Part shown: positions 1-64,000 of the stretch, one piece after another | Position numbering within the stretch: the first letter of the stretch is position 1 | How the letters are laid out: each line of letters begins with the position of its first letter | Made by a program: the position numbers and the translations under genes | IMG/VR virus record: IMGVR_UViG_3300032294_001352 | Coordinates: 23,877-87,876 of that record | Origin: a virus | DNA: 64,000 nucleotides | Strand: one strand, 5' to 3' | The notes under the pieces: model-generated | The model's database searches: none | What the model saw: only the letters and a program-made list of their open reading frames with translations | Told to the model about the DNA's origin: nothing

Positions 1-58
1 ATGTTACATTTATAGGTGCTGGGGGGCAAATCTTTGACTACCGATATGGAGAAATCGT

Positions 59-451
59 ATGGGGAGAAAGTCGACTGTGGGGCCTCGTAATCAACCTGAC
101 AGTAGTGGAGAAAATCCCGTTACAGACGGGCCAGTATCCACCAGTGATACCAACACCACCACCTACGCCACCACCGACACCGTAAAGTACGTGGGGAATG
201 GTCGGTTCTTGCTTGGTGTCCCTGCCGCAGACATGACGGTGGAACAGGCAAATCAGTATGGTGGGGCAGATGTATTGGTCAAGACAAAGTTGTATGTAAT
301 GGAGGAAGCACATGGCACTACCATCATCGGCGGGAACACCAGGAATCAAGTCGCTGCAGAAGATTCAGATTGGTCTGGAAGCAGCGGGAGCGAACGGAAC
401 AGCAGTACCAGCGACGAAGATTCTTCGAGTACCTGGGGGGATGCTGAGTGA
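59..451 (+). CDS. Small hypothetical protein preceding the tail tube gene
   Basis: GGAG RBS 8 nt before the ATG at 59; core YVGNGRFLLGVPAADMT. The last 140 nt overlap the tail tube gene in another frame. Confidence 0.5.
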   Translation: MGRKSTVGPRNQPDSSGENPVTDGPVSTSDTNTTTYATTDTVKYVGNGRFLLGVPAADMTVEQANQYGGADVLVKTKLYVMEEAHGTTIIGGNTRNQVAAEDSDWSGSSGSERNSSTSDEDSSSTWGDAE

Positions 452-1484
452 CGATCGTCAAGTCACCATGGTTGATGAAATGGTCGGTATCATCAACGGT
501 ACGGATCGTTCGTACATTGCTGCTGCCCAAGGATCCATCAGTGTGGATAGCAGTCCACTGACTCCGCAACAGTTTCCTATCTTGCTTGCGGCATCACTTG
601 GATTTGACTATGCCACTACACCAACTGCGTACACGGAGGGTGAGCAGGAGGGAACTGGTACGGCCTATCGCTACAAAGTGACGATGCCTACCACGACCAC
701 GCCAAATGCAAGTATCACTGGCGCATCAAACGTATCCTACACCTTTGAGGCTGGAGATAACTTTGAGGCTGAACAGATGACGTATGGCAAATGCACCAAC
801 GTGTCGGTGAGCGGCAGTAGTGGTGGTCCAATCTCCATGCAAGGATCGTTCATTGGCCAGTACGTGCGCTATCTCGGTGCATTCACTAGCCTATCCACCA
901 TTGATACCGTGGAAGATCTCATCTTTGCACGCTCACGCTTGTATTTGGCTGAACCAACTGGTCCAACGCCAACGTTCACGGCCGTGGATAGCACGTTCCT
1001 CGGCTTTGACGTAGGCATTGATTGTTCATGGGTGCCGAAGTTCACTGGCCAAGGCAACGCATCTGGTACGGTACCGACGTGGGAGTTTGCGTTGTTCACT
1101 AACTACTCCGTGAGCGGATCGTTCACGTTGGAGCATAACCAGTGGACAAGCGGCACGGCCAATGGTTTGAAGACCAAGTGGCGCAATCAGGAAACACTCA
1201 TCATGCGTATTGACTGTTGGGGCAGCAAGACTCCGCTCTTGACCACCACTGGCAGCACGTTCAACAATCCGATTGCTCCGTTTCAGCCCACTCCGTTGCT
1301 GACCAATCCTACCTATGCAGGTGTGCGCTTTGAGTTCCCCATCAAGATTCAACAGATTTCGCCGCTCTCAGACAATGATGGGAATGACATCGTTAGCGTG
1401 TCATGGGTAGCACGGTATAATAGTACGTATGGCAGCACTGGATATATCCTGACCATCAGCGACTTGCCAGACTGCGTGAATTAG
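312..1484 (+). CDS. Major tail tube protein
   Basis: 390 aa; N-terminal KIQIGLE-AAG pattern, beta-rich, T/G/S-rich; GGAGG RBS; sits upstream of the chaperone and tape measure genes. Confidence 0.8.
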   Translation: MALPSSAGTPGIKSLQKIQIGLEAAGANGTAVPATKILRVPGGMLSDDRQVTMVDEMVGIINGTDRSYIAAAQGSISVDSSPLTPQQFPILLAASLGFDYATTPTAYTEGEQEGTGTAYRYKVTMPTTTTPNASITGASNVSYTFEAGDNFEAEQMTYGKCTNVSVSGSSGGPISMQGSFIGQYVRYLGAFTSLSTIDTVEDLIFARSRLYLAEPTGPTPTFTAVDSTFLGFDVGIDCSWVPKFTGQGNASGTVPTWEFALFTNYSVSGSFTLEHNQWTSGTANGLKTKWRNQETLIMRIDCWGSKTPLLTTTGSTFNNPIAPFQPTPLLTNPTYAGVRFEFPIKIQQISPLSDNDGNDIVSVSWVARYNSTYGSTGYILTISDLPDCVN

Positions 1485-1510
1485 TATGAGTACCTGTAAG
1501 GGGGAAACCA

Positions 1511-1777
1511 ATGTTTGTTGAAGACAATACCAACGATGCCGCACCAAAGAAAATCCAAGTAGACTTGAAGCGTCTGCGTCTGCGTGACATGACCATGCTT
1601 GAAAAGTTGCGTGACGGGAACACGGATTTTTCTGTCATGGTGCCAGTGTTTGCGCGCGTGTGCAACCTGACTGAGGATGAGGTGTGGGATTGGGATTTTG
1701 AAACGCTCATGACGGTGCAGCACCACATGAACACTGCGATGGACGACGTGCTAAAAAAAACGAACGGCGGCAGTTAG
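1511..1777 (+). CDS. Tail assembly chaperone (gpG-like)
   Basis: 88 aa between tail tube and tape measure; ends at an A8 slippery run (1753-1760). Confidence 0.8.
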   Translation: MFVEDNTNDAAPKKIQVDLKRLRLRDMTMLEKLRDGNTDFSVMVPVFARVCNLTEDEVWDWDFETLMTVQHHMNTAMDDVLKKTNGGS

Positions 1778-1995
1778 CGTTATACATCCAATACGACAAC
1801 ACCAAACTTCCCAACTGGGTAACGTTCTTGGAGTTGGCTGAGATGTGGCACGTACCACCATGGCAGTTAGAAGAAGCGGATGACCAAGGGCTTCTGATGC
1901 AATGGGCAGTACGTGCCTTTGCGTGGCGAGATGCCAAGAATAAGAGAGAGGATCGGATAGCAAATGGCCGAAGTATCAGTAAGCGTCATTGGTAA
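1753..1995 (+). CDS. -1 frameshift extension of the tail chaperone (gpGT-like)
   Basis: The -1 frame is open from the A8 run to TAA at 1993-1995: KKNERRQLALYIQYDNTKLPNWVTFLELAEMWHVPPWQLEEAD...; no obvious RBS/start of its own. Confidence 0.75.
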   Translation, partial: KKNERRQLALYIQYDNTKLPNWVTFLELAEMWHVPPWQLEEADDQGLLMQWAVRAFAWRDAKNKREDRIANGRSISKRHW

Positions 1996-4900
1996 AGACA
2001 TGCTATCAGCATCGTTTGGTACGATGCGCAACACGGTAGCAGGCCTATCCTCAGAGATTCTCTCACTGGGCAATCGCGCCGTGAGTCCAGTCACCATTGC
2101 GTTGGGCAACTTGCTCTCTGACGTGGTCAAGAATGGTGTCAACGCACTCAACAATCTCAAAGGCACCATTGAGTCGTTCAACTTCATTAAGTTGAATATG
2201 GAAATGGAAATGACACGATCCTCATTCACCACGCTGCTTAAATCTGGTGATGAGGCGAACAAGATGTTGGAAACACTGCGGCAGTATGCGAACTTCACTC
2301 CGTTTGAGTTTGGCCAGTTGACGGCTGCCACCAAAAAGATGTTGGCCTTTGGATTTAGTGCCAAAGAAATCACCACGGATTTCATGGGAATCGGTACTGG
2401 ATTGCTTGACGTGGTGGGAAATGCGTCATCCGCGCTTGGTGCTGGTCAAGAGGGTATTGATCGCATCACGCGTGCGCTTGGCCAGATGCGTGGTCTAGCG
2501 CGTGTGTCTGCTGAGGATATGAACCAACTCATTGACGTGGGTGTCCAAGGCTACCAGATTCTTGCTGAGCAATTAGGCATGACGGTGAAAGAAGTCCGTG
2601 ATGCCATGCAAAAGGGTGCGCTTGATGCTGAAACCGGTATCAAAGCGTTGCTCCAAGGTATGATGCAGCAGTATGGAGGCGGCATGGCTTCATTCTCTCA
2701 GACGGCTGAGGGTATGTCATCCACACTCAATGACTACCTGAAAGACATTCAGCGCACGTTTGGTGAGGTGGCCTACAAAGAGTATCGACTGTTGCTTACG
2801 GAAATCAATCGCTTGGTGTCATCACCAGCCTTTGTTAAGTTTGCAGCAATGCTCGGTGTGCAGTTCGGTGGTGCTATCAAACGGTTGAATGAACAGATCT
2901 TGATTCCGGCCATTGGGCGCATGACGACGTTTGTGAATAAACTCGGTGAAACAGACGAGGCCATGCAAACGTTCTTCAACAACATATCAGCCAAGATCTA
3001 TCCACTTGCTGCATTCTTCCGAGAGTTAGGTAACGCACTCAAAACCGTCATTGACATCTCAGCCCAGTTCATCCGTGCGCTGCTTGCTACCAGTGATGCA
3101 CAACAAGCCATTCAGTGGATGGGCAGGCAGTTGGCCAAAGCCACGGAGGGATTGTTTGACTTCGCCAATGGTACGCGCGTATCTGGCGATGCAATGACCA
3201 ACTTTGCAGAGCGTGTCGTTGCCGCACTTAAGCCAGGTGCAGTGGCTATCGTACGATTCACTCCGGTGCTCAAAGAGTTAATCATGATCCTGATGTCCAT
3301 TGGCAAAGAGATGTTCCAACTCAATGCCACGCAATCCATCATCCGGACCATCATTGACACCTACGTGAATCTGGCTGGTACGTTTGATAGCCTTGTGCCA
3401 CGGCTACGCTCATTCCGTGAGGCCATTCCGGCCATGACGCAGGATTTGATTGCGGCATTGGCACCAGCACGCAACACACTCAGTGGATTCATTGACGTGC
3501 TTGTCAGTTCTGGTCGGTTCATCAAAGTGTTCATCTCAGAGTTGCTTGGCCTGCGTCAGACAAAAGAAGCCATTGGCAGCATTCCGGAAGCACTCAACTC
3601 CTTTGCAGATGCACTCCGCAGCCTTGCCGCACGCATAGACACACTCACTGCACGACTACCAGGATTCTTTGACTACCTAGAAAACCTGCCCAATCTTATC
3701 CGATCCACCATCCAGAGCATGTTTCCACTCTCCAATCTGGTGGACCAGTTGAAGTCGTATCTGGCAGGCCTCGTAGATGAGGCAGTGCAGTTTGTCATCA
3801 AGTTTACGATCATTGGACGCGTCTTGAATACCGTCAATGAGGTGTTCAAGCGTGTATCTACGTCACTTGCTCCGTTTGTGCAGTTCCTGATGGATATGGT
3901 CCGTGCGTTGCTTCAAGCCATGGGCATTAGCACCAATGCTCGATCGTTCTTTGACTCACTCGCAGCCGGAGTAACAGCCGTACTCGCAGCCATTGCGCGT
4001 GCGTTACCGTCGTACAATCAGATGCTCACGGTGTTTCAAGCCATCGTCAATCTGGTGAAAGCAGCATTTCCGGTGGTGATTTCCATCATCCAAGAAGTGG
4101 TGGCCGTGATTGTGTCACTGGCGCGGCAAATCACTGGCCAACTGCCTGCCATCAAGCCGATTGTGATGGACATCATTGACATCATCAAGACGCTTGCCAT
4201 GACCATCATTGGCCTCATTCCTCAGATTACTGGCATTGTGTCGCAGATCACGACGACCATCAAAAGCATCATCTCTGGTCTTGAACCGTTTGTTGGGCCT
4301 ATTGCGGCAGTGGTGAGTAAAGTCATCTCCTACATTCAAGACTTGGTGAGCATGGTGCTCAGCAACGCTGGGGCTATTGGAAACGTGGCCGGAACGATTC
4401 TGGGCACCGTTGGCCGTGTCATTGACGAAGTGTTCACGTTGCTGCCTACCATCGGTTCTAACATTCAGTCACTACTTGGATCGCTCATGAACGTGGTTGA
4501 TGCAGTGCTGCCATTCAAGAATCTGGTAGTACCAGCCATTGAAGCGTTTATCCGTGTTATGGCCATTATGAGTGGTGGTGCGATTGTTGGTACACTGGCC
4601 GTCTTTGCGTCGCTTGGCCACCATCTTGACACCATCCGTAAAGCCTTTGACATGCTAGTGAGTGCGGCAGCCGAAGCCATATCTATCATGTCTAATTTTA
4701 GTGCTGCACTTGCACCCACCGTGGCCGGATTATTGCCATCACTTCAAAACGTGATTCAGTTTGCATTAGAGTTTGCCAAAGTGTTCGGTGATAATCTGAT
4801 TCCCGTGATTAACATTCTGGCGCAAACACTCACTCCGGTGCTTGACGCAGTCATTCGATTTGGTCGCGCGTTACTTCCTTTGACCAAAGCACTGTCAGAA

Positions 4901-6940
4901 GTGACGGTAGCAATCATCAAGTTTGCCGCACCATTCACCAATAGCGCACTCATCGCTGCACTAGACTGGTTGTCACGCGCAGCAGGATCGCTCACCAACT
5001 TCCTGCTTGTGGTTCGTGATGCAATCAACACTGGCGATTTTTCTACGCTCGGAAACATGATTGGTAACTTTGCACGTACTGCCGCAGAAGGCCTCAGTAC
5101 ACTGCTTGGGAACTTGTTGTCACCAGAGAATGTGACATATGCACTCGTGACTGGCAAAACAGTACTGATTGACTTCATTATCCGCACGCTCTCAGAGATC
5201 CTGACTGGTGCCATCAATGCAGTTAGTCAGAACCTGCCTCAGTGGGTGCAAAATGGTAGCGCATATCTTCGTGAGTTAGTGCCGCTCTTAATCCAGTCAC
5301 TCAAAGACTCATGGAACACGCTCTCAAGCACCATTCAACTCTCTGGTGACGGTTTGGCCAACGCACTAGGCAACCTGTGGAACACCATCAAATCCATCTC
5401 AGGATTGGAGGGTGACAATGTTGCATCTATGATTGGCAATCTTCCGAACCAGATTGCAACATTGTGGACTGAGAATCTTCCTGCCATTCAAGATGGTATG
5501 AATGGCATCATGAATGCAGTCATCAATGGCTACAACACTACGTGGGATTGGATTAAGTCAAACATTGGCAGCCGTGAGCAATTCACCCAGTTGTCTAACG
5601 ATCTGAGTGTGTCATTCCAAAACTTCTACCGAGAAACGGTAGACAAAGGCTATGAGATGCTTGGGAACTTCATTGGCGCAATCACCACGTTCCTAACTGG
5701 ACCACAGTTGGCTGCCGCAATGAAGAAGGTGCAGGAAAACCTTGGCTGGGGTGCGGAAGAGTTGGGCTTCCGAATTGGCGTAATCATTGGCGACTTGATT
5801 GAAACCATCATGGTGAATGGGCGCACGGCCGTGTTGAACTTTGTGCAACTCATTCTCAATGAAGGGCCATCACTCATTGCCGCACTCCTTTCCTTTGTAG
5901 AATCCATTCTTGCAACACTGAATATCACCATCTTGCGTGCCATTCAGGGATTGATTGAGGGTATTCTTGCGTCACTTGGTCTTACTGACTGGATTCCGGC
6001 CGTCAGTGCGTTCTTTGATGGCCTTGTACGCATGATTAGTGAAAACTCACGGATGGTCCAAGACATCTTGAACAACTTTGCCAACTGGTGGCGATCGCTT
6101 GAACTTGGCACAATGCTCCGCAACTTCATTGAGTTTGCCACGAACTTTGCATCACAAGTTATGCCGCGCATTCTGGCGATTATGGGGCGCATTCCGGAAC
6201 TGCTGATTAACATGACATCCGTCAGTATTAAATCAGCCATGACGGATATGATTACCACGCTCCAGAACGCAGTGACGGCCATCACTGATAACATTGGATT
6301 AGATTCCGTATCCAACTATGTACGCAACTCATTCCAAAACATCCGTGATAGCATTAACAATCTTGGTGGTCCGATTGAAGCCCAGATGGATTTTGTGCGG
6401 CAGTTTAATGAGTATGTACGTGACATTGGAATGCAAAACCAGCAACTGATGCAGCAGTATGGATTCTCCAATGCGAGCAGCACACGCGCGATGAGCAACA
6501 CGATTGAGCGTGCAGCAACCACCATCTCCAAGGCTACGGCCACCGTCAACAAGGCCGATCTTGGTGAGTTTGCACAGAATCTTTCCAACAGTCAGGGGCA
6601 GATGCGTAACGCACTGGTGCAAATCTCCAATACACTCAGTGGTGAGGCCGTGTCGCTCTTCACTCCGGTAGGTACACGCATCGCTCAGGGTGTGCTTGAC
6701 GGATTCCTGCTCTCCATGCCAGCCGTAGAATCAGCCATGCGCAACGCACTAGACGGTATCTCAAACAATCTCAGTTTGTCTACCGGTGCCGCAGGTCCGT
6801 CAAGCCGTGGGATTAGCAGCATTAGCACCGTGAACAACAAGAATGTCATGCTAAACTTGACAGTAAATCAGACTGCACCACAGTCACTGGTGGAAAACAT
6901 CCGGTACGCACAAGCACTCGCAACGTCACGGATCTATTAG
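1964..6940 (+). CDS. Tape measure protein
   Basis: 1658 aa, helical and Ala/Leu/Ile-rich; tape-measure domain motif FTTLLKSGDEA...YANFTPFEF...RALGQM; amphipathic repeats. Confidence 0.95.
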   Translation: MAEVSVSVIGKDMLSASFGTMRNTVAGLSSEILSLGNRAVSPVTIALGNLLSDVVKNGVNALNNLKGTIESFNFIKLNMEMEMTRSSFTTLLKSGDEANKMLETLRQYANFTPFEFGQLTAATKKMLAFGFSAKEITTDFMGIGTGLLDVVGNASSALGAGQEGIDRITRALGQMRGLARVSAEDMNQLIDVGVQGYQILAEQLGMTVKEVRDAMQKGALDAETGIKALLQGMMQQYGGGMASFSQTAEGMSSTLNDYLKDIQRTFGEVAYKEYRLLLTEINRLVSSPAFVKFAAMLGVQFGGAIKRLNEQILIPAIGRMTTFVNKLGETDEAMQTFFNNISAKIYPLAAFFRELGNALKTVIDISAQFIRALLATSDAQQAIQWMGRQLAKATEGLFDFANGTRVSGDAMTNFAERVVAALKPGAVAIVRFTPVLKELIMILMSIGKEMFQLNATQSIIRTIIDTYVNLAGTFDSLVPRLRSFREAIPAMTQDLIAALAPARNTLSGFIDVLVSSGRFIKVFISELLGLRQTKEAIGSIPEALNSFADALRSLAARIDTLTARLPGFFDYLENLPNLIRSTIQSMFPLSNLVDQLKSYLAGLVDEAVQFVIKFTIIGRVLNTVNEVFKRVSTSLAPFVQFLMDMVRALLQAMGISTNARSFFDSLAAGVTAVLAAIARALPSYNQMLTVFQAIVNLVKAAFPVVISIIQEVVAVIVSLARQITGQLPAIKPIVMDIIDIIKTLAMTIIGLIPQITGIVSQITTTIKSIISGLEPFVGPIAAVVSKVISYIQDLVSMVLSNAGAIGNVAGTILGTVGRVIDEVFTLLPTIGSNIQSLLGSLMNVVDAVLPFKNLVVPAIEAFIRVMAIMSGGAIVGTLAVFASLGHHLDTIRKAFDMLVSAAAEAISIMSNFSAALAPTVAGLLPSLQNVIQFALEFAKVFGDNLIPVINILAQTLTPVLDAVIRFGRALLPLTKALSEVTVAIIKFAAPFTNSALIAALDWLSRAAGSLTNFLLVVRDAINTGDFSTLGNMIGNFARTAAEGLSTLLGNLLSPENVTYALVTGKTVLIDFIIRTLSEILTGAINAVSQNLPQWVQNGSAYLRELVPLLIQSLKDSWNTLSSTIQLSGDGLANALGNLWNTIKSISGLEGDNVASMIGNLPNQIATLWTENLPAIQDGMNGIMNAVINGYNTTWDWIKSNIGSREQFTQLSNDLSVSFQNFYRETVDKGYEMLGNFIGAITTFLTGPQLAAAMKKVQENLGWGAEELGFRIGVIIGDLIETIMVNGRTAVLNFVQLILNEGPSLIAALLSFVESILATLNITILRAIQGLIEGILASLGLTDWIPAVSAFFDGLVRMISENSRMVQDILNNFANWWRSLELGTMLRNFIEFATNFASQVMPRILAIMGRIPELLINMTSVSIKSAMTDMITTLQNAVTAITDNIGLDSVSNYVRNSFQNIRDSINNLGGPIEAQMDFVRQFNEYVRDIGMQNQQLMQQYGFSNASSTRAMSNTIERAATTISKATATVNKADLGEFAQNLSNSQGQMRNALVQISNTLSGEAVSLFTPVGTRIAQGVLDGFLLSMPAVESAMRNALDGISNNLSLSTGAAGPSSRGISSISTVNNKNVMLNLTVNQTAPQSLVENIRYAQALATSRIY

Positions 6941-6953
6941 GAGGCAATCACGT

Positions 6954-9900
6954 ATGCCGCAGTATACCAAGTGGGAAATGCTCGTACCACAGTCACCCAA
7001 CGTGGTGCATAATCTTATCCGCAATCCCTCATTTGAGTACAACGACCAGTATTTTGCTGGCACGCATCAGTATTGGTGGTACTACGATAGCACTGGCACG
7101 AAAGTAAGTTCCACTGCCGCATATCCCACGCAGGTAGGCACGTGGTCCAGTTACGGAAAGAACAGTCTTGCGCTCGCACTTGATGGCACCACGTTTCGTC
7201 ACGCTGAGTATTGGCCACGCGTTGCGACCATGGAATCGCTCAACAACACGCTCGGTGTCACACTCGCAGCCATAGACGCACCGACTGGTGGGAATTACAC
7301 GGCCACGAACTATCCAACTGGTACACACTATGCATGTGCATTTCTTCTCACTCCATATGGAAACAGTCTTGCATCTACTAGTGATGTAGTGCCGCAGGAA
7401 ACCGGTACAGCGCCACAGATAGAAGTGATTCAACCTGAGGGCTACAACGTCATGGATTTGATGCGTGGCCACAGTAAGCCGTTCTTTAGCAGCGGATTAT
7501 CCTACACGGCTGGTACTGGTCGCATTCAAGCAACCATCTCATTCCCTACTGGATTGGCTACGGAGTATCCGAGCGGCAGTTATGGTGTGGTGCTCTTTTG
7601 GTCACGGCCAAATGATACGCATCCGGTGACTGGAGCGCGTGCGTGGCGTTGTGTCATGGTTCGACCAGCATGGGCAATACCAACCAACATCACGTTTGTG
7701 TTGCCAGAAGTGGGCACCATCAACAACTGGGAGCGCGGATCAACCGTGTTCTACACCAACACAAGCCCAACGTTCAACACGTTTAGCATCATGCAGGAAA
7801 ACGGAGCAAGTGTAGATGCCGCATATATCGGTATTGACAGCAGTCAGCCATCTTTAGCACTCACGCCAACTGGCACTCCGTGGAATCTTGGTACGACGTA
7901 CAACCATCATCTCTATCTGGATTGGTACGTAGACACCAACTATGATGCAGCCACGTCACCATTCATTGCGTGTGCGTGTGACTATGCAGTAACACTCATA
8001 GACAATCTCACCGGTACGGTATATACACCAGTCAATCCTGATACTGGAAACAATCGACTTGCGGCAGTGCCATCTAATCGCAGTCAAGATGCACGCACTG
8101 GCCGTACCAAGTTCTTGATTGCACCACCCAACAACTCCGTCAACGCAAATGCTGGATTGGATCTTCGGCTACGTATCAGTATCGTGTCACCAACTGGCAC
8201 GTACACCAATAATGCGGCAGTGCTCTACATTGACGGATTACAGTTGATTGACATCCGGTACAAAGGCCAAGATGAACTAGACTGGGATGATGTGGAGTTC
8301 ACCTATCTGGATGGTGATGTGGCCGGAGCGGAGTGGGAAGACTTTGCACCGTCGTATACGAGTATTACTGGCACACCGACCAATGGGATTTATCCAGCAT
8401 CCATTTGGCTTGGTACGACCAACGCAGGTTGGGGCACGTCATTCTCTATGCCATTCCGGAATCGGTTGCTCAATGCTGATACCGTTGATGTACAGACGTA
8501 TGGCGGCACGACGTATCGTGGCTATGCGCAGTCTGCAATGAAAACATTCAGCAGTGAAGTAGGCACGTACTATCCGATTGACGCAGATCATCTTGGTGCA
8601 TCCGTCAACGTCACTACGACTGGTGTTGGTATGCCTGAGATTACTACCGTCACGCAGCAGTATGGTGTGGTGGATGGTGGGCTAGTACAGCGGCAAGTAG
8701 CGAGTATGCGTACCATGCAACTGGCCATTGACATCGTGGGCAGCAGCATGGCCAACCTACACGATCGCCGACGCAAACTCATTAACGCACTGAAGTTTGA
8801 CCAGTTGGCGCAGCAGGGTGATAGAATCATCCGCTACTCAGGAAGTGGCATTCCGGTGATCTACCGTGTCACGTACACGGCCGGATTGGAGTTCACTGGG
8901 AATGTTGGCGTATCGTTCACGGAAGCGGCATCTATTCAGTTTGTGTGTGCTGATCCATACGTCTACGCAGAGCGCCCAGTTGGCACACGTCTGACACTCA
9001 ACAGTCAACTGCAAGATCTTCGCACGTTCATGGCCTACAAGCAGGGTGATAACCAGCCGTGGGTGTACACTGGCATGAAAGAGTATTCTGACTACTTTCA
9101 GGGGAATGGATCAATCTCCAACTCCACTAACTCACTGACCGCTCAGTCATCCAACGGTACACTCACTTGCTCTATCACGGCTAACACCACGCTCACGATA
9201 AGCGGCAATACGGTGACGGCTGGTGCTGCGTTCTTCTTTGGTACTACGGATGACTTTGGTCGTACGATTTATGCCAAAAGTGGAGGCAATATCTTTGTAG
9301 TTGGTGTTATCTCATCATCCACGTCTACTACGATAGCGACCACACAAGCCACGCCAGTCGGTGGTGACGCTACGTACACAGCCGGTAACTGGTGGGTGAG
9401 TAATCGCTTTGCCATCAATAGCACTGGTACACTTAATGCCAATCGTATTGGAAACTATCTCGTAATTGGTGCTGCATCAAACGTCACCTACACCGTGCTT
9501 GGGAAGATTATAGCCACTACAGCAAACAAGATTACACTTGATACATACTACTTTGGCGTATCAACATCCGCAACAATCCCCAATACAGCCGTTGCCGCAG
9601 GGTCATGGTATACCGTTGGCTATCAGGGAAGTGGTACCGTAGGAACAATCACTGGCACGAACACTGCGTTAGTCACACAACAGGCTGGTATGATTGTGTA
9701 CCGATCCAGTGGAGCATATGTGAATCCGCTCGGCAAACTGACGGCCGTGAGTACCACTACTTCTGGATCGCTAGACATTGACATTCTCTGTCCAGGCACG
9801 ATTAGTATTCCAGCGAGTACTGGCGGCAGTGCAACGGTTACTGGGAGCAGCACACGATTCACGTCTGCTGACGTAGGAAGACTCATCATCACCAAAGATG

Positions 9901-12284
9901 GCCAACCAATCGGAATCATTGCAAGTGTCGCCAGTGCAACAAGTGTCACGCTTGTCACGACAGTGGTAGGTGGCTATCCATTGGAAGTGCCAGCAGGTAC
10001 GCAGTTCCGGCTAGTGTTGAGTGCCGCAATATCGTCCACGTCATGGTGGCTTGAATCTGCTCCGCTCAACTGGTCCGGTGGCTACTTCAAGTACCACATG
10101 GGATTCATTCAGAGTCCGGTAAGCAACAGTGTGTCTATCATCGTGGGTGGTTTTGACAATGGTCGACCAGCACCTGGCTATGGAATGAGTCAGTATTTGG
10201 CGATCATTGACATGGATGCAAAACAGAATATAAGTGGCGGCAATACCACTACTGGCACACCTACAAGCACGCGCAATATCACGGCCAATGCAACAGATGG
10301 GCTAATCACCTGCAGCACAGCGAGTGCAGTGGTGACAACCAATCAAGCGTACACGTTCTGGCCAAGTGATGTAGGGCTTGATTTGCATGATGTATCAACC
10401 ATATCAGCATCTTCCTACATTGGCAGGATCAAGTCATGGGATTCTCCAACGCAAGTCACGCTTTGGGCAAATGCGGCATTGAACGTCAGTAACAAAGTGG
10501 CGTTTAAGCGATTCAACAACAACGTCATCAATCCAGACTTTGCCTCAGTGCGCCCACTCTTCAACATGGTGCAGACACGGAATGTTAATCCATATCAGAC
10601 CATCATTCCTACTGGGCCAATTACGTGTATCTATCAAGAAAATCCTACGACGGTATTGATAGCAGGATCGTTCCGAGGCTACAACACAAGTGGTGGTGGT
10701 ACGACGGATATCCGGATTATCCGTGTACGTGGATGGATGAGGCGGCAAGGAACAACAGATACGGCTGGTGCTCCGGCTGCATCAGACCAAAACGTGGTGG
10801 ATGTGGAAGTGGTGGCCAGAGATGCAACTGCTGGATGGGGCACACCAACCATTCACTGTATGACTACCGATCCGTTTGGGAACATCTACGTAGGTGGCCA
10901 AAACATGACCACGAGTCACGTCTGGTACATTGGCCGTGCTAATGATGGTTCATATGCGCTCACCTACGCTCCACTCGGTACGTATCAATCATCATCAGTT
11001 ATTTCACTCATCACGGATACCAAGTTTCCGGTAGTGAATCTGTATGCGGCAACGACAGCACCAAACTTCTTGAAAGTGTATCCGTTCTTTAATGCACGCA
11101 GCAGTGCTGGTACGTGGTACGATCCGTCATCACTTAGCGTCAATGGTAGTTTGTACATACAAACACCAAATAATCCTATCTATCAGTTCTTACGCACGCA
11201 GGCCGGAGATATTCTTGCGTGTGGCGCGTTCAACGTCTGGGGCGCCACATTTGTCAACGGTATCGTGCGTTTTGTGCCAAAAGTTGGGAACTCAGCCACT
11301 GATAATCCGGTTGTAGTGACTGCGGCAGTACCGGTGGCTGGATCATTTGCACAGCCTGGTATTGCTGACATTGCGACATTTGGATCGTATGTAGGTACGA
11401 TGTCTGACGTATCATACAACACTATGGCGAGTGCCTACGCAGGTACTGGTGAGCGGTTGGCCTTTGGTGGAAGTTTTGTGACGTTTGCTGATGGTCGCGT
11501 GTCACTTTCCATGGGATACCTAGAGGGCAGCGGTGCCGCATCTTCCGTCAGACGTATGATTACCAGTGATTTAGGGCTAGAACCACCGGCTGCCTCTGAA
11601 AACTATCCAGTCATTCAGAAGATTGCCAGTACGTCACGGAGTCGATTGTACTATGCCAACAATCAGGTGTCTAAGACGGATAATCTCATTGGACCAACCT
11701 ATGCCGCACTTATGACACAAGCCGACGGTTCATCATTTAGCAGCGGTTCAGCCGTGTTTCGTACCGGCTATGGTCCAAACGCAAGTACCAACACGGTGGC
11801 CATTCCTCAGATGGTCAATGTGACGGTGAATGTGCGTGGCAACGCAAACGTCTATCCGATCTTTACGTTTACGCTCACGGCCAACACGTCAATCTTTGAG
11901 ATTATCCAGACGGAAACTGGTGCACACATCCGCTTTGACGACTTGTATGGATTGCGCGGCATTCCGGTGTTTACAGGAAATCCGGAAGTAGTCACGCTTG
12001 ATACGCGTCCAGGCTTCCGATCGGTGACAAGCAACCTGCGTGGTAGCCTTATGCAGTTCGTATCACCAGAGTCAAACTTTGGTGACTTTTATCTTCTTGC
12101 TCCGTTCACGTCACAAGTGAATCTAGACACGTACCGGCCAAACACGCTCATAGTCCGGTATAGCATTACCAACAGTGCATCAGTACAACAGCAGCCACTC
12201 ATTGATATCACATATACGCCACGCTTCTGGTCATTTGATGCGTCTAAGTTGTTCACAGATGAACCGAACACACCACTCATGTAA
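6954..12284 (+). CDS. Giant distal tail (Dit-like) protein with inserted carbohydrate-binding/beta-propeller-like modules
   Basis: Dit-like N half (GVGMPEITT...DGG...RTMQLAI...FVCADPY) and C half (VRGNANVYPIF...LDTRPG...YTPRFW) are separated by about 900 aa; NLIRNPSFE CBM-like start; directly after the tape measure gene. Confidence 0.75.
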   Translation: MPQYTKWEMLVPQSPNVVHNLIRNPSFEYNDQYFAGTHQYWWYYDSTGTKVSSTAAYPTQVGTWSSYGKNSLALALDGTTFRHAEYWPRVATMESLNNTLGVTLAAIDAPTGGNYTATNYPTGTHYACAFLLTPYGNSLASTSDVVPQETGTAPQIEVIQPEGYNVMDLMRGHSKPFFSSGLSYTAGTGRIQATISFPTGLATEYPSGSYGVVLFWSRPNDTHPVTGARAWRCVMVRPAWAIPTNITFVLPEVGTINNWERGSTVFYTNTSPTFNTFSIMQENGASVDAAYIGIDSSQPSLALTPTGTPWNLGTTYNHHLYLDWYVDTNYDAATSPFIACACDYAVTLIDNLTGTVYTPVNPDTGNNRLAAVPSNRSQDARTGRTKFLIAPPNNSVNANAGLDLRLRISIVSPTGTYTNNAAVLYIDGLQLIDIRYKGQDELDWDDVEFTYLDGDVAGAEWEDFAPSYTSITGTPTNGIYPASIWLGTTNAGWGTSFSMPFRNRLLNADTVDVQTYGGTTYRGYAQSAMKTFSSEVGTYYPIDADHLGASVNVTTTGVGMPEITTVTQQYGVVDGGLVQRQVASMRTMQLAIDIVGSSMANLHDRRRKLINALKFDQLAQQGDRIIRYSGSGIPVIYRVTYTAGLEFTGNVGVSFTEAASIQFVCADPYVYAERPVGTRLTLNSQLQDLRTFMAYKQGDNQPWVYTGMKEYSDYFQGNGSISNSTNSLTAQSSNGTLTCSITANTTLTISGNTVTAGAAFFFGTTDDFGRTIYAKSGGNIFVVGVISSSTSTTIATTQATPVGGDATYTAGNWWVSNRFAINSTGTLNANRIGNYLVIGAASNVTYTVLGKIIATTANKITLDTYYFGVSTSATIPNTAVAAGSWYTVGYQGSGTVGTITGTNTALVTQQAGMIVYRSSGAYVNPLGKLTAVSTTTSGSLDIDILCPGTISIPASTGGSATVTGSSTRFTSADVGRLIITKDGQPIGIIASVASATSVTLVTTVVGGYPLEVPAGTQFRLVLSAAISSTSWWLESAPLNWSGGYFKYHMGFIQSPVSNSVSIIVGGFDNGRPAPGYGMSQYLAIIDMDAKQNISGGNTTTGTPTSTRNITANATDGLITCSTASAVVTTNQAYTFWPSDVGLDLHDVSTISASSYIGRIKSWDSPTQVTLWANAALNVSNKVAFKRFNNNVINPDFASVRPLFNMVQTRNVNPYQTIIPTGPITCIYQENPTTVLIAGSFRGYNTSGGGTTDIRIIRVRGWMRRQGTTDTAGAPAASDQNVVDVEVVARDATAGWGTPTIHCMTTDPFGNIYVGGQNMTTSHVWYIGRANDGSYALTYAPLGTYQSSSVISLITDTKFPVVNLYAATTAPNFLKVYPFFNARSSAGTWYDPSSLSVNGSLYIQTPNNPIYQFLRTQAGDILACGAFNVWGATFVNGIVRFVPKVGNSATDNPVVVTAAVPVAGSFAQPGIADIATFGSYVGTMSDVSYNTMASAYAGTGERLAFGGSFVTFADGRVSLSMGYLEGSGAASSVRRMITSDLGLEPPAASENYPVIQKIASTSRSRLYYANNQVSKTDNLIGPTYAALMTQADGSSFSSGSAVFRTGYGPNASTNTVAIPQMVNVTVNVRGNANVYPIFTFTLTANTSIFEIIQTETGAHIRFDDLYGLRGIPVFTGNPEVVTLDTRPGFRSVTSNLRGSLMQFVSPESNFGDFYLLAPFTSQVNLDTYRPNTLIVRYSITNSASVQQQPLIDITYTPRFWSFDASKLFTDEPNTPLM

Positions 12285-12298
12285 GGAGAGGGCGGCAG

Positions 12299-13483
12299 AT
12301 GCAATATACCAACGCACGCTACGCTGTGTATCTGAATGACTCATTTGGGAATCGGATAGCAGAATTGAACACAGCAGATACCAACCAGTTCATCCGCTTT
12401 CGTGCAGTTCGCTCTGTCAACAACGTGGGCGCACTCACCATCACGTTTACTGGCGGCAGTCAGGAACCTGCATTCCTGCCTCTACTTGAACGCTTTGGCC
12501 TACTCCGCAAAGACTGCATCATTGAAGTCTGGCGCACCACATCCTTTGTATCAAGTCTGCTGCTTGATACCGTCTGGTTTGTCCGCTCCGTGCAACGCAC
12601 ACTTGCCGCAAACGGTACAATCACCGTGGAAATCACGGCCTTTGATCCACTCTACCTGTTGGCTGGTCGATTGTGCTTGAATCTCGGCAGCCGAACACAG
12701 ACGCAGTTGATTGTGACTGGTAATGTGTCAAAAATCATCACGGAGTTGGTCTACTTCAATATCCGTTCCACAAACCTGCTTGGATCAGCACGACGCATTC
12801 CAAATCTTACTGCACCCATTAACTCATTGAATGATATAACACAGGTATCCGTTGACGTGTCAAAGGCAAATCTTCTTGCCGCAATTCAAAACCTGAGTGA
12901 GATTAGCATCGCTAACGGTGAACCAATCTACTTTGACATTGAGTGCAACGCAGCCAACAGTATGCTCTTTAACGTGTATGCTGACCAGCGTGGAGTGGAT
13001 CGTCGCTCCTTTGAGTCTGGTGGTGATGGTCGCAGTGCCATTATTAACACGTCAAGCGGCATTATTCGTGAGATGACCATGAATGCTGACTGGACCGATG
13101 AAGTGACGGCCGTCTATCCGTGGGGCAATAACGGTACCACGGCCATTGGCTTCCTCACCGATCCTATCAACCAAGTGGCAGCCTACACCACTCCATACAG
13201 TTGGCGTGAGGCCATCAGTGAATCCGGTAACGCCAACAGTGAAGATGCCGCATTCATGGCCTATAGCATGTTGCAGAATCGACGTGGATCATGGAACGTA
13301 TCAGCCACACTCCAAGACACCAGTGACTTCCTATATGGCCGTGACTGGGGATTTGGCGATCGTATCTACATCAATGCGTTTGGTGCTATCATGGATACAC
13401 GTATCAATTCCATTGAGTTTGTGGTAGAAGATAAGCAGGAAGTTATCCGGATGGCACTCTCGGTCACAGAGGATTATGTATGA
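12299..13483 (+). CDS. Minor tail/baseplate hub protein (Tal / siphovirus Gp37-like)
   Basis: Follows Dit; RSVNNVGALTI and YGRDWGFGDRI motifs typical of sipho hub proteins. Confidence 0.75.
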   Translation: MQYTNARYAVYLNDSFGNRIAELNTADTNQFIRFRAVRSVNNVGALTITFTGGSQEPAFLPLLERFGLLRKDCIIEVWRTTSFVSSLLLDTVWFVRSVQRTLAANGTITVEITAFDPLYLLAGRLCLNLGSRTQTQLIVTGNVSKIITELVYFNIRSTNLLGSARRIPNLTAPINSLNDITQVSVDVSKANLLAAIQNLSEISIANGEPIYFDIECNAANSMLFNVYADQRGVDRRSFESGGDGRSAIINTSSGIIREMTMNADWTDEVTAVYPWGNNGTTAIGFLTDPINQVAAYTTPYSWREAISESGNANSEDAAFMAYSMLQNRRGSWNVSATLQDTSDFLYGRDWGFGDRIYINAFGAIMDTRINSIEFVVEDKQEVIRMALSVTEDYV

Positions 13484-14559
13484 CCAACAATCGCCAGAAT
13501 CAATCACTCAATCTGCATTCATCAACCATCACTACAACGAGTGCGTTGCAGCGTCGCTCATCTGTGTTTCCGATTATTGAGTTCATTGGAAAAAACCAAA
13601 CACTGTCTGCTGGTGCTAGTACCGTTATTTTGTGGAATCAGATATTGCGGCAAACTGATCAGCCAATCACATCATGGATACCAGGCAACCAAAACAATAC
13701 CACATCAAACTTTGTGTGGCCAGTGTTTGTGAATCCAAGTCTTGGCTTGGTGGATTATCGTATCAAGTTCAATGTGAGCGGATATTACCATATCAGTCTT
13801 TCAACGGTACTGGTAAGTGCGTCTATTGCAACGCTGACGTTGGTATTGATTGATGGAAGTTATACGTCTGCACCGATTATGCAAACATCTACTCAGACAT
13901 TCCCATCACAAACGCAGCAAGTCTTCACTATCATGTTGTACATTGAGGCCGGATGGTCACTTGAATGCTATATCACGTCTACACTGGCCAACACACTCGT
14001 TACCAGTGGACTCTATCAAACCGTTGGTCCATCTCCGCGCCTCACGATTGCTCAGATTGCCCAATTTGAAGACGTGAACGTGGGGAAAATGTCACGCGCA
14101 ACGAGCAATACCACGATTGCAACAACCACAGCCACGCCAACGGTGGTGACATCACTCAGTGTGCCACCTGCGGCACCGGAAGATCCGATTTTAGGATATG
14201 TGTACAATGCTGGTGGTGGGAATCAACTGAATATTTTTGATGGAAGAACCAATAATCGCTTAATCATCTCACAGTCAGGTATCTATCTGATTCACGGACA
14301 AATTACGCTCCGAAATGAGAATACATCAGTTGGTACACGGCTTATTGTGTTAGCAGCAAATAACGCTACCGTACTTGCGAGTCAGTCACTTGCCGCAAAT
14401 GCAAACGCTGGTCGATGGCTAAACATATCAGTCATTTTTCCGTTGAATGCTGGTGATTATCTCCAAGTCTATGGTCTACAAAACAGTGGTGGAAATATTG
14501 ATATGGTTACATTTGGCATAAGTCATAGCATATCTGCCACGCTACTCACTGCAACGTAG
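13480..14559 (+). CDS. Tail tip/receptor-binding protein with two C1q/TNF-like domains
   Basis: SGYYHISL and SGIYLIHGQ...LNAGDYLQVY motifs. Confidence 0.65.
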   Translation: MTNNRQNQSLNLHSSTITTTSALQRRSSVFPIIEFIGKNQTLSAGASTVILWNQILRQTDQPITSWIPGNQNNTTSNFVWPVFVNPSLGLVDYRIKFNVSGYYHISLSTVLVSASIATLTLVLIDGSYTSAPIMQTSTQTFPSQTQQVFTIMLYIEAGWSLECYITSTLANTLVTSGLYQTVGPSPRLTIAQIAQFEDVNVGKMSRATSNTTIATTTATPTVVTSLSVPPAAPEDPILGYVYNAGGGNQLNIFDGRTNNRLIISQSGIYLIHGQITLRNENTSVGTRLIVLAANNATVLASQSLAANANAGRWLNISVIFPLNAGDYLQVYGLQNSGGNIDMVTFGISHSISATLLTAT

Positions 14560-14568
14560 GAGTCTGGT

Positions 14569-15042
14569 ATGGCATATTTATTCTTACAAGGCACTGCGGT
14601 ATTAGGAAATCAAGTCATTCCGGCCAATACGTACACCATAGCACAGTATACTGCACAATTCTTTATTGATGATACGTATCTAGATGCTGGATTGACACCG
14701 TATTCCACTGTGACTGTGCTAAAACAATCTGCGTATTTTATGACGGCCGGATTAGCGTGGAATGCGGCAGCAGACGTTGGAGTGAGTAACATTTACATTC
14801 AAGTCAAGCGTGCAAGAACAGTCAACTGGATTCCGATTGCTGGTAATACAACCACCAGAGCGTCTACTGAGGGAACAGGCGTGTACAAGACTGCTAACGT
14901 TTCTTGTGCCGCACGTCTGTTTGAGAACGATCAAGTGCGCGTAGTGTACTTTTGTACCACAACCACTACTATTCCCTATGCAGAAGGGCTGTCAACGGCC
15001 CGTCATCGGCCATATTTCTCTTTTCATACCAATATTCCGTGA
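14569..15042 (+). CDS. C1q/TNF-like tail protein
   Basis: AYFMTAGLAW...RLFENDQVRV pattern, paralogous to its neighbours. Confidence 0.55.
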   Translation: MAYLFLQGTAVLGNQVIPANTYTIAQYTAQFFIDDTYLDAGLTPYSTVTVLKQSAYFMTAGLAWNAAADVGVSNIYIQVKRARTVNWIPIAGNTTTRASTEGTGVYKTANVSCAARLFENDQVRVVYFCTTTTTIPYAEGLSTARHRPYFSFHTNIP

Positions 15043-15048
15043 GGCATT

Positions 15049-15573
15049 ATGATTACAACTGTGAGTAGAACCGGTAGTGGTCAAGTGTTTCCATCACAAC
15101 CTGGTGGCACTGGTGCGTTTGTGCAGTTCAACACGATTGTGAGCAACGATCTTGGTACTGAATCATTTGTGCAGAGAGAGTTTGATCCATTTTTGAATCT
15201 CACGATTTCATTCCCATACACATTTCCTGATGATGGGATTCGGATTACGTTTTCCGGATTGTACTACATCACGGCCGGAATCTCTTTTGCTGCACAAACG
15301 CAATTAGGAATCAATCGCCTTTTGTACATTTGGCGCTCAGACATCACGCAAAATCGGTCAGCAGCCTACTATGCCGCATCCTCCCACACCACAATCAATA
15401 ACACGTCAGTGCATCTGATGAATGTCAGTACGTCTATGCAGTTATTTGAGGGTGATGTTTTGCGCGTGTTTGTTTCTCAAGCGTCATCTGTGACCACTAC
15501 CACTACATCAGCCACATCTGCCACCACAGGATGTTTTGACGCATTTCTTACTGCTGCACTAATTATCCAGTAG
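15049..15573 (+). CDS. C1q/TNF-like tail protein
   Basis: SGLYYITAGISF...QLFEGDVLRVFV motif. Confidence 0.6.
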   Translation: MITTVSRTGSGQVFPSQPGGTGAFVQFNTIVSNDLGTESFVQREFDPFLNLTISFPYTFPDDGIRITFSGLYYITAGISFAAQTQLGINRLLYIWRSDITQNRSAAYYAASSHTTINNTSVHLMNVSTSMQLFEGDVLRVFVSQASSVTTTTTSATSATTGCFDAFLTAALIIQ

Positions 15574-15619
15574 GTATCTCACACGTCATTGTGCAAGACA
15601 CCTACTGGATTGAGCGATC

Positions 15620-18600
15620 CTACTTTTTTTTTCCGGCCGGTGGATAGGTGTTCTTGGCCGGTGCCTGCAAGTCACGCTTCTTTCCCTGCTTGACTCCAAT
15701 AGATGGCACGAACGCAGACGTGATGTCTTTTTTCATGCCAGCCTTTTGCCGCAGTACTTCCGCTCCGGTGGATTGGTTCTTGGGTGACATGATGTTCTTG
15801 GGCATGGCCGTAGTATCACTCATGGCCTTACTCACTTTGCGTGCAGCCGTGCTACGACCACCAGACGTGTTGACGCGCACCGTTGACGTGCTGTGTGTGC
15901 CAGCACCGTAGCCAGGTACAGACCACGCAAGATCACTTCCTTTGCCGCCAACATAACTTGGGCCTTGGTCCGTGGCCACTCGACCAGTGTACGTTCCTTT
16001 TGGCGTTGGCACTGGTGTGCTTTGTGGGGGCACAGCGCGCTTCTTCACAGGAGTAGCACGCTTTGCCATCTTCTGTGTGCCAATCAAATCCACAGGATCA
16101 GCAAACGTCTTTTGCTCCGTGCTCAGTTTTGGTTGTGACGTGCTTGCCGCACGCTTCTTCATAGGAGTAGCAGCCTTTTTCATGTTCACTCCGTGTTTTG
16201 ATGATAACGCTTGTAAGTCTGACTGGGCTTTGCTGATGGCAGCCTGCTTCTTTAAGTCAGAGGAAATAGCACTGAGCGCAATCTGACGATCGTATCCGGT
16301 GCGTTTTGGACCACGATCACTCACACCCTTTGACGGTGGGGCTGTGTAGCGTGTTGGTTCTGGCTTTGAGGCAACCGTTGGCGTAGGTGCTGGTGTTGCT
16401 GCAGGTGTAGGAGTAGGCGCACTAGGCATGTTGGCCTCACCTGCACTTGGCGTAGGTGCTGGTGTTGGCGTAGTGGCAGGCTTTGGCGTAGCATATTGCT
16501 TGGCCTTGTTCTTGTTCCATGACGCAGTGCGCTTGGACCACTCTTCATAGGCCTTCCGATTGGCTTCCATCTGTGCAGCCGTTGGTCCAGGCTTGGTTGA
16601 CGGTGGCTGAGTTGTACCAGTTGGCTTTGCCGCACTTCCTGATGTCATTGGGCCTTTTGGCAGTGACGTGTACGGTGGCGCAGGCCGTGCCTTTTCCTTT
16701 GGTGTTGACGTGGCCACAGGTGGCTTCCCAGACGTAGCAGGTGCACTCGGCTTTGTACCAGTTGGCTGTGCGGAACTGGTTGGTTTAGTCGTTGACGTAG
16801 CAACAGGTGGCCGTGTGGTAGACGTAGGAGCACCTAATCCCACATCACCGGCTGCCGCAGTTGGCCGTGGCGTGTACGTAGGAATGCTAGTGCCAGTTGG
16901 TCGTGGACTACTCGTTGGCACAGAAGTACTTGTTGGCTGCTTTGTGCTGGTTGATCGTGGCGTACTTGTGGCCAGATTCCCACCGGATTTTGGCGTTGCT
17001 GTGGTGGTCAAGCCGACATCACCGGCTGCCGCAGTCGGACGCGGAGTACTGCTCGGCTGAATGGTGCTTGTTGGCCGTGGCGTATTGGTCGGAATCGTCG
17101 TGCTTGACGGCCGTGGTGTGCTTGTTGGCTGCGGAGTATTGGTTGACGTGCGCGTGCTTGTTGCAGTACGCGTGTTACTGGCTGTTGGAGTCTGAGTGAT
17201 GATGGTTGGTTCAATCAAATCAGACTCAACTTCTTCAATGGTACGAGTATTGGTGGCCGTTGGCGAACGTGTGCCAGTCGCGGTTGACGTGGCCGTGGCT
17301 GTCGGCGAGCGAGTACCAGTTACTGTGGCTGTCGGTGTTTCCGTGGCACCAGTAGGTGTTGGCGTGCGTGTTCCTCGGGTGGCCAGTTCCGTTTCTGCCG
17401 CACGTACTTTCCCTTTTTCCTGCTCATACCGGCCTTGCGATCCGTAGATGTCATAGTAGGAAGTACCGTATGGCACTTCAATGTTTCGTGTGGGATACGC
17501 AGTGCGCGTAGCCGTGGCCGTAGGAGTGGATGTTGGCGTGCTAGTAGCCGTGGCAGTTTCCGTTGACGTAGCCGTTGGCGTTGGTGTGAACGTCATACCT
17601 GGCGGCAAACCAGTATCTTCCGTAGGTGATGGTGTAGCCGTTGGTGTAGCCGTTGGTGTAGTCGTTGGTGTGGCTGTGGTTGCTGATGTAGCCGTAGCCG
17701 GTAAGCCATCATCAGACATCCGACTGCGACCACTTCGTGCGCTATAGCGTTGCGTGGTCTTTGCTGGTCGTGCCTTGGTCACCTGCTTGGCTTTGGCCAT
17801 CTTTGGAGTCATTGGTACGTTCATGGACCACTCAATCGTTGGTTCTGCCGCACCCATGCGTGTGACGTGACGATCCTCACGCTCTTTCTTGAAGTCTTTG
17901 ACTGACTTTGGTGTGTTGAGTTTGACACCCTTTTTCATGGTGGTAGCCTTTGCACTGAGCGCAATCTGACGATCATATCCAGTACGCTTTGGACCACGGT
18001 CACTCACGCCTTTAGGAGCAGGAGCACCGGTGGTCAACCGAGTGCGTGGTGGTGTGGGATTAGCAGCCGGAGTTGGCGTGGGAGCAGGTGCTAGAGCAGT
18101 TGTTGCCGCAGGTGCTGGTGCTGGAGCGGATGGCTTATCAATTCCTACATCACCAGACGCAGCCGACGGCTTGGGTGCAGCGTACTGTTGTGACTTTGTT
18201 TTGTTCCATGTAGCAGTGCGCTTTGCCCATGACTCATAGGCCTTACGGTTGGCCTCCATTTGCTCCGGTGTTGGACTAGGCTTAGATGCGCCAGTTCCTG
18301 GCCGATCTGACTTTGGACCTGCCGCAGTAGCAGAGTAATCACTAGGTGAGCGCCCACTTGCATTTGGCGTGGCCGTTGGCGTGGCCGTAGATGGTGGCTG
18401 TGTACCTGATCGTTTTGCAGGAGCACGAGTGGCAGTACGTGTTGGCGTACGAGTAGGAGTTCGTGTTTTGGCTTGTGCTGTCTGCGTCTTTTGCCGCACA
18501 GCCGTCTGTGTCTTCTGCGGATTAGTTTGAGTAGCAGTACGAGTAGCAGTACGAGTAGCCGTGCGTGAGGCCGTTGGCGTAAACGTTGGGGCTACCGTGG

Positions 18601-19021
18601 TCGCTGTGAGTGACGGTGTTGATGTTGTAGTTGGCGTAGCCGTATCCGTAGGCACACGCGTGTACGTAGGTGACGGTGTGCGTGTGCTGGTTGGTGTGGT
18701 GGTAGGCGTACCAGTAGCCGTAGCCGTGTTAGTCGGTGTACTAGTACTTGTAGCCGTATTGGTAGCCGTGGCCGTTGTTGACGGAGTTGGCGTGGATGAC
18801 GGAGTAGGAGTGGAAGTGCTTTGCACTGGTGGTTTGGATGTTGGTCGCGGTGCCCATCGTGGTGCCGCAATTCCACTATCAGGAGTTGGTGTGATTGTTG
18901 ACGGTGGCTGCGTTGATCCAATAGTAGCAGACCGACGCACTACTTTCCGTTTTTGCACCTTAGCGTTTGAAAGTGTCTTCTTCATATCTGTCCTTTGTGC
19001 AACAGGGGAATCAGCACTCAA
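15620..19021 (-). CDS. Very long Thr/Pro/Lys-rich low-complexity protein (possible internal head polyprotein)
   Basis: 1133-codon ORF with PT/TAT repeats and a duplicated ~70-aa block. Start is TTG 19021 (GGGGAG RBS) or ATG 18985 (AAAGGA RBS). Confidence 0.75.
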   Translation of the reverse strand: MSADSPVAQRTDMKKTLSNAKVQKRKVVRRSATIGSTQPPSTITPTPDSGIAAPRWAPRPTSKPPVQSTSTPTPSSTPTPSTTATATNTATSTSTPTNTATATGTPTTTPTSTRTPSPTYTRVPTDTATPTTTSTPSLTATTVAPTFTPTASRTATRTATRTATQTNPQKTQTAVRQKTQTAQAKTRTPTRTPTRTATRAPAKRSGTQPPSTATPTATPNASGRSPSDYSATAAGPKSDRPGTGASKPSPTPEQMEANRKAYESWAKRTATWNKTKSQQYAAPKPSAASGDVGIDKPSAPAPAPAATTALAPAPTPTPAANPTPPRTRLTTGAPAPKGVSDRGPKRTGYDRQIALSAKATTMKKGVKLNTPKSVKDFKKEREDRHVTRMGAAEPTIEWSMNVPMTPKMAKAKQVTKARPAKTTQRYSARSGRSRMSDDGLPATATSATTATPTTTPTATPTATPSPTEDTGLPPGMTFTPTPTATSTETATATSTPTSTPTATATRTAYPTRNIEVPYGTSYYDIYGSQGRYEQEKGKVRAAETELATRGTRTPTPTGATETPTATVTGTRSPTATATSTATGTRSPTATNTRTIEEVESDLIEPTIITQTPTASNTRTATSTRTSTNTPQPTSTPRPSSTTIPTNTPRPTSTIQPSSTPRPTAAAGDVGLTTTATPKSGGNLATSTPRSTSTKQPTSTSVPTSSPRPTGTSIPTYTPRPTAAAGDVGLGAPTSTTRPPVATSTTKPTSSAQPTGTKPSAPATSGKPPVATSTPKEKARPAPPYTSLPKGPMTSGSAAKPTGTTQPPSTKPGPTAAQMEANRKAYEEWSKRTASWNKNKAKQYATPKPATTPTPAPTPSAGEANMPSAPTPTPAATPAPTPTVASKPEPTRYTAPPSKGVSDRGPKRTGYDRQIALSAISSDLKKQAAISKAQSDLQALSSKHGVNMKKAATPMKKRAASTSQPKLSTEQKTFADPVDLIGTQKMAKRATPVKKRAVPPQSTPVPTPKGTYTGRVATDQGPSYVGGKGSDLAWSVPGYGAGTHSTSTVRVNTSGGRSTAARKVSKAMSDTTAMPKNIMSPKNQSTGAEVLRQKAGMKKDITSAFVPSIGVKQGKKRDLQAPAKNTYPPAGKKK

Positions 19022-19059
19022 GCCGACTCCCCTGCTACCGTTGCCGCACTTAATGCTAC

Positions 19060-20052
19060 TTATTCACTCTTGCGACGTTTGCTCATCTTGCGAACTGGTG
19101 GCTTTATGTTTGGCACAGGCATCGTGGTATCTGGTCGCCGAGTTGGCGTTGGCTTTGGATACACAGGCATTGTGGTATCCGGCTTGCGAGTTGGCTTGGG
19201 CATTGGTGGTGGAGGAAGTGCCTTGCTCATCTTCTTTGCCGCACTACCCTTGCTGCCAACGTTCTTGGCACTTGTTGGTCGGCCCATGATGGCACCAGAT
19301 GGCATTTGCTCTACGACCATGGGCTTCTTTGCATTAGCAGCCGACATCATAGGAGCAGCATCATTCCATCGCTGCGCATCAATTTTGTCTTTGTTGCCTT
19401 TGCTCATCATGCCTTTTTTCGTATTGAACATGACCAACTTCTTGTCAATCTCGCTTTTGGTTGACTTGCCGCCCTTACTCATCTTAGTCGGATGTGACTC
19501 AGGTGCTTTCTGGCCATCAATGTACGCGCCTTGGCCTTTACCCATTCCCATTCCACGACTCATTCCAACTGGTTTGCCGCCACTCATGACTGGTCGTGTG
19601 ATAGGTTTTGGTGCTGGCATTGGTCGTGGCTGATTTGGCATTCCAGGCATAGGCATTCCAGGCTTTGGTGGCATTGTCACCTTGCTCATACCCTTGGCCA
19701 TCTTACCCATCCCACCACACTTACACATAGCACCCTTGCGCATCTTACTGCCGCACTCAGGACAACTCATACCCTTGGCCATTTTGCCATAGGTATCCAT
19801 CTCCACAAGGAGATCTGGATCGTAATCACGGATAACATCCTTTTCACTGCGATACGCAGCATCCTCTTTCTTCTTACGAGGCATGGGCTTTCCTTTCTGA
19901 AACGGATTCATTCCGCTCCGCAAATCCACCGGTGGCGTGCGCATCAGTGATGAACTGGTGTTGAACACGCCTGACTGCGGCATTGGACTAGATACTATCG
20001 TGCCACGAAGTGGCGTACGATACAGTGGAGATTGATCACGACGCTTATTCAT
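19060..20052 (-). CDS. Basic Met/Lys/Pro-rich low-complexity protein with a CxxC...CxC motif
   Basis: Likely start is ATG 20052, overlapping the upstream stop; shares blocks with 20261-20917. Confidence 0.65.
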   Translation of the reverse strand: MNKRRDQSPLYRTPLRGTIVSSPMPQSGVFNTSSSLMRTPPVDLRSGMNPFQKGKPMPRKKKEDAAYRSEKDVIRDYDPDLLVEMDTYGKMAKGMSCPECGSKMRKGAMCKCGGMGKMAKGMSKVTMPPKPGMPMPGMPNQPRPMPAPKPITRPVMSGGKPVGMSRGMGMGKGQGAYIDGQKAPESHPTKMSKGGKSTKSEIDKKLVMFNTKKGMMSKGNKDKIDAQRWNDAAPMMSAANAKKPMVVEQMPSGAIMGRPTSAKNVGSKGSAAKKMSKALPPPPMPKPTRKPDTTMPVYPKPTPTRRPDTTMPVPNIKPPVRKMSKRRKSE

Positions 20053-20257
20053 CCCAGTGCTTTCGTGGGCGCTGGTATGAACCAACTTGCAAGTGCTTGA
20101 CGGACACCTCACGCAGTTTCTCTGGAAACGTGTCAAACGTCTGTGCCTTTGGTGGTGTCCGGTAGTTGGGCGCACGTTGGCCAAATGCATTGGCCTCATT
20201 GTACGTGCTGGCTTGCGGCACCTTGGTGTTAGCAGTCGTGCTTGATGGCTTAGACAT
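20045..20257 (-). CDS. Small basic protein with an LQVGSY module
   Basis: 70 aa; shares the VSVxxLQVGSY motif with 20918-21868. Confidence 0.6.
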   Translation of the reverse strand: MSKPSSTTANTKVPQASTYNEANAFGQRAPNYRTPPKAQTFDTFPEKLREVSVKHLQVGSYQRPRKHWDE

Positions 20258-20260
20258 CTG

Positions 20261-20917
20261 CTAGCCTTTCTTGCGTGGGCGCATCGCCTTGGTCAGATCT
20301 GCACTTGCAGGCTTCCCATTGATGAATGCGCCTTGGCCTTTTGCCATCTTCTGTGAAGTACTTCCTTTGCTGCCCACGTTCTTTGCGCTAGTTGGCCGAG
20401 CAAGGATTTTTCCTTTGTTTGGGCCTTTGCTATCTAGGCTAGATGGCTGCATGGTAACGACAAGTGGACCTTGCTTTGCATTTGCCGCACTCATATTGTT
20501 GGCTGTGTTGGCCCATTGTTGTGCATCTTGCATTGCTTGACCACGAGGCGTTCGTTTGATTCCACCCCAGTACACCTCAGTGTCTTTGGGATTTTGAGGA
20601 ATATTCACGACTTTACTGACTTTGCGATTTGATGACGTTGATGATGCCGCACTCTTGACCATTCCTTTGGTTCGTCCACGATTAGGTTTGGCGCGCGACT
20701 CAAACATCATTGGTTCTTTCTCAGTGTAATACCGAGTACCAGTCTGATTGGAGATAGCGCGTGCTGGAACTTCTTGCATCATCATTCCAGCCGTGTTCTT
20801 TCCCTCAAGTTTTGCACCTGCAGCAGCCCAGTTCCTTGCCTCTTGCCGCACGCGTGGCAGTGGCGTTGCATCCTCAATAGGTTCAGTATTGCGTCGCTTC
20901 TTCATTGTGCTCTCCAC
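20261..20917 (-). CDS. Basic low-complexity protein
   Basis: 218 aa; shares MSAANAK...RPTSAKNVGSKGS and KGQGA[YF]I[DN]G with the 19060 ORF. Confidence 0.65.
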   Translation of the reverse strand: MESTMKKRRNTEPIEDATPLPRVRQEARNWAAAGAKLEGKNTAGMMMQEVPARAISNQTGTRYYTEKEPMMFESRAKPNRGRTKGMVKSAASSTSSNRKVSKVVNIPQNPKDTEVYWGGIKRTPRGQAMQDAQQWANTANNMSAANAKQGPLVVTMQPSSLDSKGPNKGKILARPTSAKNVGSKGSTSQKMAKGQGAFINGKPASADLTKAMRPRKKG

Positions 20918-21868
20918 TTATTTCTCTGACGGAGTGTTACCAGCCTTGGGATTGGTCTTGTATGAACCAACCTGCAGCCGTGACACGCTCACATCCTTAA
21001 AGCCACGATCCGGCACGTTGTCATTGGTTTCCGTGTACTGCGTCTTCTTTGCGGCATTCAAGCCTTTGGTCCACGGACCACGACCAGTCTGCGTCTTTCC
21101 GGCCTCATACGAACCAACTTCCAACCGGCTAATGCTTGGAGTCTTAGCATCCGTTGGATTGGCAATCTTCTGAATACGATCCCCGTTACCCATGGTGGTC
21201 ATTCCTTTCTTGATGGTAGCAGTACGCTGCCCAGTTGTCATACCTTTTTCCATCTTTGCCGCATCTTTACCACGAGGCATTCTGATGGGTGGAAGTATAT
21301 CCCGATATTTGGTGTGCAACTCATAAAAGTTGTACTTCCCTGGCTTGATGGTAACACCCTTGAATGTTACCGGTTTCTTCAGTTCAAAATTACCCCTGTC
21401 ATCTGGTTGCGTAGCGATTGGTTTTAACCACGCTGGTAATTGTGGAAACTTAGATGGTTTTGGTCGTGGATTATTTGGATTCCAAAGATTCCTATCATCT
21501 TGTGCCGCAGGTTTAGGTGCACTTACACTTGCACTTGATGATGGCTTAGGAGCAGGTGTTGACGTTGGCTTTGGAGCGGATACCGTTGACGTTGGTGTAC
21601 TTACTCGTGGTGGTGTCATGCGTGATGCAACCGTAGGAGCAGGAGTAACTGCCGCTTGCACAGTAGGCTTGGGTAACTGTGGAGTTGCAGATGGCATTGA
21701 CTGAGATGGTTTGGCTGGCTGAAATGGGAGCAACGGCTTTCCATACTGGGGCTTGGTTGATCCCTGATTCATAGGTATTGCAGCGTTCTTGTGCATCCGC
21801 TTGTTCGCACAGGTGCAATTCTTCATGCCGCATACCGGACAAATCCCCTTGCGCGTATGTTTGGCCAA
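20918..21868 (-). CDS. Basic Pro-rich protein with N-terminal CxxC...CxC
   Basis: TTG start with AAAGGGGG RBS; two L[EQ]VGSY repeats. Confidence 0.65.
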   Translation of the reverse strand: MAKHTRKGICPVCGMKNCTCANKRMHKNAAIPMNQGSTKPQYGKPLLPFQPAKPSQSMPSATPQLPKPTVQAAVTPAPTVASRMTPPRVSTPTSTVSAPKPTSTPAPKPSSSASVSAPKPAAQDDRNLWNPNNPRPKPSKFPQLPAWLKPIATQPDDRGNFELKKPVTFKGVTIKPGKYNFYELHTKYRDILPPIRMPRGKDAAKMEKGMTTGQRTATIKKGMTTMGNGDRIQKIANPTDAKTPSISRLEVGSYEAGKTQTGRGPWTKGLNAAKKTQYTETNDNVPDRGFKDVSVSRLQVGSYKTNPKAGNTPSEK

Positions 21869-21944
21869 AGCATCACCCCCTTTCAGTGAATTGTACTCTA
21901 TACGTATAATAAATCATACGTCAATAGATTGTATGGAGGAATAG

Positions 21945-22490
21945 ATGGCAAAGCAGCAGAAAACATCACCAAAAGCCATAAAAGCAGCAGAAACTGCGTT
22001 GCGTGCCTTGGAACTGCGTAAGGCCGGAGCAACCTACGAAACCATAGCCCAGATGCTCGGCTATGCGTCTAAGTCAACGGCTTTCACGGCTGTCAACAGA
22101 ATCATGAGTCAAACCAAACGCGAGGCAACCAAAGAAGCGTTTGAGATGGAACTGCGGCGCCTAGATGATTTGATGATGACGCTCTGGCCACTGGCGCGTG
22201 CTGGTGACAACATGGCTGCCATTGATCGAGTGCTCAGAATCATGGAACGTCGTGCCAAACTGCTTGGCCTAGACGCACCTGAGAAATCACAGCAGCAGAT
22301 TCAGCAGATTATCCGTGTGCAGTATGAAGACGTACAATTCCAGCCCACGGAGTTTGAACCAGATGTTCCACTGCCGCAGTTAAACGCACCAACCGTAGAA
22401 GTGGTCTACGAGGATGAGGCTGAAGAAACACTTGATGATGAGCATATGATAGAAGAAGATGAACAAGATGATGACGATCGTGAGGATTGA
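21945..22490 (+). CDS. terS: Terminase small subunit (HTH)
   Basis: ALELRKAGATYETIAQMLGY HTH followed by ELRRLD...AIDRVLRIMERRAKLLGLDAP, a typical TerS-like pattern; acidic tail. Confidence 0.7.
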   Translation: MAKQQKTSPKAIKAAETALRALELRKAGATYETIAQMLGYASKSTAFTAVNRIMSQTKREATKEAFEMELRRLDDLMMTLWPLARAGDNMAAIDRVLRIMERRAKLLGLDAPEKSQQQIQQIIRVQYEDVQFQPTEFEPDVPLPQLNAPTVEVVYEDEAEETLDDEHMIEEDEQDDDDRED

Positions 22491-22492
22491 TT

Positions 22493-22951
22493 ATGGGGCG
22501 CAATCGAAAAAAGTCTGGCGTAGGCGCAGTGACTGCGGCACCGGCACCACCGGAGCGTGGTGGTGAGCGTGTGCGAATGGATCGTGCGTTCAATCAACTT
22601 CCGGTGGATCGCATCATTCAAGAACTGCGTGACAACGTCAGTTTTAACCTACCAGACGTAGAAGACACGTACCGTGAGCGTGACACCGGATTCTCTATAG
22701 ATAACCGTCAGGAAATGCAAGACTTCATTGACCAGTTGATGAGTGCGAAGCGGCAAGATGGTTCATGGGATATGAACGCACTGGATGCAGCAGCGCAATA
22801 CTTCCAAGACGCTCCGTCACGCGAAGTGTTTTTCCCTGATAATAAAGCAAGAATTGGTGACTTTGGTGAGGAACTGGCTGGCTTCTTACGAGATGTGCGG
22901 CAAGCGTATGAACGTGGTGGTGACGAGGCAGTTCGTCAGTTAGGAGTGTAG
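22493..22951 (+). CDS. MGRNR-tag protein 1 (acidic helical cargo)
   Basis: Begins MGRNRKKSGVGAV. Confidence 0.75.
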   Translation: MGRNRKKSGVGAVTAAPAPPERGGERVRMDRAFNQLPVDRIIQELRDNVSFNLPDVEDTYRERDTGFSIDNRQEMQDFIDQLMSAKRQDGSWDMNALDAAAQYFQDAPSREVFFPDNKARIGDFGEELAGFLRDVRQAYERGGDEAVRQLGV

Positions 22952-22952
22952 T

Positions 22953-23849
22953 ATGCCATTTGTGATGCAAGAGCGACCAGACGGCCGGATTAACGTCGTC
23001 AATCCAATTACTGGGGAAGTCAAAGGCACGCACAAGAACAAGCGGCAAGCGTTGGCACAGATGCGTGCGTTGTACGCCAATGTACCAGATGCAATGCAGA
23101 AGCGTCGTAACAATGAACCGACCAATCCGCAACTGTGGATGCAGGCCAAGAACCAGGCTAAGCGTCGATTCACGGTGTATCCATCAGCCTATGCCAATGC
23201 GTGGGCAGCACGGTGGTATAAGGAGCATGGAGGTGGATGGAAAGAAGCATCATCACCACCGACGGAAACGCGTGATCCACGGAGCGTACAGAAAGATCTG
23301 CGTGAGTGGTTTAAGGAAGACTGGGTGGACATCTCTAAGCCTATCCGTGAGAACGGAAAGATTGTTGGCTATGAGCAATGCGGCAGGGCTGAGGCTGAGG
23401 CCTCTGAGGGTGGTTATCCCAAGTGTCTGCCCAAAGCCAAAGCAATGAAGTTGTCAGAGATGGACCGGTTGAAACTGATTGCACGGAAGCGTCGTGCTGG
23501 TACGCCAACGGATGGCAAACCTATCATGACAAGCAGCATGACGAAGAAAGCGGCAACGGCTAAGGCACTCTTACAGAAGATGCAGCGGATGTATCAACCT
23601 GAGGAATGGGTGGACATTACCAAGCCTATCCGTGACAACGCAGGATTGATTGTGGGCTTTCAAGATGTCACCTACAAAAAGGAAGCCAAGTTTCCTATGC
23701 GTCGTCAGCAGGCTGTCAAGATGACGGAGCAAGAGCGGCAAGCACTTATCCGCAATCGCTTTGGCCACATGCTTACGGATGATGGTGTACCAGTTGCGTC
23801 AAAGAAAGAAAAGACCATGAAGAAGTATGGTCGGTACAAGCGTCAGTAG
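22953..23849 (+). CDS. Multi-module basic phage protein (DUF5872-like modules)
   Basis: Modules GTHKNKRQALAQMRALY, YPSAYANAWAARWYKEHGG and LREWFKEDWVDI...CGR...YPKCLP, plus a degenerate copy EEWVDI. Confidence 0.65.
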   Translation: MPFVMQERPDGRINVVNPITGEVKGTHKNKRQALAQMRALYANVPDAMQKRRNNEPTNPQLWMQAKNQAKRRFTVYPSAYANAWAARWYKEHGGGWKEASSPPTETRDPRSVQKDLREWFKEDWVDISKPIRENGKIVGYEQCGRAEAEASEGGYPKCLPKAKAMKLSEMDRLKLIARKRRAGTPTDGKPIMTSSMTKKAATAKALLQKMQRMYQPEEWVDITKPIRDNAGLIVGFQDVTYKKEAKFPMRRQQAVKMTEQERQALIRNRFGHMLTDDGVPVASKKEKTMKKYGRYKRQ

Positions 23850-23863
23850 CACTGAGGAAACAC

Positions 23864-24691
23864 ATGGGAAGAAATCGCAAACCATCTCGGGAAGTTGCAG
23901 CACCTGCGGCAAGTGTGGAGTCCGTGAGCAAACGGATTAACACCACGCTTGAAGACGCACTCTGGTCCATGTCCACACAAGGCCTCATCTATGATGGCGA
24001 GTACGTGGTGCGTGACAATCTGGCCGACGAAGCCTTTCGAGATGGAATGCGTTATCTGGGGCTGAATCCAGATCGGCCTCGCGATGTGGAGATTATTGCG
24101 GCAGCCATAGGAATCTTTGGCGAGGAAGAAAGTGACATCTACGTGCGCCCAGCAGATGCTCAGTACGATATGGGAATCATATCCATGAGCATGGCTGCAG
24201 AAGCCCAACGTGGATTCAAAGTGCTGCCAGATAAAGTGGTCGTGGAAAACGTGTCATTTGCCAAAGGCCTCACTCCGTCAGACAACATTGGCTATGCAAT
24301 GCTCGTGCGGCAAGCGTGGGCACTCCGAAAGATCGGTGAGCGATTAGGCAAACCAGTGGTAGTCAGCACGTCAGCACTCAGTGATGATGACTACTGGAAA
24401 GGCGTGCAAGTGTGGCCAAAGATGGGCTACAACTTCCCACTCACAGGTATTATCCGTGAGCGTGCCATGGCCAATGGCTTCCAAGCACGCAACACTCCGG
24501 AACTGATGACTGAAGTCAATGCCGCAGGCGAAACAGGATACGATGCGTGGGGCAGGATCGTTAGTGAGGCGTTGAAATACATGCCAGACAAAGAACTCCG
24601 TATCCGTGGCAGCATGACGGTGACGGATGACAATGATACTGGACTTCAGGTGTTGTTGAACTATGGGCGGCAAAAAGGAATATTGGAGTAG
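23864..24691 (+). CDS. MGRNR-tag protein 2, GNAT-like cargo
   Basis: MGRNRKPS start; IGYAMLVRQ...GVQVWPKMGYNF. Confidence 0.75.
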   Translation: MGRNRKPSREVAAPAASVESVSKRINTTLEDALWSMSTQGLIYDGEYVVRDNLADEAFRDGMRYLGLNPDRPRDVEIIAAAIGIFGEEESDIYVRPADAQYDMGIISMSMAAEAQRGFKVLPDKVVVENVSFAKGLTPSDNIGYAMLVRQAWALRKIGERLGKPVVVSTSALSDDDYWKGVQVWPKMGYNFPLTGIIRERAMANGFQARNTPELMTEVNAAGETGYDAWGRIVSEALKYMPDKELRIRGSMTVTDDNDTGLQVLLNYGRQKGILE

Positions 24692-24694
24692 CAC

Positions 24695-25816
24695 ATGGGC
24701 AGGAATCGACGTAAAGCCGGAGTAGGTGCTGTGGAGCGTGCAGTCTATGACATCTTTGGCAACATCATTGGCCAAGAAGATGACGTTGCTCCTACTCCTA
24801 CGGAAACCATCACTACCATATCCGATCCTGACTTTGAACACGTAGATACCACCGTGTTCAATCCTGTGGCATACTCTGCAACGTTACAAACTATGCTCAA
24901 AGAGCAATATGCTGATATGAATCAAGTGATCTCTATAGGAATGGAGTATTTGAAATCTATATCTGGCAATTCTCAGGATGACTGGATAATAAATAACATG
25001 CCGCAAGTACAAACTGTAAAAGGAATGATTGCATTAGGATTAGATCCTCAAGTACCGTCTGATAGACGTTTATATACTGATTTAATATCAGGAACAAGCA
25101 ATTTTTATTCAGGTAAGTGGAATCCCTCACCTGAAGAAAGAAAGGAAATGCGAAAGCAAGATGCATCTGTACCTGATACTGGAGATGTAGAGTTTGAAGT
25201 AGGATTCAGCAGACGCATTAAAGTAGATAATCCAACAAAAGTAGTAATATCCAATGTGTCATTTTCAGCATCAAAGACTGCTCCTCCAGGAATTGGCTAT
25301 ATGATGATTGCACGTCAGATTAGTGCCGCGCGTCAACTTGCAAAAAAATTAGGAAAACCAGTAGAGATTGAAACAACTGCTCATAACTCAGAACAATCAC
25401 AAAAAACAAAGAAGGGTAATACCGGTTTTCACGTTTGGCCAAAACTTGGCTATGTCTTTGAGATTCCTGAAACCGTCAAAGTTGAATTGCGTCGCATGGG
25501 ATTTACAGACAAACAAATGAACAATTCAGCAACACTGATGCAAAGCCGAAATCCACAAGGCCAACTTGGTTTTGACGTGTGGAGTAAAGCACTAGTAGCA
25601 GAAGGTGATAGTAAGTGGGCTGTGAATGGAAGAACAGTCATAAATCCGAATGCATCAACACCATCACCTGCTGAGCAAGTCACGATTGCCTACGGAAAGC
25701 GCAAAGGCTATCTCAAAATGCAGCAGAATAAGCGGCAAAACAATGACGTGTTCCTCAGTTCAGAAGATGACGCAATCCTACGTGACGTGTGGGCTTCCAT
25801 GGGAAGATTGGAGTAG
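24695..25816 (+). CDS. MGRNR-tag protein 3, GNAT-like cargo
   Basis: MGRNRRKAGVGAVERAVYDIFGN start; GIGYMMIARQ...GFHVWPKLGYVF. Confidence 0.8.
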   Translation: MGRNRRKAGVGAVERAVYDIFGNIIGQEDDVAPTPTETITTISDPDFEHVDTTVFNPVAYSATLQTMLKEQYADMNQVISIGMEYLKSISGNSQDDWIINNMPQVQTVKGMIALGLDPQVPSDRRLYTDLISGTSNFYSGKWNPSPEERKEMRKQDASVPDTGDVEFEVGFSRRIKVDNPTKVVISNVSFSASKTAPPGIGYMMIARQISAARQLAKKLGKPVEIETTAHNSEQSQKTKKGNTGFHVWPKLGYVFEIPETVKVELRRMGFTDKQMNNSATLMQSRNPQGQLGFDVWSKALVAEGDSKWAVNGRTVINPNASTPSPAEQVTIAYGKRKGYLKMQQNKRQNNDVFLSSEDDAILRDVWASMGRLE

Positions 25817-25819
25817 CAG

Positions 25820-26893
25820 ATGGGCAGAAACCGGAAAAAGGCTGGTGTGGGCGCGGTTGAACGTGCTATCTACGATATTTTTGGCAACGTGATTGGCCAA
25901 GAAGATGAGAATGCGGCACCTGCTCCGGTGAGCGATCAACCAGTCATTCTTACCGGAGCGGAACTCACGCGCCAGTTAGGTGACACCAGTGGATTCTCAC
26001 CCAATGTCCGGAAGTTGTTCACTGACGTGGAATCACCTATCGTCACCAATGATCCGCGCGTACAAAAGAACATGCGGCAACTGGGATTGGATGACACCAA
26101 TCCTGAGCATCGCCGAATCTTTCGCATTCTGTTTGGCTTACATGAAGGCACTGGGAAAATGGAGCATCCCAATCCGGCCATCTTGGTGAATGATGACCAA
26201 GAGATTATAGACGCCGATGCCGCATTCTCCGTTGGATCACGTGGGAAGTTCGCAGGTGTGGATCGTGCAGCAAACTCCACAATGCGTCTGGCCATCATCA
26301 AAGGCGATAACGTCATCATTGAGAATCACACCTACGTGATGACGGATCCGAATGAGCAGATGCAAGGTGCTGGCTATGCCATGCTCCGGATGCAGGCCTA
26401 TGCCGCACGCAGACTCAATGAGATAACTGGGCGCAACGTCACCATCCGGACCACAGCACTCTCACGAGATGCACGGCTTGATCCGAATGGGATAGAGTGG
26501 GTGGGTGCGCATACGTGGCCAAAGTTAGGCTATGACTTTGACTTCAACGATCCGCGCGTGCCTAGTGATTTGGTGGAATCACTCCGTGCCGCAGGCTTCA
26601 AGAGTATGCGTAGCAGCGACTTGATGAGTGAAGTCAACGCAGATGGTGAGCGTGGCTATGACGTGTGGCCGTTCATTGTGGATGAGATTCTAAGCATTGA
26701 TGGCCAACTGAGCATGAAAGGCACCATGAACGTCACCAATGACAACGATCGTGGACTCCAAGTCATGCAGAACTATGGGCGGCAAAAGGGAATCGTTAAG
26801 GGTGGCACGACGCGCAACGTGGGTGGCGTGGATGGGATTACACTGACTGGGATGGATAACGATATTCTTCGCCAACTGTGGCAGCAGATATAG
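25820..26893 (+). CDS. MGRNR-tag protein 4, GNAT-like cargo
   Basis: MGRNRKKAGVGAVERAIYDIFGN start; QGAGYAMLRMQ...GAHTWPKLGYDF. Confidence 0.8.
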   Translation: MGRNRKKAGVGAVERAIYDIFGNVIGQEDENAAPAPVSDQPVILTGAELTRQLGDTSGFSPNVRKLFTDVESPIVTNDPRVQKNMRQLGLDDTNPEHRRIFRILFGLHEGTGKMEHPNPAILVNDDQEIIDADAAFSVGSRGKFAGVDRAANSTMRLAIIKGDNVIIENHTYVMTDPNEQMQGAGYAMLRMQAYAARRLNEITGRNVTIRTTALSRDARLDPNGIEWVGAHTWPKLGYDFDFNDPRVPSDLVESLRAAGFKSMRSSDLMSEVNADGERGYDVWPFIVDEILSIDGQLSMKGTMNVTNDNDRGLQVMQNYGRQKGIVKGGTTRNVGGVDGITLTGMDNDILRQLWQQI

Positions 26894-26917
26894 GCGGCAT
26901 GTAGATAGGAGATTGCT

Positions 26918-28072
26918 ATGAGTTTTGCGATTGACATCCGACAGTGGAAGACGGTAGAAGCCTTTGAGGCGCATCTGAATGCACACGATCCTGCTATCTG
27001 TGATTGGGTGCAAGGCATCGTGATTCATCATACGTGGCGACCACTGCCCAGTCAGTGGCGTGGCCGATCGTCGATTGAGGGAATGAAAGCGTACTATGAG
27101 CGGCAGTCACCACCGTGGACTGCTGGACCACACTTGTTCATTGTGACTGGCAGCCCTAATCCGTCTGATGACGGTATCTGGCAGATGACTCCGCTCAACA
27201 TGGTGGGTGTACACGCTACGGTGTGTAATCCAACAACGTGGGGCATTGAAGTGGTGGGTGACTATGATGATGAACCGTGGACATTTTCTACCAAGCAGTT
27301 GGCGGTTGGTGCTGCTGCGGCATTGGCCAAGTGGCGCGGAATCATCATCTCACCTCAGACGGTAAAAGGCCATCGGGATTGTAAGAGCAGCAAGTCATGT
27401 CCAGGCAATGCCATCAACATGCAGCAGGTGCGTGACTGGATTAACGCAGAGATCAATGGCACACCAGCGCGTGAACCAATCACGGCTGACAGTCAGATCC
27501 TTGCGGCACCACGATGCAGCATGGAAACTGCGTTGGATTACATCATGAACCGGAATCCACGGCCTGCGTACACGCTGAGTGATTTCTCTATTCATATCCT
27601 GCCTGCATACTGGCAGTTAGGCAAACTGACTGGTGTTGATCCGTGTATTGCCATTGCCCAAGCAATCCATGAAACGGCCAACTTTAGCAGTTGGTGGTCG
27701 TTGCGCCCACGACGCAATCCTGCTGGGATCGGGGTGACAGGCCAATCTAGCCGAACCGCGCCACATCCTGAGGAAGTCAACAAGTGGGCATATGACAAAG
27801 ACGTGAACCTGTGGAAGTTCGGTTTATCGTTCCCATCATGGCAGGTGAGTGCATTGGCACACATGGGCCGATTATGTGCATACGCAACCAAGCCTGCTGA
27901 ACGCTCACCAGAGCAACAGAAGATTGTAGAACAAGCATTGATGATGCGATCGCTTCCATTGGCCTTACAGGGAAGCGCGCCGGTGCTCTTTGGCCTTAAT
28001 GGGAAGTGGGCTTATCCTGGCACCACGTATGCCCAACGGATTGCTGCCATAGCCACAGAGATGGCATTCTAG
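26918..28072 (+). CDS. Endolysin: N-acetylmuramoyl-L-alanine amidase (Amidase_2) plus glucosaminidase-like domain
   Basis: IVIHHT...PHLF...GVHA...GIEVVG...GHRD...KSCPG zinc-amidase motifs; C-terminal IAQAIHETANF...RNPAGIG...KWA. Confidence 0.85.
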   Translation: MSFAIDIRQWKTVEAFEAHLNAHDPAICDWVQGIVIHHTWRPLPSQWRGRSSIEGMKAYYERQSPPWTAGPHLFIVTGSPNPSDDGIWQMTPLNMVGVHATVCNPTTWGIEVVGDYDDEPWTFSTKQLAVGAAAALAKWRGIIISPQTVKGHRDCKSSKSCPGNAINMQQVRDWINAEINGTPAREPITADSQILAAPRCSMETALDYIMNRNPRPAYTLSDFSIHILPAYWQLGKLTGVDPCIAIAQAIHETANFSSWWSLRPRRNPAGIGVTGQSSRTAPHPEEVNKWAYDKDVNLWKFGLSFPSWQVSALAHMGRLCAYATKPAERSPEQQKIVEQALMMRSLPLALQGSAPVLFGLNGKWAYPGTTYAQRIAAIATEMAF

Positions 28073-28157
28073 CAGCCGGATGCTCCGTGATCAGGCTAAT
28101 AACCATCTGATTCCAACGCGGAAAATCACCAATTTTCTGTGATTCTCAAATTGGTAC

Positions 28158-28186
28158 TTGACAAACTATACATTTTGTCTTACAAT
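28158..28186 (+). promoter_or_regulatory. Sigma70-type promoter for the ncRNA cluster
   Basis: TTGACA-17 nt-TACAAT followed by GACTGACAT, as at 46591 and 60760. Confidence 0.75.
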
Positions 28187-28240
28187 GACTGACATGAGGG
28201 AATGGCGTGTGGGGAGAGAAAAAACCGTGACTGACACTCA

Positions 28241-28480
28241 CGAGTACCTCACACTTAATGGTGAGAGATGGTAGTGGTTGCCATCCAGATGTGTTGACTC
28301 GCAATCAACATGTTGACACCAGCCGTAGGTGGTGCGACCACCTCAGCAGACCTACAAGCATTATCGGACTCCGTGCGCTGGTAATGTGGAAGGCGGGCAC
28401 CTCGAAGAAAGAAAGCGTCGCACAGGAACTGGTACTCGGTATTACACTGAGTAGGTGGGCAACCTGCCAAATAGCCCACC
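28241..28480 (+). ncRNA. Putative structured non-coding RNA
   Basis: Closing stem GAGTACC (28241)/GGTACTC (28431) encloses several hairpins; followed by a GGTGGGC/GCCCACC hairpin; no convincing CDS. Confidence 0.4.
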
Positions 28481-28485
28481 GTTAT

Positions 28486-28618
28486 GGGGATGCTCTGGTA
28501 TTGACAGGGTGATTTGGCAATCAGTAGCGATAACTGCCCACGGGAAGACGCGAACGCTGCCTGCCTTTAATGGTGATAATCATTCTGGACTGCGGTTCGA
28601 CTCCGCACATCTCCACCA
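28486..28618 (+). ncRNA. Miniature tmRNA-like RNA (tRNA-like domain, 133 nt)
   Basis: Acceptor GGGGATG/CATCTCC-A-CCA with G3.U; T arm TGCGG-TTCGACT-CCGCA; helix CAGGGTGATT/AATCATTCTG; no D stem. Confidence 0.8.
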
Positions 28619-28620
28619 AT

Positions 28621-28782
28621 GCTCAGGTTTCGTTTGGGAAGTTTGACAGGGAGCGCAATCCTAGGATGTTATCGCCGATCCGGCCAATCGGATAGTGGAA
28701 TCCCGACGGGGATAGAGTGAGAAATCATCCGCTCACCAAATTGCGCCCACATACGCAGGTTCAATTCCTGCCCTGAGCACCA
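28621..28782 (+). ncRNA. Second tRNA-like RNA (162 nt) with acceptor stem, T arm and a large branched insert
   Basis: GCTCAGG/CCTGAGC-A-CCA; T arm GCAGG-TTCAATT-CCTGC; helix GCGCAAT/ATTGCGC. Confidence 0.7.
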
Positions 28783-28818
28783 CTACTACTATTACTCGCT
28801 GACCAGTAAGGAGCGCCC

Positions 28819-29133
28819 ATGAACAAGCACAAGTCACTGAATGAGATGATGGCTGAGAAAAACATCAAGATGGTCGTGAATAATTTCATGGTTGGTGATT
28901 TATCCGTGCGCGTGGTGGCCAACAACATGGGCCATGACTTTGAGCGGATGGCGAACAACCAGTGCAACATGGCCATCTACATCATCCGTGAGCGTGATTG
29001 GGATGAGGAGCAAATCATCATGCTTGGTGGTGAGTCACTGGTGATGGATATTGAAGACCATGACCAAGTGCTGGTCCATGCAAAACTGTTGCTTAGCCGT
29101 CTGATGTTGTCGCTGCTTGATGCAATACAGTAG
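28819..29133 (+). CDS. Hypothetical protein
   Basis: TAAGGAG RBS; 104 aa. Confidence 0.65.
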   Translation: MNKHKSLNEMMAEKNIKMVVNNFMVGDLSVRVVANNMGHDFERMANNQCNMAIYIIRERDWDEEQIIMLGGESLVMDIEDHDQVLVHAKLLLSRLMLSLLDAIQ

Positions 29134-29142
29134 GAGGCGCGT

Positions 29143-29331
29143 ATGAAGATTGTTTCGTGCTCATGCCCACAGTGTCGCGCGTTGATGCGTTCAAAGCATG
29201 AAAGCCGTGCATTGACCAAAGTCACGCGCGCTGCTCGCCGAAACGCAAAGCAGGCCGTTGATCGCATGACACGCACACGCAACTGGGATATGGACATCCC
29301 GACCAAAATCAGCATCCCACCTATTGGCTAA
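29143..29331 (+). CDS. Small basic protein with CxCxxC
   Basis: GGAGG RBS; 62 aa. Confidence 0.6.
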   Translation: MKIVSCSCPQCRALMRSKHESRALTKVTRAARRNAKQAVDRMTRTRNWDMDIPTKISIPPIG

Positions 29332-29350
29332 TCAATCAGCCTGATCGACC

Positions 29351-29378
29351 ATCCCTCACATGATACGTGGGGGATTTT
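29351..29378 (+). terminator. Probable intrinsic terminator
   Basis: ATCCCTCAC...GTGGGGAT hairpin followed by TTT. Confidence 0.5.
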
Positions 29379-29419
29379 GGCGTGTAATCAAATTGTCATC
29401 TTATTTTCAATAAAAACAC

Positions 29420-29476
29420 TTGCAAATTATATAGTTTTCTGCTAGAATGATTTTAGGTTGAATTGCAAGTAAGGAG
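29420..29476 (+). promoter_or_regulatory. Repeated phage promoter with leader and RBS
   Basis: TTGCAA-17 nt containing TATATAGTTT-TAGAAT...AGGTTGAA...TAAGGAG. Confidence 0.75.
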
Positions 29477-29483
29477 AACGCTT

Positions 29484-29768
29484 ATGACCATGACTGTTAC
29501 ACCAGCCCAAATCGCTCGCCAAGCCTTCGTGGCTGCCCAGGTGGCCATCATCCGCGCTAGCGAGCATCCTCAGGCATCACGATGGGTGAATGCTGTTATC
29601 CGCGCCGGTGAGGCCTTTGCGACGCGCGCTGGTCGCAAGGAGATGGCTGAGCGTTGCGCCACGTACAAGACCACGGTGGCCTCATGTGAGTGTGAGGCGA
29701 GTTCCCATGGCAATCCATGTAAGCACCGTGCGTTCGTTCGCTTGGTCCAGAAGTGGGAGGAAGAATAA
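29484..29768 (+). CDS. SWIM zinc-finger protein
   Basis: CECEASSHGNPCKH (CxC...CxH). Confidence 0.7.
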   Translation: MTMTVTPAQIARQAFVAAQVAIIRASEHPQASRWVNAVIRAGEAFATRAGRKEMAERCATYKTTVASCECEASSHGNPCKHRAFVRLVQKWEEE

Positions 29769-29996
29769 ATGAACTTTGATGTCATGGACTTTTCGATGCG
29801 TGAGATGTGGAGCAAACTGACGATGGATGAGCGTCGTCAGTTGCTCCAAGAGCATAAGATGTGGCCTGGTTTCGTAGAACAAGCACCACGGCCAAGCAAC
29901 CAAGATTGCTCGGCTGAGTTCACCAGTGCTGTGGCGTTGCGTGTCAGTCAGAAGCGGAAAGCAGCAGAAGCCAAAGGAAAAATCAATGCCAAATGA
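29769..29996 (+). CDS. Hypothetical protein
   Basis: Coupled to the upstream stop (TAAATG). Confidence 0.55.
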   Translation: MNFDVMDFSMREMWSKLTMDERRQLLQEHKMWPGFVEQAPRPSNQDCSAEFTSAVALRVSQKRKAAEAKGKINAK

Positions 29997-30231
29997 GCAA
30001 CCACCACTACGCACACCCACGACCACGGATTTTGCGCTAGTCAACTTCGCTCGAAACTTAATCGCAGACATGGTAGTGCCTCTCAGCCATGAGGGGCTTC
30101 TACTTGAATCTGTGGTCCGTCTGGTGGCCAAAGAAGAGGGATTGGATGACAATCACACGGCCTTTCTGATAGCCCTAGCACTAGGGAATGTCACTGAGGA
30201 TAATTGGGAATCAACCTACATACCGTTTTAG
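29986..30231 (+). CDS. Hypothetical protein
   Basis: AAAGGA RBS; overlaps the upstream stop. Confidence 0.5.
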   Translation: MPNEQPPLRTPTTTDFALVNFARNLIADMVVPLSHEGLLLESVVRLVAKEEGLDDNHTAFLIALALGNVTEDNWESTYIPF

Positions 30232-30242
30232 GAGGATCACGG

Positions 30243-30455
30243 ATGCAACACTGGGGATGGATAGGAAATTACACCATTGTACGCACTGGCAGCCACGCAG
30301 GCGCAATGGTCAACGGTTCTGTGACGTTTGATCCACAGATGTGTATGTGGAAGTGGCTAGTGATGGCAGATAATGTCAAAGTGCGTGAGGGAATGACGGT
30401 GACTGCGCGGATGGCCGTGCAACAGGTTGATACGTATTTTGAGGAGGAAGTGTAA
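30243..30455 (+). CDS. Hypothetical protein
   Basis: AGGAGG RBS. Confidence 0.55.
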   Translation: MQHWGWIGNYTIVRTGSHAGAMVNGSVTFDPQMCMWKWLVMADNVKVREGMTVTARMAVQQVDTYFEEEV

Positions 30456-30652
30456 TGACCACGATGAAAGACAAGACTAAAGGCGGCAACAAGAAGTTGA
30501 AGACCATTCAGATGACACCAGACTTTGAGCGGAATCTGGCGATCCTGCGTAAGTTTGGCCACACGACGGATGCTAAGGCCATCCGTGACGCTGTGAAGAC
30601 GTTGGCTATGGAGCGCACTGGGGAGTTGACGATTACCAAGCGACAGGGATAG
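30455..30652 (+). CDS. Small DNA-binding protein (RHH-like)
   Basis: KTIQMT...LAILRKFG..TDAKAIRDAV pattern. Confidence 0.5.
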   Translation: MTTMKDKTKGGNKKLKTIQMTPDFERNLAILRKFGHTTDAKAIRDAVKTLAMERTGELTITKRQG

Positions 30653-30655
30653 ACC

Positions 30656-30982
30656 ATGAGCGTGTTGAAAGATGAGTGCGGCAAAGATGTAGCCATTGTG
30701 GATCGGAATGAACACGGTGGCTACATTGTACGCTTCCAAGTGCATGGCCTTTGGTTTGACATCTCATCGGTGTGCAACCAGCACAATGATTTGATGTATC
30801 AACGCTGCATAGAAAAAGCCATGCTCCAACTAGAATGGTATGCAGGATGTGATGACGTGCTGAACCGACGTGCGGCACTGCAGATCAAGTCAATCACCAC
30901 TGGACCAGTACCACCAATGATGAGCAGCACCGTGATGAGCGTGCTGAGCATGTGGCGAGATTTTCAGCGATCAGGTAGGTGA
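30656..30982 (+). CDS. Hypothetical protein
   Basis: 108-aa ORF in the operon. Confidence 0.5.
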   Translation: MSVLKDECGKDVAIVDRNEHGGYIVRFQVHGLWFDISSVCNQHNDLMYQRCIEKAMLQLEWYAGCDDVLNRRAALQIKSITTGPVPPMMSSTVMSVLSMWRDFQRSGR

Positions 30983-31076
30983 TTTGCAAAAAATGCAATT
31001 CATTTGCGATTATCGCAATTCATTTGCAAAAAGTGCAAAGAAACATTTGCATTTTATATATTGTATGTGCTATACT
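30983..31076 (+). promoter_or_regulatory. TTGCAAA-rich region with palindrome TTGCGATTATCGCAA and promoter for the replication operon
   Basis: Palindrome at 31004-31018; TTGCAT-18 nt-TATACT. Confidence 0.6.
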
Positions 31077-31126
31077 ACGAACGTGGTCATGCACCACTAG
31101 TCAACTAATCAGTTAAGGAGAAAGCC

Positions 31127-31858
31127 ATGAGTTTCGAGATGTTGCGTGAACCGTTCCACCCTGACCAGTTGGAGTTCAAGGTGGAAGTCAAGAGCAAAGA
31201 CGGCCAGAAAGGCCAAGCCAGCACCTACGTTGATCCTCGGCGCTATCAGGAGCGTCTGGATGATGCGTTTGGTCCGGAGAACTGGGATGTGGAATATCGT
31301 CCACTTGGGGCTAACGTGAGTGGTTCAGTCACTGAGGATGGCGAGAAACGCAGTGCATCAGGCGCGGTTATCGCACGTCTGACCATCCGCTACAACGGCC
31401 AAACCGTGGTCCGTGAGGAAGTGGGAGAGTTTGGTGGTGAGGGAAAGTCACAGTATCCAACGGCTACAGCCCAAGCGTTTAAGCGTGCGTGTGCTGCCTT
31501 TGGCCTTGGTCGCTACTTGTACTTCCTGCCAAAGATGTGGGGAGCAATCAACCAGTATCGCCAGTTTGAGGAAGCCGAGATTGAGCGCTTCAAGAAGATG
31601 TGCCCAGCACCGGCCAAAAGCCCACAGAACAAGCCACAAGCCACGGAAAAGGCACAACCTGCACGCACCTACCCACAAGGCCAGGAAAGCGTACAGCAGG
31701 CCAAAGCAGTGGCACGCTTGGGGCAGTTGCTCCAACAGGCTGATGACATGGGAGCGCATTTCTCATACGTGCCAGAAAACTGGCGCACGCTCGGCTACCA
31801 AGAGTTGGTCCAACTTGGTCAGCGGATTGGGAAAGATCTTGCAGACATGAAAGAGTAG
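31127..31858 (+). CDS. Sak/Rad52-family single-strand annealing protein
   Basis: LREPF...YVDPRRYQERLDDAFGPENW...AFKRACAAFGLGRYLY. Confidence 0.9.
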   Translation: MSFEMLREPFHPDQLEFKVEVKSKDGQKGQASTYVDPRRYQERLDDAFGPENWDVEYRPLGANVSGSVTEDGEKRSASGAVIARLTIRYNGQTVVREEVGEFGGEGKSQYPTATAQAFKRACAAFGLGRYLYFLPKMWGAINQYRQFEEAEIERFKKMCPAPAKSPQNKPQATEKAQPARTYPQGQESVQQAKAVARLGQLLQQADDMGAHFSYVPENWRTLGYQELVQLGQRIGKDLADMKE

Positions 31859-31861
31859 ACC

Positions 31862-32563
31862 ATGATTCCAAGTCAGTTATACGCAGATATACCTGACTTG
31901 ACGGATACGGAGTTGCGCATCATCCTCGTGGTGATTGGCCACCAAGGCATCATGACGATGGGTGATGTGCAACAACGTACAGGGAGAAATCGACAGGTGT
32001 ATGACGCAGTGAAGTCATTAGAGCAAAAGGGATGGTTAATGCGGCACAAAGTGGCATCGCTTGGTCCAGTGGCGTGGCGTTGGGAAATCCTCCGCTACAC
32101 CGTTGCACCGATCACCCCACCAGTGCCAGAACCACCTGCACTGACTGAACCACCAGTCATCACGCAGGCAGCAGAAGATGCGGCAGTGAGTGTGAGTACC
32201 GTGGAATCCACTCCGGTGAATCCACCAAAACCATCCAAGGCCAAAGCCAAAGCACCAAAGCCGGTGACAGCACAACACCACCCAGCCGTGGTGGCATACA
32301 TGGAAATCACCCGTCGTCGACCGACACATGCGGCAGCAGAGTTAATTGCAGCGCACGTTGCTGATGTGGATCGTTGGCGTGAGGCCGTTAAGTCGTACAT
32401 TGTGCGTGGATGGAATCCCATGAATGTCAACGGAATGATCCAAGTCTACAATGGTGATTTGGTTGTGAAGCGCGGGCGGCATAGCACAATCATTCCCCAC
32501 CAATCACCAGACGTGGCAAAGGCAGCATGGGATGAGTATCTGAGCAAGGGGGAAGATGAATGA
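31862..32563 (+). CDS. Replication initiator (N-terminal wHTH, Pro-rich linker)
   Basis: LTDTELRII...VYDAVKSLEQKGWL; directly upstream of the DnaC-like gene. Confidence 0.7.
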   Translation: MIPSQLYADIPDLTDTELRIILVVIGHQGIMTMGDVQQRTGRNRQVYDAVKSLEQKGWLMRHKVASLGPVAWRWEILRYTVAPITPPVPEPPALTEPPVITQAAEDAAVSVSTVESTPVNPPKPSKAKAKAPKPVTAQHHPAVVAYMEITRRRPTHAAAELIAAHVADVDRWREAVKSYIVRGWNPMNVNGMIQVYNGDLVVKRGRHSTIIPHQSPDVAKAAWDEYLSKGEDE

Positions 32564-33279
32564 CAATGGTTGACGTGCAATGCTGTGATGGGAGCGGATG
32601 GTACAAAAAGGAAGTTCCGTTTGGCCATCCTGACTGGGGAAAGTTGTTTCGGTGTGAGTGCGGCAAGGCTGGCGATCCGGAAGCGCGGATGAATGCGTTG
32701 CATGATGCACTCAAATCCTATGGCGAGTGTCGGTTTGACAACTGGTTTACCGATCGACCACTAGAACCAAACACATGGGGTGGCGTGACGTACAAGACGG
32801 AAGATCAGTACAAGGCCTTACGGATTGCTACCAAGCGCGCCAAAGCCTATGCTGACGATCCTGAGGGAATGCTCTTTATCTTTGGCAGTTTCGGTGCTGG
32901 TAAGACGCACTTGGCTGCAGCCATAGGCTACGCATGTGCAGAGCGGAATCTGCGTGTGCAGTATCACAACATCACTAATCTCGTAAGCAAACTGCGGCAA
33001 GCAGCAGGTGACTTTGATGTGGAGTCAATCATGCAACCACTGTTGACTGCTGACGTGCTGATCTTGGATGACATCGGTGCTGAGGAATCAATGTCAGCCT
33101 TTATCCAGTCACAAATCTATCGCTTGATTGATGAGCGATTGCATTTGGCCACCGTTATCACGTCAAATCTGGATGTGCAGTCACTCACGGACAAGATCGG
33201 TGGGCGCACGCAATCTCGATTACAAATGGCCCAGACCATCTGGTTGCCAGTATCTGATTACCGGAAGCAGAAGAAGTAG
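32560..33279 (+). CDS. DnaC/IstB-like AAA+ helicase loader
   Basis: Walker A GSFGAGKT, Walker B LILDDIG, VITSN; N-terminal zinc motif. Confidence 0.9.
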   Translation: MTMVDVQCCDGSGWYKKEVPFGHPDWGKLFRCECGKAGDPEARMNALHDALKSYGECRFDNWFTDRPLEPNTWGGVTYKTEDQYKALRIATKRAKAYADDPEGMLFIFGSFGAGKTHLAAAIGYACAERNLRVQYHNITNLVSKLRQAAGDFDVESIMQPLLTADVLILDDIGAEESMSAFIQSQIYRLIDERLHLATVITSNLDVQSLTDKIGGRTQSRLQMAQTIWLPVSDYRKQKK

Positions 33280-33280
33280 C

Positions 33281-34465
33281 ATGGACATTCAACGCAAAGC
33301 CAAAATTGCGGCACAACAGACGTTGTTTGATGTGCAACCAAACTGGAAAGACTTCTGGTGGGATATGCCTGCCTTTGAGCAGCAGGATGCAAGAGCAACC
33401 AAGACCATCAGTGTTCACTTCCTGACCATGGATGACTTCTATGAGTTTTGTGCGGCACTTGATGTGAAGTTGACTCCGAAGTCACTCTCACTCTGGTACC
33501 CACCACAGCAACGGATGAATGGTGAGTATCTGTACACTGGACCACAGGTAGATGCACGCTATCCGGTGTGCATTCCATCCAAGGGGCGCTGGGATAACCA
33601 CAAGACTGCGGCAGCACTTGATCGGATGGGTGTGTCATACCGGTTCTTTGTAGAAGACACAGAGGCTGATGCGTACATCAACGCACTTGGGGCTGAGCGT
33701 GTGGTGGTCATGCCATTCCATGATCTTGGCCAAGGCAGCATTCCGGCCAGAAACTTTATCTGGGAATGGGCAGTCACGCATGGATATAGGCGGCATTGGG
33801 TGATGGATGACAACATCGTCAACTTCAAGCGGATCACTAACAATCGACGAGTGAGAGTTCGCACTGGCATGTTTTTCCGTGCCATTGAGGATTTCGTGGA
33901 TCGCTATGACAACATTGCGTTGGCTGGTCCGCACCATGACGGTTTCGTCAAAGATCGCTATCCTCACAAGCCACCAGTCATCTTTAATCGCCGCATCTAC
34001 TCATGCATCCTGATAGACTCCACACTTCCATACCGGTGGCGTGGAAAGTACAACGAGGATACCGATTTGAGTCTGCGTGTGCTAAAAGATGGCTACTGCA
34101 CAGCCTTGTTTGCTGCGCTCACCATGCACAAGCCCACGACTGCTGGCGGCAAGGGGAAACCGATGAAAGGGGGAAACACCGATACCGTTTATAACACGAC
34201 TGATTACCGATTGGCCTTTGCTCAGTCACTGAAAGAGCAACACCCTGACGTGGTGGAAGTGACGTGGAAGTTTAATCGCTGGCACCACCATGTGGATTAC
34301 ACACCGTTCAAGAACAACCAGCCTATACTCAGAGCGGACATCACGCCAAAGCCTGGCACCAATGAGTATGAGATGCGTTTAGTCCGTGCGGCAAGTGGTG
34401 ACATTGACGTGGATCTTGATGACGATATTGATACTGACATGATAGAAGATGAGGATGACGTATGA
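33281..34465 (+). CDS. TAGT/GREB1-like DNA glycosyltransferase (GT-A fold)
   Basis: YPVCIPSKGR, ARNFIWE, HWVMDDNI, RIYSCILI, WRGKYNEDTDLSL, KGGNT motifs; start taken at ATG 33281. Confidence 0.8.
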   Translation: MDIQRKAKIAAQQTLFDVQPNWKDFWWDMPAFEQQDARATKTISVHFLTMDDFYEFCAALDVKLTPKSLSLWYPPQQRMNGEYLYTGPQVDARYPVCIPSKGRWDNHKTAAALDRMGVSYRFFVEDTEADAYINALGAERVVVMPFHDLGQGSIPARNFIWEWAVTHGYRRHWVMDDNIVNFKRITNNRRVRVRTGMFFRAIEDFVDRYDNIALAGPHHDGFVKDRYPHKPPVIFNRRIYSCILIDSTLPYRWRGKYNEDTDLSLRVLKDGYCTALFAALTMHKPTTAGGKGKPMKGGNTDTVYNTTDYRLAFAQSLKEQHPDVVEVTWKFNRWHHHVDYTPFKNNQPILRADITPKPGTNEYEMRLVRAASGDIDVDLDDDIDTDMIEDEDDV

Positions 34466-35562
34466 AGTTCGTAGTACACCGTGACAATCTCCGTAAGGCC
34501 ATCTCTATGGTTGGTCATGCCATTCCGAGTAAGACATCACTTCCGGTGTTGGCCAACATCTTGGTTCAGTCTGATGGTGACACGCGCCTCCGTGTTGCGG
34601 CAACGAACTTGGAGTTGGGGATTACCTGCTGGATTCCGGCCACCATCACGGAGCGTGGTCAAATCACCGTACCTGGCAAGTTAGGTGGTGACTTGGTCAA
34701 CAACCTGCCCAGTGAACCTATCCATGTGAATGTGGATGCTACCAGTATCCGAATGCAATGCGGCAAGTTTGACAACACCATCATGGGATTGTCAGCAGAA
34801 GATTTCCCCACGCTGCCCAAAATCACGCATCCATCCATCACGCTCCCACGCGCGTTTGTGGATGCGATTGATCATGTCATTGTGGCTGCAGCCACGGATG
34901 ACTCTCGACCAGTGCTCACGGCCGTGCGTATCGTGGTGAATGAGCACTCCGTGGAACTGGTCTGTGCTGACGGATTCCGTTTGGCACGCACCACGTTCAC
35001 ACTGAGCGAACCTGCGGCACCTACGGAGATTCTTGTACCTGCACGCACCATGGCTGAAGTGCTGCGGATTATGGGCAATGCTGAGTCTATCACCATGGCC
35101 ATTAGCCCCAACAACAACCAAGTGGCGTTCATCTCTGAGGATGTGGAGATAGTCAGCCGTGTCATTGAGGGAAAGTATCCTGACGTGGCGCGTGTCATTC
35201 CCACGGAGTTCCAGTCACAGTTCGTCTTTGAGATTGATGAACTGCGTCGTGCTTCTAAAGTTGCGGCATTGATGAATCCTGCGTCTGGTGTCAAGTTGAT
35301 GATCACGCCAATGCACATTGCACTCATTAGCAGTGGCCAGAGCATCGGTACTGGTCAAGCATTGATTGGTGGAGTCCACGAAGGTGCGCCACATGACATC
35401 AACCTGAACGTCAAGTACTTGCAGGATGCGTTGAATGCAGTGCAGAGCGCAGGCGGCACCCAAGCAGTGTTGCGGACCACGAGTAGCACTGCCCCAGCCA
35501 TTCTTCAAGCCGTAGGCAATACCAACTACGTTCACGTTGTAATGCCGATGATGGTCCGATAA
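34462..35562 (+). CDS. dnaN: DNA polymerase III beta sliding clamp
   Basis: LPVLANIL, ATNLE, DFPTLP, DDSRPVLT, ADGFRL, SRVIEGKYPD, VVMPM. Confidence 0.95.
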   Translation: MKFVVHRDNLRKAISMVGHAIPSKTSLPVLANILVQSDGDTRLRVAATNLELGITCWIPATITERGQITVPGKLGGDLVNNLPSEPIHVNVDATSIRMQCGKFDNTIMGLSAEDFPTLPKITHPSITLPRAFVDAIDHVIVAAATDDSRPVLTAVRIVVNEHSVELVCADGFRLARTTFTLSEPAAPTEILVPARTMAEVLRIMGNAESITMAISPNNNQVAFISEDVEIVSRVIEGKYPDVARVIPTEFQSQFVFEIDELRRASKVAALMNPASGVKLMITPMHIALISSGQSIGTGQALIGGVHEGAPHDINLNVKYLQDALNAVQSAGGTQAVLRTTSSTAPAILQAVGNTNYVHVVMPMMVR

Positions 35563-35620
35563 TCAGTGAATGCATGGGTGGCTACGCTGCATGGTGTGGC
35601 CACCCACAGGAGCAATACAT

Positions 35621-36574
35621 ATGTCATGGCAAAACCGGATTGTTGGCTATGCTAACGTACCAACCAATGAGTTGCAGGCCAATCCACGCAACTGGCGCGT
35701 GCATAATAAGCGGCAAGAAGACACACTGGCTGATGTACTCGGCGAAGTCGGGATCGTACAGAACATTGTGGTCAATCAACGTACTGGCCTCGTGGTAGAC
35801 GGCCATCTCCGTTTGGCACTTGCGACCAAACAAGGCCAAGCGGAAGTACCAGTCACGTACATTGATGTGACTGAGGAAGAAGAAGCCATCATCATGGCCA
35901 CGTTTGATCCAGTTGGTTCACTTGCGGCAACGGATAAACAGTTGCTCCAAAACCTGCTTGATACCATGCCAGCACTGCCAACGTGGCAGGAGATGTTTGA
36001 CACCATCATTCCACCAGTGATTCCGATGGATCTTCCACCACTTGTGCCAATCACCTACGATAACGCTGCGGAGCGGCAACCAGTAGACAAGTCAAAGAAC
36101 CTGCTTGGTGATGCACTCAGTACCACGTACAAAGAACCAAAGGAAGCCAAACCGGCCAAGCAGCCGTGGGAATATGATTACGAGAAAGACGATCCTGATG
36201 ATGACGTGGATGATGAACCGTCACTTAGTGGCCAACCAGCCAAACTGAATCCCTCATACACGCCACGGATCGGCGAAGTGTGGATGATTGACACCTGCCA
36301 TCGAGTGTTTGTGACGGACAATGCGGCAAACGTGAAATGGATTGATCCTGACTGGCGACCAATCAAGCCAAACAAGTCACCTCACCGGATGATTGACTTG
36401 ATGCATCGGATGTACCTAGACACGCAGATAGATGCGATTGCGGAGTGGCGCGTGGTGTCATGCACCGATGCACAGAAGCGGCATACGTGGTATCAGGTGG
36501 CCTTACGACCAGACCAAGCAGCCATGCTCATTGCACTTGCGGATGACATGCGTATTTCATCGGAGATGATGTGA
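35621..36574 (+). CDS. ParB/Srx N-terminal domain protein with a degenerate C-terminal region
   Basis: LQANPRNWRVH...VVDGHLR; RIGEVWMIDTCHRV resembles the linker of ParB-MTase fusions but no MTase catalytic motifs follow. Confidence 0.75.
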   Translation: MSWQNRIVGYANVPTNELQANPRNWRVHNKRQEDTLADVLGEVGIVQNIVVNQRTGLVVDGHLRLALATKQGQAEVPVTYIDVTEEEEAIIMATFDPVGSLAATDKQLLQNLLDTMPALPTWQEMFDTIIPPVIPMDLPPLVPITYDNAAERQPVDKSKNLLGDALSTTYKEPKEAKPAKQPWEYDYEKDDPDDDVDDEPSLSGQPAKLNPSYTPRIGEVWMIDTCHRVFVTDNAANVKWIDPDWRPIKPNKSPHRMIDLMHRMYLDTQIDAIAEWRVVSCTDAQKRHTWYQVALRPDQAAMLIALADDMRISSEMM

Positions 36575-36852
36575 TGGAACTTAGACAAGTAGCAAAGCGC
36601 ACGGCCACGTTTTACGAGTATCTGTATCACTACAAGGGATATGATGTGATCGTGTGGAACGCCAAGATAGCAAATGCGGCACCGACAAACCAGAGCAGCA
36701 AAGATGACTGGTCATTTTCCGTAGTCAAGCATGAGCGTCTGCACATCTCGCTACCGAACAGTGGCTTCCGTACACGCAAAGAAGCGCTCAGTGCTATTCC
36801 GGCCTATGTGGAGCAAGTGATTGCGTTTTATGCGGCAATGAAAGTAAGATAA
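36571..36852 (+). CDS. Hypothetical protein
   Basis: Overlapping stop/start with the upstream gene. Confidence 0.55.
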   Translation: MMELRQVAKRTATFYEYLYHYKGYDVIVWNAKIANAAPTNQSSKDDWSFSVVKHERLHISLPNSGFRTRKEALSAIPAYVEQVIAFYAAMKVR

Positions 36853-36859
36853 GATGCAA

Positions 36860-36904
36860 CAAAAAATGGCGCACCCCTGCTGGTGGTACAGGAGTGCGCC
36901 TTTA
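36860..36904. terminator. Bidirectional terminator
   Basis: A7-TGGCGCAC...GTGCGCC-TTT between convergent genes. Confidence 0.7.
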
Positions 36905-36909
36905 GTGTA

Positions 36910-37263
36910 TCAAATATTTTGATCAGTTTCAAATTGAGTCATAACGTAGGCTTTGAAGCCAGCATTTACCAGTGCACGTTGGAACGTGTGCGCCCACACA
37001 CGCTTGGAGCGTATATGCGGCATTGGTGATGACTTCATTGCAACGGCCATCCACTTCCACGGAACAACTTCAGCCGGAGCAAAGAGCAGACCAGCATCCA
37101 CCGGTTCTGCACCCAACTTGATGGCCACAGACATGCAGCGCGGAGGAACGTCAGTCACTACTACGCAGTCACCACGCAGCCGTGGATCGTCACGTTCGTA
37201 TGCAGCAACGGTAGCCTGCTGATTGGCCATCACCAACAACTCTCGAAATACACTAGACTTCAT
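36910..37263 (-). CDS. Hypothetical protein
   Basis: 117 aa; GAGGGA RBS. Confidence 0.6.
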   Translation of the reverse strand: MKSSVFRELLVMANQQATVAAYERDDPRLRGDCVVVTDVPPRCMSVAIKLGAEPVDAGLLFAPAEVVPWKWMAVAMKSSPMPHIRSKRVWAHTFQRALVNAGFKAYVMTQFETDQNI

Positions 37264-37392
37264 ACGAATCCCTCTCTTTCACTTCAACCTACGTCTATCA
37301 TATCACCATTTGATATAGTGTGCAATACAATTTATTGACAAATACAACATGGTGTAGTACTATGCCAAAGAGTTTACTGAAAGGAGTACCGG

Positions 37393-37866
37393 ATGAATCT
37401 GATTCTGAGCACTATTCTACTGTATATCACCTGCCAAGGGAACATCTGTCACGTCATTGATGTCACACCAGAGGCTGCTGCGGTTGCGGCATGTGAGTCT
37501 GGTGATACGGTGACGTTAGGATCAGTCAAGTGGAATGCGATTGGCTACAATGGCACATGGTCCACGGATGGTGGTGCATGGCAGTTTAACTCATATTGGA
37601 TTTGGAATCCGAGCAACTTGTGGGCACTGAATCAGGTTGCACCACAGTTCGGTATGACTGGTGCGGAACTGGCAGAGTTGTATCCGAGTGCGGCAGTGGC
37701 ACCAGCACATGTTCAGTACACATTGTTTGAGATAATCTGGAATGACGGCTATGGCTGGCGCAACTGGTCCGCGTCACAGCCGTGCTGGTCGCAGTGGCTG
37801 ACGATCAATGAGCGTGACCAGGCCGTCTGGCGCACGGATGTTTTATTACCAAAAATTGCTCACTAA
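37393..37866 (+). CDS. Secreted Rpf-like lytic transglycosylase
   Basis: Hydrophobic N-terminus; VAACESG...GGAWQF...W...APAHVQ...GWRNW..SQPC; promoter TTGACA at 37335. Confidence 0.7.
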   Translation: MNLILSTILLYITCQGNICHVIDVTPEAAAVAACESGDTVTLGSVKWNAIGYNGTWSTDGGAWQFNSYWIWNPSNLWALNQVAPQFGMTGAELAELYPSAAVAPAHVQYTLFEIIWNDGYGWRNWSASQPCWSQWLTINERDQAVWRTDVLLPKIAH

Positions 37867-37877
37867 GGAGGAACACC

Positions 37878-38564
37878 ATGGATGATGATGCACAAAAGTT
37901 TTTTCGTGAGTTCACACACATCAATGCTGAGATGCAACGAGAGATGACAAAGTCAATGAAGGTGTTCTTTGACGCAATGGGAAAGCCAATCAATGAGGAT
38001 GCCAATCCAGATACGGTGATATGGCAGCAAGTGAAACAAGATATGCCACGCTTGTGGCACAAGATGGTTGGGAACTTCCACGCAACGCATGGGAAGCACG
38101 TTGCACTGGTGCAAGAAAACATGAAATACATGGCCACGGTAATGCCAGAGCAGCATGACGCACTGATAAATGCTGCATATCATCATGACAGATCAAAGTT
38201 AATTGAACCAGAGTTCACTCCATACGTGTGGCGATACTACCGGACAACGTGGCGCGCCCAAGGTGAGCAAGACACGCAGGTAACTACATTCATGGCCGAT
38301 CCTACGCTCGATCAGGCTATTCGAGATGCTGTGGTGCATCATGTGACGCACAATCGCCATCATCCTGAATGGCACTTAGATCCAGATGATATGACCACGT
38401 TAGACATCGTAGAGATGTGCTGTGACTGGTATGCAATGAGTCAGGAGCATGGCACAAGCATTGATGCGTGGGTGGAAAACGTCATCCCTCGCCGATACGC
38501 ATTTGGCCAAAAGAAAGCCACGGTGCTGCTAGTGATCAACCTGCTAAAACATCAGCATTCCTAG
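37878..38564 (+). CDS. HD-domain phosphohydrolase (DUF5662-like)
   Basis: H...HHDRSK...HHVTHNRHHPEW...DIVEMCCDW. Confidence 0.8.
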   Translation: MDDDAQKFFREFTHINAEMQREMTKSMKVFFDAMGKPINEDANPDTVIWQQVKQDMPRLWHKMVGNFHATHGKHVALVQENMKYMATVMPEQHDALINAAYHHDRSKLIEPEFTPYVWRYYRTTWRAQGEQDTQVTTFMADPTLDQAIRDAVVHHVTHNRHHPEWHLDPDDMTTLDIVEMCCDWYAMSQEHGTSIDAWVENVIPRRYAFGQKKATVLLVINLLKHQHS

Positions 38565-38591
38565 GGAATTGATTTTGATGCAATATTTTAT

Positions 38592-38647
38592 TTGACAAAG
38601 TATATAGTTTTGTGCTATGATCATCTCAGGTTGATTTGAGTAAGGAG
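38592..38647 (+). promoter_or_regulatory. Repeated phage promoter with leader
   Basis: TTGACA-AAGTATATAGTTT-...TATGAT...AGGTTGATT...TAAGGAG. Confidence 0.8.
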
Positions 38648-38655
38648 AGTAGCCT

Positions 38656-38892
38656 ATGTCACAGCAGTCACAGCCTCAGTTGCGTATCCGCGTTTCTATC
38701 CGTGGTTTTGATACTTTTACTGTCACATCCTACCGGATTGTGGATGGGCAGGAAGTGTTGGCCGGTGAGATTACCTACAACGCTCACGACTTTGACGGCT
38801 TCATTGACTTGGATAGCCACGACGTGGATTTCTGCGTGGCCGGCGACGGTTCGCCGATTGCCATCAGCCAACGTGACGATCACCAAGACTAA
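38656..38892 (+). CDS. Small acidic hypothetical protein
   Basis: First gene after the promoter; Asp-rich. Confidence 0.6.
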   Translation: MSQQSQPQLRIRVSIRGFDTFTVTSYRIVDGQEVLAGEITYNAHDFDGFIDLDSHDVDFCVAGDGSPIAISQRDDHQD

Positions 38893-38908
38893 AGAAAGGA
38901 ACCTGCAT

Positions 38909-39175
38909 ATGATGAACGTAGAAAAAGTGACTGTAGAGATTGTGGCCAAGGATAATGAGTGGCATGTGACCATCACCTGCCCAACCACCGGCTGGCAGGT
39001 ATCAGAAGTGAAGAAGTTAGAAGATCACGCACGCTGGTTTGCATGTCATACGCTGATGACCAAGTGGGCTTCTGGTTGTGTGACGTTCACTAAGCCGATG
39101 GAATGCGTCAACATGAACTTGATAACCGCGATTCTGGAAGAATATCACCGTGCAAGTAAGGAGTTTCAGTTATGA
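38909..39175 (+). CDS. Hypothetical protein
   Basis: AAAGGA RBS. Confidence 0.55.
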   Translation: MMNVEKVTVEIVAKDNEWHVTITCPTTGWQVSEVKKLEDHARWFACHTLMTKWASGCVTFTKPMECVNMNLITAILEEYHRASKEFQL

Positions 39176-39387
39176 GATTACGCACAATTAACGCTGAGCA
39201 AATGGCTGCCATCATCACGGAGATCCATGAGTGCATGACTAACGTGATGGATTCCTCACCAATGGCCGTGGTGGCGATCGTAGAGAGCAGCATTCACGAA
39301 GATGCACATTGGGATGATGATGCACCAGTGACCACAGCATCCATCCTGCAGGCCATAGACGCATGGAAAGCCACGCAACGCGCATAG
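39172..39387 (+). CDS. Hypothetical protein
   Basis: ATGA overlap with the upstream stop. Confidence 0.55.
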   Translation: MRLRTINAEQMAAIITEIHECMTNVMDSSPMAVVAIVESSIHEDAHWDDDAPVTTASILQAIDAWKATQRA

Positions 39388-39412
39388 AATCCCAGTAAAG
39401 CCTTTGACGCAT

Positions 39413-39441
39413 AAGGAAGCCAAGCAATCTGGCTTCCTTTA
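39413..39441 (+). terminator. Intrinsic terminator
   Basis: AAGGAAGCCA...TGGCTTCCTT-TT. Confidence 0.65.
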
Positions 39442-39516
39442 CTAATTTCTTTACTAGTGCTTTACTAGCAGATCGGGATGATGCGTTTTTAGTAAAGAAG
39501 ATATGCAATATTCTAT

Positions 39517-39572
39517 TTGACAAATTATATAGTTTCATGGTAGAATACTTCTAGGTTGATTTGAGCAAGGAG
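39517..39572 (+). promoter_or_regulatory. Repeated phage promoter with leader
   Basis: TTGACA-AATTATATAGTTT-...TAGAAT...AGGTTGATT...AAGGAG. Confidence 0.8.
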
Positions 39573-39580
39573 CAACGCAT

Positions 39581-39880
39581 ATGGCCAACACAGCAGAAGT
39601 ACGGATTTTTGAACCAGGCCTCGGATACACCACCATTCCAGCAGCGTGGGTGCCCACGGAGTCACTCCAAGAGTGTCTGACGTGGCTTGACGGTGGTGAC
39701 TGTATGCGTGAGGCCTTCAAAGAGTGGGTGCGTAAGTTTGGTGAGCGTGGCAGTGGTGAGTACCACATCAGCCTGCACGTTGACAATGAGCAAATTGGAC
39801 CAACGGAGATGATTGAGTGGTCATTTGCTGATGATGAAATCCAAGGCTTTGATTGGGATGATCGTCGCGATGATGAATAA
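39581..39880 (+). CDS. Acidic hypothetical protein
   Basis: First gene after the promoter. Confidence 0.65.
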   Translation: MANTAEVRIFEPGLGYTTIPAAWVPTESLQECLTWLDGGDCMREAFKEWVRKFGERGSGEYHISLHVDNEQIGPTEMIEWSFADDEIQGFDWDDRRDDE

Positions 39881-40079
39881 TCCCATGCATCGATACCATC
39901 AGTGGGCAGCAGAGCGGATGAGTGCCATGCCCACTGATGCGTTAAAAACACTGTTGGTCCGTTATCGTTCTATGGCCAAAGACTTCCCATGGACTGACGC
40001 AAAAGAGTACGTAGCGATTGTAGAGCAAGAATTGGTGACGCGCTCACCCAAGAAACGACGGAGTACAAAACATGGATAA
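39870..40079 (+). CDS. Hypothetical protein
   Basis: Overlapping ORF in the operon. Confidence 0.5.
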   Translation: MMNNPMHRYHQWAAERMSAMPTDALKTLLVRYRSMAKDFPWTDAKEYVAIVEQELVTRSPKKRRSTKHG

Positions 40080-40410
40080 GCAACAGCAGATTGACGAAGT
40101 GGTCCAGATGGTTCGTGAGCAACAATCCTTTGCCACGATCTGGGATAAGATTGCGGAGTACAAAATCAAGGGAACGTGCTGGTTGACGGTAGGAACGTGT
40201 AAGGGTGTGGCTGAGAGTGGCTTCCCAGTCATCGCAGACACGTACCACACGCACAACTGGGGAGAGTTGCAGCACTTCTACCGTGGTGCGCCTGAGGGAA
40301 GCATCGTGACGCGACCAGACGGCCGTGTCTACAAAGTCATGGCCACCTATGACGTGGCCGGTGATGCAACTATGCCAGCCAAATCCATGTGGTTTGCAGT
40401 GCTGATTTGA
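40072..40410 (+). CDS. Hypothetical protein
   Basis: GGAG RBS. Confidence 0.6.
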   Translation: MDKQQQIDEVVQMVREQQSFATIWDKIAEYKIKGTCWLTVGTCKGVAESGFPVIADTYHTHNWGELQHFYRGAPEGSIVTRPDGRVYKVMATYDVAGDATMPAKSMWFAVLI

Positions 40411-40473
40411 TTGACATTTACTGCCGCATAGCGTATCATCAAATTGTATATTGTATGTGCAAGGTGGTGCGCT

Positions 40474-40863
40474 ATGACAGCAGTAGATCCTCCATTGGCA
40501 GTGCAGGAAGTATTGGTGCATTGCTACGTGACCATTCAGCCTCAGAATACGTGGGAACGCTTCTGGTTGCGTGTGTGGCCACGGATGTTACCATATGAGG
40601 CAGAACACCGGATTATCCGGATGCTTGCCGCAGAGTTTGAAGAGCATCGTGGCACGTTAGTGAACATGACTCGGCTGCAGTTGGCCAAAGTGCAGGTAGA
40701 GCATTCCTGTGGCTGCGTGTTTGATGTTGGCCAGCATGTGTGGAGTGGCCGTCTGTGTGACAGTCACTGGTGGAATTGGGTGTTAGAGCAAGTGGGCACG
40801 GCCAAACAGTGGGAACGCTTGAAGAACCGATCAAACAATCTGACGAAATGGTGGGTACGATGA
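40474..40863 (+). CDS. Hypothetical protein (Trp/Cys-rich)
   Basis: AAGGTGG RBS; TTGACA-17 nt-TATCAT at 40411. Confidence 0.5.
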   Translation: MTAVDPPLAVQEVLVHCYVTIQPQNTWERFWLRVWPRMLPYEAEHRIIRMLAAEFEEHRGTLVNMTRLQLAKVQVEHSCGCVFDVGQHVWSGRLCDSHWWNWVLEQVGTAKQWERLKNRSNNLTKWWVR

Positions 40864-41189
40864 CAATGATGCCGCAAGAAGATGCACTCGCTTGGATGAT
40901 GCAAAAATACCACAATGCGAGTGATGCTGGTCAGCAGTGGGTGATTACAGCCTTTATTAGCCATCTCACGCAGCACATGCTGAATGAGGCGAACCAGAAG
41001 CAGGATTGGATCCGCGCCATGGGATTGCACGCTGTGTTGCGTGGCCACTCCGTACCAGTTGGCTGTGACGCAGACTCCATGCTTGCCGCAGTAGACGAGA
41101 TAGAGCGTGATGAGCAGTGGAAGCCGGTGTTGGCACTGATACAATCCATTCCAGTGGTGGAAGAGATGAAATATCCGTCATGGGAGTAA
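40860..41189 (+). CDS. Hypothetical protein
   Basis: ATGA overlap. Confidence 0.55.
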   Translation: MTMMPQEDALAWMMQKYHNASDAGQQWVITAFISHLTQHMLNEANQKQDWIRAMGLHAVLRGHSVPVGCDADSMLAAVDEIERDEQWKPVLALIQSIPVVEEMKYPSWE

Positions 41190-41609
41190 GTGATGATGTT
41201 AGGAATCGCCATCGGTAGTGTCATCTTAATGGGATTGGTGCTGCTGTGGCGATGGTCCAATGACGCAGTGGCTGAGATTGAGGAAGCCAAAGAACTCCGT
41301 CAAACATGCCGCATTATCCACCGAACACTTATGACCATGCTTGAAGCCGTGCAAAATAAGCGCTGGAATGATGCGAAGTGGAATCTGATGGTGGCACGGA
41401 AGCGCTATAGCCTCTATACGCGTGACACCATTAGAGGATCGGATAACCGATACGCATATGAGTTGATGGGCTTTGTCATTGAGTACATGGCTACTGCGTT
41501 ACAGGCGGCAGAAGAGCGACACGCAGTCGTTGTTCAGGAATCACTGATGAGCGCAGCAGCAACGTATAATAAGTGTGTGGCCGTATTAACGCAGCAGATC
41601 CCAGAGTAA
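41190..41609 (+). CDS. Membrane-anchored hypothetical protein
   Basis: N-terminal transmembrane helix. Confidence 0.6.
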   Translation: MMMLGIAIGSVILMGLVLLWRWSNDAVAEIEEAKELRQTCRIIHRTLMTMLEAVQNKRWNDAKWNLMVARKRYSLYTRDTIRGSDNRYAYELMGFVIEYMATALQAAEERHAVVVQESLMSAAATYNKCVAVLTQQIPE

Positions 41610-41613
41610 CCTG

Positions 41614-41919
41614 ATGAATCGATGGCGCAAACAAGTGAGAGTCAATGGAGTGATGACGCAGACGCTTCGACTGCGGCACTATCCGAGTGCTGACAAAGGC
41701 GTGATGGTGTCACTCATGCTCACCCAAGAAAAAGACAATCCCCATCTCTCACTTGAAGTGGATGGGGATTGCGTTGTGTCATCAGCACAGGATGAGTATG
41801 CGTTGTTGTGTGCGGCAATGGAGTTGCTCCGTGATGCGATTGACTTGGTTGATCCGGCCAAGCAGCCTACGCCAGTCAAGCCACCATCACGCAAGGAGCG
41901 AACGGATTTTCCACTCTAA
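41614..41919 (+). CDS. Hypothetical protein
   Basis: 101-aa ORF; its 3' end overlaps the convergent dps gene. Confidence 0.45.
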   Translation: MNRWRKQVRVNGVMTQTLRLRHYPSADKGVMVSLMLTQEKDNPHLSLEVDGDCVVSSAQDEYALLCAAMELLRDAIDLVDPAKQPTPVKPPSRKERTDFPL

Positions 41920-42324
41920 CTTCTGGTGCGCGCCTAATCGCTCTTGCAAGAAGTTGCTCACGGCCGGTTCACCAGCGTCATCTGCGGCAGCAATGGCTTC
42001 CCGACAGACAGCGATGATGGCTTGGTTGGCCGTCTGGAAGTCAGTGACCATGGCAGCAAAATCCATGTCGTCCGTCACGTCATCAGTGATGCTACCCATG
42101 GTGAGCAGGCGATTCAATGCCGCAGGTACTTTGACGTTCAAGAAGCGCAGATGCTCTGCAATCGGATCAAGTGCGTCAAACAGTTCATTGTACACATCGC
42201 CAAAGAAGTCGTGGTACTGGGGAAAGTCAGCACCTTCAACATTCCAGTGCATGACGTGGGCTTTGTAGTACATCTTCATAGTGCCGCTTAACAGGTTGCG
42301 TAACTGCGCAATCAATTCTTCCAT
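41887..42324 (-). CDS. dps: Dps / DNA-binding ferritin-like protein
   Basis: HWNVEG..F..YH..F...Y......D.IAE ferroxidase signature; GGAGG RBS before ATG 42324. Confidence 0.9.
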   Translation of the reverse strand: MEELIAQLRNLLSGTMKMYYKAHVMHWNVEGADFPQYHDFFGDVYNELFDALDPIAEHLRFLNVKVPAALNRLLTMGSITDDVTDDMDFAAMVTDFQTANQAIIAVCREAIAAADDAGEPAVSNFLQERLGAHQKLEWKIRSLLA

Positions 42325-42432
42325 GGTTATCCTCCGTAGTGCATATCCAATCTCACTCGTAGTATACCATTGAGCGAAAACATAGAATCTATAGACGTGA
42401 GTGCTATACTGTTCACAGAAAGGAAGGTGCAC

Positions 42433-43116
42433 ATGGAACCGATCTTACCGTTGAAGCCCAATCCCATTCCCACACCAATGAACGCCTATAGCATCAGTGG
42501 CAGTTGGTCATATCCGGATAAAAGCGGCACGATGTATCACATGGCCGTTGGTCGCCTTGGACCAAACCAACAGTGGGGGTTGCATGTATTCCGGACACCA
42601 CCAGGAAAGAAAGCCGAACTGCTGTTGCTCATTCCTGATGCCAATGGAAGTTTGGAGATTGTGAATCGCACGCTCCGTGTGGTCTGGTGCGATCCCCAAG
42701 GCAAACAGTGGTGGCAGGAGATTCCTGGCTTCATTTACTGGGATGACAAGCCGAGCGGCACGACGGTAAACATCAATGAGGCACAAGTGGCCACGTTGAA
42801 GCAGCAGATTGCCACCGCTCAGCAGATGGCTGGTACTGCCCAAGGCACGGCCACCACTGCACTGAACAAGGCCAACAGTCAGGATGCAAAGATTGCGTCA
42901 CTTGAGCGACAGATTGCGGCAATGCAGAACCAGATTTCCAACTTGCAGAATCAAATCCTCTCCAAGCAGCAGATTGAGGATATTGTCTGGTCCAAAATCT
43001 GGGATGTGAATTACCTAATCCGGATGGGCTTCCTCCAAGGATCGTCAAGCATTCAGCAGGTGCAGGATTACTTGAACGATCTTACGGTGTTCATTAAGCG
43101 CGTTGTTGGAAAGTAG
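42433..43116 (+). CDS. Hypothetical protein with a C-terminal coiled coil
   Basis: AAGGAAGG RBS; Gln-rich heptads. Confidence 0.65.
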   Translation: MEPILPLKPNPIPTPMNAYSISGSWSYPDKSGTMYHMAVGRLGPNQQWGLHVFRTPPGKKAELLLLIPDANGSLEIVNRTLRVVWCDPQGKQWWQEIPGFIYWDDKPSGTTVNINEAQVATLKQQIATAQQMAGTAQGTATTALNKANSQDAKIASLERQIAAMQNQISNLQNQILSKQQIEDIVWSKIWDVNYLIRMGFLQGSSSIQQVQDYLNDLTVFIKRVVGK

Positions 43117-43127
43117 GCGGCAACGGT

Positions 43128-43427
43128 ATGTCACCACTTCAACCACAGAAACTGCTGCTTGTGACACGCCACGTAGACAAAGACATCTTCTACCAAGCAG
43201 AACTGGTGGAACTCAAAGGCTTGTACGTGTGGGCAGTTTCTGTGGGAAGTGCGGCACAGAATGTGACGTTTACTGGGGAATCGTATAGTCCGCTCCATGC
43301 GCTTTCACAGATGCGAAACACGCTACTCATTACCAATGATGTGGCTAATGACTTACTCATTGATGTGAAGCAGGCGATTGACACGCTGATGGACCAGGAT
43401 AGCGGCATTGATTCTACGTTGAACTAG
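43128..43427 (+). CDS. Hypothetical protein
   Basis: 99 aa in the operon. Confidence 0.5.
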   Translation: MSPLQPQKLLLVTRHVDKDIFYQAELVELKGLYVWAVSVGSAAQNVTFTGESYSPLHALSQMRNTLLITNDVANDLLIDVKQAIDTLMDQDSGIDSTLN

Positions 43428-43432
43428 GAGAT

Positions 43433-43648
43433 ATGATGGCACACGGAATCAAGAAGAATGAAGACTTAGTACGGACCACTATCACCATGCCAGTGAGCAC
43501 GGATCGTCGATTAGATGAACTGATGATGCTGATGCAACTGACACGGAGTGAAGTGATTGCGTATCTGGTAGATCGTGAGGCTGAGCGTCGTCAGGCTGAG
43601 ATTGTAACGATGCGGCAGAAGCGGAAAGTATTGTTTCACGTAGAATAG
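43433..43648 (+). CDS. CopG/RHH DNA-binding protein
   Basis: RTTITMP....RLDEL....LTRSEVI. Confidence 0.7.
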   Translation: MMAHGIKKNEDLVRTTITMPVSTDRRLDELMMLMQLTRSEVIAYLVDREAERRQAEIVTMRQKRKVLFHVE

Positions 43649-43658
43649 GAGCACTCTG

Positions 43659-43928
43659 ATGGATGGATTAGTACTGACACAGAGCGTGTTAGCCGTCGTG
43701 ACATTGGCAAAAGTGTTGGTAGACATGACCAAGATGGCCGTGCCAGATGCACCAAAGTGGATCTTCCCACTGGTAGCACTCGGCTATAGCCTACTGATTA
43801 GCCTACTGTTTACCGTGGCCAACGGATTGCTGCTTGACGCAGTCACCGTCAGTCAGGCAATTCTTGAGGCCATCCTTGCCGCAGGTGCAGCAATCGGCGT
43901 AACGGAACTGCAAAAGCGTGTACAATAG
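43659..43928 (+). CDS. Holin-like membrane protein
   Basis: 89 aa, 2-3 TM segments, VDMTK...KWIFPLVAL pattern, basic C-terminus. Confidence 0.6.
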   Translation: MDGLVLTQSVLAVVTLAKVLVDMTKMAVPDAPKWIFPLVALGYSLLISLLFTVANGLLLDAVTVSQAILEAILAAGAAIGVTELQKRVQ

Positions 43929-44018
43929 GTTTGGGATTCACCTATAGAAAGGAGATGGCACTCCTATCTACTCCCAACACACAATTCAATATCCCTCAGT
44001 TTCCAGTCGTGCGGAACA

Positions 44019-44060
44019 ATGAATCCACCTGTTGCAGTAATGTGCCGCAGGTGGATTCAT
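44019..44060. terminator. Hairpin between convergent genes
   Basis: ATGAATCCACCTG/CAGGTGGATTCAT 13-bp inverted repeat. Confidence 0.6.
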
Positions 44061-44077
44061 GTGTGCCACGGAGCAAT

Positions 44078-45130
44078 CTATGACAACGTGACTGAGTAAC
44101 TGACGCTGCTTGGATTTTCTTTGCGCCATGATGCCTGCAGAAGTACGTGCTGCATAATTGCATTAGCCAGAAAGTTCATGGATTTACTAATTGCCGCAGT
44201 ATCAAGTTCCGGTTGATTCAGATACGGATTTGTTCTGACTGGTGGTTTGCCAAGTACCTTGGTGAGAATGACGGTAGAAGCCATATGCCACTCTTTCGCA
44301 TAGTTTGGCGTGCGGAACATGTTATTGAAAAGCGTTTGCGCGCGTGTCGTGATGGTGAGCATTGTTGCTCTTGTGGTATTACGCTCTCGCATAGCCTCAC
44401 CCTTGGTCAGTTTGTTGAGTGCCGCAACAAACGTCAGATTCATTGCACCAGGATTGTTCTTGAACAAATCACGCATGTCACGGAATGACGCTTCAATCTC
44501 TGGGCGCATGTACCGAACACTCTCAGGAATAAAGATGTCTAAATCATCCATAATGAGATCAAGCATGGCTTCCATCTGTTGCCGCTCTTCCTTTTTCATC
44601 GGAATGGCTTGGGCTTCAATAGAAAGCAATCCAGTTTCACCCATGTTAATTAAATCTGCTGGACTGAACGTGACGACATCTGGATGATTATGCGTGATAT
44701 GTGATGAACGGAGCATGGTGACGGCAGGCATACGGACACGGCTAGCCGTTCCCTGAAACTCACCAAGAATATTCCCAACGTCATCAATCAACACAGCACG
44801 CTCACGCTTGGCCTTGCGATCAATCTTGACAGTTGGCTGAGCATAGACTTGTTGCGCACGACTAATCATCTGTTCACCAATCGGTGAGTTTGAGATGATG
44901 CTGCGTGATTTGGCAATGTCACCAGTTGCCGCACTCCCAACAATTTCCGGTTCTGGCTTCTTCTTGCGTGATGCTGGTTTCTTGGCCGGAGCAGGTTTTG
45001 GTTCTGGCGTGGGCGCAGGCGTTTGGGCAGCCGGTGCTGGTTCACCAGTTTCCCCAATCACGTTGCCAAAGATGTCATAGATCTTTGCGTCAATCGCACC
45101 TGCTCCGGCCTTTTTACGGTTTCGTCCCAT
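44078..45130 (-). CDS. MGRNR-tag protein 5, JAB/MPN-like cargo
   Basis: MGRNRKKAGAGAIDAKIYDIFGN start; ERAVLID...THNHPD...FSPADL (E...HxH...S..D). Confidence 0.8.
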   Translation of the reverse strand: MGRNRKKAGAGAIDAKIYDIFGNVIGETGEPAPAAQTPAPTPEPKPAPAKKPASRKKKPEPEIVGSAATGDIAKSRSIISNSPIGEQMISRAQQVYAQPTVKIDRKAKRERAVLIDDVGNILGEFQGTASRVRMPAVTMLRSSHITHNHPDVVTFSPADLINMGETGLLSIEAQAIPMKKEERQQMEAMLDLIMDDLDIFIPESVRYMRPEIEASFRDMRDLFKNNPGAMNLTFVAALNKLTKGEAMRERNTTRATMLTITTRAQTLFNNMFRTPNYAKEWHMASTVILTKVLGKPPVRTNPYLNQPELDTAAISKSMNFLANAIMQHVLLQASWRKENPSSVSYSVTLS

Positions 45131-45140
45131 GCCGCACTCC

Positions 45141-45440
45141 TTATGATGGCCAGAACTTCAGGATAGTTGGCCACAAAAAGGCGATGAGTGCCACAATACC
45201 GTGCCAGAATGCCATCCGGTTTTCCATGGAAGTAATTCGAGTACGGAGTTCTTTCACTTCACCCTCTAACTCGTCCACCTGTTTAATCAGGTTTTCCTCA
45301 CGCTTTTCCATGACGTGCAGCACCTTTTCTATGCTCTTCTCTATCTGTTCAATGCGCTTGTCTATGTGACTTAGTGATGATTCCACTTTGGCCAATCTAT
45401 CTGTGACCACCATCGGATCTAATGCAGGTGTTGGACTCAT
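45141..45440 (-). CDS. Coiled-coil protein with a C-terminal TM segment (XhlA/holin-associated type)
   Basis: Heptad repeats followed by FWHGIVALIAFLW. Confidence 0.55.
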   Translation of the reverse strand: MSPTPALDPMVVTDRLAKVESSLSHIDKRIEQIEKSIEKVLHVMEKREENLIKQVDELEGEVKELRTRITSMENRMAFWHGIVALIAFLWPTILKFWPS

Positions 45441-45474
45441 TGCGGCACCCTTTCTTGTGCGACTAGTGAATGTT

Positions 45475-45900
45475 TTAGTGCGTTCCACAGTTCACCCGTA
45501 GTAATCGATCTGCTGTTTGGACCACCGGTACAGATACCGTACCAGAAATGAAACGAAAAAATGGGCAGCCACGGAGTGGATACCCATCAAATAAGACTGC
45601 CATGTTTGCGGCAAGATTGTGATTAGTAGTAAATGACTTGTTATCAAACCATTTGTACACCGTGTGCCAAATAGTTGCATCATAGGAGATTTGGAGCGTA
45701 AGTTTGGCAGCATCCCACGCATCCGGAGTGCAGACTAAAAGCGGCAAATAACCAAGTCGGTCTGGTCGTGTCATGTCAATGGGTGTACTGGTTGAAGTAC
45801 CACTTGGGATGGTGCATTCAACCAGTATCGTCATGGTCAATGTAAACGCTACGCTTGGGATAGGAATAGCAGTAGGTACAATTATTGGTGACTGCGGCAT
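45475..45900 (-). CDS. Hypothetical protein (possible virion beta-sandwich)
   Basis: PDAWDAAKLTLQISYD...QTADR pattern. Confidence 0.55.
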   Translation of the reverse strand: MPQSPIIVPTAIPIPSVAFTLTMTILVECTIPSGTSTSTPIDMTRPDRLGYLPLLVCTPDAWDAAKLTLQISYDATIWHTVYKWFDNKSFTTNHNLAANMAVLFDGYPLRGCPFFRFISGTVSVPVVQTADRLLRVNCGTH

Positions 45901-45956
45901 TGGTGCTCTCTTTCACTTAGGCTTCTTACTCTAAGTGTAAGAGTATCGTCAAGTGT

Positions 45957-46532
45957 TTATTGCTCCACTTTTGGCAGCACCACTCCGATTTGTGACTGGT
46001 ACTTGCCTTTTTTGTCAGCGTACGACGTGCGGCAGTCACCACCATCCAAGAAGTAGACTTGTGCGATCCCTTCATTGGCGTGAATCCGGATAGCATGGTG
46101 TGACACGTTGCTCAGTTCAATGGTGATGTGGCCCTCCCACTCTGGTTCAAGTGGTGTGCAGTTCACCAGAAGCCCACAGCGTGCGTAGGTTGACTTCCCG
46201 AGCACAATCCCAAGCACGTCACGCGGAATCCGGAAGTACTCTACCGTGCGGCATAACACAAGGCCACCTGGGGGCAGCACGTACTGATCAGCGATAACGT
46301 GCTGAGTGTATTGCTCAATGTTGCGTTCCTTAGGATCGATGATATACGCGCGATCGTCAGACCAGGCTACTGGTGATTCCACGTACTTCCACTCATTGGC
46401 CACACGCATGTCATAACCGTATGACGATACACCGTAGGAGATAACGCCACTGCGTTCCTGCTGCATGACAAACGGTTCAATCATTCCGTTGGCAGCGTGC
46501 GTAATGATCCACCCATCATTCTTGACACCCAT
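45957..46532 (-). CDS. dcd: dCTP deaminase
   Basis: ISYGVSSYGYD, GKSTYARCG, TPLEPEWEG, EGIAQ, YADKKGKYQ. Confidence 0.95.
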   Translation of the reverse strand: MGVKNDGWIITHAANGMIEPFVMQQERSGVISYGVSSYGYDMRVANEWKYVESPVAWSDDRAYIIDPKERNIEQYTQHVIADQYVLPPGGLVLCRTVEYFRIPRDVLGIVLGKSTYARCGLLVNCTPLEPEWEGHITIELSNVSHHAIRIHANEGIAQVYFLDGGDCRTSYADKKGKYQSQIGVVLPKVEQ

Positions 46533-46590
46533 GATTGTTCCCTCTCATATCACGAAAATCCTCATTTGCATTATAAGATAAAATTGGTAC

Positions 46591-46649
46591 TTGACAAAAG
46601 TATATAGTTTGTATTATAATGACTGACATAGAGTTGATTTAGTAAGGAG
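46591..46649 (+). promoter_or_regulatory. Repeated phage promoter with leader
   Basis: TTGACA-AAAGTATATAGTTTGTAT-TATAAT-GACTGACATAGAGTT...TAAGGAG. Confidence 0.85.
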
Positions 46650-46655
46650 CGCCAC

Positions 46656-46772
46656 ATGGACAAGATTCTTCGCAACGCACGCTACGATGATGCCTGTCGC
46701 ACCTACCACACTCGCAAGTTCCGTCGTCGCTACAAGATTGCACTCGCTCGCTACATCAAGGAGGCCAAGTAA
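46656..46772 (+). CDS. 38-aa basic peptide (not in the ORF track)
   Basis: TAAGGAG RBS; MDKILRNARYDDACRTYHTRKFRRRYKIALARYIKEAK; its stop overlaps the next ATG. Confidence 0.65.
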   Translation: MDKILRNARYDDACRTYHTRKFRRRYKIALARYIKEAK

Positions 46773-47098
46773 TGACCAAAGAAATCACTGTGAAGTTGCC
46801 AAAAGGCTGGGAGTTCTGTGACGTGTTGGAAGCCCAGCGTGAGGTGTCAGAGAACGTCACCATGTCTGTTGCGCCACGCTACGTTGGCCGTGGGGTGTTC
46901 GATCTCACCAAGTGGGATGTGCTTGTGACCAAGCATGTGGCTGACATCATGCCCACTGAGGAAAATGACTGGTATGACGGTACGGAAACACTCGCTAAGT
47001 TCACCGTCACCACGGAAGTGGATAGCCCAGCATCATGGCGCAAAGCGTGTGTGATGGCGTTCAAGCAGGGAACCAAGATGATTAAGGAGGCCAAGTAA
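46772..47098 (+). CDS. Hypothetical protein
   Basis: AAGGAGG RBS. Confidence 0.65.
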   Translation: MTKEITVKLPKGWEFCDVLEAQREVSENVTMSVAPRYVGRGVFDLTKWDVLVTKHVADIMPTEENDWYDGTETLAKFTVTTEVDSPASWRKACVMAFKQGTKMIKEAK

Positions 47099-47099
47099 T

Positions 47100-56225: not shown

Positions 56226-56669
56226 TTAAAACAAGTAAAACTTTGCAGGATCTTGGTTGAAGTAGAGCAGCGTTTCCTGTGCCGCACTCTCCCATCCATA
56301 GCAGACCACAGCACGCCAGCCGGATTGCTGAAAGCGCGCCTGCCACCGTGTCTGCTCCTTACTCGCTCGATTGGTTCCCACCTTTAACTCAATGGCCAAT
56401 CCCACGTACCGTGTTGGTGCAACGCACTTGTTGGCACTCAGATACAATGCCGCACTCTTGTCATCCATCGGCACTGCTGATGGCACAGGGATCAAGATGT
56501 CTGGTACACCAGCCTTAACACCCTGTGCTTTGAGTTGTGCAGCCACCGTGATATGGCGATGGCCACCGTTGGGCACATGGAATGCCCACGCTACTTCTGG
56601 TACGCTTCCAGCGATATGTGCGTAGAAGCGAAAGAGATTCGTCTGTGCAACACCTTCTAATTGCCGCAT
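56226..56669 (-). CDS. VRR-NUC domain nuclease
   Basis: FHVPNGG...GVKAGVPD...IELK...Q..W. Confidence 0.85.
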   Translation of the reverse strand: MRQLEGVAQTNLFRFYAHIAGSVPEVAWAFHVPNGGHRHITVAAQLKAQGVKAGVPDILIPVPSAVPMDDKSAALYLSANKCVAPTRYVGLAIELKVGTNRASKEQTRWQARFQQSGWRAVVCYGWESAAQETLLYFNQDPAKFYLF

Positions 56670-56674
56670 GGCCG

Positions 56675-56896
56675 TTACTCACTCTTTGGTGATGTTTCGG
56701 TATTCAAGTTGGGCAGTGACGGAATCCCATCTGGGCGCTGAGCAGATCGCTGAATAAAGTCAATGATTGCGTTGTTGACCACCATTGACTTGTTGGTCGC
56801 CCACCCATTCTTGCATTGCCGCTCAACAAACGTGTTCAGCATCTCAATGCACTCTTTTGTTACCGTGACAGATAGCACCTCTCGTTGACGTGGCAT
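56675..56896 (-). CDS. RHH-like DNA-binding protein
   Basis: LSVTV...L......NKSMVVNNAI. Confidence 0.55.
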   Translation of the reverse strand: MPRQREVLSVTVTKECIEMLNTFVERQCKNGWATNKSMVVNNAIIDFIQRSAQRPDGIPSLPNLNTETSPKSE

Positions 56897-56899
56897 GTG

Positions 56900-57331
56900 T
56901 TACTCCTTATCTTCTTCTAGTGCTGACTGCACATAGTGCAGCGCACGCGCTAACGCATCAATTTGGTTCTGGTGATCCTGAATCTGTTGTTGAAGCACAT
57001 GCCGCAGTCGCTTCTTTGCGTCAATCTCCGTACCACCAGACGCAGTCACAGTCCATGACTCTGACTTGACTGGATCTTCCACGGCTACCGTGGCGATGTG
57101 AAGTGAAGTAGTGGCGTTTGCTGCCTTTGCAGCGCGACGCACAATCTCACTGAGTGGAATTAAGTGCGTGACATCTTTGACGTGTACAGTCATCGTAAGA
57201 TCCCATTCATTGTTGACACAGGTACAAAAGTTACTGCACTCACCACACAGATTGCAGTTGCACCACATAATATGAATGCCGCATGTTTCACACGGCCAGT
57301 CATTGTCATATGGTCCGTGTAGTTCTTCCAT
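56900..57331 (-). CDS. Hypothetical protein with a Cys-rich N-terminus
   Basis: CETC...CNCNLCGECSNFCTC; start uncertain. Confidence 0.45.
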   Translation of the reverse strand: MEELHGPYDNDWPCETCGIHIMWCNCNLCGECSNFCTCVNNEWDLTMTVHVKDVTHLIPLSEIVRRAAKAANATTSLHIATVAVEDPVKSESWTVTASGGTEIDAKKRLRHVLQQQIQDHQNQIDALARALHYVQSALEEDKE

Positions 57332-57393
57332 GTGCGTGTGCTCCGTGGAAGCGTGGGGAGTGCGTTGCACACTCCCCACAATCCGCTCCGTGC

Positions 57394-57951
57394 TTACCAG
57401 CCGTACTTTCGATTGATTGACTCCATGGTGCCAGACATCTTGTTGGCCAGTGAACCGGCTTCTTTGAGTTTCTCAGTTGACGTAGCAAAATCTCCACGCG
57501 CCATTGCTCGGAACGCATCCTCAGTAACGTCTAAGACTTCAGCAACGCGCTCATGGATGCTCATTGCATCATCATCACAGATGGGTGCCGCAACAGCCGT
57601 GTACATCAACTTCACATCCTCAAAACGCTTGTAGGCAGTCACCAAGTCAGCATTGGCCACCATCTGCATTGATTCCGTGAGTGCATTGATAACCACCATT
57701 GTGTCAGTCTTCCATGCATACACGTCATCCTTACACGCAGCAAACGTGTCTACGGTTGGCCGTGGCTTGACCGTTGGGCGCTCCGTTGGTTGCTCCGTCG
57801 GCATGACGGCCACTTCTGCTGCCTGATCAGCCACCGTGGATGAATTGTTGGTTGCTGAACTTGGACCACCAACTGCACGCACGATCACACCCAACAAACA
57901 ACATGACACCAGCACCAATCCCACAATTCCCCACTTCAATCCCTTACGCAT
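57394..57951 (-). CDS. Membrane-anchored/exported protein
   Basis: N-terminal TM, PT linker, helical domain; minus-strand TTGACA...TATGAT promoter at about 58029-58000. Confidence 0.65.
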   Translation of the reverse strand: MRKGLKWGIVGLVLVSCCLLGVIVRAVGGPSSATNNSSTVADQAAEVAVMPTEQPTERPTVKPRPTVDTFAACKDDVYAWKTDTMVVINALTESMQMVANADLVTAYKRFEDVKLMYTAVAAPICDDDAMSIHERVAEVLDVTEDAFRAMARGDFATSTEKLKEAGSLANKMSGTMESINRKYGW

Positions 57952-58267
57952 CGGTTTCTCCCTGCACACTGGTGTGTGCCTAAATCATCAACCCATGCGT
58001 ATCATACACTGTATGACAAAATATGTCAAATGCAAATGACACAAAAAACGCAGGATCTATCTGCGTGTGTTGCTCAGCCTCAGATTTGCACTTTTTGCAC
58101 ACGTTTTGCGATTATTGCAAAAATTGCGATTATTGCAAAACCCTTCCCCCCCTTACTCCTTTTTCTCTCCCCATCCCTTTAAAAAACCCTGCCCCACTCT
58201 TTTTCCTCGATCCCCCCCAACCCCCCACGGAGAGTGTACACTCTCCGTGGCCACGTTGTCAAATCAC

Positions 58268-58996
58268 CTACAATGCTGGTTGCATGATGTTTGCTTGTAA
58301 TCGCGCCTCAGCAGCCTCAACACCACGCACTGCCGCACGCTCTTCCCAGAGCAAGAATCTCCGTTGCGCTTCAAGATCACGCACATTTGTCACAGCACCT
58401 TGTCGTGTATATCGAATGATTGCCTCATCAATATCTCTGATAAGATTCCGCGCTCGCTGTGCTTTTAGGTGACTATCATATAATAACTTAATGGTTTCTG
58501 ATGCAATACGAGTTGGCACTGGTTCAAACGTATGCGTGTATGGAGTGTTAGACATGCGATTAGAAAATCGCACTTGACCAGATGCAAACATATCTGCTTC
58601 CCTATTCATCATGTCTACGGTAGTACGATTAAGGCCATTTGGATTTGCCGCCTCACGACGCAAGGTATCACTCAATGTGAGAATGGCTTGTGATGGATTC
58701 ACGCTTGGTGGAATATCAGTTCGCTCTCTCGTATATTCATCTCGTTGTTCACGATCAAAATCACGCATTGCCGCATACATGTCAGCATCCTGCACATTCT
58801 TCAAGAGAGTACCAACAAAGTTAGGAAAACCGGCTGCACGCAGTTCACGGATTGTTTCATTGACATCTGGCATGTCATTTTGTTTGGTTGGTGCTCCAAG
58901 TGGTACTGGTTCTGCTAGTGGTTGCGATGCAGTTGGTGCTGTAGGTGTTGCTGCACTTACGCCACCTGATCCTGCTTTCTTTCGATTGCGCCCCAT
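58268..58996 (-). CDS. MGRNR-tag protein 6
   Basis: MGRNRKKAGSGGV; GGAG RBS. Confidence 0.75.
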   Translation of the reverse strand: MGRNRKKAGSGGVSAATPTAPTASQPLAEPVPLGAPTKQNDMPDVNETIRELRAAGFPNFVGTLLKNVQDADMYAAMRDFDREQRDEYTRERTDIPPSVNPSQAILTLSDTLRREAANPNGLNRTTVDMMNREADMFASGQVRFSNRMSNTPYTHTFEPVPTRIASETIKLLYDSHLKAQRARNLIRDIDEAIIRYTRQGAVTNVRDLEAQRRFLLWEERAAVRGVEAAEARLQANIMQPAL

Positions 58997-59167
58997 GGTT
59001 AATCTCCATATCACTTAGGCCATTTGTCATCATTGTATAGGTATCATCAAGAGCAAGTGCGTAAAACCACTGATGCACCAGACTACTTGCGTAATCCAGT
59101 GCATCAGTGGAGGCTGACGTGCAAGGGGGAAACCTTGATGTCACTACCATCATAGCACAAATTGCCG

Positions 59168-60334
59168 CTATCGGTTATAAATAGGAATCTGAAGTGAACC
59201 AATATTGGTTGGGATTTGACTGGCCAAATAGTTGGCCTCACGTCGTTCTGGCGTGTCTGGCAATCTTGCATTTAGGTTGCGTTTTCCACGCTCAATTCGC
59301 TGCATGGTCTTTGCACGCACTTGGCGCATCCGTTGTTGCTCAATTTGCAACGCCATAAAGTTTGCCGCAGTTAAAGGCCTATTCATGAGTGCAAAGTTGC
59401 GTTTAATTTGGTCGTCAATTCCGTTAAGCAACCGGAGTGCGCCATTGAAATCTCTCATATCCTGTGGTCCACGTAACTCAGAAACGGTGATGTTTCGCTT
59501 CTGGTTCGCATAGCCATCACGCTGTGCGTACAGTGCAACACGATCCATTGGCTGTGGAAGTACGCCACCAGCAGCCGTGTATGCTTGCCGCATTCGATCA
59601 ACGTCACGGAGATTGCTTGTGATTTGATTCCACTGATCTTGGAGTGTTTTCATGGCCTGCCAATTCTCACGAGTAGGATTGGCAATGTACGTCTGCTGTG
59701 CATCCACTAAGAAGTGTGCCGCAGGTAAAAATGATTGGTTGTAGGCAATACTTGGATATGCATCTACCGTCTGCTTTTTGAATCCGGTGTTTGATTTCCA
59801 CCGTGCCATTGCGTTGTCAGGATCGGGGAAATCAATGGTATACGTAGGATTTTCAAACGGACCACCAGATGCGTTGAGGAAATACTCATTGCCACTTGAA
59901 TCGCGGATAGGAATGATGGTAAGGCCTTTGTTACGCATCAGTGCAGCAGCACGCGAGAGTTCCATCTCAGGTGCTGGATTGGCCAAGGCCTTGGGAATCT
60001 CATCACCCATGAGGCGCACGTACTCATCTGCCGCACGGCCAATGCGTTCCCAATCAAACTCACCATCAGCGTCACGCATCTGATCGGTGCTAATGGTGGT
60101 GCGTACACCGTCAATGTCTACGTCAAATGACGTGGATGAATAGTCATACTCTTCAGCATCACCACGATCTATTCCACGGATGTACGGTATAACCGTCATC
60201 TGACGGCCATCTGGCAATCGTTTACTGATGCCACCTGCTTCAGAAGCAGTTTGATTGAAATCCCATGGGATAGATTGTACTGACTGAGCAACAATCACCT
60301 CACCAGTTCCTGCTTTGCGTCGATTACGGCCCAT
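59168..60334 (-). CDS. MGRNR-tag protein 7
   Basis: MGRNRRKAGTGEV; TAAGGAG RBS. Confidence 0.8.
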   Translation of the reverse strand: MGRNRRKAGTGEVIVAQSVQSIPWDFNQTASEAGGISKRLPDGRQMTVIPYIRGIDRGDAEEYDYSSTSFDVDIDGVRTTISTDQMRDADGEFDWERIGRAADEYVRLMGDEIPKALANPAPEMELSRAAALMRNKGLTIIPIRDSSGNEYFLNASGGPFENPTYTIDFPDPDNAMARWKSNTGFKKQTVDAYPSIAYNQSFLPAAHFLVDAQQTYIANPTRENWQAMKTLQDQWNQITSNLRDVDRMRQAYTAAGGVLPQPMDRVALYAQRDGYANQKRNITVSELRGPQDMRDFNGALRLLNGIDDQIKRNFALMNRPLTAANFMALQIEQQRMRQVRAKTMQRIERGKRNLNARLPDTPERREANYLASQIPTNIGSLQIPIYNR

Positions 60335-60440
60335 ACGCGTATCTCCTTACTTGCTCACTATTTGTATCATACAAGACACAACAAGCGCTCCTGAGAGCGC
60401 CTGTGCGTGCCTATGTGGTTGTGGGTGATTGTGACGTGTG

Positions 60441-60701
60441 CTATCCGAGGATAGAGTCACGCCAACGCTCCACACGGACATCTTCCACCAAGTCCACGTC
60501 ACCACGCGCCACTTCCTCACCAGTGGCAACACTAGTGGCTACCCATGAGAATTGCCAGTGAGCGTAGCCGTTGTAGGTGAACACGGCCAACGTGGCCTGT
60601 GCACCAATGTAACTGGTGTATGATGGCATGATCATGCCAAACTCACGGATGACCACACCGTCAAGACCAATCACTTTTACGAGAATCTTGTTCATGGGCA
60701 A
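60441..60701 (-). CDS. Hypothetical protein
   Basis: TAAGGAG RBS; likely start ATG 60695. Confidence 0.6.
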   Translation of the reverse strand: MPMNKILVKVIGLDGVVIREFGMIMPSYTSYIGAQATLAVFTYNGYAHWQFSWVATSVATGEEVARGDVDLVEDVRVERWRDSILG

Positions 60702-60760
60702 CTCCTTACTGAATTAACTCTATGTCAGTCATTATAATGCAAACTATATACTTTTGTCAA
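60702..60760 (-). promoter_or_regulatory. Repeated phage promoter with leader
   Basis: Near-identical to the 46591 copy (TTGACAAAAGTATATAGTTTGCATTATAATGACTGACATAGAGTT). Confidence 0.85.
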
Positions 60761-61017
60761 GTAGCATTTTGTGTCATTCCAAGCAACACGTCACGCGTGG
60801 ATATGAAAATGGTTTCCATGGTTGCGTTGTTGAACCGCTGCGTGATCCACTGGCCGTCAATGCATCGAACCATCACGATGGCCAACACATTGTCATGGTG
60901 ACGTGCTTCATACGCAAAGGGATTGTCGCCATTGACAATCCCACGCGCAAACGTTGCTCCGTGAAATCCATGCTGTTGCGTGATCGCCAGATTCAGCCGG
61001 AACTCTAACTCAGTCAT
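60757..61017 (-). CDS. Hypothetical protein
   Basis: Coupled TAATG junction. Confidence 0.55.
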   Translation of the reverse strand: MTELEFRLNLAITQQHGFHGATFARGIVNGDNPFAYEARHHDNVLAIVMVRCIDGQWITQRFNNATMETIFISTRDVLLGMTQNAT

Positions 61018-61355
61018 TACTTGGCCTCTTTTTTGGCAGCGTCTTTGGCACGCTGTTGGCAGTGCTTCATAAAGATGATACCGTCAGCAATCACACGCGC
61101 CACGTCATCACTGATGACATCCATGACAATACCGTCAATGTCACCAGTCACCATGTTGATGGTGCCACGCATCGTGCCAGCACTGACACCACGGAAGCCA
61201 CCAACCACCACGGTAGCGTTGTCAACGCCAGCAGGAACAAACGCACGCACGCTCACGCTCACCTTGTTATCCTGCATGGTCATATCCACGCGGATAATCT
61301 GATTGATGATGCGCCCATTGGCGCGGACCACGTCATGTGAGAAAAACATAGGCAA
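61017..61355 (-). CDS. Hypothetical protein
   Basis: AAGGAG RBS after the promoter. Confidence 0.6.
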   Translation of the reverse strand: MPMFFSHDVVRANGRIINQIIRVDMTMQDNKVSVSVRAFVPAGVDNATVVVGGFRGVSAGTMRGTINMVTGDIDGIVMDVISDDVARVIADGIIFMKHCQQRAKDAAKKEAK

Positions 61356-61414
61356 CTCCTTGCTTGTAAAATCAACCTAGGAGCATTCTAGCACGAAACT
61401 ATATACTTTGTCAA
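61356..61414 (-). promoter_or_regulatory. Repeated phage promoter with leader
   Basis: TTGACA-AAGTATATAGTTT...TAGAAT...AGGTTGATT...AAGGAG. Confidence 0.8.
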
Positions 61415-61562
61415 ATTGAATATTGCATTTGATATAACACATAGAACCAGCAGGATTGGTCAGATCCTGCCTAGCGTTGCACTATGGAGCGTTGAAGAGG
61501 AAATTGGGGTATTCATGTACACAGATCTTCTGTGCGATTCCAGTATAGCAAAAAACTGCTAT

Positions 61563-61620
61563 TTGACAAAGCGTCATACATACTATATAATTCTTCCTAG
61601 GTTGATGATTCAGTAAGGAG
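61563..61620 (+). promoter_or_regulatory. Promoter with the AGGTTGAT leader
   Basis: TTGACA-17 nt-TATAAT...TAGGTTGAT...TAAGGAG. Confidence 0.75.
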
Positions 61621-61626
61621 CGACAG

Positions 61627-61839
61627 ATGAGCAACGACAACGCGTGGATTGAGTGGAATGACATGATGGCCAACCAGCCAGCAGAGCAACCGGTGGAAGT
61701 GCCTCAGGATGTGCTTGACGGACACAACATTCCGGTAGAGATCTCTGGTGACGCACCAGTGGCTGATGATGACGCTGCTGACGTGGATTGGGATGACGCT
61801 GCGTTTGATGCATTCTTTCGAGCAAAGGGGGGCAAATAA
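61627..61839 (+). CDS. Small, highly acidic protein
   Basis: 70 aa, D/E-rich with aromatic residues. Confidence 0.65.
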   Translation: MSNDNAWIEWNDMMANQPAEQPVEVPQDVLDGHNIPVEISGDAPVADDDAADVDWDDAAFDAFFRAKGGK

Positions 61840-62232
61840 ATGAACACGAAACCATCACATGACATCTACACAGACGGCCGGTACTGCATGAGTCTGTGGG
61901 AGGCAACACCGGCCCAAATCCGCACCTGCATTTTCGATCTCACTGAGTTCAGTGATGACATTGTGGCCAAAGTGGCTGACACTGACGAAGTGGTAGACGC
62001 GCTCTCCAACTATGGCGATGACTGGGAAGACTGTGAGCAGGATCACAACTACGTTGGTGGGGATAAGTATCCCGATCCTTTGGATTCCATTGGAAGCCTC
62101 CGTGATGATGATGACGGTGAGTTCTTCATGGATGACTTGGCCTTTGACGGAGATGCGTTGGAGTTCGCTGATCAGGCCTACAAGGCAGCGCGTGAAACGC
62201 AGACGTTCAAGACACCGGCTGACTTCCGCTAG
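61840..62232 (+). CDS. Highly acidic protein
   Basis: 130 aa, D/E-rich. Confidence 0.65.
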   Translation: MNTKPSHDIYTDGRYCMSLWEATPAQIRTCIFDLTEFSDDIVAKVADTDEVVDALSNYGDDWEDCEQDHNYVGGDKYPDPLDSIGSLRDDDDGEFFMDDLAFDGDALEFADQAYKAARETQTFKTPADFR

Positions 62233-62242
62233 GATTGATCTC

Positions 62243-62276
62243 AAATCCCCCACCAGATAGTCTGGTGGGGGATTTT
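62243..62276. terminator. Bidirectional terminator
   Basis: AAATCCCCCACCAGA/TCTGGTGGGGGATTT. Confidence 0.75.
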
Positions 62277-62282
62277 GTGTGC

Positions 62283-62465
62283 CTACTTCTTGCGTGGCTG
62301 CTTGGCCATCATATCCTGAATATCCTTAACACTCACATGGTCACGCACAGACTTTTCTGATGACACGTTGCGCATCAGTGGTGGACCATCCAACGTCACG
62401 TACTTCTGCTTAGCCCCACTCTTACCAGTCTTGCTCGCCTTACTTGGCTTCTTGTTGTCCGTCAT
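62283..62465 (-). CDS. Small basic protein
   Basis: AAAGGAG RBS before ATG 62465. Confidence 0.55.
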   Translation of the reverse strand: MTDNKKPSKASKTGKSGAKQKYVTLDGPPLMRNVSSEKSVRDHVSVKDIQDMMAKQPRKK

Positions 62466-62639
62466 GCGATCGCTCCTTTCTAGTGCCGCATTCATTCTAC
62501 CATGGTATATAAAAAACATATATTCCGTTGCAATTATTGCAAAAACGGTATATAGTTTTCCCATATTCAGTTGCACTTTTTGCAAAAACAGTATATAGTT
62601 TGGCAATATTCCGTTGCAAAAAATGCAAAGGCTTTGCGA

Positions 62640-63263
62640 TTATTGCAATTCCGCATTAGGAAGCCGTGAAAATGCACCCATCCAAAGCGTGTCATAATCC
62701 ATCCGAACTTGGTTGGCCATGTGCAGTGAGATGGCTGCCAGTACGCTCTCTCGCTTAGCCTCATGCAGTGTTTTCGCCGTGCCGCTTACCTGATGCTTGG
62801 TATCCATCACGGTAATCCAGTACCACTGGATCTGTGACTGCACGACAAAGCATCGACCAACATCAGGGATGTACATCTCACTCCACTGTGCATCAAGTAT
62901 GCTAGGGAATGTAAGAGATAGAAAGTTGTTGGTACTGATTCCCCACTTCTTTTCTACCAGATTGGCCACATATGCCACACCAACCGTAAGTGCATCTTTC
63001 CCCAGAAAGCGCATCAACGCATGTTCCATCAACTCACGCATTTCCGCTGCTGACTGATTCTCTGATGTGGCCACAATCTTGTCTATCAGATGGTCTTTCC
63101 GATCAACCATTTCCGCAGTAGTGCTAGACACAATCTCGCCTGTCCATATGTCTTGATGCTCAGCATATTGGTAGACGTGCAGCGTGTATCCTGCCACGGT
63201 GGCTATCCAATACTGAGGAAACACTTCCTGCCAGTTGAACCGGTAACTGAATGCTGGTGTCAT
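62640..63263 (-). CDS. Hypothetical protein
   Basis: 207 aa; ATGA overlap. Confidence 0.6.
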   Translation of the reverse strand: MTPAFSYRFNWQEVFPQYWIATVAGYTLHVYQYAEHQDIWTGEIVSSTTAEMVDRKDHLIDKIVATSENQSAAEMRELMEHALMRFLGKDALTVGVAYVANLVEKKWGISTNNFLSLTFPSILDAQWSEMYIPDVGRCFVVQSQIQWYWITVMDTKHQVSGTAKTLHEAKRESVLAAISLHMANQVRMDYDTLWMGAFSRLPNAELQ

Positions 63264-63508
63264 TGATGCTCTCCATATAGCCTACGTGCATACTGGTAGA
63301 TTTCTTGCATGTGCGGAGTGAGATAGTGCCACTTGTAATGTGCAGGATAGGTTATCGTGCCGCCATTCGGGTGTGGTTCCTCAATCATGGCTTCCCACAT
63401 ACCATCAGCCGTATAGATTGGTGAACCACGCTTCCATGACGTACAGAGTGCCTGTACCATGGCCGTGGCCATCTCTTCAATGAATACGCTAGATGATGAT
63501 GTAATCAT
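63260..63508 (-). CDS. Hypothetical protein
   Basis: 82 aa; ATGA overlap. Confidence 0.55.
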   Translation of the reverse strand: MITSSSSVFIEEMATAMVQALCTSWKRGSPIYTADGMWEAMIEEPHPNGGTITYPAHYKWHYLTPHMQEIYQYARRLYGEHQ

Positions 63509-64000
63509 TCATCGGCCTCTTTGAGTGCATCCCATGATACTCCGTAGTGTCGTGAGCAAATGTGGTCAAGCACTGCCGCATACTGACGGATCTCTCGTTG
63601 TGCATCCGGCTTGTTGCGGAGGCGCACAAAATGGTACAAGGCCTGCTCTGTGGCAGTCCACATGAACCGAGTGTACAGACTCATAGGCAGAATCGTGCGT
63701 GCCTGCTCTTTGGCTATCCCTGCCGCAATCATTCGCTGGTACATGGTGGTCAGTGACTCCACAGCACCAATGGCCCAGCCTCGATAGTACTCAGAGTCGT
63801 CACTCACGGTATCCGTTGATCCTTGTTTGCTGCTCTTGGATTGCATGTAGAACGCAGGTGGTATGTAGAACTTGTCGTACTCCACATACCTGCCGCTTAT
63901 CTCGTTCCATCCGGTATCCACAAACGAGTATGGACCACCGACCACATGCTTGTACCACTGGCGCGCAACGAACTCAGGGCACTGCACGATGATACTGATA
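63505..64000 (-). CDS. thyX: Flavin-dependent thymidylate synthase (5' end lies outside the window)
   Basis: PEFVARQW.KH...NEISGRY...AKEQARTILP...LR....AQREI. Confidence 0.9.
   Translation of the reverse strand, partial: ISIIVQCPEFVARQWYKHVVGGPYSFVDTGWNEISGRYVEYDKFYIPPAFYMQSKSSKQGSTDTVSDDSEYYRGWAIGAVESLTTMYQRMIAAGIAKEQARTILPMSLYTRFMWTATEQALYHFVRLRNKPDAQREIRQYAAVLDHICSRHYGVSWDALKEADE

Follow-up and report, generated by a model that had tools for sequence, protein, structure and literature searches.

The closest described counterparts of the pattern analyzed here are the HIPs, which are cyanobacterial words. HIP1 is GCGATCGC (PMC4390886, PMC5861425), while GCsGC is an alternative HIP that is over-represented in Cyanothece PCC 7822 and is tied there to GCsGC methyltransferases (PMC4390886). 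As given in the parts of these papers drawn on here, HIP density is 0.5-2.5 per kb and HIP1 periodicity is 10-90 kb (PMC4390886, PMC5861425). Two DNA modification systems should be considered as well. The DpdA transglycosylase, which depends on DpdB, a ParB-like ATPase, is active at specific G-C sites (PMC10164549). In post-replicative phage cytosine hypermodification, a C5-methyltransferase is followed by a TET-like 5mYOX and then by a glycosyltransferase, and the published enzymes mark GpC-containing contexts (PMC8256090, 10.1101/2023.12.21.572611). The sections of these last two sources used here do not report target-word enrichment or spacing in phage genomes.

We analyzed the IMG/VR record IMGVR_UViG_3300032294_001352, a virus contig of 87,876 bp (the genome), and the 64,000-nt stretch at record positions 23,877-87,876 (the window), for which a preliminary description had pointed out the heptamer TGCSGCA. 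Like the HIPs in the material cited above, the phage word is short, GC-rich, palindromic, at least 15-fold over-represented and selected within genes, and the genome that carries it also encodes a cytosine methyltransferase. Its density is of the same order (2.2-3.3 per kb) and its core, GCSGC, is literally a published HIP, such that the analogy with HIP1 in the preliminary description was apt (PMC4390886, in the part used). Unlike the HIPs as described there, the word occurs in a phage rather than in a chromosome, its 5' T flank is near-obligatory with A and G flanks purged, and its copies form an array with a hard minimum of about 104 bp, a mode of about 200 bp and site-free early-gene islands. 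As the record is a virus contig in which HIP1 shows no enrichment (3 copies, with 1.0 expected), the array falls outside the HIP class insofar as this is defined by cyanobacterial chromosomes.

Chi sites and DNA-uptake sequences are also over-represented short intragenic words that function at the level of DNA, and are oriented or competence-linked words of the host chromosome. The phage array is like them in being made of a short over-represented intragenic word and differs by its exclusion zone and purged near-cognates, neither of which, to our knowledge, is a property of Chi sites or DNA-uptake sequences. An analogy with DNA-uptake sequences that had been drawn earlier found no support.

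In the window, TGCCGCA (90 copies) and TGCGGCA (66) are the two most frequent 7-mers, with the third-ranked 7-mer at 43. Together they make 156 heptamers, against a uniform expectation of 7.8 (64000 x 2 / 16384). This confirms the count of about 155 against about 8 in the preliminary description, the enrichment being stronger than claimed. The whole phage contains 113 and 82 copies, respectively, giving 195 against 10.6 expected (top 7-mer, z = 56.7). The Markov expectation per heptamer in the genome is 5-12 at orders 0-3 and 31-34 at order 4, while an order-5 model matches the observed count, since the anomaly already lies in the hexamers. Four codon shuffles (n = 100 each) were run on genes from our own simple caller, with 16 non-coding or edge sites held fixed throughout. 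Synonymous shuffling yielded a mean of 40.7 (sd 4.9, maximum 55) within genes and of 35.7 (maximum 44) genome-wide, third-position shuffling that preserved all dinucleotides yielded 43.8 (maximum 61), and shuffling of codon order within genes yielded 31.0 (maximum 40). As all of these fall far below the observed 195, codon bias is rejected as an explanation, as had been surmised, and the enrichment persisted through the proposed k-mer comparison with Markov models up to order 4 and with codon-preserving shuffles.

The 195 heptamers comprise 179 coding, 14 intergenic and two on gene edges. Intergenic DNA is likewise enriched, its 14 copies lying in non-coding DNA that totals about 8 kb. Coding copies are found in the frames xxT-GCS-GCA (135), xTG-CSG-CAx (36) and TGC-SGC-Axx (8). 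The earlier claim of several frames and non-coding copies therefore stands, its two non-coding examples, at 44043 and 45130, being among the 16 sites held fixed. CA and TG dinucleotides are enriched 1.45-fold in the genome, and 33 minimal words are nearly absent from it, including AGCT (0 against 343 expected).

In the genome, GCSGC is above expectation overall, with 292 copies where about 171 are expected, even though most flank combinations go unused: the base 5' of the core is T in 284 cases, C in eight, and never A or G. AGCCGC and GGCCGC are both absent, against 43.2 and 44.3 expected, respectively, and the earlier description of GCSGC as uncommon with other flanks was thus an understatement. 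No sequence information was detected beyond the seven bases around the sites. The selected unit is TGCCGC, with two thirds of its copies present as the quasi-palindrome TGCSGCA.

Within genes, selection acts on three adjacent synonymous positions. Of 291 codons preceding Ala-Ala, 183 have T as their last base, the GCG-GCA codon pair is found 91 times against 17.5 expected, and 135 of the 291 Ala-Ala dipeptides are written T-GCS-GCA, whereas GCC-GC[CGT] and GCG-GC[CGT] occur twice and not at all, against 50 and 31 expected. These values bear out the suggestion of the preliminary description that selection acts on the word at the DNA level. The word entered genes via both synonymous and non-synonymous changes, and entered spacers as well. 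In comparison with a relative, the sites at 51989 and 52937 show triple synonymous differences, and the conserved site at 51816 has its C/G centre swapped. On the sense strand, 185 cores are G-centred and 82 are C-centred, such that orientation tracks the gene strand and not replication or end polarity.

The closest pair of GCSGC cores in the genome is 104 bp apart, where about 78-82 closer pairs are expected; gaps have a median of 211 bp. For the hexamer, no gap is below 100 bp, against 78.2 expected (binomial p = 1.9e-40). The gap distribution is unimodal, with a mode of 160-220 bp. In the window, the minimum and median spacings are 108 and 209 bp for cores and 131 and 258 bp for heptamers, in agreement with the 150-500 bp given earlier. 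A site occupies 137 of the 252 usable X-Ala-Ala positions, and 88 of the 115 unoccupied positions have a core less than 150 bp away. Genes for structure, replication and packaging are saturated with sites, with neighbours at least about 105-130 bp apart. No 10.5-bp phasing of the gaps was detected (power 0.28), and the flanks of the sites show, up to 150 bp, no periodic or compositional signal except the 3-base coding period.

Nine islands, totalling 21.5 kb, contain no GCSGC core, against 38-41 expected. As about 40 cores would be expected there, this is a depletion below chance, and selection is therefore needed to account for it. GC content in the islands is the same as in the rest of the genome, AGCT is likewise missing from them and TGGCCA is present at the same density. 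The 20 kb scanned for promoters (window positions 27001-47000) revealed promoter-dense small-gene islands without any site; six of the seven strong sigma70-like sites lie inside islands, which make up 38% of that stretch. Five islands are listed with the other features in Table 1.

Table 1. Sites, void islands and candidate modification or DNA-binding genes, in window positions.
Feature	Position	Strand	Remarks
TGCSGCA array	223..63727		156 heptamers; the window's 228 GCSGC cores include 222 TGCCGC/GCGGCA
First heptamer of the window, TGCCGCA	223..229	+	Example site
Intergenic heptamer	44043..44049		'Hairpin' example; genome 67919
Heptamer at edge of 350-aa gene start	45130..45136		'RBS spacer' example; genome 69006
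Void island	27508..30482		No GCSGC core; sigma70-like promoter (11/12) at 28158; tmRNA-like gene
Void island	30877..32040		No GCSGC core
Void island	37695..40422		Sigma70-like promoters (11/12 each) at 38592, 39517, 40411
Void island	46253..48943		Divergent consensus promoters at 46591 (12/12) and 46597 (11/12)
Void island	60035..62484		No GCSGC core
TET-associated-type DNA glycosyltransferase	33281..34465	+	Pfam TAGT PF20691, E = 2e-38; PHROG 842
DNA polymerase III beta clamp, phage-encoded	34462..35562	+	
Second ParB-N-domain protein	35570..36574	+	ParB N-terminal domain and small C-terminal domain
Mom-family protein	48642..49313	+	Family modifying adenine in DNA
ParB_N-DUF4417 fusion	49316..50581	+	Adjoins terminase; candidate writer or reader
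C5-cytosine DNA methyltransferase, 549 aa	54108..55757	-	PF00145, E = 6e-70; candidate writer
VRR-NUC nuclease-domain protein	56226..56669	-	Upstream of methyltransferase

The catalytic motifs of the methyltransferase are found at aa 3-160 and 495-543. Because the variable region of about 330 aa between them has repeated '..TL..' modules, the enzyme is probably multispecific; two protein searches with it returned generic names only. With a C5-methyltransferase, a TAGT-type glycosyltransferase and a word, TGCCGC, that contains two GpC, the phage resembles the hypermodification pathway as described in the parts of PMC8256090 and 10.1101/2023.12.21.572611 used here. It is unlike that pathway in that the two genes are 20 kb apart and unclustered, and in that no dioxygenase was detected: Tet_JBP (PF12851) is absent from the genome at E up to 10 and PF13640 (2OG-FeII_Oxy_3) has no match. 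In the genome, there is also no thymidylate-synthase-like match to supply the glycosyltransferase. Divergent enzymes of this kind may still be present (PMC13229309, section 12). In the model of the second ParB-N-domain protein (ParB334), no double-stranded beta-helix is visible in the secondary structure, nor any domain of beta-helix size. Among the phage's proteins is a Rad52-type annealing protein; Prim-Pol (PF09250) has no match in the phage, and Pfam scans of 78 phage open reading frames revealed no primase.

Modelling gives the DUF4417 domain a TIM-barrel-like fold, with DpdA and tRNA-guanine transglycosylases (TGTs) as its closest, if weak, structural matches. In a VIA search of 48,161 PDB representative chains, the top four were DpdA and three TGT-family chains (Z 9.7-9.0), with generic TIM barrels close behind at Z 8.8. 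In BFVD, the sole named enzymes matching the domain were two phage 'queuine tRNA-ribosyltransferases' (probability 0.84 and 0.90), while Foldseek against the PDB gave only generic barrels (E >= 0.004). The predicted pairing of a ParB fold with a TIM barrel whose model lies nearest DpdA/TGT recalls the Dpd system as portrayed in the cited part of PMC10164549, the ParB N domain standing where the ParB-like NTPase partner, DpdB, would be and being fused to DUF4417 in a single protein. Unlike Dpd, the structural match is weak and a near tie with generic barrels, no TGT was found by a profile search or by Pfam in the genome, and preQ0 synthesis genes are absent from the genome (no QueC or GTP cyclohydrolase I (FolE) match), although the host might supply preQ0.

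The motif had been suggested as one to seek in related phages. The T rule was obeyed by three related contigs, two of which are largely the same DNA, and minimum spacing was held in four. T-flanked cores number 26 of 33 in L125 (minimum spacing 129), 13 of 20 in L141 (largely the same DNA as L125; 149), 20 of 24 in L132 (in the form TGCCGCY; 114) and nine of nine in L004, a 4.4-kb stretch mostly contained in L125. The T rule is missing in L003, where the methyltransferase is 64% identical yet only nine of 27 cores are T-flanked; the middle part of that enzyme is unalignable with that of the phage. L125 keeps the T rule, yet its 14.3 kb revealed no homologue of the C5 enzyme, not even at the site following the portal gene, and the ParB-DUF4417 fusion is conserved in relatives having the same motif rule. 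Over the same 4.7 kb, the window has 15 sites and a relative seven, with three in common, which points to recent gains. Among 67 records of at least 10 kb (this genome, L125 and 65 loci from ParB-DUF4417 homology), a spaced array of any word was detected in this genome alone, a test with power only for 20-kb pieces that contain at least 15 copies. The phage is found in freshwater metagenomes, with five holders in three studies beyond the likely source study, one equal-sized pair among the five perhaps being the same data set.

Several explanations were weighed against these data. That the array is a by-product of extreme codon usage and restriction-site avoidance, or an assembly or sequencing artefact, might be suggested by the nearly absent words and the excess of CA and TG, but is largely refuted and has the slightest of probabilities: the four shuffles, the 14 intergenic sites and the GCSGC total stand against the former, while contigs from other samples obey the same rule and runs of the three further studies contain parts of the sequence. 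The phage could instead mirror the oligonucleotide usage of a GCSGC-rich host, for example a bacterium with a GCsGC-type HIP, as GCsGC-rich cyanobacteria exist (PMC4390886, in the part cited) and the phage is present in freshwater. A genome-wide bias, however, would not spare nine core-free islands of equal GC, AGCT avoidance and TGGCCA density, nor does it explain the 104-bp minimum or the lack of HIP1 enrichment, and we regard it as very unlikely indeed. A Chi-like signal, by which a dense two-way array would tame the exonuclease of a host nuclease or recombination machine (RecBCD, AddAB) on linear DNA, we hold to be very improbable. The invariant strand GCGGCA is a short GC-rich word, some AddAB Chi sites contain GCGG and the annealing protein is encoded; HIPs have also been compared to Chi as GC-rich (PMC4390886, same part). 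Chi logic, nonetheless, does not predict minimum spacing, bare islands or a purge of near-cognates, and the orientation of sites follows the gene strand.

In Elhai's HIP model, a neutral mutational ratchet, a methyltransferase on nascent DNA shields cognate sites from mismatch repair, and sites accrue until each base is within range of one, the word itself being functionless. Both this model and the argument from saturation have been published, with GCsGC named (PMC4390886, as far as drawn on here), and the phage has a C5-methyltransferase and signs of recent gains. A ratchet, however, cannot lower counts below chance, as in the islands, the A- and G-flanked cores and the gaps below 100 bp, and offers no reason for the 5' T. 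Methylation-linked mutational drive alone, as raised in the preliminary description, is thus a misfit, and we consider the ratchet distinctly improbable. More serious, if still unlikely, is that TGCCGC forms a docking lattice for a DNA-binding or wrapping protein, with one complex per site. As each complex would occupy about 100-130 bp, neighbouring sites could not overlap; complexes would coat or compact the late part of the genome until it is saturated, and early islands would stay free for the host polymerase. The 104-bp minimum and single mode are what is expected from steric exclusion, usable positions are saturated, strong-promoter islands are bare and weaker decoy cores are purged; candidates for the protein are the two ParB-fold proteins encoded by the phage and the basic low-complexity proteins of the virion. 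Against docking, there is no 10.5-bp phasing at the power given, no flank signal save the coding period and nothing informative outside 7 bp, no protein with such a footprint was identified, and in the 65 other ParB-DUF4417-homology loci no word forms a spaced array.

Why phages hypermodify their DNA after replication and at limited sites is left open in the part of 10.1101/2023.12.21.572611 used here. With its repeat of about 200 bp, no pairs closer than about 100 bp and bare early-gene islands, the array therefore appears to be a lattice under selection, made up of target sites for DNA marking or DNA binding, and the interpretation in the preliminary description is partly supported. We tentatively favor the view that copies of TGCCGC, like cyanobacterial HIPs, are targets of a sequence-specific DNA modification system carried by the phage, a reading that is plausible while somewhat short of probable. 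The T-flanked core would be what the writer can mark, and candidates for the writer, singly or together, are the C5-methyltransferase with its several modules, perhaps with the glycosyltransferase acting after it, and the ParB-DUF4417 fusion in a role like that of DpdB and DpdA. Unmarked GCSGC would be a liability, for example as a restriction target, and variants that cannot be marked would therefore be purged. We know of no modification enzyme that predicts a 100-bp exclusion zone; the spacing may reflect costs and benefits. If the benefit of a mark is confined to the stretch of about 200 bp that it serves and each additional site costs, free gaps would all be filled and no site would be kept near another, while islands transcribed early by the host polymerase would stay mark-free.

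The heptamer TGCSGCA is strongly enriched in this genome. TGCCGCA (90 copies) and TGCGGCA (66) are the two commonest 7-mers in the window, with the runner-up at 43, and as the two words are mutually reverse-complementary they amount to 156 sites where 7.8 are expected. The whole genome contains 195 heptamer sites (one TGCCGC site is counted twice in genome totals, due to an overlap of the contig ends), while Markov models expect about 10 copies per word for orders 0-3 and about 32 for order 4. Four types of shuffle were calculated, 100 each, with gene calls from our own caller (122 genes, 91% coding): synonymous within genes, synonymous genome-wide, third positions with all dinucleotides preserved, and codon order. 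The shuffled genomes contained on average 31-44 heptamers and never more than 61. Moreover, 16 heptamers lie outside genes or on gene edges, of which 14 are fully intergenic, in about 8 kb. The enrichment is thus real and is not a codon effect. The preliminary description, which had reported the over-representation, doubted codon bias alone as its cause and noticed copies in non-coding DNA, was correct on all three points.

When both strands are pooled, the genome contains 292 GCSGC cores, of which 284 have a T directly 5' of GCCGC and eight a C, while A and G are never found there (the T rule), in agreement with the earlier impression that GCSGC is uncommon in other flanks. The 3' base is more permissive: 201 cores are followed by A, 45 by C, 41 by T and five by G. 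No information was found at positions beyond these seven bases, so that selection acts on TGCCGC, with a preferred 3' A that renders the site symmetric. The 33 minimal words nearly missing from the genome include AGCCGC and GGCCGC. The same preferences are seen in coding sequence, where a T-ending codon precedes 183 of 291 Ala-Ala dipeptides (T-ending codons make up only 26% of all codons), with 135 of the 183 reading T-GCS-GCA. GCG-GCA was observed 91 times (17.5 expected), GCC followed by GCC, GCG or GCT twice (50 expected), and GCG followed by any of these three codons not at all (31 expected). On the sense strand, the G-centred form (185) exceeds the C-centred form (82).

The sites also keep their distance from one another. 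Successive heptamers are never closer than 104 bp, the next smallest distances being 127 and 130 bp, and the 97 non-heptamer cores follow the same rule. For all 292 cores the minimum gap is 104 bp, and no gap is shorter than 100 bp, where about 78-82 such gaps would be expected; gap lengths have a median of 211 bp and a unimodal distribution, with a mode of 160-220 bp. For the hexamer TGCCGC, the binomial probability of finding no short gaps is 1.9e-40, and none of 2000 random placements gave a minimum gap above 10 bp. The control words TGGCCA, TGACGTG, CACCA and GATGATG show no exclusion. We looked for 10.5-bp helical phasing of the gaps and found none, and neither a periodic nor a compositional signal was found in the site flanks.

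Of the 252 X-Ala-Ala positions at which the protein sequence permits a site, 137 carry one. A core lies less than 150 bp away from 88 of the 115 unused positions; among the 27 distant ones, 16 fall inside long core-free stretches, with the nearest core over 480 bp away. Nine such islands, each of at least 900 bp and together 21.5 kb, contain no GCSGC where 38-41 are expected, while the genome outside them has on average one core per 227 bp. Islands and the rest of the genome are equal in GC content, in TGGCCA density and in the total absence of AGCT. Between window positions 27001 and 47000, six of the seven sigma70-like sites that match at 10 or more of 12 positions fall in islands, which make up 38% of this stretch.

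Other words are also far from expectation. AGCT does not occur in the whole genome (343 expected), CCSGG, GAGCC, GTCTC, GGGAC and GACCC are absent or almost so, and many 6-bp palindromes (CTCGAG, GACGTC, GCATGC, GGGCCC, GTTAAC, CCGCGG, ATTAAT and AAATTT) are missing or nearly so. These widespread missing words represent extensive restriction-site avoidance; AGCT and GTCTC do occur in three related loci (L004, L005 and L125). TGGCCA is enriched (154 copies, 21.7 expected), with T and A flanking 308 of 992 GGCC readings on both strands, but it has no exclusion zone, is found in islands too and is positioned independently of the heptamer array. TGACGTG/CACGTCA is enriched as well (96 against 10).

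The phage contig is a single piece of 87,876 bp with a GC content of 50.3%, and the window covers its bases 23877-87876. As it encodes a tape-measure protein, large terminase, portal, prohead protease and endolysin, it belongs to a tailed phage. A megablast search of deposited phages with 10 kb gave no matches, and the best deposited relatives of the terminase are less than 30% identical. Scanning genome contigs with the portal and methyltransferase revealed no relative, while scanning metagenome contigs with the portal revealed one locus, L125. Parts of the phage are present in five runs of three studies beyond the likely source study, all labelled as freshwater metagenomes (two of the five are equal in size and may be one data set filed twice), and no RNA run is listed among those containing phage sequence. 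Comparison of contigs from four runs with window positions 1964-21963 gave 812 variant rows. Genome positions 1-123 and 87754-87876 are identical; this 123-bp 'direct terminal repeat' is not necessarily physical and may have come from the assembler, as an overlap in a circular or permuted genome. A tmRNA-like element sits within a site-free island, and ARAGORN found neither tRNA nor tmRNA in the window.

Looking for the same motif in related phages, as had been suggested, revealed the T rule in L004, L005, L125 and L141. It should be considered that, as L004 and L005 lie largely within L125 and L141 overlaps most of it, these are close to one independent relative. The portals of L004, L005 and L125 are 75-91% identical in protein and about 75% in DNA. 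T-flanked cores number 26 of 33 in L125 and 9 of 9 in L004 (minimum spacing 129 bp in both), 13 of 19 in L005, and 13 of 20 in L141 (minimum spacing 149 bp). Apart from those within one N6/N4 methylase gene, which suggests a recent acquisition whose cores are still unpurged, the two remaining unflanked cores of L125 directly adjoin T-flanked sites. In L132, a distant phage locus with a ParB-DUF4417 protein just 33% identical, the rule holds for 20 of 24 cores and the minimum spacing is 114 bp. In this phage (L132 and L130) the rule takes an asymmetric form, with TGCCGCY in 19 of 20 T-flanked cores and a 3' A in one, and the relevance of TGCCGC may thus extend past this lineage.

Site positions turn over between relatives. 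Where L125 and L141 can be aligned to the window (4.7 kb), 15 sites lie in the window and seven in the relatives, with three in common; these three of seven compare with 17.6% retention for other 6-mers, although such counts are too small for a comparison. At 51989 and 52937, the window reads T-GCS-GCA where the relative has GCA-GCG, with three synonymous differences each, while at 51816 the site is common to both and only its centre base differs. Viral contigs were also scanned directly for the motif, as three spaced heptamers, which gave at least 119 stretches. Among the matches listed, none contained a homologue of any of the six phage proteins tested, and the motif-rich ones were rejected as protein repeats (L028), as one-strand Asp-Ala-Ala-rich genes (L059, L072) or as chance matches due to GC richness. 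Two other candidate analogues were also rejected: the CACAG words of contig L003 are tandem repeats, and TTTGCAAA, enriched in L126, forms a local 20-bp iteron-like array (nine palindromes at 6088-6341, mostly 20 bp apart). The ParB-DUF4417 protein of L126 is 53% identical, and GCSGC is nearly missing there (two cores in 12.6 kb).

Features of the phage genome and of the related locus L125 (L001 is another part of the same phage genome)
Feature	Location	Strand	Remarks
C5-methyltransferase, 549 aa	window 54108-55757	-	catalytic motifs at residues 3-160 and 495-543
ParB-DUF4417 fusion	window 49316-50581	+	adjoins terminase
N6/N4 DNA methylase gene	L125 1020-2354	-	carries five of seven unflanked GCCGC cores
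Histone-deacetylase-family protein	L001 9768-10679 (genome coordinates)		Pfam E = 4e-28
Ferritin-like/Dps protein	window 41887-42324	-	E = 1e-20
dCTP-deaminase-like protein	window 45957-46532	-	E = 9e-29
tmRNA-like element, 133 nt	window 28486-28618	+	Rfam RF00023, 68 bits (gathering threshold 47)

Several genes are candidates for acting on these sites. Between its catalytic motifs, the C5-methyltransferase has a variable region of some 330 aa in which TL-containing modules recur, the arrangement of the multispecific Bacillus-phage enzymes, and a 633-aa homologue has about 90 aa inserted in this region. The catalytic N-terminal third of the family is nearly invariant (at least 80% identity in many metagenome proteins of 300-630 aa), while the middle regions differ widely in both length and content, as though modules for target recognition were exchanged. 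Further candidates are a TAGT-type DNA glycosyltransferase, a Mom-family protein, a beta clamp, a second ParB-fold protein and a VRR-NUC nuclease. Tet_JBP, thymidylate-synthase-like, 2OG-FeII_Oxy_3 and Prim-Pol domains had no match in the phage genome, DUF5662 was rejected as a dioxygenase, being HD-hydrolase-like in the Atlas, and no additional enzymatic domain was visible in the model of ParB334, the second ParB-N-domain protein.

The ParB-DUF4417 fusion is the sole candidate also found in L004, L005 and L125 (65-68% identical), and at the cut end of L141 it is 76% identical over the first 87 residues. On one 26,390-bp Logan contig an 80%-identical ParB-DUF4417 (P0361) occurs together with a 61%-identical methyltransferase (P0002), and P0363-P0391 are on contigs of 44-92 kb. 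An AlphaFold model based on 30 homologues, with pLDDT of about 65-93 across most of DUF4417 and poor values elsewhere, predicts a TIM-barrel-like fold. The best of 48,161 PDB representatives matching the model were DpdA, which inserts preQ0 into DNA, and three TGT-family chains (Z 9.7-9.0), with generic TIM barrels from Z 8.8, and the only named enzymes matching the domain in BFVD were two phage 'queuine tRNA-ribosyltransferases'. Foldseek against the PDB and a profile search gave no TGT match. DpdA requires the ParB-like ATPase DpdB, according to the available part of PMC10164549, and this makes a ParB domain fused to a TGT-like barrel an attractive lead. The model suggests that the protein may be a fused DpdB/DpdA-like base-exchange enzyme, which is still only a lead. 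The DUF4417 family, large in phages, is given as unknown in 10.1101/2025.10.10.680097, and none of the DUF4417 literature matches listed has a title on deazaguanine. In 67 records of at least 10 kb (this genome, L125 and 65 loci recruited by ParB-DUF4417 homology), a spaced array of any 5-7-mer was found in this genome only, and the link to ParB-DUF4417 therefore does not generalise.

To our knowledge, hyper-abundant palindromes such as HIP1, the highly iterated palindrome of cyanobacteria, have been known for some thirty years with no agreed function. HIP1 itself is not enriched in the phage genome. In the available part of Elhai's paper (PMC4390886), GCsGC is the most over-represented palindromic 5-mer of any cyanobacterial genome, in Cyanothece PCC 7822, where two predicted GCsGC methyltransferases accompany it. 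The phage array resembles this in its word class and in having a methyltransferase in the same genome, but differs in being viral, in its obligatory T, its 100-bp exclusion distance and 200-bp mode, and in its depletion below chance in wrong flanks and whole domains. HIP1 is shown to be under selection and periodic at 10-90 kb in the accessible part of Xu et al. (PMC5861425). Among the papers listed by our literature search for the word, there were primer-type hits only and neither TGCSGCA nor GCSGC, but GCsGC does occur in the available part of PMC4390886; in the literature searched on the word and on spacing, the spacing rule, saturation and empty early-gene islands are not described for such words.

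Selection on a DNA-level site, with HIP as the right analogue, is thus the part of the preliminary interpretation that stands. Over every rival we favour, tentatively, TGCCGC as a selected lattice of modification targets. The purpose of site-limited marks in phage post-replicative hypermodification is a question openly posed in the available part of 10.1101/2023.12.21.572611. A lattice for protein docking is possible but less likely. Elhai's ratchet links a methyltransferase to mismatch repair and, in the available part of PMC4390886, saturates at about one site per kb; a purely neutral ratchet cannot, however, yield below-chance depletion of wrong flanks and whole domains, and we consider it improbable here. 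We regard a Chi-like signal as quite unlikely and a host signature as very unlikely, while a by-product or artefact is hardly credible.

Rather speculatively, the saturated hard-core TGCCGC lattice, with a unit per roughly 130-230 bp, might be a built-in ruler by which a repeating nucleoprotein or modification unit is placed along the late genome, with the early-gene islands left bare. It could be written by a DNA base-exchange enzyme of a so far unrecognised ParB-TIM-barrel (DUF4417) type, in which counterparts of DpdB and DpdA are fused. The phage provides a small and sharp test case: a single word of 6-7 bp follows an all-or-none rule for its flank, the exclusion distance can be measured, 88 kb contain both saturated and empty domains, and the candidate enzymes are few. 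If DUF4417 is a DNA transglycosylase fused to a ParB-type NTPase, a large phage family of unknown function (10.1101/2025.10.10.680097) would gain one and, if the ruler reading is true, the genome of a bacteriophage would have a chromatin-like organisation encoded in its sequence.

Follow-up and report, generated by a model that had tools for sequence, protein, structure and literature searches.

Proteins that phages inject into their hosts include anti-restriction and host-takeover factors. To our knowledge, the choice of injected passengers is mostly unexplained beyond a handful of model phages such as T4 and P1. The genome described here raises this question anew, with a series of ORFs that open with the same short peptide and continue into unrelated proteins. 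What does such a shared N-terminus do? Here, we analyze a 64,000-nucleotide window, i.e., positions 23877–87876 of a single 87,876-bp contig that is the complete genome of an uncultured freshwater phage.

Occurrence and genomic context of the tag

A six-frame regular-expression scan of the window for [MVL]G[RGK].R returned 19 matches, among which exactly seven are ATG-started ORFs that begin with MGRNR (Table 1). All seven open with MGRNR[KR][KP], and a GGAG/GAGG-type ribosome-binding site lies no more than 20 nt upstream of every ATG. The initial annotation listed seven window proteins with a common N-terminal tag; with an ATG and a Shine-Dalgarno sequence for each, these are real. The count of seven is correct for the window but too low for the genome, which has six more tagged ORFs upstream of the window, giving 13 in total. 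Amino-acid composition predicts that, by chance, 0.0014 of the 141 called genes would have an M-GRNR start. The shared N-terminal tag is confirmed, and it is a larger phenomenon than first noted.

Tagged genes are not restricted to one strand or one region. Four of the 13 (genome 17349; window 45130, 58996 and 60334) lie on the minus strand amid non-structural genes, e.g., those for a C5 methylase and a dCTP-deaminase-like protein, and outside any morphogenesis operon. On the plus strand, the HTH protein encoded before the second tagged array matches phrog_645 (E 7.5e-27) and, below the cut-off, HTH_23 (E 0.0028); its orthologue in a related contig, L003, is 67% identical and has the same position. 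The DUF5872 gene is kept at the same place in L003, where the orthologue is 70% identical, and in L004.

The phage looks siphovirus-like, judging from its predicted tape measure and Sipho_Gp37 tail protein. Its prohead protease matches Peptidase_S78 and S78_2 (E 1.2e-8 and 3.7e-8) and is part of an 824-aa fusion with an acidic scaffold-like region, encoded beside the capsid gene. This S78-type enzyme was the only head protease found; a T4-type prohead protease was not found. For the idea of a portal-MuF fusion, Pfam and PHROGs gave no support on the C-terminal 268 residues of the portal protein.

Table 1. Tagged ORFs and neighboring features. Coordinates are window positions unless marked as genome positions; minus-strand ORFs start at the higher coordinate, and proteins are referred to in the text by their start positions.
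Feature	Coordinates	Strand	Length (aa)	Remarks
Six tagged ORFs upstream of the window	genome 2623, 3549, 4386, 5096, 6396; 17349	+ (first five); - (17349)		
HTH protein	21945..22490	+	181	Acidic tail; directly upstream of second tagged array
Tagged protein	22493..22951	+	152	Short tag MGRNRKKSGVGAV, Pro/Ala linker; zero Cys
DUF5872 protein	22953..23849	+		Untagged, inside array; PF19197 E 8.6e-7
Tagged protein	23864..24691	+	275	Degenerate short tag MGRNRKPS; GNAT-like family A cargo
Tagged protein	24695..25816	+	373	Long tag, core + YDIFGNIIG; GNAT-like family A cargo
Tagged protein	25820..26893	+	357	Long tag, core + YDIFGNVIG; GNAT-like family A cargo; modelled member
Endolysin	26918..28072	+		At array's end; Amidase_2 E 1.3e-13; Glucosaminidase E 4.9e-6
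Tagged protein	44078..45130	-	350	Long tag, 40-residue Pro/Ala/Lys linker, JAB/MPN-like domain, helical C-terminal half
Large terminase subunit	50578..51912	+		Terminase_6N E 6.6e-12; Terminase_6C E 1.7e-7
Portal protein	51909..54023	+	704	PF04860 E 9.5e-11
Tagged protein	58268..58996	-	242	Short tag MGRNRKKAGSGGV, Pro/Ala/Thr linker
Tagged protein	59168..60334	-	388	Short tag

Sequence and architecture of the tag

The tag has two parts. The first is a basic core, MGRNR[KR]K[AGS]G.G.V in this genome, which is present in every tagged protein; M1 and G2 are invariant across all tagged proteins aligned. The second is a hydrophobic (Y)DIFGN-x-I motif that only some tagged proteins have (42 of 65). 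The three window tags reported to extend to YDIFGN[IV]IG (24695, 25820 and 45130) do so. Overall, the constant part is a peptide of 13–45 residues. No cleavage motif could be defined.

It is the peptide that is conserved and not the DNA, as had been proposed from the synonymous variation. In the genome's 13 copies, codon 2 is GGC (7), GGG (3) or GGA (3), and codon 3 is CGT (4), CGC (3), AGA (3), AGG (2) or CGA (1). The first 21 nt average 74% nucleotide identity (range 52–95%), against a nearly invariant peptide.

The Ala/Pro linker described after the tag is confirmed by composition. Across 65 tagged proteins, the 25 residues that follow the tag contain 15.6% Pro, versus 4.8% in the rest; Ala is likewise increased (14.1% versus 9.2%), and Thr is raised too (10.3% versus 6.5%). 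In AlphaFold models, the linker is disordered, with pLDDT <50 for residues 1–37 of the 25820 protein and 1–68 of the 45130 protein. The architecture is a two-part tag, a Pro/Ala/Thr linker modelled as disordered, and a cargo predicted to be folded.

Tagged proteins are also depleted of Cys. The 13 proteins of this genome have none in 3,787 residues, compared with 136 in 16,336 residues for 54 other confident genes (Fisher p 6.5e-13); the corresponding figures elsewhere are 11/16,305 for tagged proteins versus 42/3,995. The tape-measure protein is another protein without Cys. A lack of Cys together with a basic N-terminus would be just as compatible with export or with binding to nucleic acids.

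Cargo of the tagged proteins

Behind the tag, the proteins differ widely. By BLAST, 64 distinct tagged proteins fall into 29 cargo clusters, including GNAT-like, JAB-like and HExxH-bearing proteins and Zeta-toxin kinases. A profile of the tag, searched against 1.84 billion representatives, gave 41 matches; 38 of these start at residue 1, and the other three are internal repeats of unrelated proteins. Judged from these matches, the position of the tag is strictly N-terminal. Together, the 29 clusters and the 38 matches at residue 1 support the claim of a modular tag, conserved as protein, with unrelated cargo behind it. A single cargo region can be recognised in each tagged protein; the only multi-module protein is a distant one of 1448 aa (L005). 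Zeta_toxin was matched in two of 39 tagged proteins (E 3e-27), and two other cargo types, P0021 and P0030, align with separate portions of the 1440-position PHROG profile phrog_16619, “minor head protein” (E 2.5e-6 and 1.7e-7).

Five of the genome's 13 tagged proteins are true paralogues, which we call family A; the 23864 protein, for example, matches other members at E 1e-37 (BLAST). Family A cargo has no Pfam or PHROG family, so the initial assignment of three window proteins as GNAT-like finds no support there. Fold comparison gives it weak but consistent support: for the model of the 25820 protein (mean pLDDT 70.7), all 50 VIA-wide matches listed are GNAT-superfamily chains, with Z of only 4.1–6.0 (best match 3tcv_B, Z 6.0, rmsd 5.0, 163 aligned), and the best Foldseek match is weak (E 0.018). 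A putative acetyl-CoA motif and putative catalytic residues can be seen by eye in the alignment of the family.

The single protein described as JAB-like, 45130, is a similar case, as it has no Pfam match and no PHROG support but a weak, consistent fold similarity. Its model (pLDDT 72.8) has JAB/MPN chains as the first ten VIA-wide matches, at Z of only 4.0–5.2 (best 5ld9_A, Z 5.2, rmsd 3.6, 106 aligned), and Foldseek gives a weak match to RadC (2qlc, E 0.25). The JAB/MPN metal-binding consensus is E ... HxH ... S..D. Six residues, E110, D116, H147, H149, S156 and D159, are invariant in all five family members, and all but D116 make up a motif of this type, which is also found in P0168; the H-to-S spacing is six residues, presumably one below the consensus.

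The remaining window proteins are less readily assigned. Neither 22493 nor 58996 has a Pfam or PHROG family. The 60334 protein is weakly related to the proteins at genome 5096 and 16717 and to P0026, which has an MGTRT-type tag; a protein atlas search with it gave no usable match.

Tags in related phages

In relatives, the tag has a longer version, MGTRTYSRRGVLT..GRRRAGLEAIDIFGN, and arrays with this version start immediately 3′ of the portal gene. In L009, six tagged ORFs directly follow the ParB-like, TerL and portal genes; in L007, one tagged ORF lies immediately 3′ of the portal gene. Had the tag been freely lost from homologous cargo, its functional importance would be in doubt. It is instead retained on every detectable homologue, i.e., four of four full-length family A homologues and the one JAB-like homologue recovered with the cargo region alone as query.

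Lineages that keep the tag share only 23–40% identity in their cargo. Orthologous cargo carries the MGRNR... tag in this genome and the MGTRTYSRRGVLT... tag in relatives. The same is seen for the JAB-like gene at its syntenic locus after a dCTP-deaminase-like gene, where each lineage carries its own tag variant, as in the L011 orthologue of 45130. Such lineage-matched tags on orthologous cargo, which evolve in concert within a lineage, point to a common, phage-encoded reader.

At 80 loci from Alphaproteobacteria-type MAGs with a 57–64% identical capsid protein, there is no array of ORFs with a shared N-terminus within 10 kb of the capsid gene; being so highly conserved, the capsid protein is thus no obvious candidate for a lineage-specific reader. 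Against phage records, tblastn with the portal gave a best identity of only ~32%, and a family A search of the same collection gave no matches; no cultured relative emerged.

Comparison with known systems and proposed function

Three known systems resemble this one in part. First, the capsid-targeting sequence (CTS) of T4 (IPI, IPII, IPIII and Alt) is a short N-terminal peptide common to diverse proteins destined for loading into the prohead and for injection together with the DNA. There is a prohead protease in both systems, although here it is an S78 (HK97) enzyme with a scaffold fusion and not of the T4 type. The tag is longer than the CTS, two-part and strongly basic, and has a Pro-rich linker after it; the function proposed for it resembles that of the CTS, and no sequence relation between the two was established.

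Second, MuF toxins and polyvalent proteins (PMC5576092 and PMC5512222) combine a constant N-terminal head-delivery module with a variable C-terminal activity, as the tagged proteins would. PMC5512222 lists GNAT, RadC/JAB and zeta-toxin-like kinase domains for them, overlapping with the tagged cargo, and places MuF-type minor head proteins just after the portal gene, which is the position of the tagged arrays in L009 and L007. The predicted cargo types thus resemble those of MuF fusions and polyvalent proteins, i.e., virion-delivered effectors. However, the constant part is a peptide here and a folded MuF domain there, and Phage_Mu_F was not matched in the 13 tagged proteins (Pfam at E up to 1, 0.05 and 5; PHROGs). 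Moreover, polyvalent systems have one multidomain protein with at least two effector domains, whereas the tagged phage has many single-cargo proteins.

Third, in encapsulins, where the targeting peptide is usually C-terminal, a short peptide and a flexible linker direct unrelated enzymes into a shell. As proposed for the tag, these peptides serve an HK97-fold shell (PMC10960027 and PMC10402063). The shell here differs in being a tailed-phage capsid with portal and terminase, and binding of the tag to the capsid is only proposed.

Our proposal is that the tag is a capsid-loading or ejection address for passengers of the virion, to which we give slightly less than an even chance. Part of the initial interpretation in this direction is supported (a modular, protein-level, N-terminal tag with MuF/polyvalent-like cargo); its portal-MuF link found no support, and its count of seven is incomplete. 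The tag would mark 13 Cys-free, enzyme-like or uncharacterised proteins. One receptor encoded by the phage (the portal, the protease-scaffold fusion or the inner surface of the capsid) would bring these into the procapsid. The passengers would exit through the tail with the DNA and then act early in the infected cell. In this way, what is a single MuF or polyvalent head protein in other phages would, in this lineage, be spread over many individually tagged proteins. We infer the loading into virions, the ejection, the receptor and any tag cleavage. With an S78 protease and scaffold-like fusion near the capsid gene, the machinery for a T4-like load-and-trim route exists.

Alternative explanations

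The tag could instead be what a single enzyme recognises or modifies (a phage or host protease, or an acyl- or acetyltransferase acting on the Gly or the basic core) and no sorting signal, with the tagged proteins as co-regulated substrates, as in leader-peptide systems. Removal of the invariant Met would expose the invariant Gly, and among the gene products of this phage are five GNAT-like paralogues as well as a histone-deacetylase-family protein (PF00850, E 4.1e-28). Nonetheless, we think this unlikely. The GNAT-like proteins are themselves tagged cargo, and no candidate enzyme can be separated from the phage, because all contigs with tags belong to the same phage group. In addition, the basic positions that hold Lys here are mostly Arg in the MGTRT lineage, which excludes Lys acetylation as the conserved purpose.

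The basic core might also be an Arg/Lys-rich arm that tethers proteins to the phage genome or to host DNA or RNA, any co-packaging being a by-product of DNA binding, with no protein receptor involved. The first 12 residues have a net charge of +3 to +5 in 13/13 copies, the long variant has up to seven Arg in 21 residues, and the tag is modelled as disordered. However, a generic arm needs no invariant Met-Gly, near-fixed residue order or DIFGN.I motif, nor would a charge arm need the block-wise switch between lineages; we rate this explanation as improbable to a similar degree.

Export is a poorer candidate still. A signal for export or envelope targeting, with the proteins acting outside the cytoplasm of the producing cell, would suit their near absence of Cys and the endolysin gene that ends the second array, and S-R-R-G-V-L in the long variant resembles the start of a twin-arginine motif. 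In the Tat consensus, an uncharged hydrophobic core comes after the twin arginine. In no tag variant does such a core follow the basic stretch, which leads into Gly/Ala and then Arg or the Pro-rich linker. By inspection, the window variant reads R-N-R, without a twin arginine, and the S-R-R of the long variant is interrupted by further Arg. The predicted cargo activities (zeta-type kinase, GNAT, JAB) are moreover cytoplasmic. We rate export as very unlikely.

Least likely, and already disfavoured, is a functionless common start (a relic of duplication, 5′-end shuffling or gene conversion, or an RNA-level translation element): although five of the 13 proteins are paralogues and an exact 14-mer common to two tagged genes (CTTGTATGATACAA, 41 nt upstream of the 60334 gene) indicates that some 5′ regions were duplicated together, the cargo forms 29 unrelated clusters, the low DNA identity behind a near-invariant peptide argues against both recent conversion and an RNA element, and the tag persists across lineages with strongly diverged cargo.

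Implications

Returning to a capsid-loading or ejection address, a fuller version is that this freshwater phage group has split a polyvalent MuF-type effector into up to 13 separate proteins, each recognized through a two-part peptide on a proline-rich tether by one co-evolving receptor; we hold this tentatively, at somewhat less than an even chance. The block-wise switch of tags on orthologous cargo offers a natural covariation test for the reader, and the tag would give a handle for finding a capsid-side receptor.

If the proposal is true, the cargo, with its five GNAT-like paralogues and JAB-like enzyme, would form a set of injected first-strike or anti-defence proteins, to which the zeta-type kinases and HExxH proteins of relatives would also belong, and it would serve a phage that also hypermodifies its DNA. 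A short, portable tag that is simple to spot would let the injected arsenals of uncultured phages be read from sequence, and here it flags 13 proteins. It would be a new natural capsid-loading or injection signal, analogous to encapsulin targeting peptides and able to carry arbitrary proteins, and could become a means of putting foreign proteins into phage heads.

A protein-level tag shared by 13 phage proteins

A six-frame scan finds seven ATG-started MGRNR ORFs in the window, encoding proteins of 152 to 388 aa, each preceded by a GGAG/GAGG-type ribosome-binding site. All seven ORFs listed in the initial annotation are therefore present, but the number is an undercount for the phage. The window is the final 64,000 bases of one 87,876-bp contig whose ends overlap by ~120 bases, indicating a complete, circularly assembled phage genome, and the rest of this genome has six further ORFs that begin alike, for a total of 13. 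By chance, amino-acid composition would give 0.0014 such starts per 141 called genes. Synonymous codon differences within the tag had been pointed out from the sequence and are borne out: position 3 draws on five Arg codons and position 2 on three Gly codons, such that the DNA has a mean identity of only 74% over the first 21 nt while the peptide is nearly invariant. Together, the number of starts and the synonymous codons show that the tag is real, rather than a chance occurrence, and that it is conserved at the level of the protein. The original observation is thus confirmed and enlarged.

In this genome, the minimal tag comprises ~13 residues, MGRNR[KR]K[AGS]G.G.V. A hydrophobic motif, (E/D).(A/K)(I/V)YD(I/V)FGN(I/V)IG, with acidic residues next, is found in 4/13 proteins; as initially claimed, three of the seven window ORFs continue to YDIFGN[IV]IG. 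The linker behind the tag, described earlier as Ala/Pro-rich, has that composition: across 65 tagged proteins, it contains 15.6% Pro, 14.1% Ala and 10.3% Thr, versus 4.8%, 9.2% and 6.5%, respectively, in the remainder of the proteins. Tag and linker are disordered in both AlphaFold models, where pLDDT is <50 over residues 1-37 in the 25820 protein and over 1-68 in the 45130 protein. Possible mimicry of the scaffold C-terminus by motif 2 of the tag is suggested by 4-5 similar residues, and a regex scan gave no further support, leaving it as a lead only. A class-wide promoter was also considered and rejected: the genome has exactly two copies of the near-palindromic 14-mer CTTGTATGATACAA, both located 41-42 nt upstream of tagged genes that are only weakly related to each other. 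The 14-mer may be a common promoter or operator of these two genes.

Coordinates of tagged ORFs and other features of the phage and its relatives
Feature	Coordinates	Numbering	Strand	Remark
Tagged ORF	start 22493	window	+	
Tagged ORF	start 23864	window	+	family A
Tagged ORF	start 24695	window	+	family A; hydrophobic motif
Tagged ORF	start 25820	window	+	family A, modelled; hydrophobic motif
Tagged ORF	start 45130	window	-	JAB-like, modelled; hydrophobic motif
Tagged ORF	start 58996	window	-	
Tagged ORF	start 60334	window	-	388 aa
Tagged ORF	start 2623	genome	+	family A
Tagged ORF, split	3549-4097 and 4088-4375	genome	+	family A
Tagged ORF	start 4386	genome	+	hydrophobic motif
Tagged ORF	start 5096	genome	+	
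Tagged ORF	start 6396	genome	+	
Tagged ORF	start 17349	genome	-	
14-mer CTTGTATGATACAA	60362-60375	window	-	
14-mer CTTGTATGATACAA	5054-5067	genome	+	
Tape-measure protein	2684-6940	window		1418 aa
Array from HTH protein to endolysin	21945-28072	window		
DUF5872 protein	22953-23849	window		untagged
S78 prohead protease protein	18943-21417	genome		824 aa
Probable capsid protein	21434-22927	genome		497 aa
TAGT (TET-associated glycosyltransferase), dCTP-deaminase-like, Mom, DUF4417 and C5 cytosine methylase genes, plus histone-deacetylase-family gene	33281-34465, 45957-46532 (-), 48642-49313, 49322-50581, 54108-55757 (-); 9768-10679	window; genome (last)		
Protein with internal GNAT-like family A domain	583-4929	contig L005	+	1448 aa
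Next ORF with leader module	5399-5753	contig L005	+	
Protein with leader module	975-2222	contig L010	+	

Cargo behind the tag

Pfam and PHROGs recognize no family in any of the 13 tagged proteins. All-against-all BLAST identifies a single paralogous family, family A, and the proteins beyond it have little in common except the tag. One family A paralogue consists of two ORFs that are in different frames and overlap by 10 nt; possible explanations are a pseudogene, an assembly error and a frameshift site. The family A model (mean pLDDT 70.7) has only weak Foldseek matches (best E 0.018), with acetyltransferases at the top of the list; in an exhaustive VIA search, all of the 50 matches listed are GNAT-superfamily chains (Z 4.1 to 6.0). 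With moderate confidence, we assign family A a GNAT-like fold, with enzyme activity being a prediction only. For the JAB-like protein (model pLDDT 72.8), the best ten VIA matches are all JAB/MPN proteins (Z 4.0 to 5.2), and Foldseek matches RadC and archaeal JAMM1 only at a weak E of 0.25 to 0.7. Residues E110, D116, H147, H149, S156 and D159 are invariant in this protein and four relatives; by the JAMM consensus, we take them to be a putative metal site of this type. The weak fold matches and invariant residues make the initial assignment of three GNAT-like and one JAB-like cargo plausible but not proven. The protein atlas offered nothing usable on the 388-aa protein.

Pooling genome copies, fetched loci and profile matches gives 64 distinct tagged proteins, which fall into 29 clusters by cargo (a further protein, P0168, joined after clustering, hence the 65 used for composition). 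Family A is a cluster of 17; JAB-like proteins and an unknown type form clusters of 5 each, proteins with an HExxH motif one of 4 and zeta-like proteins one of 3. Five other clusters have 2 or 3 members, and 19 are singletons. Among 39 tagged proteins scanned, the only Pfam matches are Zeta_toxin and AAA_33, in 2/39 (E 3e-27). Two tagged proteins, P0021 (E 2.5e-6) and P0030 (E 1.7e-7), match separate stretches of phrog_16619, a “minor head protein” profile of 1440 positions.

In AT-rich phage contigs (GC 34-39%), the GNAT-like family A domain also lies inside a 1448-aa protein, for which Pfam and PHROGs return nothing. A leader module of ~80 residues that differs from the tag, ..LKHLRGRH(N/D)Q.DHAWNRGMG.GG.., forms the N-terminus of this protein and recurs near residue 785; it also opens the next ORF and a protein on a second contig. 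This module resembles another tag system, unrelated to the first, which would mark the joints of polyproteins as well.

Distribution of the tag

This phage has no close cultured relative. Neither megablast of window 22000-46000 nor tblastn of family A matched any phage record. In viral contigs, the exact back-translated MGRNRKKAG pattern had 0 occurrences, and a family A locus search matched 65 patterns with 0 relatives confirmed; the MGTRTYSRRGVLT pattern was found in two small contigs, L011 and L012. A portal locus search returned two short loci from viral contigs, and eight patterns, none confirmed, from genome contigs. Among the sequencing runs listed for this phage, none is of RNA; those of DNA bear the label metagenome or freshwater metagenome. 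In the window, no tRNA or tmRNA gene was called by ARAGORN. Keyword searches of the literature returned no description of the tag or the phage group, which is no proof of their being unpublished.

Searching 5.8 billion proteins with the 25820 protein yielded four full-length homologues, 4/4 of them tagged, starting MGTRRKKAG..., MGRNRRKTG... or MGTRTYSRRGVLT..GRRRAGLEAI.IFG. A 45-position tag profile had 41 matches at E up to 0.001 among 1.84 billion representative proteins. Of these matches, 38 start at residue 1, and three (P0034, P0042 and P0045) come from repeats inside unrelated proteins. A search blind to the tag, using the JAB-like cargo region alone, found one new homologue (P0168), and it starts MGRNRKTSRGVARVTYDIFGNII. 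It had been asked whether cargo homologues lose the tag freely: none was detected without it (4/4 for family A, 1/1 for the JAB-like protein), and the tag is thus retained in every homologue detectable by sequence.

ORF arrays in metagenome loci, fetched by cargo motif, all start MGTRTYSRRGVLT..GR.RAGLEAIDI(F/L)G, a longer form to which the window tag aligns as a deletion variant. L003 and L009 have six tagged ORFs each, L007 has two and L008 has one; L004, which is near-identical to L003, has the same six as that locus. None is present in L006 or L010, and the only match in L005 is a chance one of 50 codons. The tagged array directly follows ParB-like, TerL and portal genes in L009, and a tagged ORF follows the portal stop in L007. 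The second array of L003 and L004 has the gene order seen in the window: HTH protein, tagged ORF, DUF5872 protein, tagged ORFs, endolysin. The untagged DUF5872 protein inside the array has two internal repeats, and both L003 and L004 have a 70% identical counterpart in the corresponding place. In other phages, an MGTRT-type tag is present on orthologues of the JAB-like protein and of the proteins starting at window 60334 and genome 6396. In L011, the JAB-like gene is syntenic, lying after a dCTP-deaminase-like gene and two small ones, but its tag is of the other variant. As judged from these comparisons, the tag tracks lineage, not cargo. The dCTP-deaminase-like gene of our phage belongs to a set of DNA-modification genes with which the phage probably hypermodifies its own DNA.

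Possible functions of the tag

We tentatively propose, at slightly below even confidence, that the tag is an address: tagged proteins would be loaded into the procapsid by means of the tag, and would be ejected together with the DNA. The initial reading of the tag as a virion-loading address is partly supported. Beyond the properties of the tagged proteins given here, three further points favor it. First, directly upstream of the gene for the probable capsid protein (phrog_13692, E 1.7e-106), the phage encodes an 824-aa protein in which an S78-type prohead protease is combined with a long, very acidic region and, at the C-terminus, a basic helix with the end ..KKALFGRI. Second, the cargo types resemble domains of MuF fusions and polyvalent proteins listed by Iyer et al. 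(PMC5512222). Third, there is a precedent in T4, whose internal proteins, according to PMC3012670, are diverse except for a conserved capsid targeting sequence. That sequence is the nearest to the tag in function; however, the tag is not a member of the T4 system, since protease type and phage type differ and no sequence relation is established. The tag would work much as the MuF module does in polymorphic toxins of phages (PMC5576092), yet the tagged proteins have no MuF domain. Encapsulin targeting peptides are of similar design. Two observations count against an address tag: four tagged genes sit among non-structural minus-strand genes, and the capsid protein is conserved in elements that show no tagged arrays within 10 kb (see below).

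Of the alternatives, recognition of the tag by a modifying or processing enzyme is unlikely. Equally unlikely is a nucleic-acid-binding arm, which the net charge of +3 to +5 in the first 12 residues would fit. An export signal is markedly less probable than either. A functionless remnant or RNA element, set against a peptide conserved through synonymous codons, is the least credible of all.

The tagged proteins are also depleted of cysteine. The 13 proteins have 0 Cys in 3,787 residues, versus 136/16,336 (0.83%) in 54 other confident genes (p 6.5e-13), and tagged proteins elsewhere have 11/16,305, versus 42/3,995 in untagged neighbors. Eleven of the 54 other genes are also Cys-free, including that for the tape-measure protein. 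That protein exits through the tail, and scarcity of Cys may reflect unfolded passage or life outside the cytoplasm, by our inference.

Candidate readers of the tag

The capsid family has >3,139 members; identity is ~60% in MAGs of Stellaceae and other Alphaproteobacteria, and 57-64% to the capsid protein of elements in Alphaproteobacteria-type MAGs. In 80 capsid-homologue loci from Alphaproteobacteria-type MAGs, no tagged arrays were found within 10 kb, in a test for ORFs sharing their first hexamer that would overlook a lone tagged ORF per locus. Such ORFs occur in 20/80 loci: MGFATD starts in 16 of the 20 are read as in-frame repeats within one ORF, and other common starts in L017, L041, L053 and L081 look like locally duplicated genes, with no array of unrelated cargo. 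Complex prediction of the capsid protein with a 45-residue tag scored 0.00 and 0.00, the mark being 0.32; this counts neither way. The proposed portal-MuF fusion was not borne out: portal residues 437-704 have no MuF match in Pfam (E up to 5) or PHROGs, and the depositor's label “portal and MuF-like fusion” is attached only to an Arthrobacter phage portal that is ~32% identical.

The joint change of N-terminus across a set of unrelated proteins points to a single reader of the tag. Because a capsid protein 57-64% identical occurs in elements that show no tagged arrays within 10 kb, sequence comparison makes a fast-evolving scaffold or portal C-terminal domain more likely to be that reader than the capsid protein.

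Follow-up and report, generated by a model that had tools for sequence, protein, structure and literature searches.

Motif-free islands and their promoters

In the window considered here, which is the whole 64-kb stretch of DNA from a freshwater phage, the four longest gaps between successive TGCSGCA sites run from 27502 to 30677 (3175 bp), from 37689 to 40422 (2733 bp), from 46247 to 48943 (2696 bp) and from 60029 to 62484 (2455 bp). These are the gaps claimed in the original prediction, and exact matching finds no copy of the motif inside any of the four intervals. With an exponential model of mean spacing 410 bp, 155 × exp(−2455/410) = 0.39 gaps of at least 2455 bp would be expected, versus the 4 seen.

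In the first island (27509–30676, free of the hexamer TGCCGC from 27509 to 30482) the endolysin gene ends, and a tmRNA-like RNA, two promoters and small ORFs lie there as well. The tmRNA-like RNA (28486–28618, plus strand) matches Rfam RF00023 with 68 bits versus a gathering score of 47, and ARAGORN calls no gene for it. Upstream of it lies a sigma-70-type promoter (28158–28186, plus strand; TTGACA, 17-nt spacer, TACAAT, 11 of 12 matches), and a promoter of a conserved family (29420–29448, plus strand; TTGCAA, 17-nt spacer, TAGAAT, TG before the −10 element) heads the small-ORF run at 29463–30982. The gap of about 1.1 kb claimed over the sak gene is found between the sites at 30871 and 32040 (1169 bp; motif-free over 1.17 kb, 30878–32039), covering a Rad52/Sak-like gene (31127–31858), with a promoter of the same family just upstream (31047–31076, plus strand; TTGCAT, 18-nt spacer, TATACT, TG before the −10 element, the sequence having been read directly). 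Operator-like TTGCA..TGCAA repeats lie upstream of this promoter.

The second island (37696–40421) contains a DUF5662 gene and small ORFs. Its three promoters are two conserved early-type promoters (38592–38621 and 39517–39546, both plus strand), where the label 'early' is assigned from promoter type and gene size only, and a promoter-like site at the island edge (40411–40439, plus strand), within the spacer of which the first motif copy (40422) lies. The third island (46254–48942), with six or seven small ORFs, has two consensus promoters of 12 of 12 matches on the plus strand, one at 46591–46620 with the TATATAGTTT spacer box and one at 48304–48333 that precedes the run of Mom-like, ParB-DUF4417, terminase and portal genes. 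The fourth island (60036–62483), with small ORFs on both strands, has three promoters: a consensus promoter (60731–60760, minus strand, 12 of 12) heading a leftward operon that ends in a C5-methylase gene, a conserved early-type promoter (61385–61414, minus strand) and another consensus promoter (61563–61591, plus strand, 12 of 12). A short hexamer-free gap of 745 bp (57592–58330) surrounds a minus-strand promoter-like site (58029–58001).

Three further heptamer gaps of a size similar to that over sak, from 8213 to 9593, from 54945 to 56280 and from 62484 to 63574, did not appear in the original prediction. The former two fall below 560 bp once the non-palindromic TGCCGC is counted, and of the third only 62780 to 63358 (578 bp) is left free at the hexamer level. 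In the whole genome only 11 hexamer gaps reach at least 560 bp, making up 26.0% of its length, and all 15 near-consensus sigma-70-type promoters (at least 11 of 12 matches) lie within them. A circular-shift test of this co-location gives P = 0.0036. Around the six strict copies of the promoter family, the free zone extends 343–1827 bp upstream and 508–2352 bp downstream. With at most one mismatch allowed, 17 of 17 matches to TATATAGTTT fall in the four gaps, the sak gap or the gap from 62484 to 63574, the 17 corresponding to about 11 distinct places because most are counted on both strands. The arrays of hexamers restart 640–1260 bp downstream of the promoters, in apparently the same transcription units, and thus early and late are not cleanly separated.

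The motif unit and its spacing

TGCSGCA occurs 156 times in the window versus a mean of 15.49 in dinucleotide shuffles (sd 4.11, largest 30), none of the 100 shuffles attaining 156. The underlying unit, however, is the asymmetric hexamer TGCCGC/GCGGCA rather than the heptamer: the 87.9-kb genome has 284 hexamers, while low-order Markov models expect 59.5–64.8, and 195 of the 284 are extended to the palindrome TGCSGCA. Of 292 GCCGC occurrences 284 have a T in front, and of 298 TGCCG occurrences 284 continue with C; near-cognates are rare (observed/expected: AGCCGC 0/39, GGCCGC 0/47, TACCGC 1/32, TGCCGT 1/84). The excess occurs at synonymous sites, as the 65 array genes have 229 hexamers versus 50.5 ± 6.2 after synonymous-codon shuffling (for the heptamer, 155 versus 16.4). 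Most copies sit in the Ala-Ala frame T|GCS|GCA, and the rule is valid in all three reading frames and on both strands. Long runs of hexamers share a single orientation, which tracks the direction of the nearby genes and not the genome ends; in the array zone of replication genes (32040–37695), for example, hexamers lie about 140–400 bp apart and nearly all have GCGGCA on the sense strand.

No two hexamers are closer than 104 bp (0 of 283 neighbour gaps), the probability of which under random placement is about 6e-73, whereas gaps of the control word TGGCCA go down to 21 bp. The mode of the spacing is 160–220 bp, and the 273 gaps shorter than 600 bp have a mean of 240 bp and a CV of 0.40. Within 30 bp of hexamers the palindromes GGCC (0.52×), GATC (0.59×) and GCGC (0.63×) are depleted, while the other 12 four-base palindromes occurring in the genome range from 0.77× to 1.19× and AGCT is absent; the depletion hints at a footprint. 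An extended sequence signature and helical phasing were looked for around the hexamer sites and neither was found, which counts against wrapping of the DNA because wrapping would predict both.

Composition of the islands

In the islands of the window (11,031 bp), TGCSGCA occurs 0 times versus 2.6 expected, GCCGC 1 versus 18.6, TGCCG 1 versus 24.9, VGCCGC 0 versus 11.7 and TGCCGD 0 versus 18.0. The full hexamer occurs once versus about 6.9 in dinucleotide shuffles and 5.5 ± 2.2 in synonymous shuffles, and this depletion taken alone is only moderate. Together with its truncated forms, the hexamer is actively avoided inside the islands, and with all 15 promoters in the gaps the partition of the genome is tied to promoters more strongly than had been claimed. 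In other respects the word usage of the islands is native: TGGCCA (42 versus 9.4), TGACGTG (12 versus 2.7) and CACGTG (0 versus 10.1) behave alike in the rest of the genome, G+C is 0.498 in the islands and 0.504 elsewhere, and the tetranucleotide usage of the islands correlates with that of the rest with r = 0.927, versus 0.58–0.69 with the closest relative (0.58 for the islands).

Relatives and candidate proteins

The same spaced hexamer is present in relatives with 67–76% portal identity, L087 having 12 hexamers in 3.1 kb (minimum gap 136 bp) and L086 having 26 in 14.3 kb (minimum gap 129 bp), with TGCCGC the top-ranked 6-mer in both. In the portal gene several hexamer positions are common to different lineages. 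The spaced array is thus a lineage trait. The L088 lineage has the same promoter family and ParB-DUF4417 without the array (8 hexamers in 40.5 kb versus 11 of the control word). In L086 and L103 the array is sparse and no Mom gene was found; a search of the 4.5 kb following the portal gene, where the phage studied has its methylase, found none.

Candidates for reading or modifying the hexamer are a multi-domain C5 cytosine DNA methylase (54108–55757, minus strand, 549 aa) with a variable region of about 320 aa containing repeated TL-type units, as a candidate writer; a Mom-family protein (48642–49313, plus strand; PF25680, E = 1.1e-40), as a candidate adenine modifier; a ParB-N domain fused to the TIM-barrel-like DUF4417 (49316–50581, plus strand); and a second ParB-N domain protein (35570–36574, plus strand), the C-terminal 200 aa of which match no family. 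The phage also encodes a homologue of the TET-associated glycosyltransferase, TAGT (33128–34465, plus strand). In the phage genome neither a TET/JBP domain nor a Vsr-type gene was found, and a search for a close relative of the clamp gene found none.

Discussion

Because the promoters lie in the gaps, the motif is avoided there and the islands are native in their word usage, we infer that selection keeps TGCCGC out of the promoter zones. We propose a model, which we hold to be a serious possibility a little short of probable, in which selection maintains a partition of the whole genome and the four gaps are its visible portion. Some three quarters of the genome carries a quasi-regular TGCCGC array, and the eleven array-free zones contain every strong host-type (sigma-70-like) promoter, together with the first small genes of these promoters and the tmRNA-like RNA. 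In the model, the hexamer would be the site at which a DNA-binding protein or DNA-modifying enzyme specified by the phage docks or acts, with every site claiming roughly 100–140 bp. If the bound or modified state kept the host RNA polymerase from using the strong promoters, hexamers within some 300–500 bp of promoters would be selected against. In the original prediction, the binder or modification would hinder immediate-early transcription or silence the remaining DNA. The strict exclusion of the hexamer from early-promoter stretches suggests that the phage has marked and unmarked DNA as a built-in feature.

Several observations count against the docking-site reading. A sparse array occurs in L086 and L103 with no Mom gene and with no methylase found in the 4.5 kb beyond the portal gene, and L088 has the promoter family and ParB-DUF4417 without the array. 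A motif copy lies in the spacer of the promoter-like site at 40411, and two weaker promoter-like elements, which are among the 17 matches to TATATAGTTT, have a motif copy as near as 65 bp (62549) and 108 bp (62592). The restart of the arrays in apparently the same transcription units, the lack of an extended signature and of helical phasing, and the only moderate depletion of the full hexamer in the islands also count against it.

An alternative that we regard as unlikely is a neutral ratchet, in which a methylase-linked bias of mismatch repair builds up the motif in old, stable DNA while the islands turn over too fast. There is a precedent in the part of Elhai 2015 (PMC4390886) compared here, where a mismatch-repair-type ratchet is proposed for highly iterated palindromes and GCsGC is hyper-abundant in one cyanobacterium with GCsGC-specific m5C methylases. 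The phage encodes a C5-methylase, the strongest depletions fall on TGCCGT and TACCGC, a C→T and a G→A change away from the hexamer, and the island-3 genes are 32–50% identical to their homologues in relatives, while the adjacent ParB-DUF4417, terminase and portal genes reach 68–91%. However, the ratchet predicts neither the 104-bp minimum spacing nor the disappearance of AGCCGC and GGCCGC, which differ by a transversion (0 versus 86 expected), nor the avoidance of truncated forms in the islands. Moreover, TGGCCA, an abundant palindrome of the methylase-target type, is equally enriched in the islands and elsewhere, and therefore the islands do accumulate such words. The lack of a Vsr-type gene and the array of relatives in which no methylase was found within 4.5 kb after the portal gene also speak against it.

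Equally to be considered, and in our view quite improbable, is that the hexamers protect against a host nuclease, as Chi-like attenuators or because a protective modification is placed on them, the promoter zones lacking them for reasons other than transcription (for instance, being shielded some other way). Restriction pressure on the genome is heavy (AGCT 0, GAGCTC 0, CACGTG 4 versus 111, CAATTG 2 versus 40), the phage has several DNA-modification genes, the GCGG core of the motif occurs in some known Chi sites, and the sites form long runs of one orientation. Protection, however, predicts neither the minimum spacing nor the near-cognate avoidance nor the co-location of gaps and promoters, and the orientation follows the local genes instead of the genome ends.

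That the islands are recently acquired DNA still without the motif, which was the alternative offered in the original prediction, is largely refuted and appears to us very improbable. Mosaicism is typical of the small early genes of phages, comparison with the relative L004 at nucleotide level gives no match for island 3 though its flanks are about 74–75% identical, and no homologue of several island ORFs and of the Mom gene was found in L004, L086 and L103. Against this stand the idiosyncratic words of the genome that the islands carry (VGCCGC, TGCCGD and CACGTG absent, TGGCCA and TGACGTG in excess), their tetranucleotide usage, three island-3 ORFs with syntenic homologues in L004, L086 and L103, on which conservation check the acquisition is unsupported, and contigs from another freshwater run that cover all 30 bins of 27000–46999, islands included. 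Least credible of all is a coding artefact, in which islands poor in Ala-Ala and richer in non-coding DNA could not hold an Ala-Ala-encoding motif: the predominant Ala-Ala frame and the Ala-Ala dipeptide counts (22 versus 35 expected in island genes, 265 versus 203 in array genes) agree with it, but it is already contradicted by the island word counts and the codon shuffles, with island proteins recoded with array-gene codons giving 6.1 ± 2.1 hexamers (minimum 2, 200 trials) versus the 1 seen, by the validity of the rule in all frames and on both strands and by the equal G+C, and the Ala-Ala excess of the array genes is more simply an outcome of selection for the motif.

Comparison with known systems

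The proposed selection-maintained partition resembles in concept the nucleoid-occlusion proteins Noc and SlmA, whose many scattered sites label the bulk of a genome and leave a functional zone free, and base J, a transcription barrier in trypanosomatids, as RNA polymerase can be stopped by a glycosylated base. Noc, which is related to ParB, has an HTH and sites of 16 bp, whereas what marks the two ParB-like proteins of the phage is a ParB-N domain.

T5 is one of the phages with nicks. In others, such as tf and Rembedalsseter, the nick-associated motifs described in the compared part of PMC11780129 are, like the hexamer, short, lineage-conserved and enriched, mostly coding, unevenly spread and of unknown function. 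They number 9–13 copies per 45 kb on one strand, versus 284 hexamers on both strands, and the spacing rule and near-cognate avoidance set the hexamer apart from them.

Post-replicative hypermodification in phages, carried out by C5-methylase, TET/5mYOX and glycosyltransferase (Burke et al. 2021, PMC8256090; bioRxiv 2023.12.21.572611; O'Toole et al. 2026, PMC13229309), shares with the present phage the C5-methylase, the TAGT-family glycosyltransferase and ParB-like proteins. In the passages of these sources compared here, marks are confined to the sequence context of the methylase, so that a motif defines the marked DNA. The published enzymes, by contrast, prefer GpC, NTG or NTC contexts rather than a 6–7-bp word, the phage genome differs in its lack of a detected TET/JBP domain, and motif enrichment, a spacing rule and promoter exclusion are not described in those passages. 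None of 80 other TAGT-bearing contigs has a comparable TGCSGCA excess, the highest count being 13.

Finally, we compare the motif with cyanobacterial HIP1, GCGATCGC, and the alternate HIP GCsGC of Cyanothece PCC 7822 (Elhai 2015, PMC4390886; Xu et al. 2018, PMC5861425), as presented in passages of these two papers. The carriers of HIP are cyanobacterial chromosomes, while the present case is a phage, the methylase of which is a candidate only. Unlike the HIP palindromes, the phage unit is asymmetric; one-off variants at its outer positions are nearly absent, whereas they are common for HIP1 (Elhai 2015, PMC4390886); its spacing has a minimum of about 100 bp and a mode near 190 bp, whereas for HIP1 a periodicity of 18–94 kb is reported and the randomisation control required only 8 bp between sites; and exclusion from promoter zones is not reported for HIP in those passages. 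The two are nevertheless alike in being short GC-rich palindromes over-represented tens of times within genes, in having a C5-methylase gene in the same genome, and in that, with the function unknown, selection on their distribution along the DNA is argued for both, and GCSGC, at the core of the phage motif, is identical to the reported alternate HIP.

Results

The repeated motif and its sequence rule

The stretch comes from a single virus record of 87,876 bp that carries a terminal repeat of 123 bp, and the window is its last 64 kb. The phage is siphovirus-like, its tape-measure protein having 1658 aa, and its genes are taken here from crude longest-ORF calls. By exact matching the palindrome TGCSGCA occurs 156 times in the window, compared with 15.5 ± 4.1 in dinucleotide shuffles (156 or more copies in 0 of 100 shuffles). 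With 195 copies it is the commonest 7-mer of the genome, and in the non-island DNA 195 copies are observed where 16.5 are expected.

The sequence under constraint is not the heptamer but an asymmetric hexamer, TGCCGC, which reads GCGGCA on the opposite strand. The genome holds 284 copies of the hexamer against 59.5–64.8 expected, with T preceding GCCGC in 284 of 292 cases and C following TGCCG in 284 of 298 cases. At position 7, A is the commonest base (195 copies), ahead of C (44), T (40) and G (5). Variants of the first base (observed/expected: AGCCGC 0/39, GGCCGC 0/47, CGCCGC 8/40), of the last base (TGCCGT 1/84, TGCCGG 4/51, TGCCGA 9/34) and TACCGC (1/32) are scarce, while variants at the three inner positions have normal counts. 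In terms of the heptamer, VGCCGC (8 copies) and TGCCGD (14 copies) fall far below the roughly 125–170 expected for each, and the sole tolerated outer-variant class is TGCCGCB, with 89 copies. Apart from A at +7, the bases around the sites form no wider signature, positions +8 and +9 being only weakly biased, and no clear preference is present at +1 and +3 around the final A, where a Mom-type target context was looked for.

Spacing and orientation of the sites

The shortest distance between any of the 284 hexamers is 104 bp. The histogram of neighbour distances is empty below 100 bp, peaks at 160–220 bp and has a tail that ends by 560 bp; the 273 gaps shorter than 600 bp have a mean of 240 bp with a CV of 0.40, and a gamma fit to the spacings begins at 101 bp. 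Under random placement, the absence of any gap shorter than 104 bp has a probability of about 6e-73. The spacing rule applies to same-strand as well as to opposite-strand neighbours, and no helical phasing is present for periods of 2.5–30 bp at the 99.9% level. The second most enriched word, TGGCCA, follows no such rule, its shortest gap being 21 bp. Moreover, within 30 bp of the hexamers GGCC, GATC and GCGC occur at 0.52–0.63 times their frequency further away, a deficit shared neither by GCAGC nor by the other four-base palindromes that the genome contains; the genome-wide counts within this distance are 51 against about 98 for GGCC, 39 against about 67 for GATC and 40 against about 64 for GCGC.

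Among the 271 hexamers that lie inside called genes, TGCCGC is on the template strand in 187 and on the sense strand in 84. For the non-palindromic copies the corresponding numbers are 72 and 11. Across the operons for replication, lysis and the methylase (window 15620–37866 and 54108–63999) the sense strand almost always carries GCGGCA, and in the tail and packaging genes (window 1964–15573 and 48642–54023) the orientation is mixed.

Motif-free gaps and promoters

The original prediction named four longest TGCSGCA gaps, and exact matching recovers them at 27502 to 30677, 37689 to 40422, 46247 to 48943 and 60029 to 62484 (3175, 2733, 2696 and 2455 bp), together with the smaller predicted gap from 30871 to 32040 that spans the Rad52/Sak-like gene. 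Four gaps of at least 2455 bp compare with 0.39 expected under an exponential model with a mean spacing of 410 bp, and beyond the window further heptamer gaps reach 4.3 kb. At the level of the hexamer, 11 gaps of at least 560 bp make up 26.0% of the genome. Seven of them lie in the window, at 27503–30483, 30872–32041 (the sak gap), 37690–40422, 46248–48943, 57586–58331, 60029–62484 and 62780–63358, and four more in the remainder of the genome.

A whole-genome promoter scan (TTGACA and TATAAT, 16–18 nt apart, with at most one mismatch over the 12 bases) gives 15 sites, all 15 of which are inside the 11 hexamer gaps; 8 of these gaps carry at least one site. The proposed association of gaps with promoter positions is borne out by a circular-shift test (P = 0.0036). 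Most of the scan sites belong to one conserved promoter family, whose members share a TATATAGTTT spacer box and a conserved leader and often have a −10 element extended by TG. For the six strict copies of this family the hexamer-free zone extends 343–1827 bp upstream and 508–2352 bp downstream; because it extends upstream too, the zone surrounds the promoters and does not merely follow them. The exceptions are two weaker elements at 62549 and 62592, which are 65–108 bp from a motif copy, and a promoter-like site at 40411, which has a motif copy within its spacer.

As read by eye, the sak promoter belongs to the same TATATAGTTT-box family and is preceded by operator-like TTGCA..TGCAA repeats. 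TTGCA(N5-6)TGCAA palindromes are repeated beside promoters of the family at window 30985–31045 (before sak) and 62528–62620 (near 62550). This arrangement suggests that a subclass of the family may be under repressor control. The islands carry runs of small ORFs, and the label 'early' for their genes and promoters follows from the promoter type. A tmRNA-like RNA of 133 nt lies in an island at window 28486–28618 (Rfam 68 bits against a gathering score of 47); ARAGORN reports no tmRNA and no tRNA in the window.

The array in related phages

The relatives compared are genome fragments. Short contigs of four DNA runs align to the stretch, with one run covering all 30 bins of 27000–46999. A megablast of 20 kb of the phage against the phage collection gives no match, the terminase and the methylase have only distant relatives in that collection, and the clamp protein has no close relative among the genome contigs searched and hence offers no clue to the host.

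Four viral contigs (L003, L004, L086 and L103) form one lineage, with portal identities of 75–91% in tblastn; L086 has 76% when the portal is aligned at full length. In this lineage the hexamer is the top or near-top 6-mer, yet it is sparser, with 26 copies in 14.3 kb and a minimum gap of 129 bp. Contig L087, with a portal 67–70% identical, is as dense as the present phage, with 12 hexamers in 3.1 kb and no gap below 136 bp. Within the portal gene several of the hexamers occupy matching positions across lineages; by our own estimate this is about what descent alone could give, and we claim no purifying selection on single portal-gene sites. In L086 and L103 the place of the third island (46254–48942) is a 1653-bp gap, at which three of the island's ORFs have homologues of 32–50% identity, whereas the adjacent genes for ParB-DUF4417, terminase and portal reach 68–91%.

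A further contig, L088, has the ParB-DUF4417 protein at 53% identity but no array, its 40.5 kb containing 8 hexamers compared with 11 copies of a control word. At 3652–9908 of this contig (G001) there are four promoters of the TTGACA / TATATA-box / TATAAT family. As the promoters are present without the array, they are older than it or independent of it, and the family is, in the contigs compared, more widely shared than the array. The density of the array shifts quickly, being high here and in L087, low in L086 and nil in the lineage of L088. ParB-DUF4417 is rejected as a correlate of the array, since among 78 new loci the hexamer excess is confined to the close lineage; the apparent array of L104 is due to chance (hexamer and control word occur 74 and 70 times there, and gaps go down to 87 bp).

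Candidate machinery and other word biases

The phage encodes a 549-aa C5-methylase (PF00145, E 6e-70), a Mom-family protein, a TAGT glycosyltransferase (PF20691, E 2e-38), two ParB-N proteins (one fused to DUF4417, the other of 334 aa), a VRR-NUC nuclease, a dCTP-deaminase-like protein and an HDAC-family protein. Of these, the C5-methylase, the Mom-family protein and the two ParB-N proteins may be considered candidates for acting at the motif. The genes of the C5-methylase and TAGT are 20 kb apart and do not form one cluster. The C5-methylase (window 54108–55757, minus strand), the closest database relatives of which are uncharacterised, is normal in its catalytic core, but its variable region is very long, at about 320 aa, and contains repeated TL-type units (including NISYTLT..D.H twice and TLVPD..TLL twice). 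By comparison with the multispecific methylases of Bacillus phages, this suggests an enzyme that may have several target specificities.

Whole-genome family searches give no Vsr and no thymidylate synthase (ThyA), and a six-frame whole-genome search with the TET/JBP dioxygenase family (PF12851) gives no match at E ≤ 10, a search that a very divergent enzyme could escape. DUF4417 models as a generic TIM-barrel-like domain (mean pLDDT 57.5) with no clear relative; TGT and QTRT2 are among its many generic barrel matches, with Z of 5.9–6.6, below the noise level of about 8.

TAGT is rejected as a correlate of the motif, since 0 of 80 other TAGT contigs have a comparable TGCSGCA excess, the highest count being 13. 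Four of these 80 loci (L059, L051, L043 and L058) have a dispersed hyper-abundant 7–8-mer of their own, on both strands or mostly on one, in a survey that covered TAGT-bearing contigs. The words are ACTTCCC (54 in 18 kb), CTGACAA (35 in 12 kb), ATTGACG (34 in 21 kb) and TCTAACA (26 in 21 kb); in 31 copies CTGACAA is followed by T, giving CTGACAAT.

The four-contig lineage of L003 has no Mom gene, and no methylase was found in the 4.5 kb past its portal gene, where that of the present phage lies. GGCC is near-absent there (0 in 4.4 kb of L003, 3 in 8.6 kb of L004 and 4 in 14.3 kb of L086), and it occurs 496 times in the present phage. This pattern fits a methylase that would guard GGCC. Genome-wide, several restriction-type words are near-absent, namely AGCT (0 in 87,876 bp), GAGCTC (0), CACGTG (4 against 111 expected), CAATTG (2 against 40), GTCTC (3 against 82) and CCCG/CGGG (39 against 232), and TGGCCA (154 sites) and TGACGTG (96) are strongly enriched.

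Discussion

Taken as they stand in the sequence, the distributions described here call for selection that would act in three ways: for many sites, against sites and near-sites within about 100 bp of another, and against sites that come as close as a few hundred bp to strong promoters. As a single cause, the simplest would be a factor that docks at TGCCGC and claims about 100–140 bp, that tolerates no decoy sites and that hinders the use of promoters; we regard it as plausible though not yet probable. Another reading, which we hold to be unlikely, is a phage 'chromatin', in which one particle or modifying unit per TGCCGC would cover about 100–140 bp. The units would recur about every 190 bp across three quarters of the genome and leave the strong host-type promoters particle-free, and the array might be put in place before packaging and enter with the DNA. 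Particle-free promoters of this kind would be comparable to the nucleosome-depleted promoters of eukaryotes.

Among the other explanations, a repair ratchet linked to the methylase is the least improbable. It accounts for the abundance of the motif and for the two strongest neighbour depletions, but it fails on the spacing, on the transversion neighbours and on the avoidance of the islands. It is quite improbable that the hexamer is a protective signal, either Chi-like or a modification, unconnected with transcription.

Recent import of the islands, which the original prediction had offered as its own alternative, is very improbable and does not survive the comparison of word usage. In the 11,031 bp of the window islands GCCGC and TGCCG occur once each (18.6 and 24.9 expected), and VGCCGC and TGCCGD not at all (11.7 and 18.0 expected). 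The other oddities of the genome are fully present there, with TGGCCA at 42 (9.4 expected), TGACGTG at 12 (2.7 expected) and CACGTG at 0 (10.1 expected). Tetranucleotide usage of all gaps correlates with that of the rest at r = 0.927, compared with 0.96–0.98 for blocks of the rest and 0.58–0.69 for the closest relative, and the G+C content of the islands is that of the rest. Moreover, when the island proteins are recoded with the codon usage of the array genes, 6.1 ± 2.1 hexamers result and 1 is observed. The native word usage, the equal G+C content and this deficit argue that the islands are long-resident DNA, in which the hexamer and its truncated forms are selected against.

Least probable of all is a coding artefact: the frame T|GCS|GCA, read as Ala-Ala, is that of most copies, but the hexamer rule is valid in every reading frame and on both strands, which places it at the level of DNA rather than protein, and the array genes contain 229 hexamers and 155 heptamers compared with 50.5 ± 6.2 and 16.4 under synonymous shuffling.

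If the partition is functional, the phage would specify in its own sequence the DNA to be marked or coated and the DNA to be left open for the host polymerase as infection begins. Such a scheme would amount to epigenetic zoning in a virus, in a simple form encoded by sequence. The minimum spacing also provides a clear statistic for spotting further cases in metagenomes.

Comparison with known systems

The nick-associated motifs of phages (T5/tf type) are few, at about ten copies per genome, and on one strand (PMC11780129 for phages such as tf), unlike the present hexamer with 284 copies on both strands. For 7-deazaguanine modification of the DpdA/DpdB type, TGT and preQ0 genes would be expected, and neither TGT (PF01702) nor QueC (PF06508) was found in the whole-genome family searches. 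Phage C5-MT/TET/GT pathways are described as marking short GpC-type contexts, and phage T-dioxygenases as marking NTG or NTC (PMC8256090, bioRxiv 2023.12.21.572611, PMC13229309); compared with such clusters, the present phage has the C5-methylase and TAGT with no TET/JBP match. Text searches of the literature listed no account of a phage with a spaced motif array or with promoter zones free of a motif.

Among known systems, the highly iterated palindromes (HIPs) of cyanobacteria come closest, TGCSGCA being likewise a GC-rich palindrome, many-fold over-represented and mostly within genes. Elhai 2015 lists GCsGC itself as a highly iterated palindrome, tied to GCsGC methylases, and describes one-off HIP variants as common and deviating mainly at the first and last base (PMC4390886). 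By contrast, in the phage the outer-base variants are near-absent, except for TGCCGCB. Moreover, the periodicity reported for HIP1 is 18–94 kb (PMC4390886, PMC5861425), compared with about 200 bp for the phage array. The minimum-spacing rule is relevant to the old question of what role HIP1 and other highly iterated short sequences play. In the phage the distribution as well as the abundance is under tight constraint.

What the first reader, a model, noticed from the sequence alone, without database searches (positions are those of the whole stretch)
28486..28618. 133-nt miniature tmRNA: intact Ala tRNA-like domain, almost no mRNA/pseudoknot region
Seen: 5' GGGGATG pairs with CATCTCC-A-CCA (G3.U alanine determinant, encoded CCA). 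There is a D-loop without stem ending in GAC, helix CAGGGTGATT (28505-28514)/AATCATTCTG (28578-28587), a GAC connector and a canonical T arm. Only about 63 nt lie inside the helix. A resume-like context ATAACT-GCC (28530-28538) is present, but that frame has no stop before re-entering the helix; another frame ends ...GCG AAC GCT GCC TGC CTT TAA. Established: bacterial tmRNAs are typically about 350 nt or longer with a tag ORF and pseudoknots. Inference: an SmpB/AlaRS decoy or a tag-less ribosome-rescue RNA that alters host trans-translation.
Basis: partly seen in the sequence, partly recalled or inferred. Interest (0 to 1): 0.82.

Follow-up and report, generated by a model that had tools for sequence, protein, structure and literature searches.

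The report
Phage 133-base miniature tmRNA gene
An uncultivated freshwater phage carries a real, conserved 133-base cut-down copy of the bacterial ribosome-rescue RNA (tmRNA) that keeps the alanine-accepting end and the restart signal but has no degradation tag, so it probably diverts the host's rescue-and-destroy system.

Summary
Rfam's tmRNA model hits 28486-28618(+) at 68 bits (cut-off 47), with 41 nt in place of 282 model positions.

It is not a remnant. I found 21 distinct homologues of 132-134 nt. Their six-helix structure is 97.9% paired, with compensatory changes in 19 of 35 pairs, reached by 0 of 500 shuffles.

Invariant features are G3.U, the discriminator A, the encoded CCA, and a restart signal (ATAACT|GCC) identical to that of full-length tmRNAs in Chloroflexota MAGs. 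There are no pseudoknots.

The short frame has 5 codons plus UGA in 15 of 21, UAG after 2 codons in 1, and no stop in 5, including the window. No member encodes a degron-type tag.

Best reading: a host-charged, SmpB-dependent competitor of host tmRNA that separates ribosome rescue or occupancy from proteolytic tagging. This is inferred, not shown.

Unexpectedly, about half the family lies in cellular Chloroflexota DNA beside solo CasE, CARF and DHH genes.

Prior art is the 83-nt "TLD only" RNA of phage DS6A, which is a different form. This scan has noted other mini-tmRNAs on other phage DNA. Verdict: a new variant of a known kind.

The parts
28158..28186 (+). Sigma-70-like promoter TTGACA-17-TACAAT, about 300 nt upstream of the RNA
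   Evidence: 11 of 12 matches, the only promoter-like site in 27800-29200. Similar promoters lie 227-268 nt upstream in L003, L004 and L170. The leader between promoter and RNA is not conserved.
28486..28618 (+). Mini-tmRNA gene, 133 nt
   Evidence: RF00023 68 bits, E 2.3e-24. Twenty-one distinct homologues. Covariation.
28486..28492 (+). Acceptor stem, 5' strand GGGGATG (G3 of the G3.U pair at 28488)
   Evidence: Pairs 1-7/125-131 of alignment A2 are 100% paired. G3.U is present in 20 of 20, and 2 pairs show compensatory change.
28493..28505 (+). D-loop-like region without stem, ending in the invariant GAC
   Evidence: Invariant G12 G13 T14 T16 G18 A19 C20. The probable host tmRNA has the same TTGAC form.
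28505..28514 (+). Helix P2 (H2), 5' strand
   Evidence: Ten pairs, 100% paired, 6 with compensatory changes.
28516..28521 (+). Helix S1, 5' strand (GGCAAT); S1 closes the message-like loop
   Evidence: Six pairs with 28556-28561, 88% paired across the family, 5 with compensatory changes. In the window 5 of the 6 pair.
28527..28529 (+). 3-bp helix h4, 5' strand (GCG)
   Evidence: Pairs with 28549-28551. 100% paired in 20 of 20. Col 43/68 is GU 12, GC 4, AU 4; col 44/67 is CG 17, UA 2, UG 1.
28530..28538 (+). Restart signal ATAACT plus resume codon GCC (28536-28538)
   Evidence: A at -4 in 21 of 21. Position -5 is U 17, G 2, C 2, never A. U at -1 and GCC are invariant. Identical to CATAACT|GCC of the full-length tmRNAs of MAGs G001-G003, where ARAGORN places the tag start. 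ARAGORN uses the same codon in AFNAT members.
28549..28553 (+). h4 3' strand (CGC, 28549-28551) and the codon CGA (28551-28553) that stands where most relatives have the stop UGA
   Evidence: UGA in 15 of 21, CGA in 5 of 21 (window, L004, L081, L168, L184). At least 3 independent changes among the 4 stop-less members on the tree.
28556..28561 (+). Helix S1, 3' strand (GCTGCC)
28562..28575 (+). Small hairpin TGCC-TTTAAT-GGTG
   Evidence: Four pairs, 98.8% paired, 2 with compensatory changes.
28578..28587 (+). Helix P2, 3' strand
28587..28607 (+). GGAC connector and T arm (TGCGG-TTCGACT-CCGCA)
   Evidence: Five pairs, 100% paired, 3 with compensatory changes. The GGTTCGAnTCC loop is conserved.
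28608..28618 (+). Acceptor 3' strand CATCTCC, discriminator A, encoded CCA
   Evidence: Invariant in 20 of 20.
28621..28782 (+). Neighbouring second tRNA-like RNA (162 nt, non-alanine acceptor). Context only; it is the subject of another report.
   Evidence: Homologues lie next to the mini-tmRNA in L003, L182 (downstream) and L191 (upstream). There is no Rfam match on its strand at E<=10.

Best explanation
This is a functional, phage-borne member of a 133-nt family derived from one-piece tmRNA.

Shown: the RNA keeps every element of the tRNA-like domain, the long helix P2 and the host-type restart signal. It has no pseudoknots and no degron-coding tag. The phage has no smpB gene.

Inferred mechanism:
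1. The RNA is transcribed early from a sigma-70-type promoter and trimmed like a tRNA.
2. Host AlaRS charges it with alanine through G3.U and A73.
3. Host SmpB and EF-Tu bind it, and it enters ribosomes stalled on broken mRNAs in competition with the host's 363-366-nt tmRNA.
4. Its message part is either a 5-codon frame ending in Thr (most relatives) or has no stop at all (this copy). So nascent chains taken over by it do not receive the host's ...AFAA-type degradation tag.

The net effect would be to separate ribosome rescue or occupancy from proteolytic tagging during infection. In this copy the ribosome would have to run to the RNA's 3' end or be released in some other way.
For: - Rfam tmRNA 68 bits, end to end. 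The relatives tested (L002-L004) score 72.6-79 bits.
- There are 21 distinct homologues, down to about 76% identity.
- Structure: 97.9% of cells are paired, against 86.2% in shuffles and 37-46% in slid controls. Nineteen pairs show compensatory change, reached by 0 of 500 shuffles. RNAalifold found the same helices independently.
- G3.U, A73 and CCA are invariant.
- The restart signal is invariant at -4 (A), -1 and GCC. Position -5 is never A. This matches the mutational rules in PMC2481249 (passages read): A86 is essential, and U85 tolerates C or G but not A.
- Full-length tmRNAs of MAGs that also carry the family have the same acceptor stem, P2 start and CATAACT|GCC.
- No smpB in the phage.
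- Relatives have consensus promoters 6-10 nt upstream (L175 12 of 12, L187, L077) and strong hairpins right after the CCA in 11 loci.
- PK2-4 are dispensable and PK1 can be replaced by a hairpin (PMC3968760, passages).
- A TLD-only molecule inhibits tmRNA in E. coli (Mao 2009, as cited in PMC4131195; passages).
- Phage growth assays need ribosome release, not tagging (PMC2481249).
Against: - No evidence of expression, charging or SmpB binding. No RNA run holds the stretch, and the lay was uninformative.
- The window's copy and 4 relatives lack any in-frame stop.
- Conversely, the stop is kept in 16 of 21, so 'tag-less' is not the family rule.
- The apparent synonymous change ACG to ACA, and the U/C at the stop position, are explained by base pairing in helix h4. 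The frame may therefore be structural rather than coding.
- Only 63 nt lie inside P2. By my own arithmetic, about 370-440 A when fully extended barely reaches round the 30S beak (a ring of 81x97 to 96x128 A; PMC8363625). Loading as a template is sterically uncertain.
- About half the family is cellular and lies beside cas-family genes, which hints at another role.
Confidence: 0.5

Rival explanations
1. Pure inhibitor (sponge). The RNA titrates SmpB, and possibly AlaRS or EF-Tu, or blocks stalled ribosomes after peptidyl transfer, shutting down host trans-translation without any productive rescue.
For: - The window's copy has no stop codon.
- Stop loss arose at least 3 times among 5 stop-less members.
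- The phage brings no SmpB of its own.
Against: - A sponge needs only the TLD, as in the 83-nt DS6A form.
- Here the restart signal is among the most conserved parts, and it obeys the rules for frame setting.
- The stop is kept in 16 of 21.
Confidence: 0.2
2. Defence-linked RNA. The family works with or against CRISPR-associated RNA enzymes. Cellular copies would be processed or used by solo CasE, CARF and DHH proteins, and the phage copy would be a mimic or decoy that blunts an RNA-targeting defence or its accessory nucleases.
For: - A solo CasE gene (TIGR01907, 63.6 bits) lies directly upstream of the RNA in L195 and L169.
- L201: CARF, mini, CasE-like, CasE, then a small CRISPR array.
- L192: CARF, DHH/DHHA1, mini, orf163, CasE-like, orf179, mini.
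- L168: two CARF genes, then the mini.
- The CasE paralogues are only 32-52% identical to each other.
- Precedent: tRNA and tmRNA fragments made by AcrIIIA1 associate with Cas10-Csm and RNase R (PMC11662646, passages).
Against: - All cellular copies come from one narrow Chloroflexota lineage. Only 1 of 151 sampled genomes of the phylum carries the family. The linkage could therefore be one inherited accident in a defence island.
- The phage has no CasE or CARF gene.
- None of about 5 spacers hits the phage.
- The conserved alanine identity and restart signal have no obvious use in such a role.
Confidence: 0.12
3. A tRNA-like processing or stabilising element. Its main role would be to recruit RNase P and 3' processing enzymes to cut the early transcript, or to protect its ends.
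For: - In the window the RNA lies about 300 nt downstream of the promoter. It is followed 2 nt later by a second tRNA-like RNA, and then by a gene with a Shine-Dalgarno sequence.
- L081 has a tRNA-like T arm just upstream.
Against: - Any tRNA shape would serve this purpose. It would not explain the invariant G3.U, the SmpB-type D region, the restart signal, or the internal helices with covariation.
- In many relatives the RNA is a stand-alone unit with its own promoter and terminator.
Confidence: 0.05
4. A non-functional piece: an attP-type copy of the 3' end of a tmRNA gene, or a decaying remnant of a full-length phage tmRNA.
For: Phages often integrate into tmRNA genes and carry fragments of them (general knowledge, also stated in PMC9004378).
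Against: - Both halves of the TLD are present and covary.
- Length is held at 132-134 nt in 21 distinct sequences.
- No tyrosine integrase in the phage, which has direct terminal repeats.
Confidence: 0.03

Closest known systems
One-piece bacterial tmRNA (SsrA; Rfam RF00023), for example the 363-366-nt tmRNAs of Chloroflexota MAGs G001-G003 (tag AKNISAPSFARTTAFAA)
   Same: The acceptor stem GGGGAUG/CAUCUCC with G3.U, A73 and CCA. The stemless D region ending in UUGAC. Helix P2. The GGAC connector and T arm. The restart context AUAACU|GCC.
   Different: 133 nt against 363-366 nt. No pseudoknots and no H5. The message is 5 codons ending in Thr, or has no stop, instead of a 17-residue tag ending in AFAA. 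The message loop is closed by two short helices, S1 and h4.
'TLD only' / CDS-less tmRNA of Mycobacterium phage DS6A (PMC4131195, PMC11915505; passages read)
   Same: A phage-encoded, drastically shortened tmRNA derivative with an alanine-type acceptor. It has been proposed to inhibit or compete with host tmRNA.
   Different: DS6A's element is 83 nt and scores 43.2 bits, below Rfam's cut-off. It has a 20-nt insert, no restart motif and no encoded CCA. The window's family is 133 nt and scores 68-79 bits. It has P2 plus a structured 63-nt insert with an invariant restart signal, and mostly a short frame.
Tag-less mitochondrial tmRNAs, ~65-bp plastid forms, and 2-aa-tag tmRNAs of Fermentibacterota (PMC11915505, passage read)
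   Same: Natural tmRNA derivatives with no tag frame or a minimal one, thought still to help with non-stop ribosomes.
   Different: Those are organellar or cellular, and replace the only tmRNA. Here the RNA is an extra copy in a phage, and in bacteria that also keep a normal tmRNA. I made no sequence comparison with them.
Other miniature tmRNAs noted earlier by this scan in other phages (notes e1-5711495, e1-5595181, e1-5855978: 137, 140 and 124 nt)
   Same: The same concept: TLD plus restart signal, with a tag that is not conserved.
   Different: The look-up by sequence found no look-alike of this RNA outside this genome, so they are separate families by sequence. My own scans also met other short families of 112, 123, 128 and 138-143 nt.

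Membership tests
tmRNA (Rfam RF00023, one-piece) | Match to the family covariance model at or above the curated gathering score | tested here: met
   68 bits against 47, model positions 1-374, E 2.3e-24. Relatives score 72.6-79 bits.
tmRNA (Rfam RF00023, one-piece) | Alanine identity: G3.U70 in a 7-bp acceptor stem, discriminator A, 3' CCA | tested here: met
   Present in the window and invariant in 20 of 20. Actual charging is not testable here.
tmRNA (Rfam RF00023, one-piece) | tRNA-like domain with T arm, stemless D region (GG..U.GAC) and long helix P2/H2 in place of the anticodon arm | tested here: met
   T arm and P2 are 100% paired, with 3 and 6 compensatory pairs. D-region residues are invariant.
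tmRNA (Rfam RF00023, one-piece) | Resume codon preceded by the frame-setting upstream sequence (A at -4) | tested here: met
   ATAACT|GCC. A at -4 in 21 of 21, and position -5 is never A. Same as the MAG tmRNAs. Rules from PMC2481249.
tmRNA (Rfam RF00023, one-piece) | Tag reading frame that ends in a stop codon | tested here: not met
   The window has no stop from GCC to the 3' end. In the family, 16 of 21 have a stop and 5 do not.
tmRNA (Rfam RF00023, one-piece) | Tag ending in a hydrophobic degron (..LAA / ..FAA type) | tested here: not met
   Frames read AHGKT, AFNAT, AFSET, AFTET, ALGKT, AYKQT and AF. The MAG tmRNA tag ends in AFAA.
tmRNA (Rfam RF00023, one-piece) | Pseudoknots PK1-PK4 and helix H5 | tested here: not met
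   41 nt stand in place of 282 model positions. A covariation scan of all column pairs found no pseudoknot. An alternative helix was tested and rejected.
tmRNA (Rfam RF00023, one-piece) | Works with SmpB | not testable with these tools
   No SmpB gene in the phage, so a host SmpB would be needed.
TLD-only / CDS-less phage tmRNA (DS6A type) | [quoted passage not shown] | tested here: not met
   The window's RNA has P2 plus a 63-nt structured insert with a conserved restart signal. DS6A has a 20-nt insert.
Two-piece (permuted) tmRNA (RF04321) | Acceptor piece upstream of the coding piece, matching the permuted model | tested here: not met
   Only 25.3 bits against a cut-off of 47, for 28583-28651.

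The most novel reading that the evidence does not exclude
The 133-nt RNA belongs to a defence conflict and is not plain translation upkeep. In the host lineage it would be a working partner or substrate of stand-alone CasE, CARF and DHH proteins, forming a CRISPR-associated module that touches ribosome rescue. The phage copy would be a mimic that disarms or exploits that module. A milder novel reading is also not excluded for the stop-bearing relatives: that they are the smallest natural one-piece tmRNAs able to complete trans-translation without any pseudoknot.
Probability: 0.12. Interest if true: 0.9.

Novelty: new variant of a known kind. Interest (0 to 1): 0.68.

Why it matters
tmRNA is usually described as 230-400 nt long, with a ring of pseudoknots (PMC3968760). 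A natural, conserved 133-nt form that keeps only the alanine-accepting domain, helix P2 and the restart signal marks out what evolution treats as the minimal core.

It also offers a compact test object for three questions:
- How is the reading frame set?
- Is the pseudoknot ring needed?
- Can rescue be separated from proteolytic tagging?

For phage biology, it suggests a cheap way to take over or blunt the host's handling of broken mRNAs during infection.

The RNA occurs in phages and, beside CRISPR-associated genes, in their probable Chloroflexota hosts. This gives a testable lead linking ribosome rescue to defence.

On the practical side, such genes are missed by ARAGORN when the stop is absent, and they are unannotated in records such as DS6A.

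Tried and rejected
- **Expression.** The look-up of sequencing runs listed no RNA holder. Laying 4 runs gave only one exact 239-nt contig (28454-28690), from a run labelled cDNA that the tool rates as probably DNA, plus other organisms' tmRNA 3' ends. This is no evidence either way.
- **Structural switch.** I tested whether codons 2-4 pair with the 3' strand of S1 as an alternative helix. It is rejected: 55% paired, no better than slid controls.
- **Pseudoknot.** A scan of all column pairs found none. One isolated covarying pair (cols 50/64) rests on a single clade.
- **Leader region 28187-28485.** It is not conserved among the four loci with distant promoters, and a related strain replaces it (table 5).
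- **Endolysin relatives.** Forty-two viral loci were fetched, and none carries the RNA.
- **15-mer motif scan.** Nearly all chance hits. Only L077/L150 and L081 were real members.
- **Motif scan for the second element.** It gave 3 chance hits in coding DNA.
- **Deposited phages.** No member was found.
- **Terminase_6N and portal families.** Not found in the three MAGs. This led me to annotate the flanks and find the cellular context.
- **Spacer match between MAG arrays and the phage.** None of about 5 spacers matched. The arrays are cut by contig ends, so this is weak.
- **attP or remnant reading.** Rejected.
- **Papers.** Those of PMC11915505 and PMC9004378 (lists of phage tmRNAs) might already include short forms like this one. 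I searched only the held library and read passages, not whole papers.

Full report
**1. The observation**

The window is bases 23877-87876 of an 87,876-bp IMG/VR virus record with 123-bp direct terminal repeats. It encodes a terminase, a portal, an endolysin, and Erf-like and DnaC-like proteins.

The element lies in a 750-nt gap between the endolysin gene (26918-28072) and a small gene that starts at 28819.

Rfam's tmRNA model (RF00023) matches 28486-28618(+) end to end at 68 bits (gathering score 47, E 2.3e-24), with 41 nt where the model has 282 positions. It is the only family over threshold in the window.

ARAGORN reports nothing in the window or in the whole phage. The single-sequence fold is no better than shuffles (z = -0.52).

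**2. It is a conserved gene family, not a remnant**

Pattern scans built from the two TLD halves with a short spacer found:
- 3 loci in viral contigs;
- 28 loci in metagenome contigs;
- 9 loci in species-representative genomes.

After extraction, 20 distinct sequences of 133-134 nt formed one family (alignment A2). A profile search over all 210 loci then held added L081. A further copy in G003 is the same sequence as L171, cut by its contig end. That gives 21 distinct sequences, with nearest-neighbour identities of 82-99%.

Five of the loci from these scans (L172, L174, L183, L193, L202) were not mini forms; ARAGORN, run on L172, calls a 361-nt tmRNA there and the others share its sequence. 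Other loci belong to other short families of 112-143 nt.

RNAalifold and my own reading agree on six helices:
- the acceptor stem;
- P2;
- a 6-bp helix, S1, that closes the message-like loop;
- a 3-bp helix, h4;
- a 4-bp hairpin;
- the T arm.

On A2, 97.9% of 700 cells pair, against 86.2% in column shuffles and 37-46% when partners are slid by 1-3 columns. Nineteen of 35 pairs carry compensatory double changes, and 0 of 500 shuffles reach any of the five measures. The related sequences inflate the shuffle test, but the slid controls, which keep relatedness, are also far lower.

In relatives the RNA is a stand-alone unit:
- Consensus or near-consensus sigma-70 promoters end 6-10 nt before G1 in L175 (12 of 12), L187 and L077.
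- Strong hairpins (-19 to -33 kcal/mol) follow the CCA in 11 loci.

In the window the nearest promoter-like site is 28158-28186 (11 of 12). The leader between it and the RNA is not conserved.

**3. What is kept and what is lost**

Kept and invariant:
- G3.U, discriminator A and CCA;
- the D-region residues, including the G of GAC;
- the GGAC connector and the T loop.

The segment GATAACT|GCC is equally well kept. A at -4 is present in 21 of 21. Position -5 is U in 17, G in 2 and C in 2, and never A. U at -1 and GCC are invariant.

This matches the E. coli mutational rules. A86 (-4) is essential for frame setting, and U85 (-5) tolerates C or G but not A (PMC2481249, passages).

Three Chloroflexota/Roseiflexaceae MAGs that carry family members also have a normal tmRNA of 363-366 nt (154-162 bits). 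ARAGORN starts its tag (AKNISAPSFARTTAFAA) at GCC, preceded by CATAACT. Those tmRNAs also share the acceptor stem GGGGATG/CATCTCC and the P2 start with the mini family. ARAGORN also calls the AFNAT subgroup of the mini family as tmRNA, using the same resume codon.

Lost: all pseudoknots and H5. A scan of all column pairs found no pseudoknot.

**4. The short frame**

From GCC the frame reads as follows:

| Outcome | Members |
|---|---|
| 5 codons, then UGA (AHGKT, AFNAT, AFSET, AFTET, ALGKT, AYKQT) | 15 of 21 |
| 2 codons, then UAG (L195, which has a 1-nt insertion) | 1 of 21 |
| No stop up to the 3' end (window, L004, L081, L168, L184; CGA in place of UGA) | 5 of 21 |

On a tree, the stop-less state sits in at least three separate places.

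The U/C at that position pairs with G/A of helix h4 (GU 12, GC 4, AU 4). The neighbouring G-to-A change, which looks like a synonymous ACG-to-ACA change, is compensated by C-to-U on the other strand (also L081). So RNA structure explains much of what might look like coding constraint.

Even so, U is preferred over C opposite G (12 against 4), which hints at some selection for the stop. Codons 2-4 vary freely, and none of the peptides resembles a degron. A proposed alternative pairing of codons 2-4 was tested and rejected.

**5. Mechanism**

Shown: the anatomy, its conservation, the identity of its functional ends with a probable host tmRNA, and the absence of smpB, tRNA genes and a tyrosine integrase in the phage.

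Established elsewhere:
- PK2-4 can be replaced, and PK1 can be replaced by a small hairpin (PMC3968760, passages).
- A TLD-only molecule inhibits tmRNA (PMC4131195, passage).
- Phage plaque assays need ribosome release but not tagging (PMC2481249).

Inferred: the RNA is charged by host AlaRS, bound by host SmpB and EF-Tu, and competes with host tmRNA at stalled ribosomes. Nascent chains then escape the host degradation tag.

Whether the message loop is actually read is open. The conserved restart signal argues that it is. The recurrent loss of the stop argues that termination there is not essential.

The insert size also leaves this uncertain. Only 63 nt lie inside P2, about 370-440 A if fully extended by my arithmetic. 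The published tmRNA ring measures 81x97 to 96x128 A (PMC8363625). Loading is therefore just conceivable, and only if the short helices melt.

In the window's copy, a ribosome that resumed at GCC would run to the RNA's 3' end and stall again.

**6. An unexpected context**

The family is not purely viral.

Ten of the 21 distinct sequences lie in phage contexts: the window, L003, L004, L077, L081, L170, L175, L182, L187 and L191.
- These are IMG/VR records, or loci sharing proteins with the window's phage.
- L182 and L191 are syntenic relatives, with the endolysin 69-75% identical and 0.6-1.4 kb upstream.

Ten lie in cellular-looking DNA, and one (L184) is undetermined:
- L195 and L169: a solo CasE gene (TIGR01907, 63.6 bits, cut-off 45.2) directly precedes the RNA. 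In L195 it sits between a threonine ammonia-lyase gene and an M48 peptidase gene.
- L196, L171 and L201: a CARF-family gene (Cas_APE2256) directly precedes the RNA.
- L201 continues with two CasE-like genes and a small CRISPR array of 28-nt repeats.
- L192 reads CARF, DHH/DHHA1, mini, orf163, CasE-like, orf179, mini.
- L168 has two CARF genes and then the RNA.

The CasE paralogues are only 32-52% identical to each other.

Against reading much into this:
- A search with my covariance model over 151 genomes sampled from that phylum found the family only in G001 (146.8 bits). All other matches were 38.7 bits or less and mostly tRNA-sized. The cellular copies therefore come from one narrow lineage. 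One non-carrier in that count, G148, is flagged unpublished.
- The phage has no CasE or CARF gene.
- None of about 5 recoverable spacers matches the phage.

L191 is a relative of the window's phage. Its mini-tmRNA is of the AFNAT type and about 90% identical to the cellular AFNAT copies. The RNA therefore moves between phage and host. Together with the shared tmRNA features, this makes Chloroflexota of this lineage the probable hosts (an inference).

A published precedent links tmRNA-derived RNA to CRISPR conflict. Fragments of tRNAs and tmRNA generated by AcrIIIA1 associate with Cas10-Csm and RNase R (PMC11662646, passages).

**7. Comparison with what is known**

The closest published case is the "TLD only" tmRNA of mycobacteriophage DS6A (PMC4131195), called CDS-less in PMC11915505.

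I fetched it. It is 83 nt and scores 43.2 bits, below Rfam's cut-off. It has a 20-nt insert, no restart motif and no encoded CCA, and it is unannotated in the record. The window's family is a distinct, larger form.

No deposited phage among 50,697 records carries the family.

Four full-text searches found no description of such a form.

Earlier notes of this scan describe mini-tmRNAs of 124-140 nt in other phages, with the same general conclusion. By sequence they are not this family.

**8. Verdict**

This is a real, conserved, probably functional RNA gene, and a new variant of a known kind. Its mechanism is inferred, and its link to CRISPR-associated genes in the probable host remains open.

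Noticed in passing
window 28621-28782 (+); L003 6725-6887; L182 4913-5071; L191 2354-2520 (-): A second conserved tRNA-like RNA of about 162 nt. It has a covarying non-alanine acceptor stem, A-CCA, a T arm, and three internal hairpins including a CCGACGG hairpin and a GAAATCATCC loop. It lies next to the mini-tmRNA in 4 loci, downstream in three and upstream in L191. It is already the subject of another report of this scan (e1-6131375).
   Followed up: partly
L195 6478-7455; L169 601-1581; L201 84-4659; L192 5295-10415; L168 590-2672; L196 5116-5956: Cellular copies of the mini-tmRNA sit beside stand-alone CasE (Cas6e) genes, CARF-family (Cas_APE2256) genes and a DHH/DHHA1 phosphoesterase gene in Chloroflexota contigs. 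L192 holds two mini copies 2.2 kb apart that are 89% identical.
   Followed up: partly
L201 1-330: A tiny CRISPR array of 28-nt repeats whose first repeat is inverted relative to the other two. The whole array is flanked by an inverted repeat of about 25-40 nt. It looks like an array inside a hairpin-ended unit.
   Followed up: no
L002 3424-3546; L167/L194/L198 (112-113 nt); L180/L190 (112 nt); L178/L185 (128 nt); L173 (138 nt); L188 (139 nt); L199 (143 nt); L200 (117 nt): Several other families of very short RNAs with tmRNA-type 5' and 3' ends turned up in the same pattern scans, in viral, metagenome and MAG contigs. Only L002 was checked against Rfam (74.6 bits).
   Followed up: partly
L166, L168, L169, L181, L195: the 45 nt after the CCA: A conserved long hairpin (GGTCGGTCTATTC...AGAGTAGRCCGRCC inside a CACACGGG/CCCGTGTG stem, about -30 kcal/mol) directly follows the cellular mini-tmRNA copies. 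It may be a terminator or a protein-binding site.
   Followed up: no
window 33128-34465 (+) and 54108-55757 (-): The phage encodes a TET-associated glycosyltransferase (TAGT, 132.8 bits) and a C5 cytosine methylase (236.6 bits). This suggests hypermodified cytosines in its DNA.
   Followed up: no
window 28186-28483: In one metagenome run, a contig of a closely related strain joins 28186 to 28483 with 183 other letters in place of the 296-nt leader. The leader upstream of the RNA is therefore replaceable. The same strain has CTT for CAC at 28539-28541 and keeps CGA.
   Followed up: no
L081, 60 nt upstream of the mini-tmRNA (11399-11460, - strand); L003 6890-6957: Further tRNA-like T arms, or a weak tRNA match (Rfam 35.1 bits in L003), lie next to the mini-tmRNA in other viral contigs. 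ARAGORN calls none of them.
   Followed up: no
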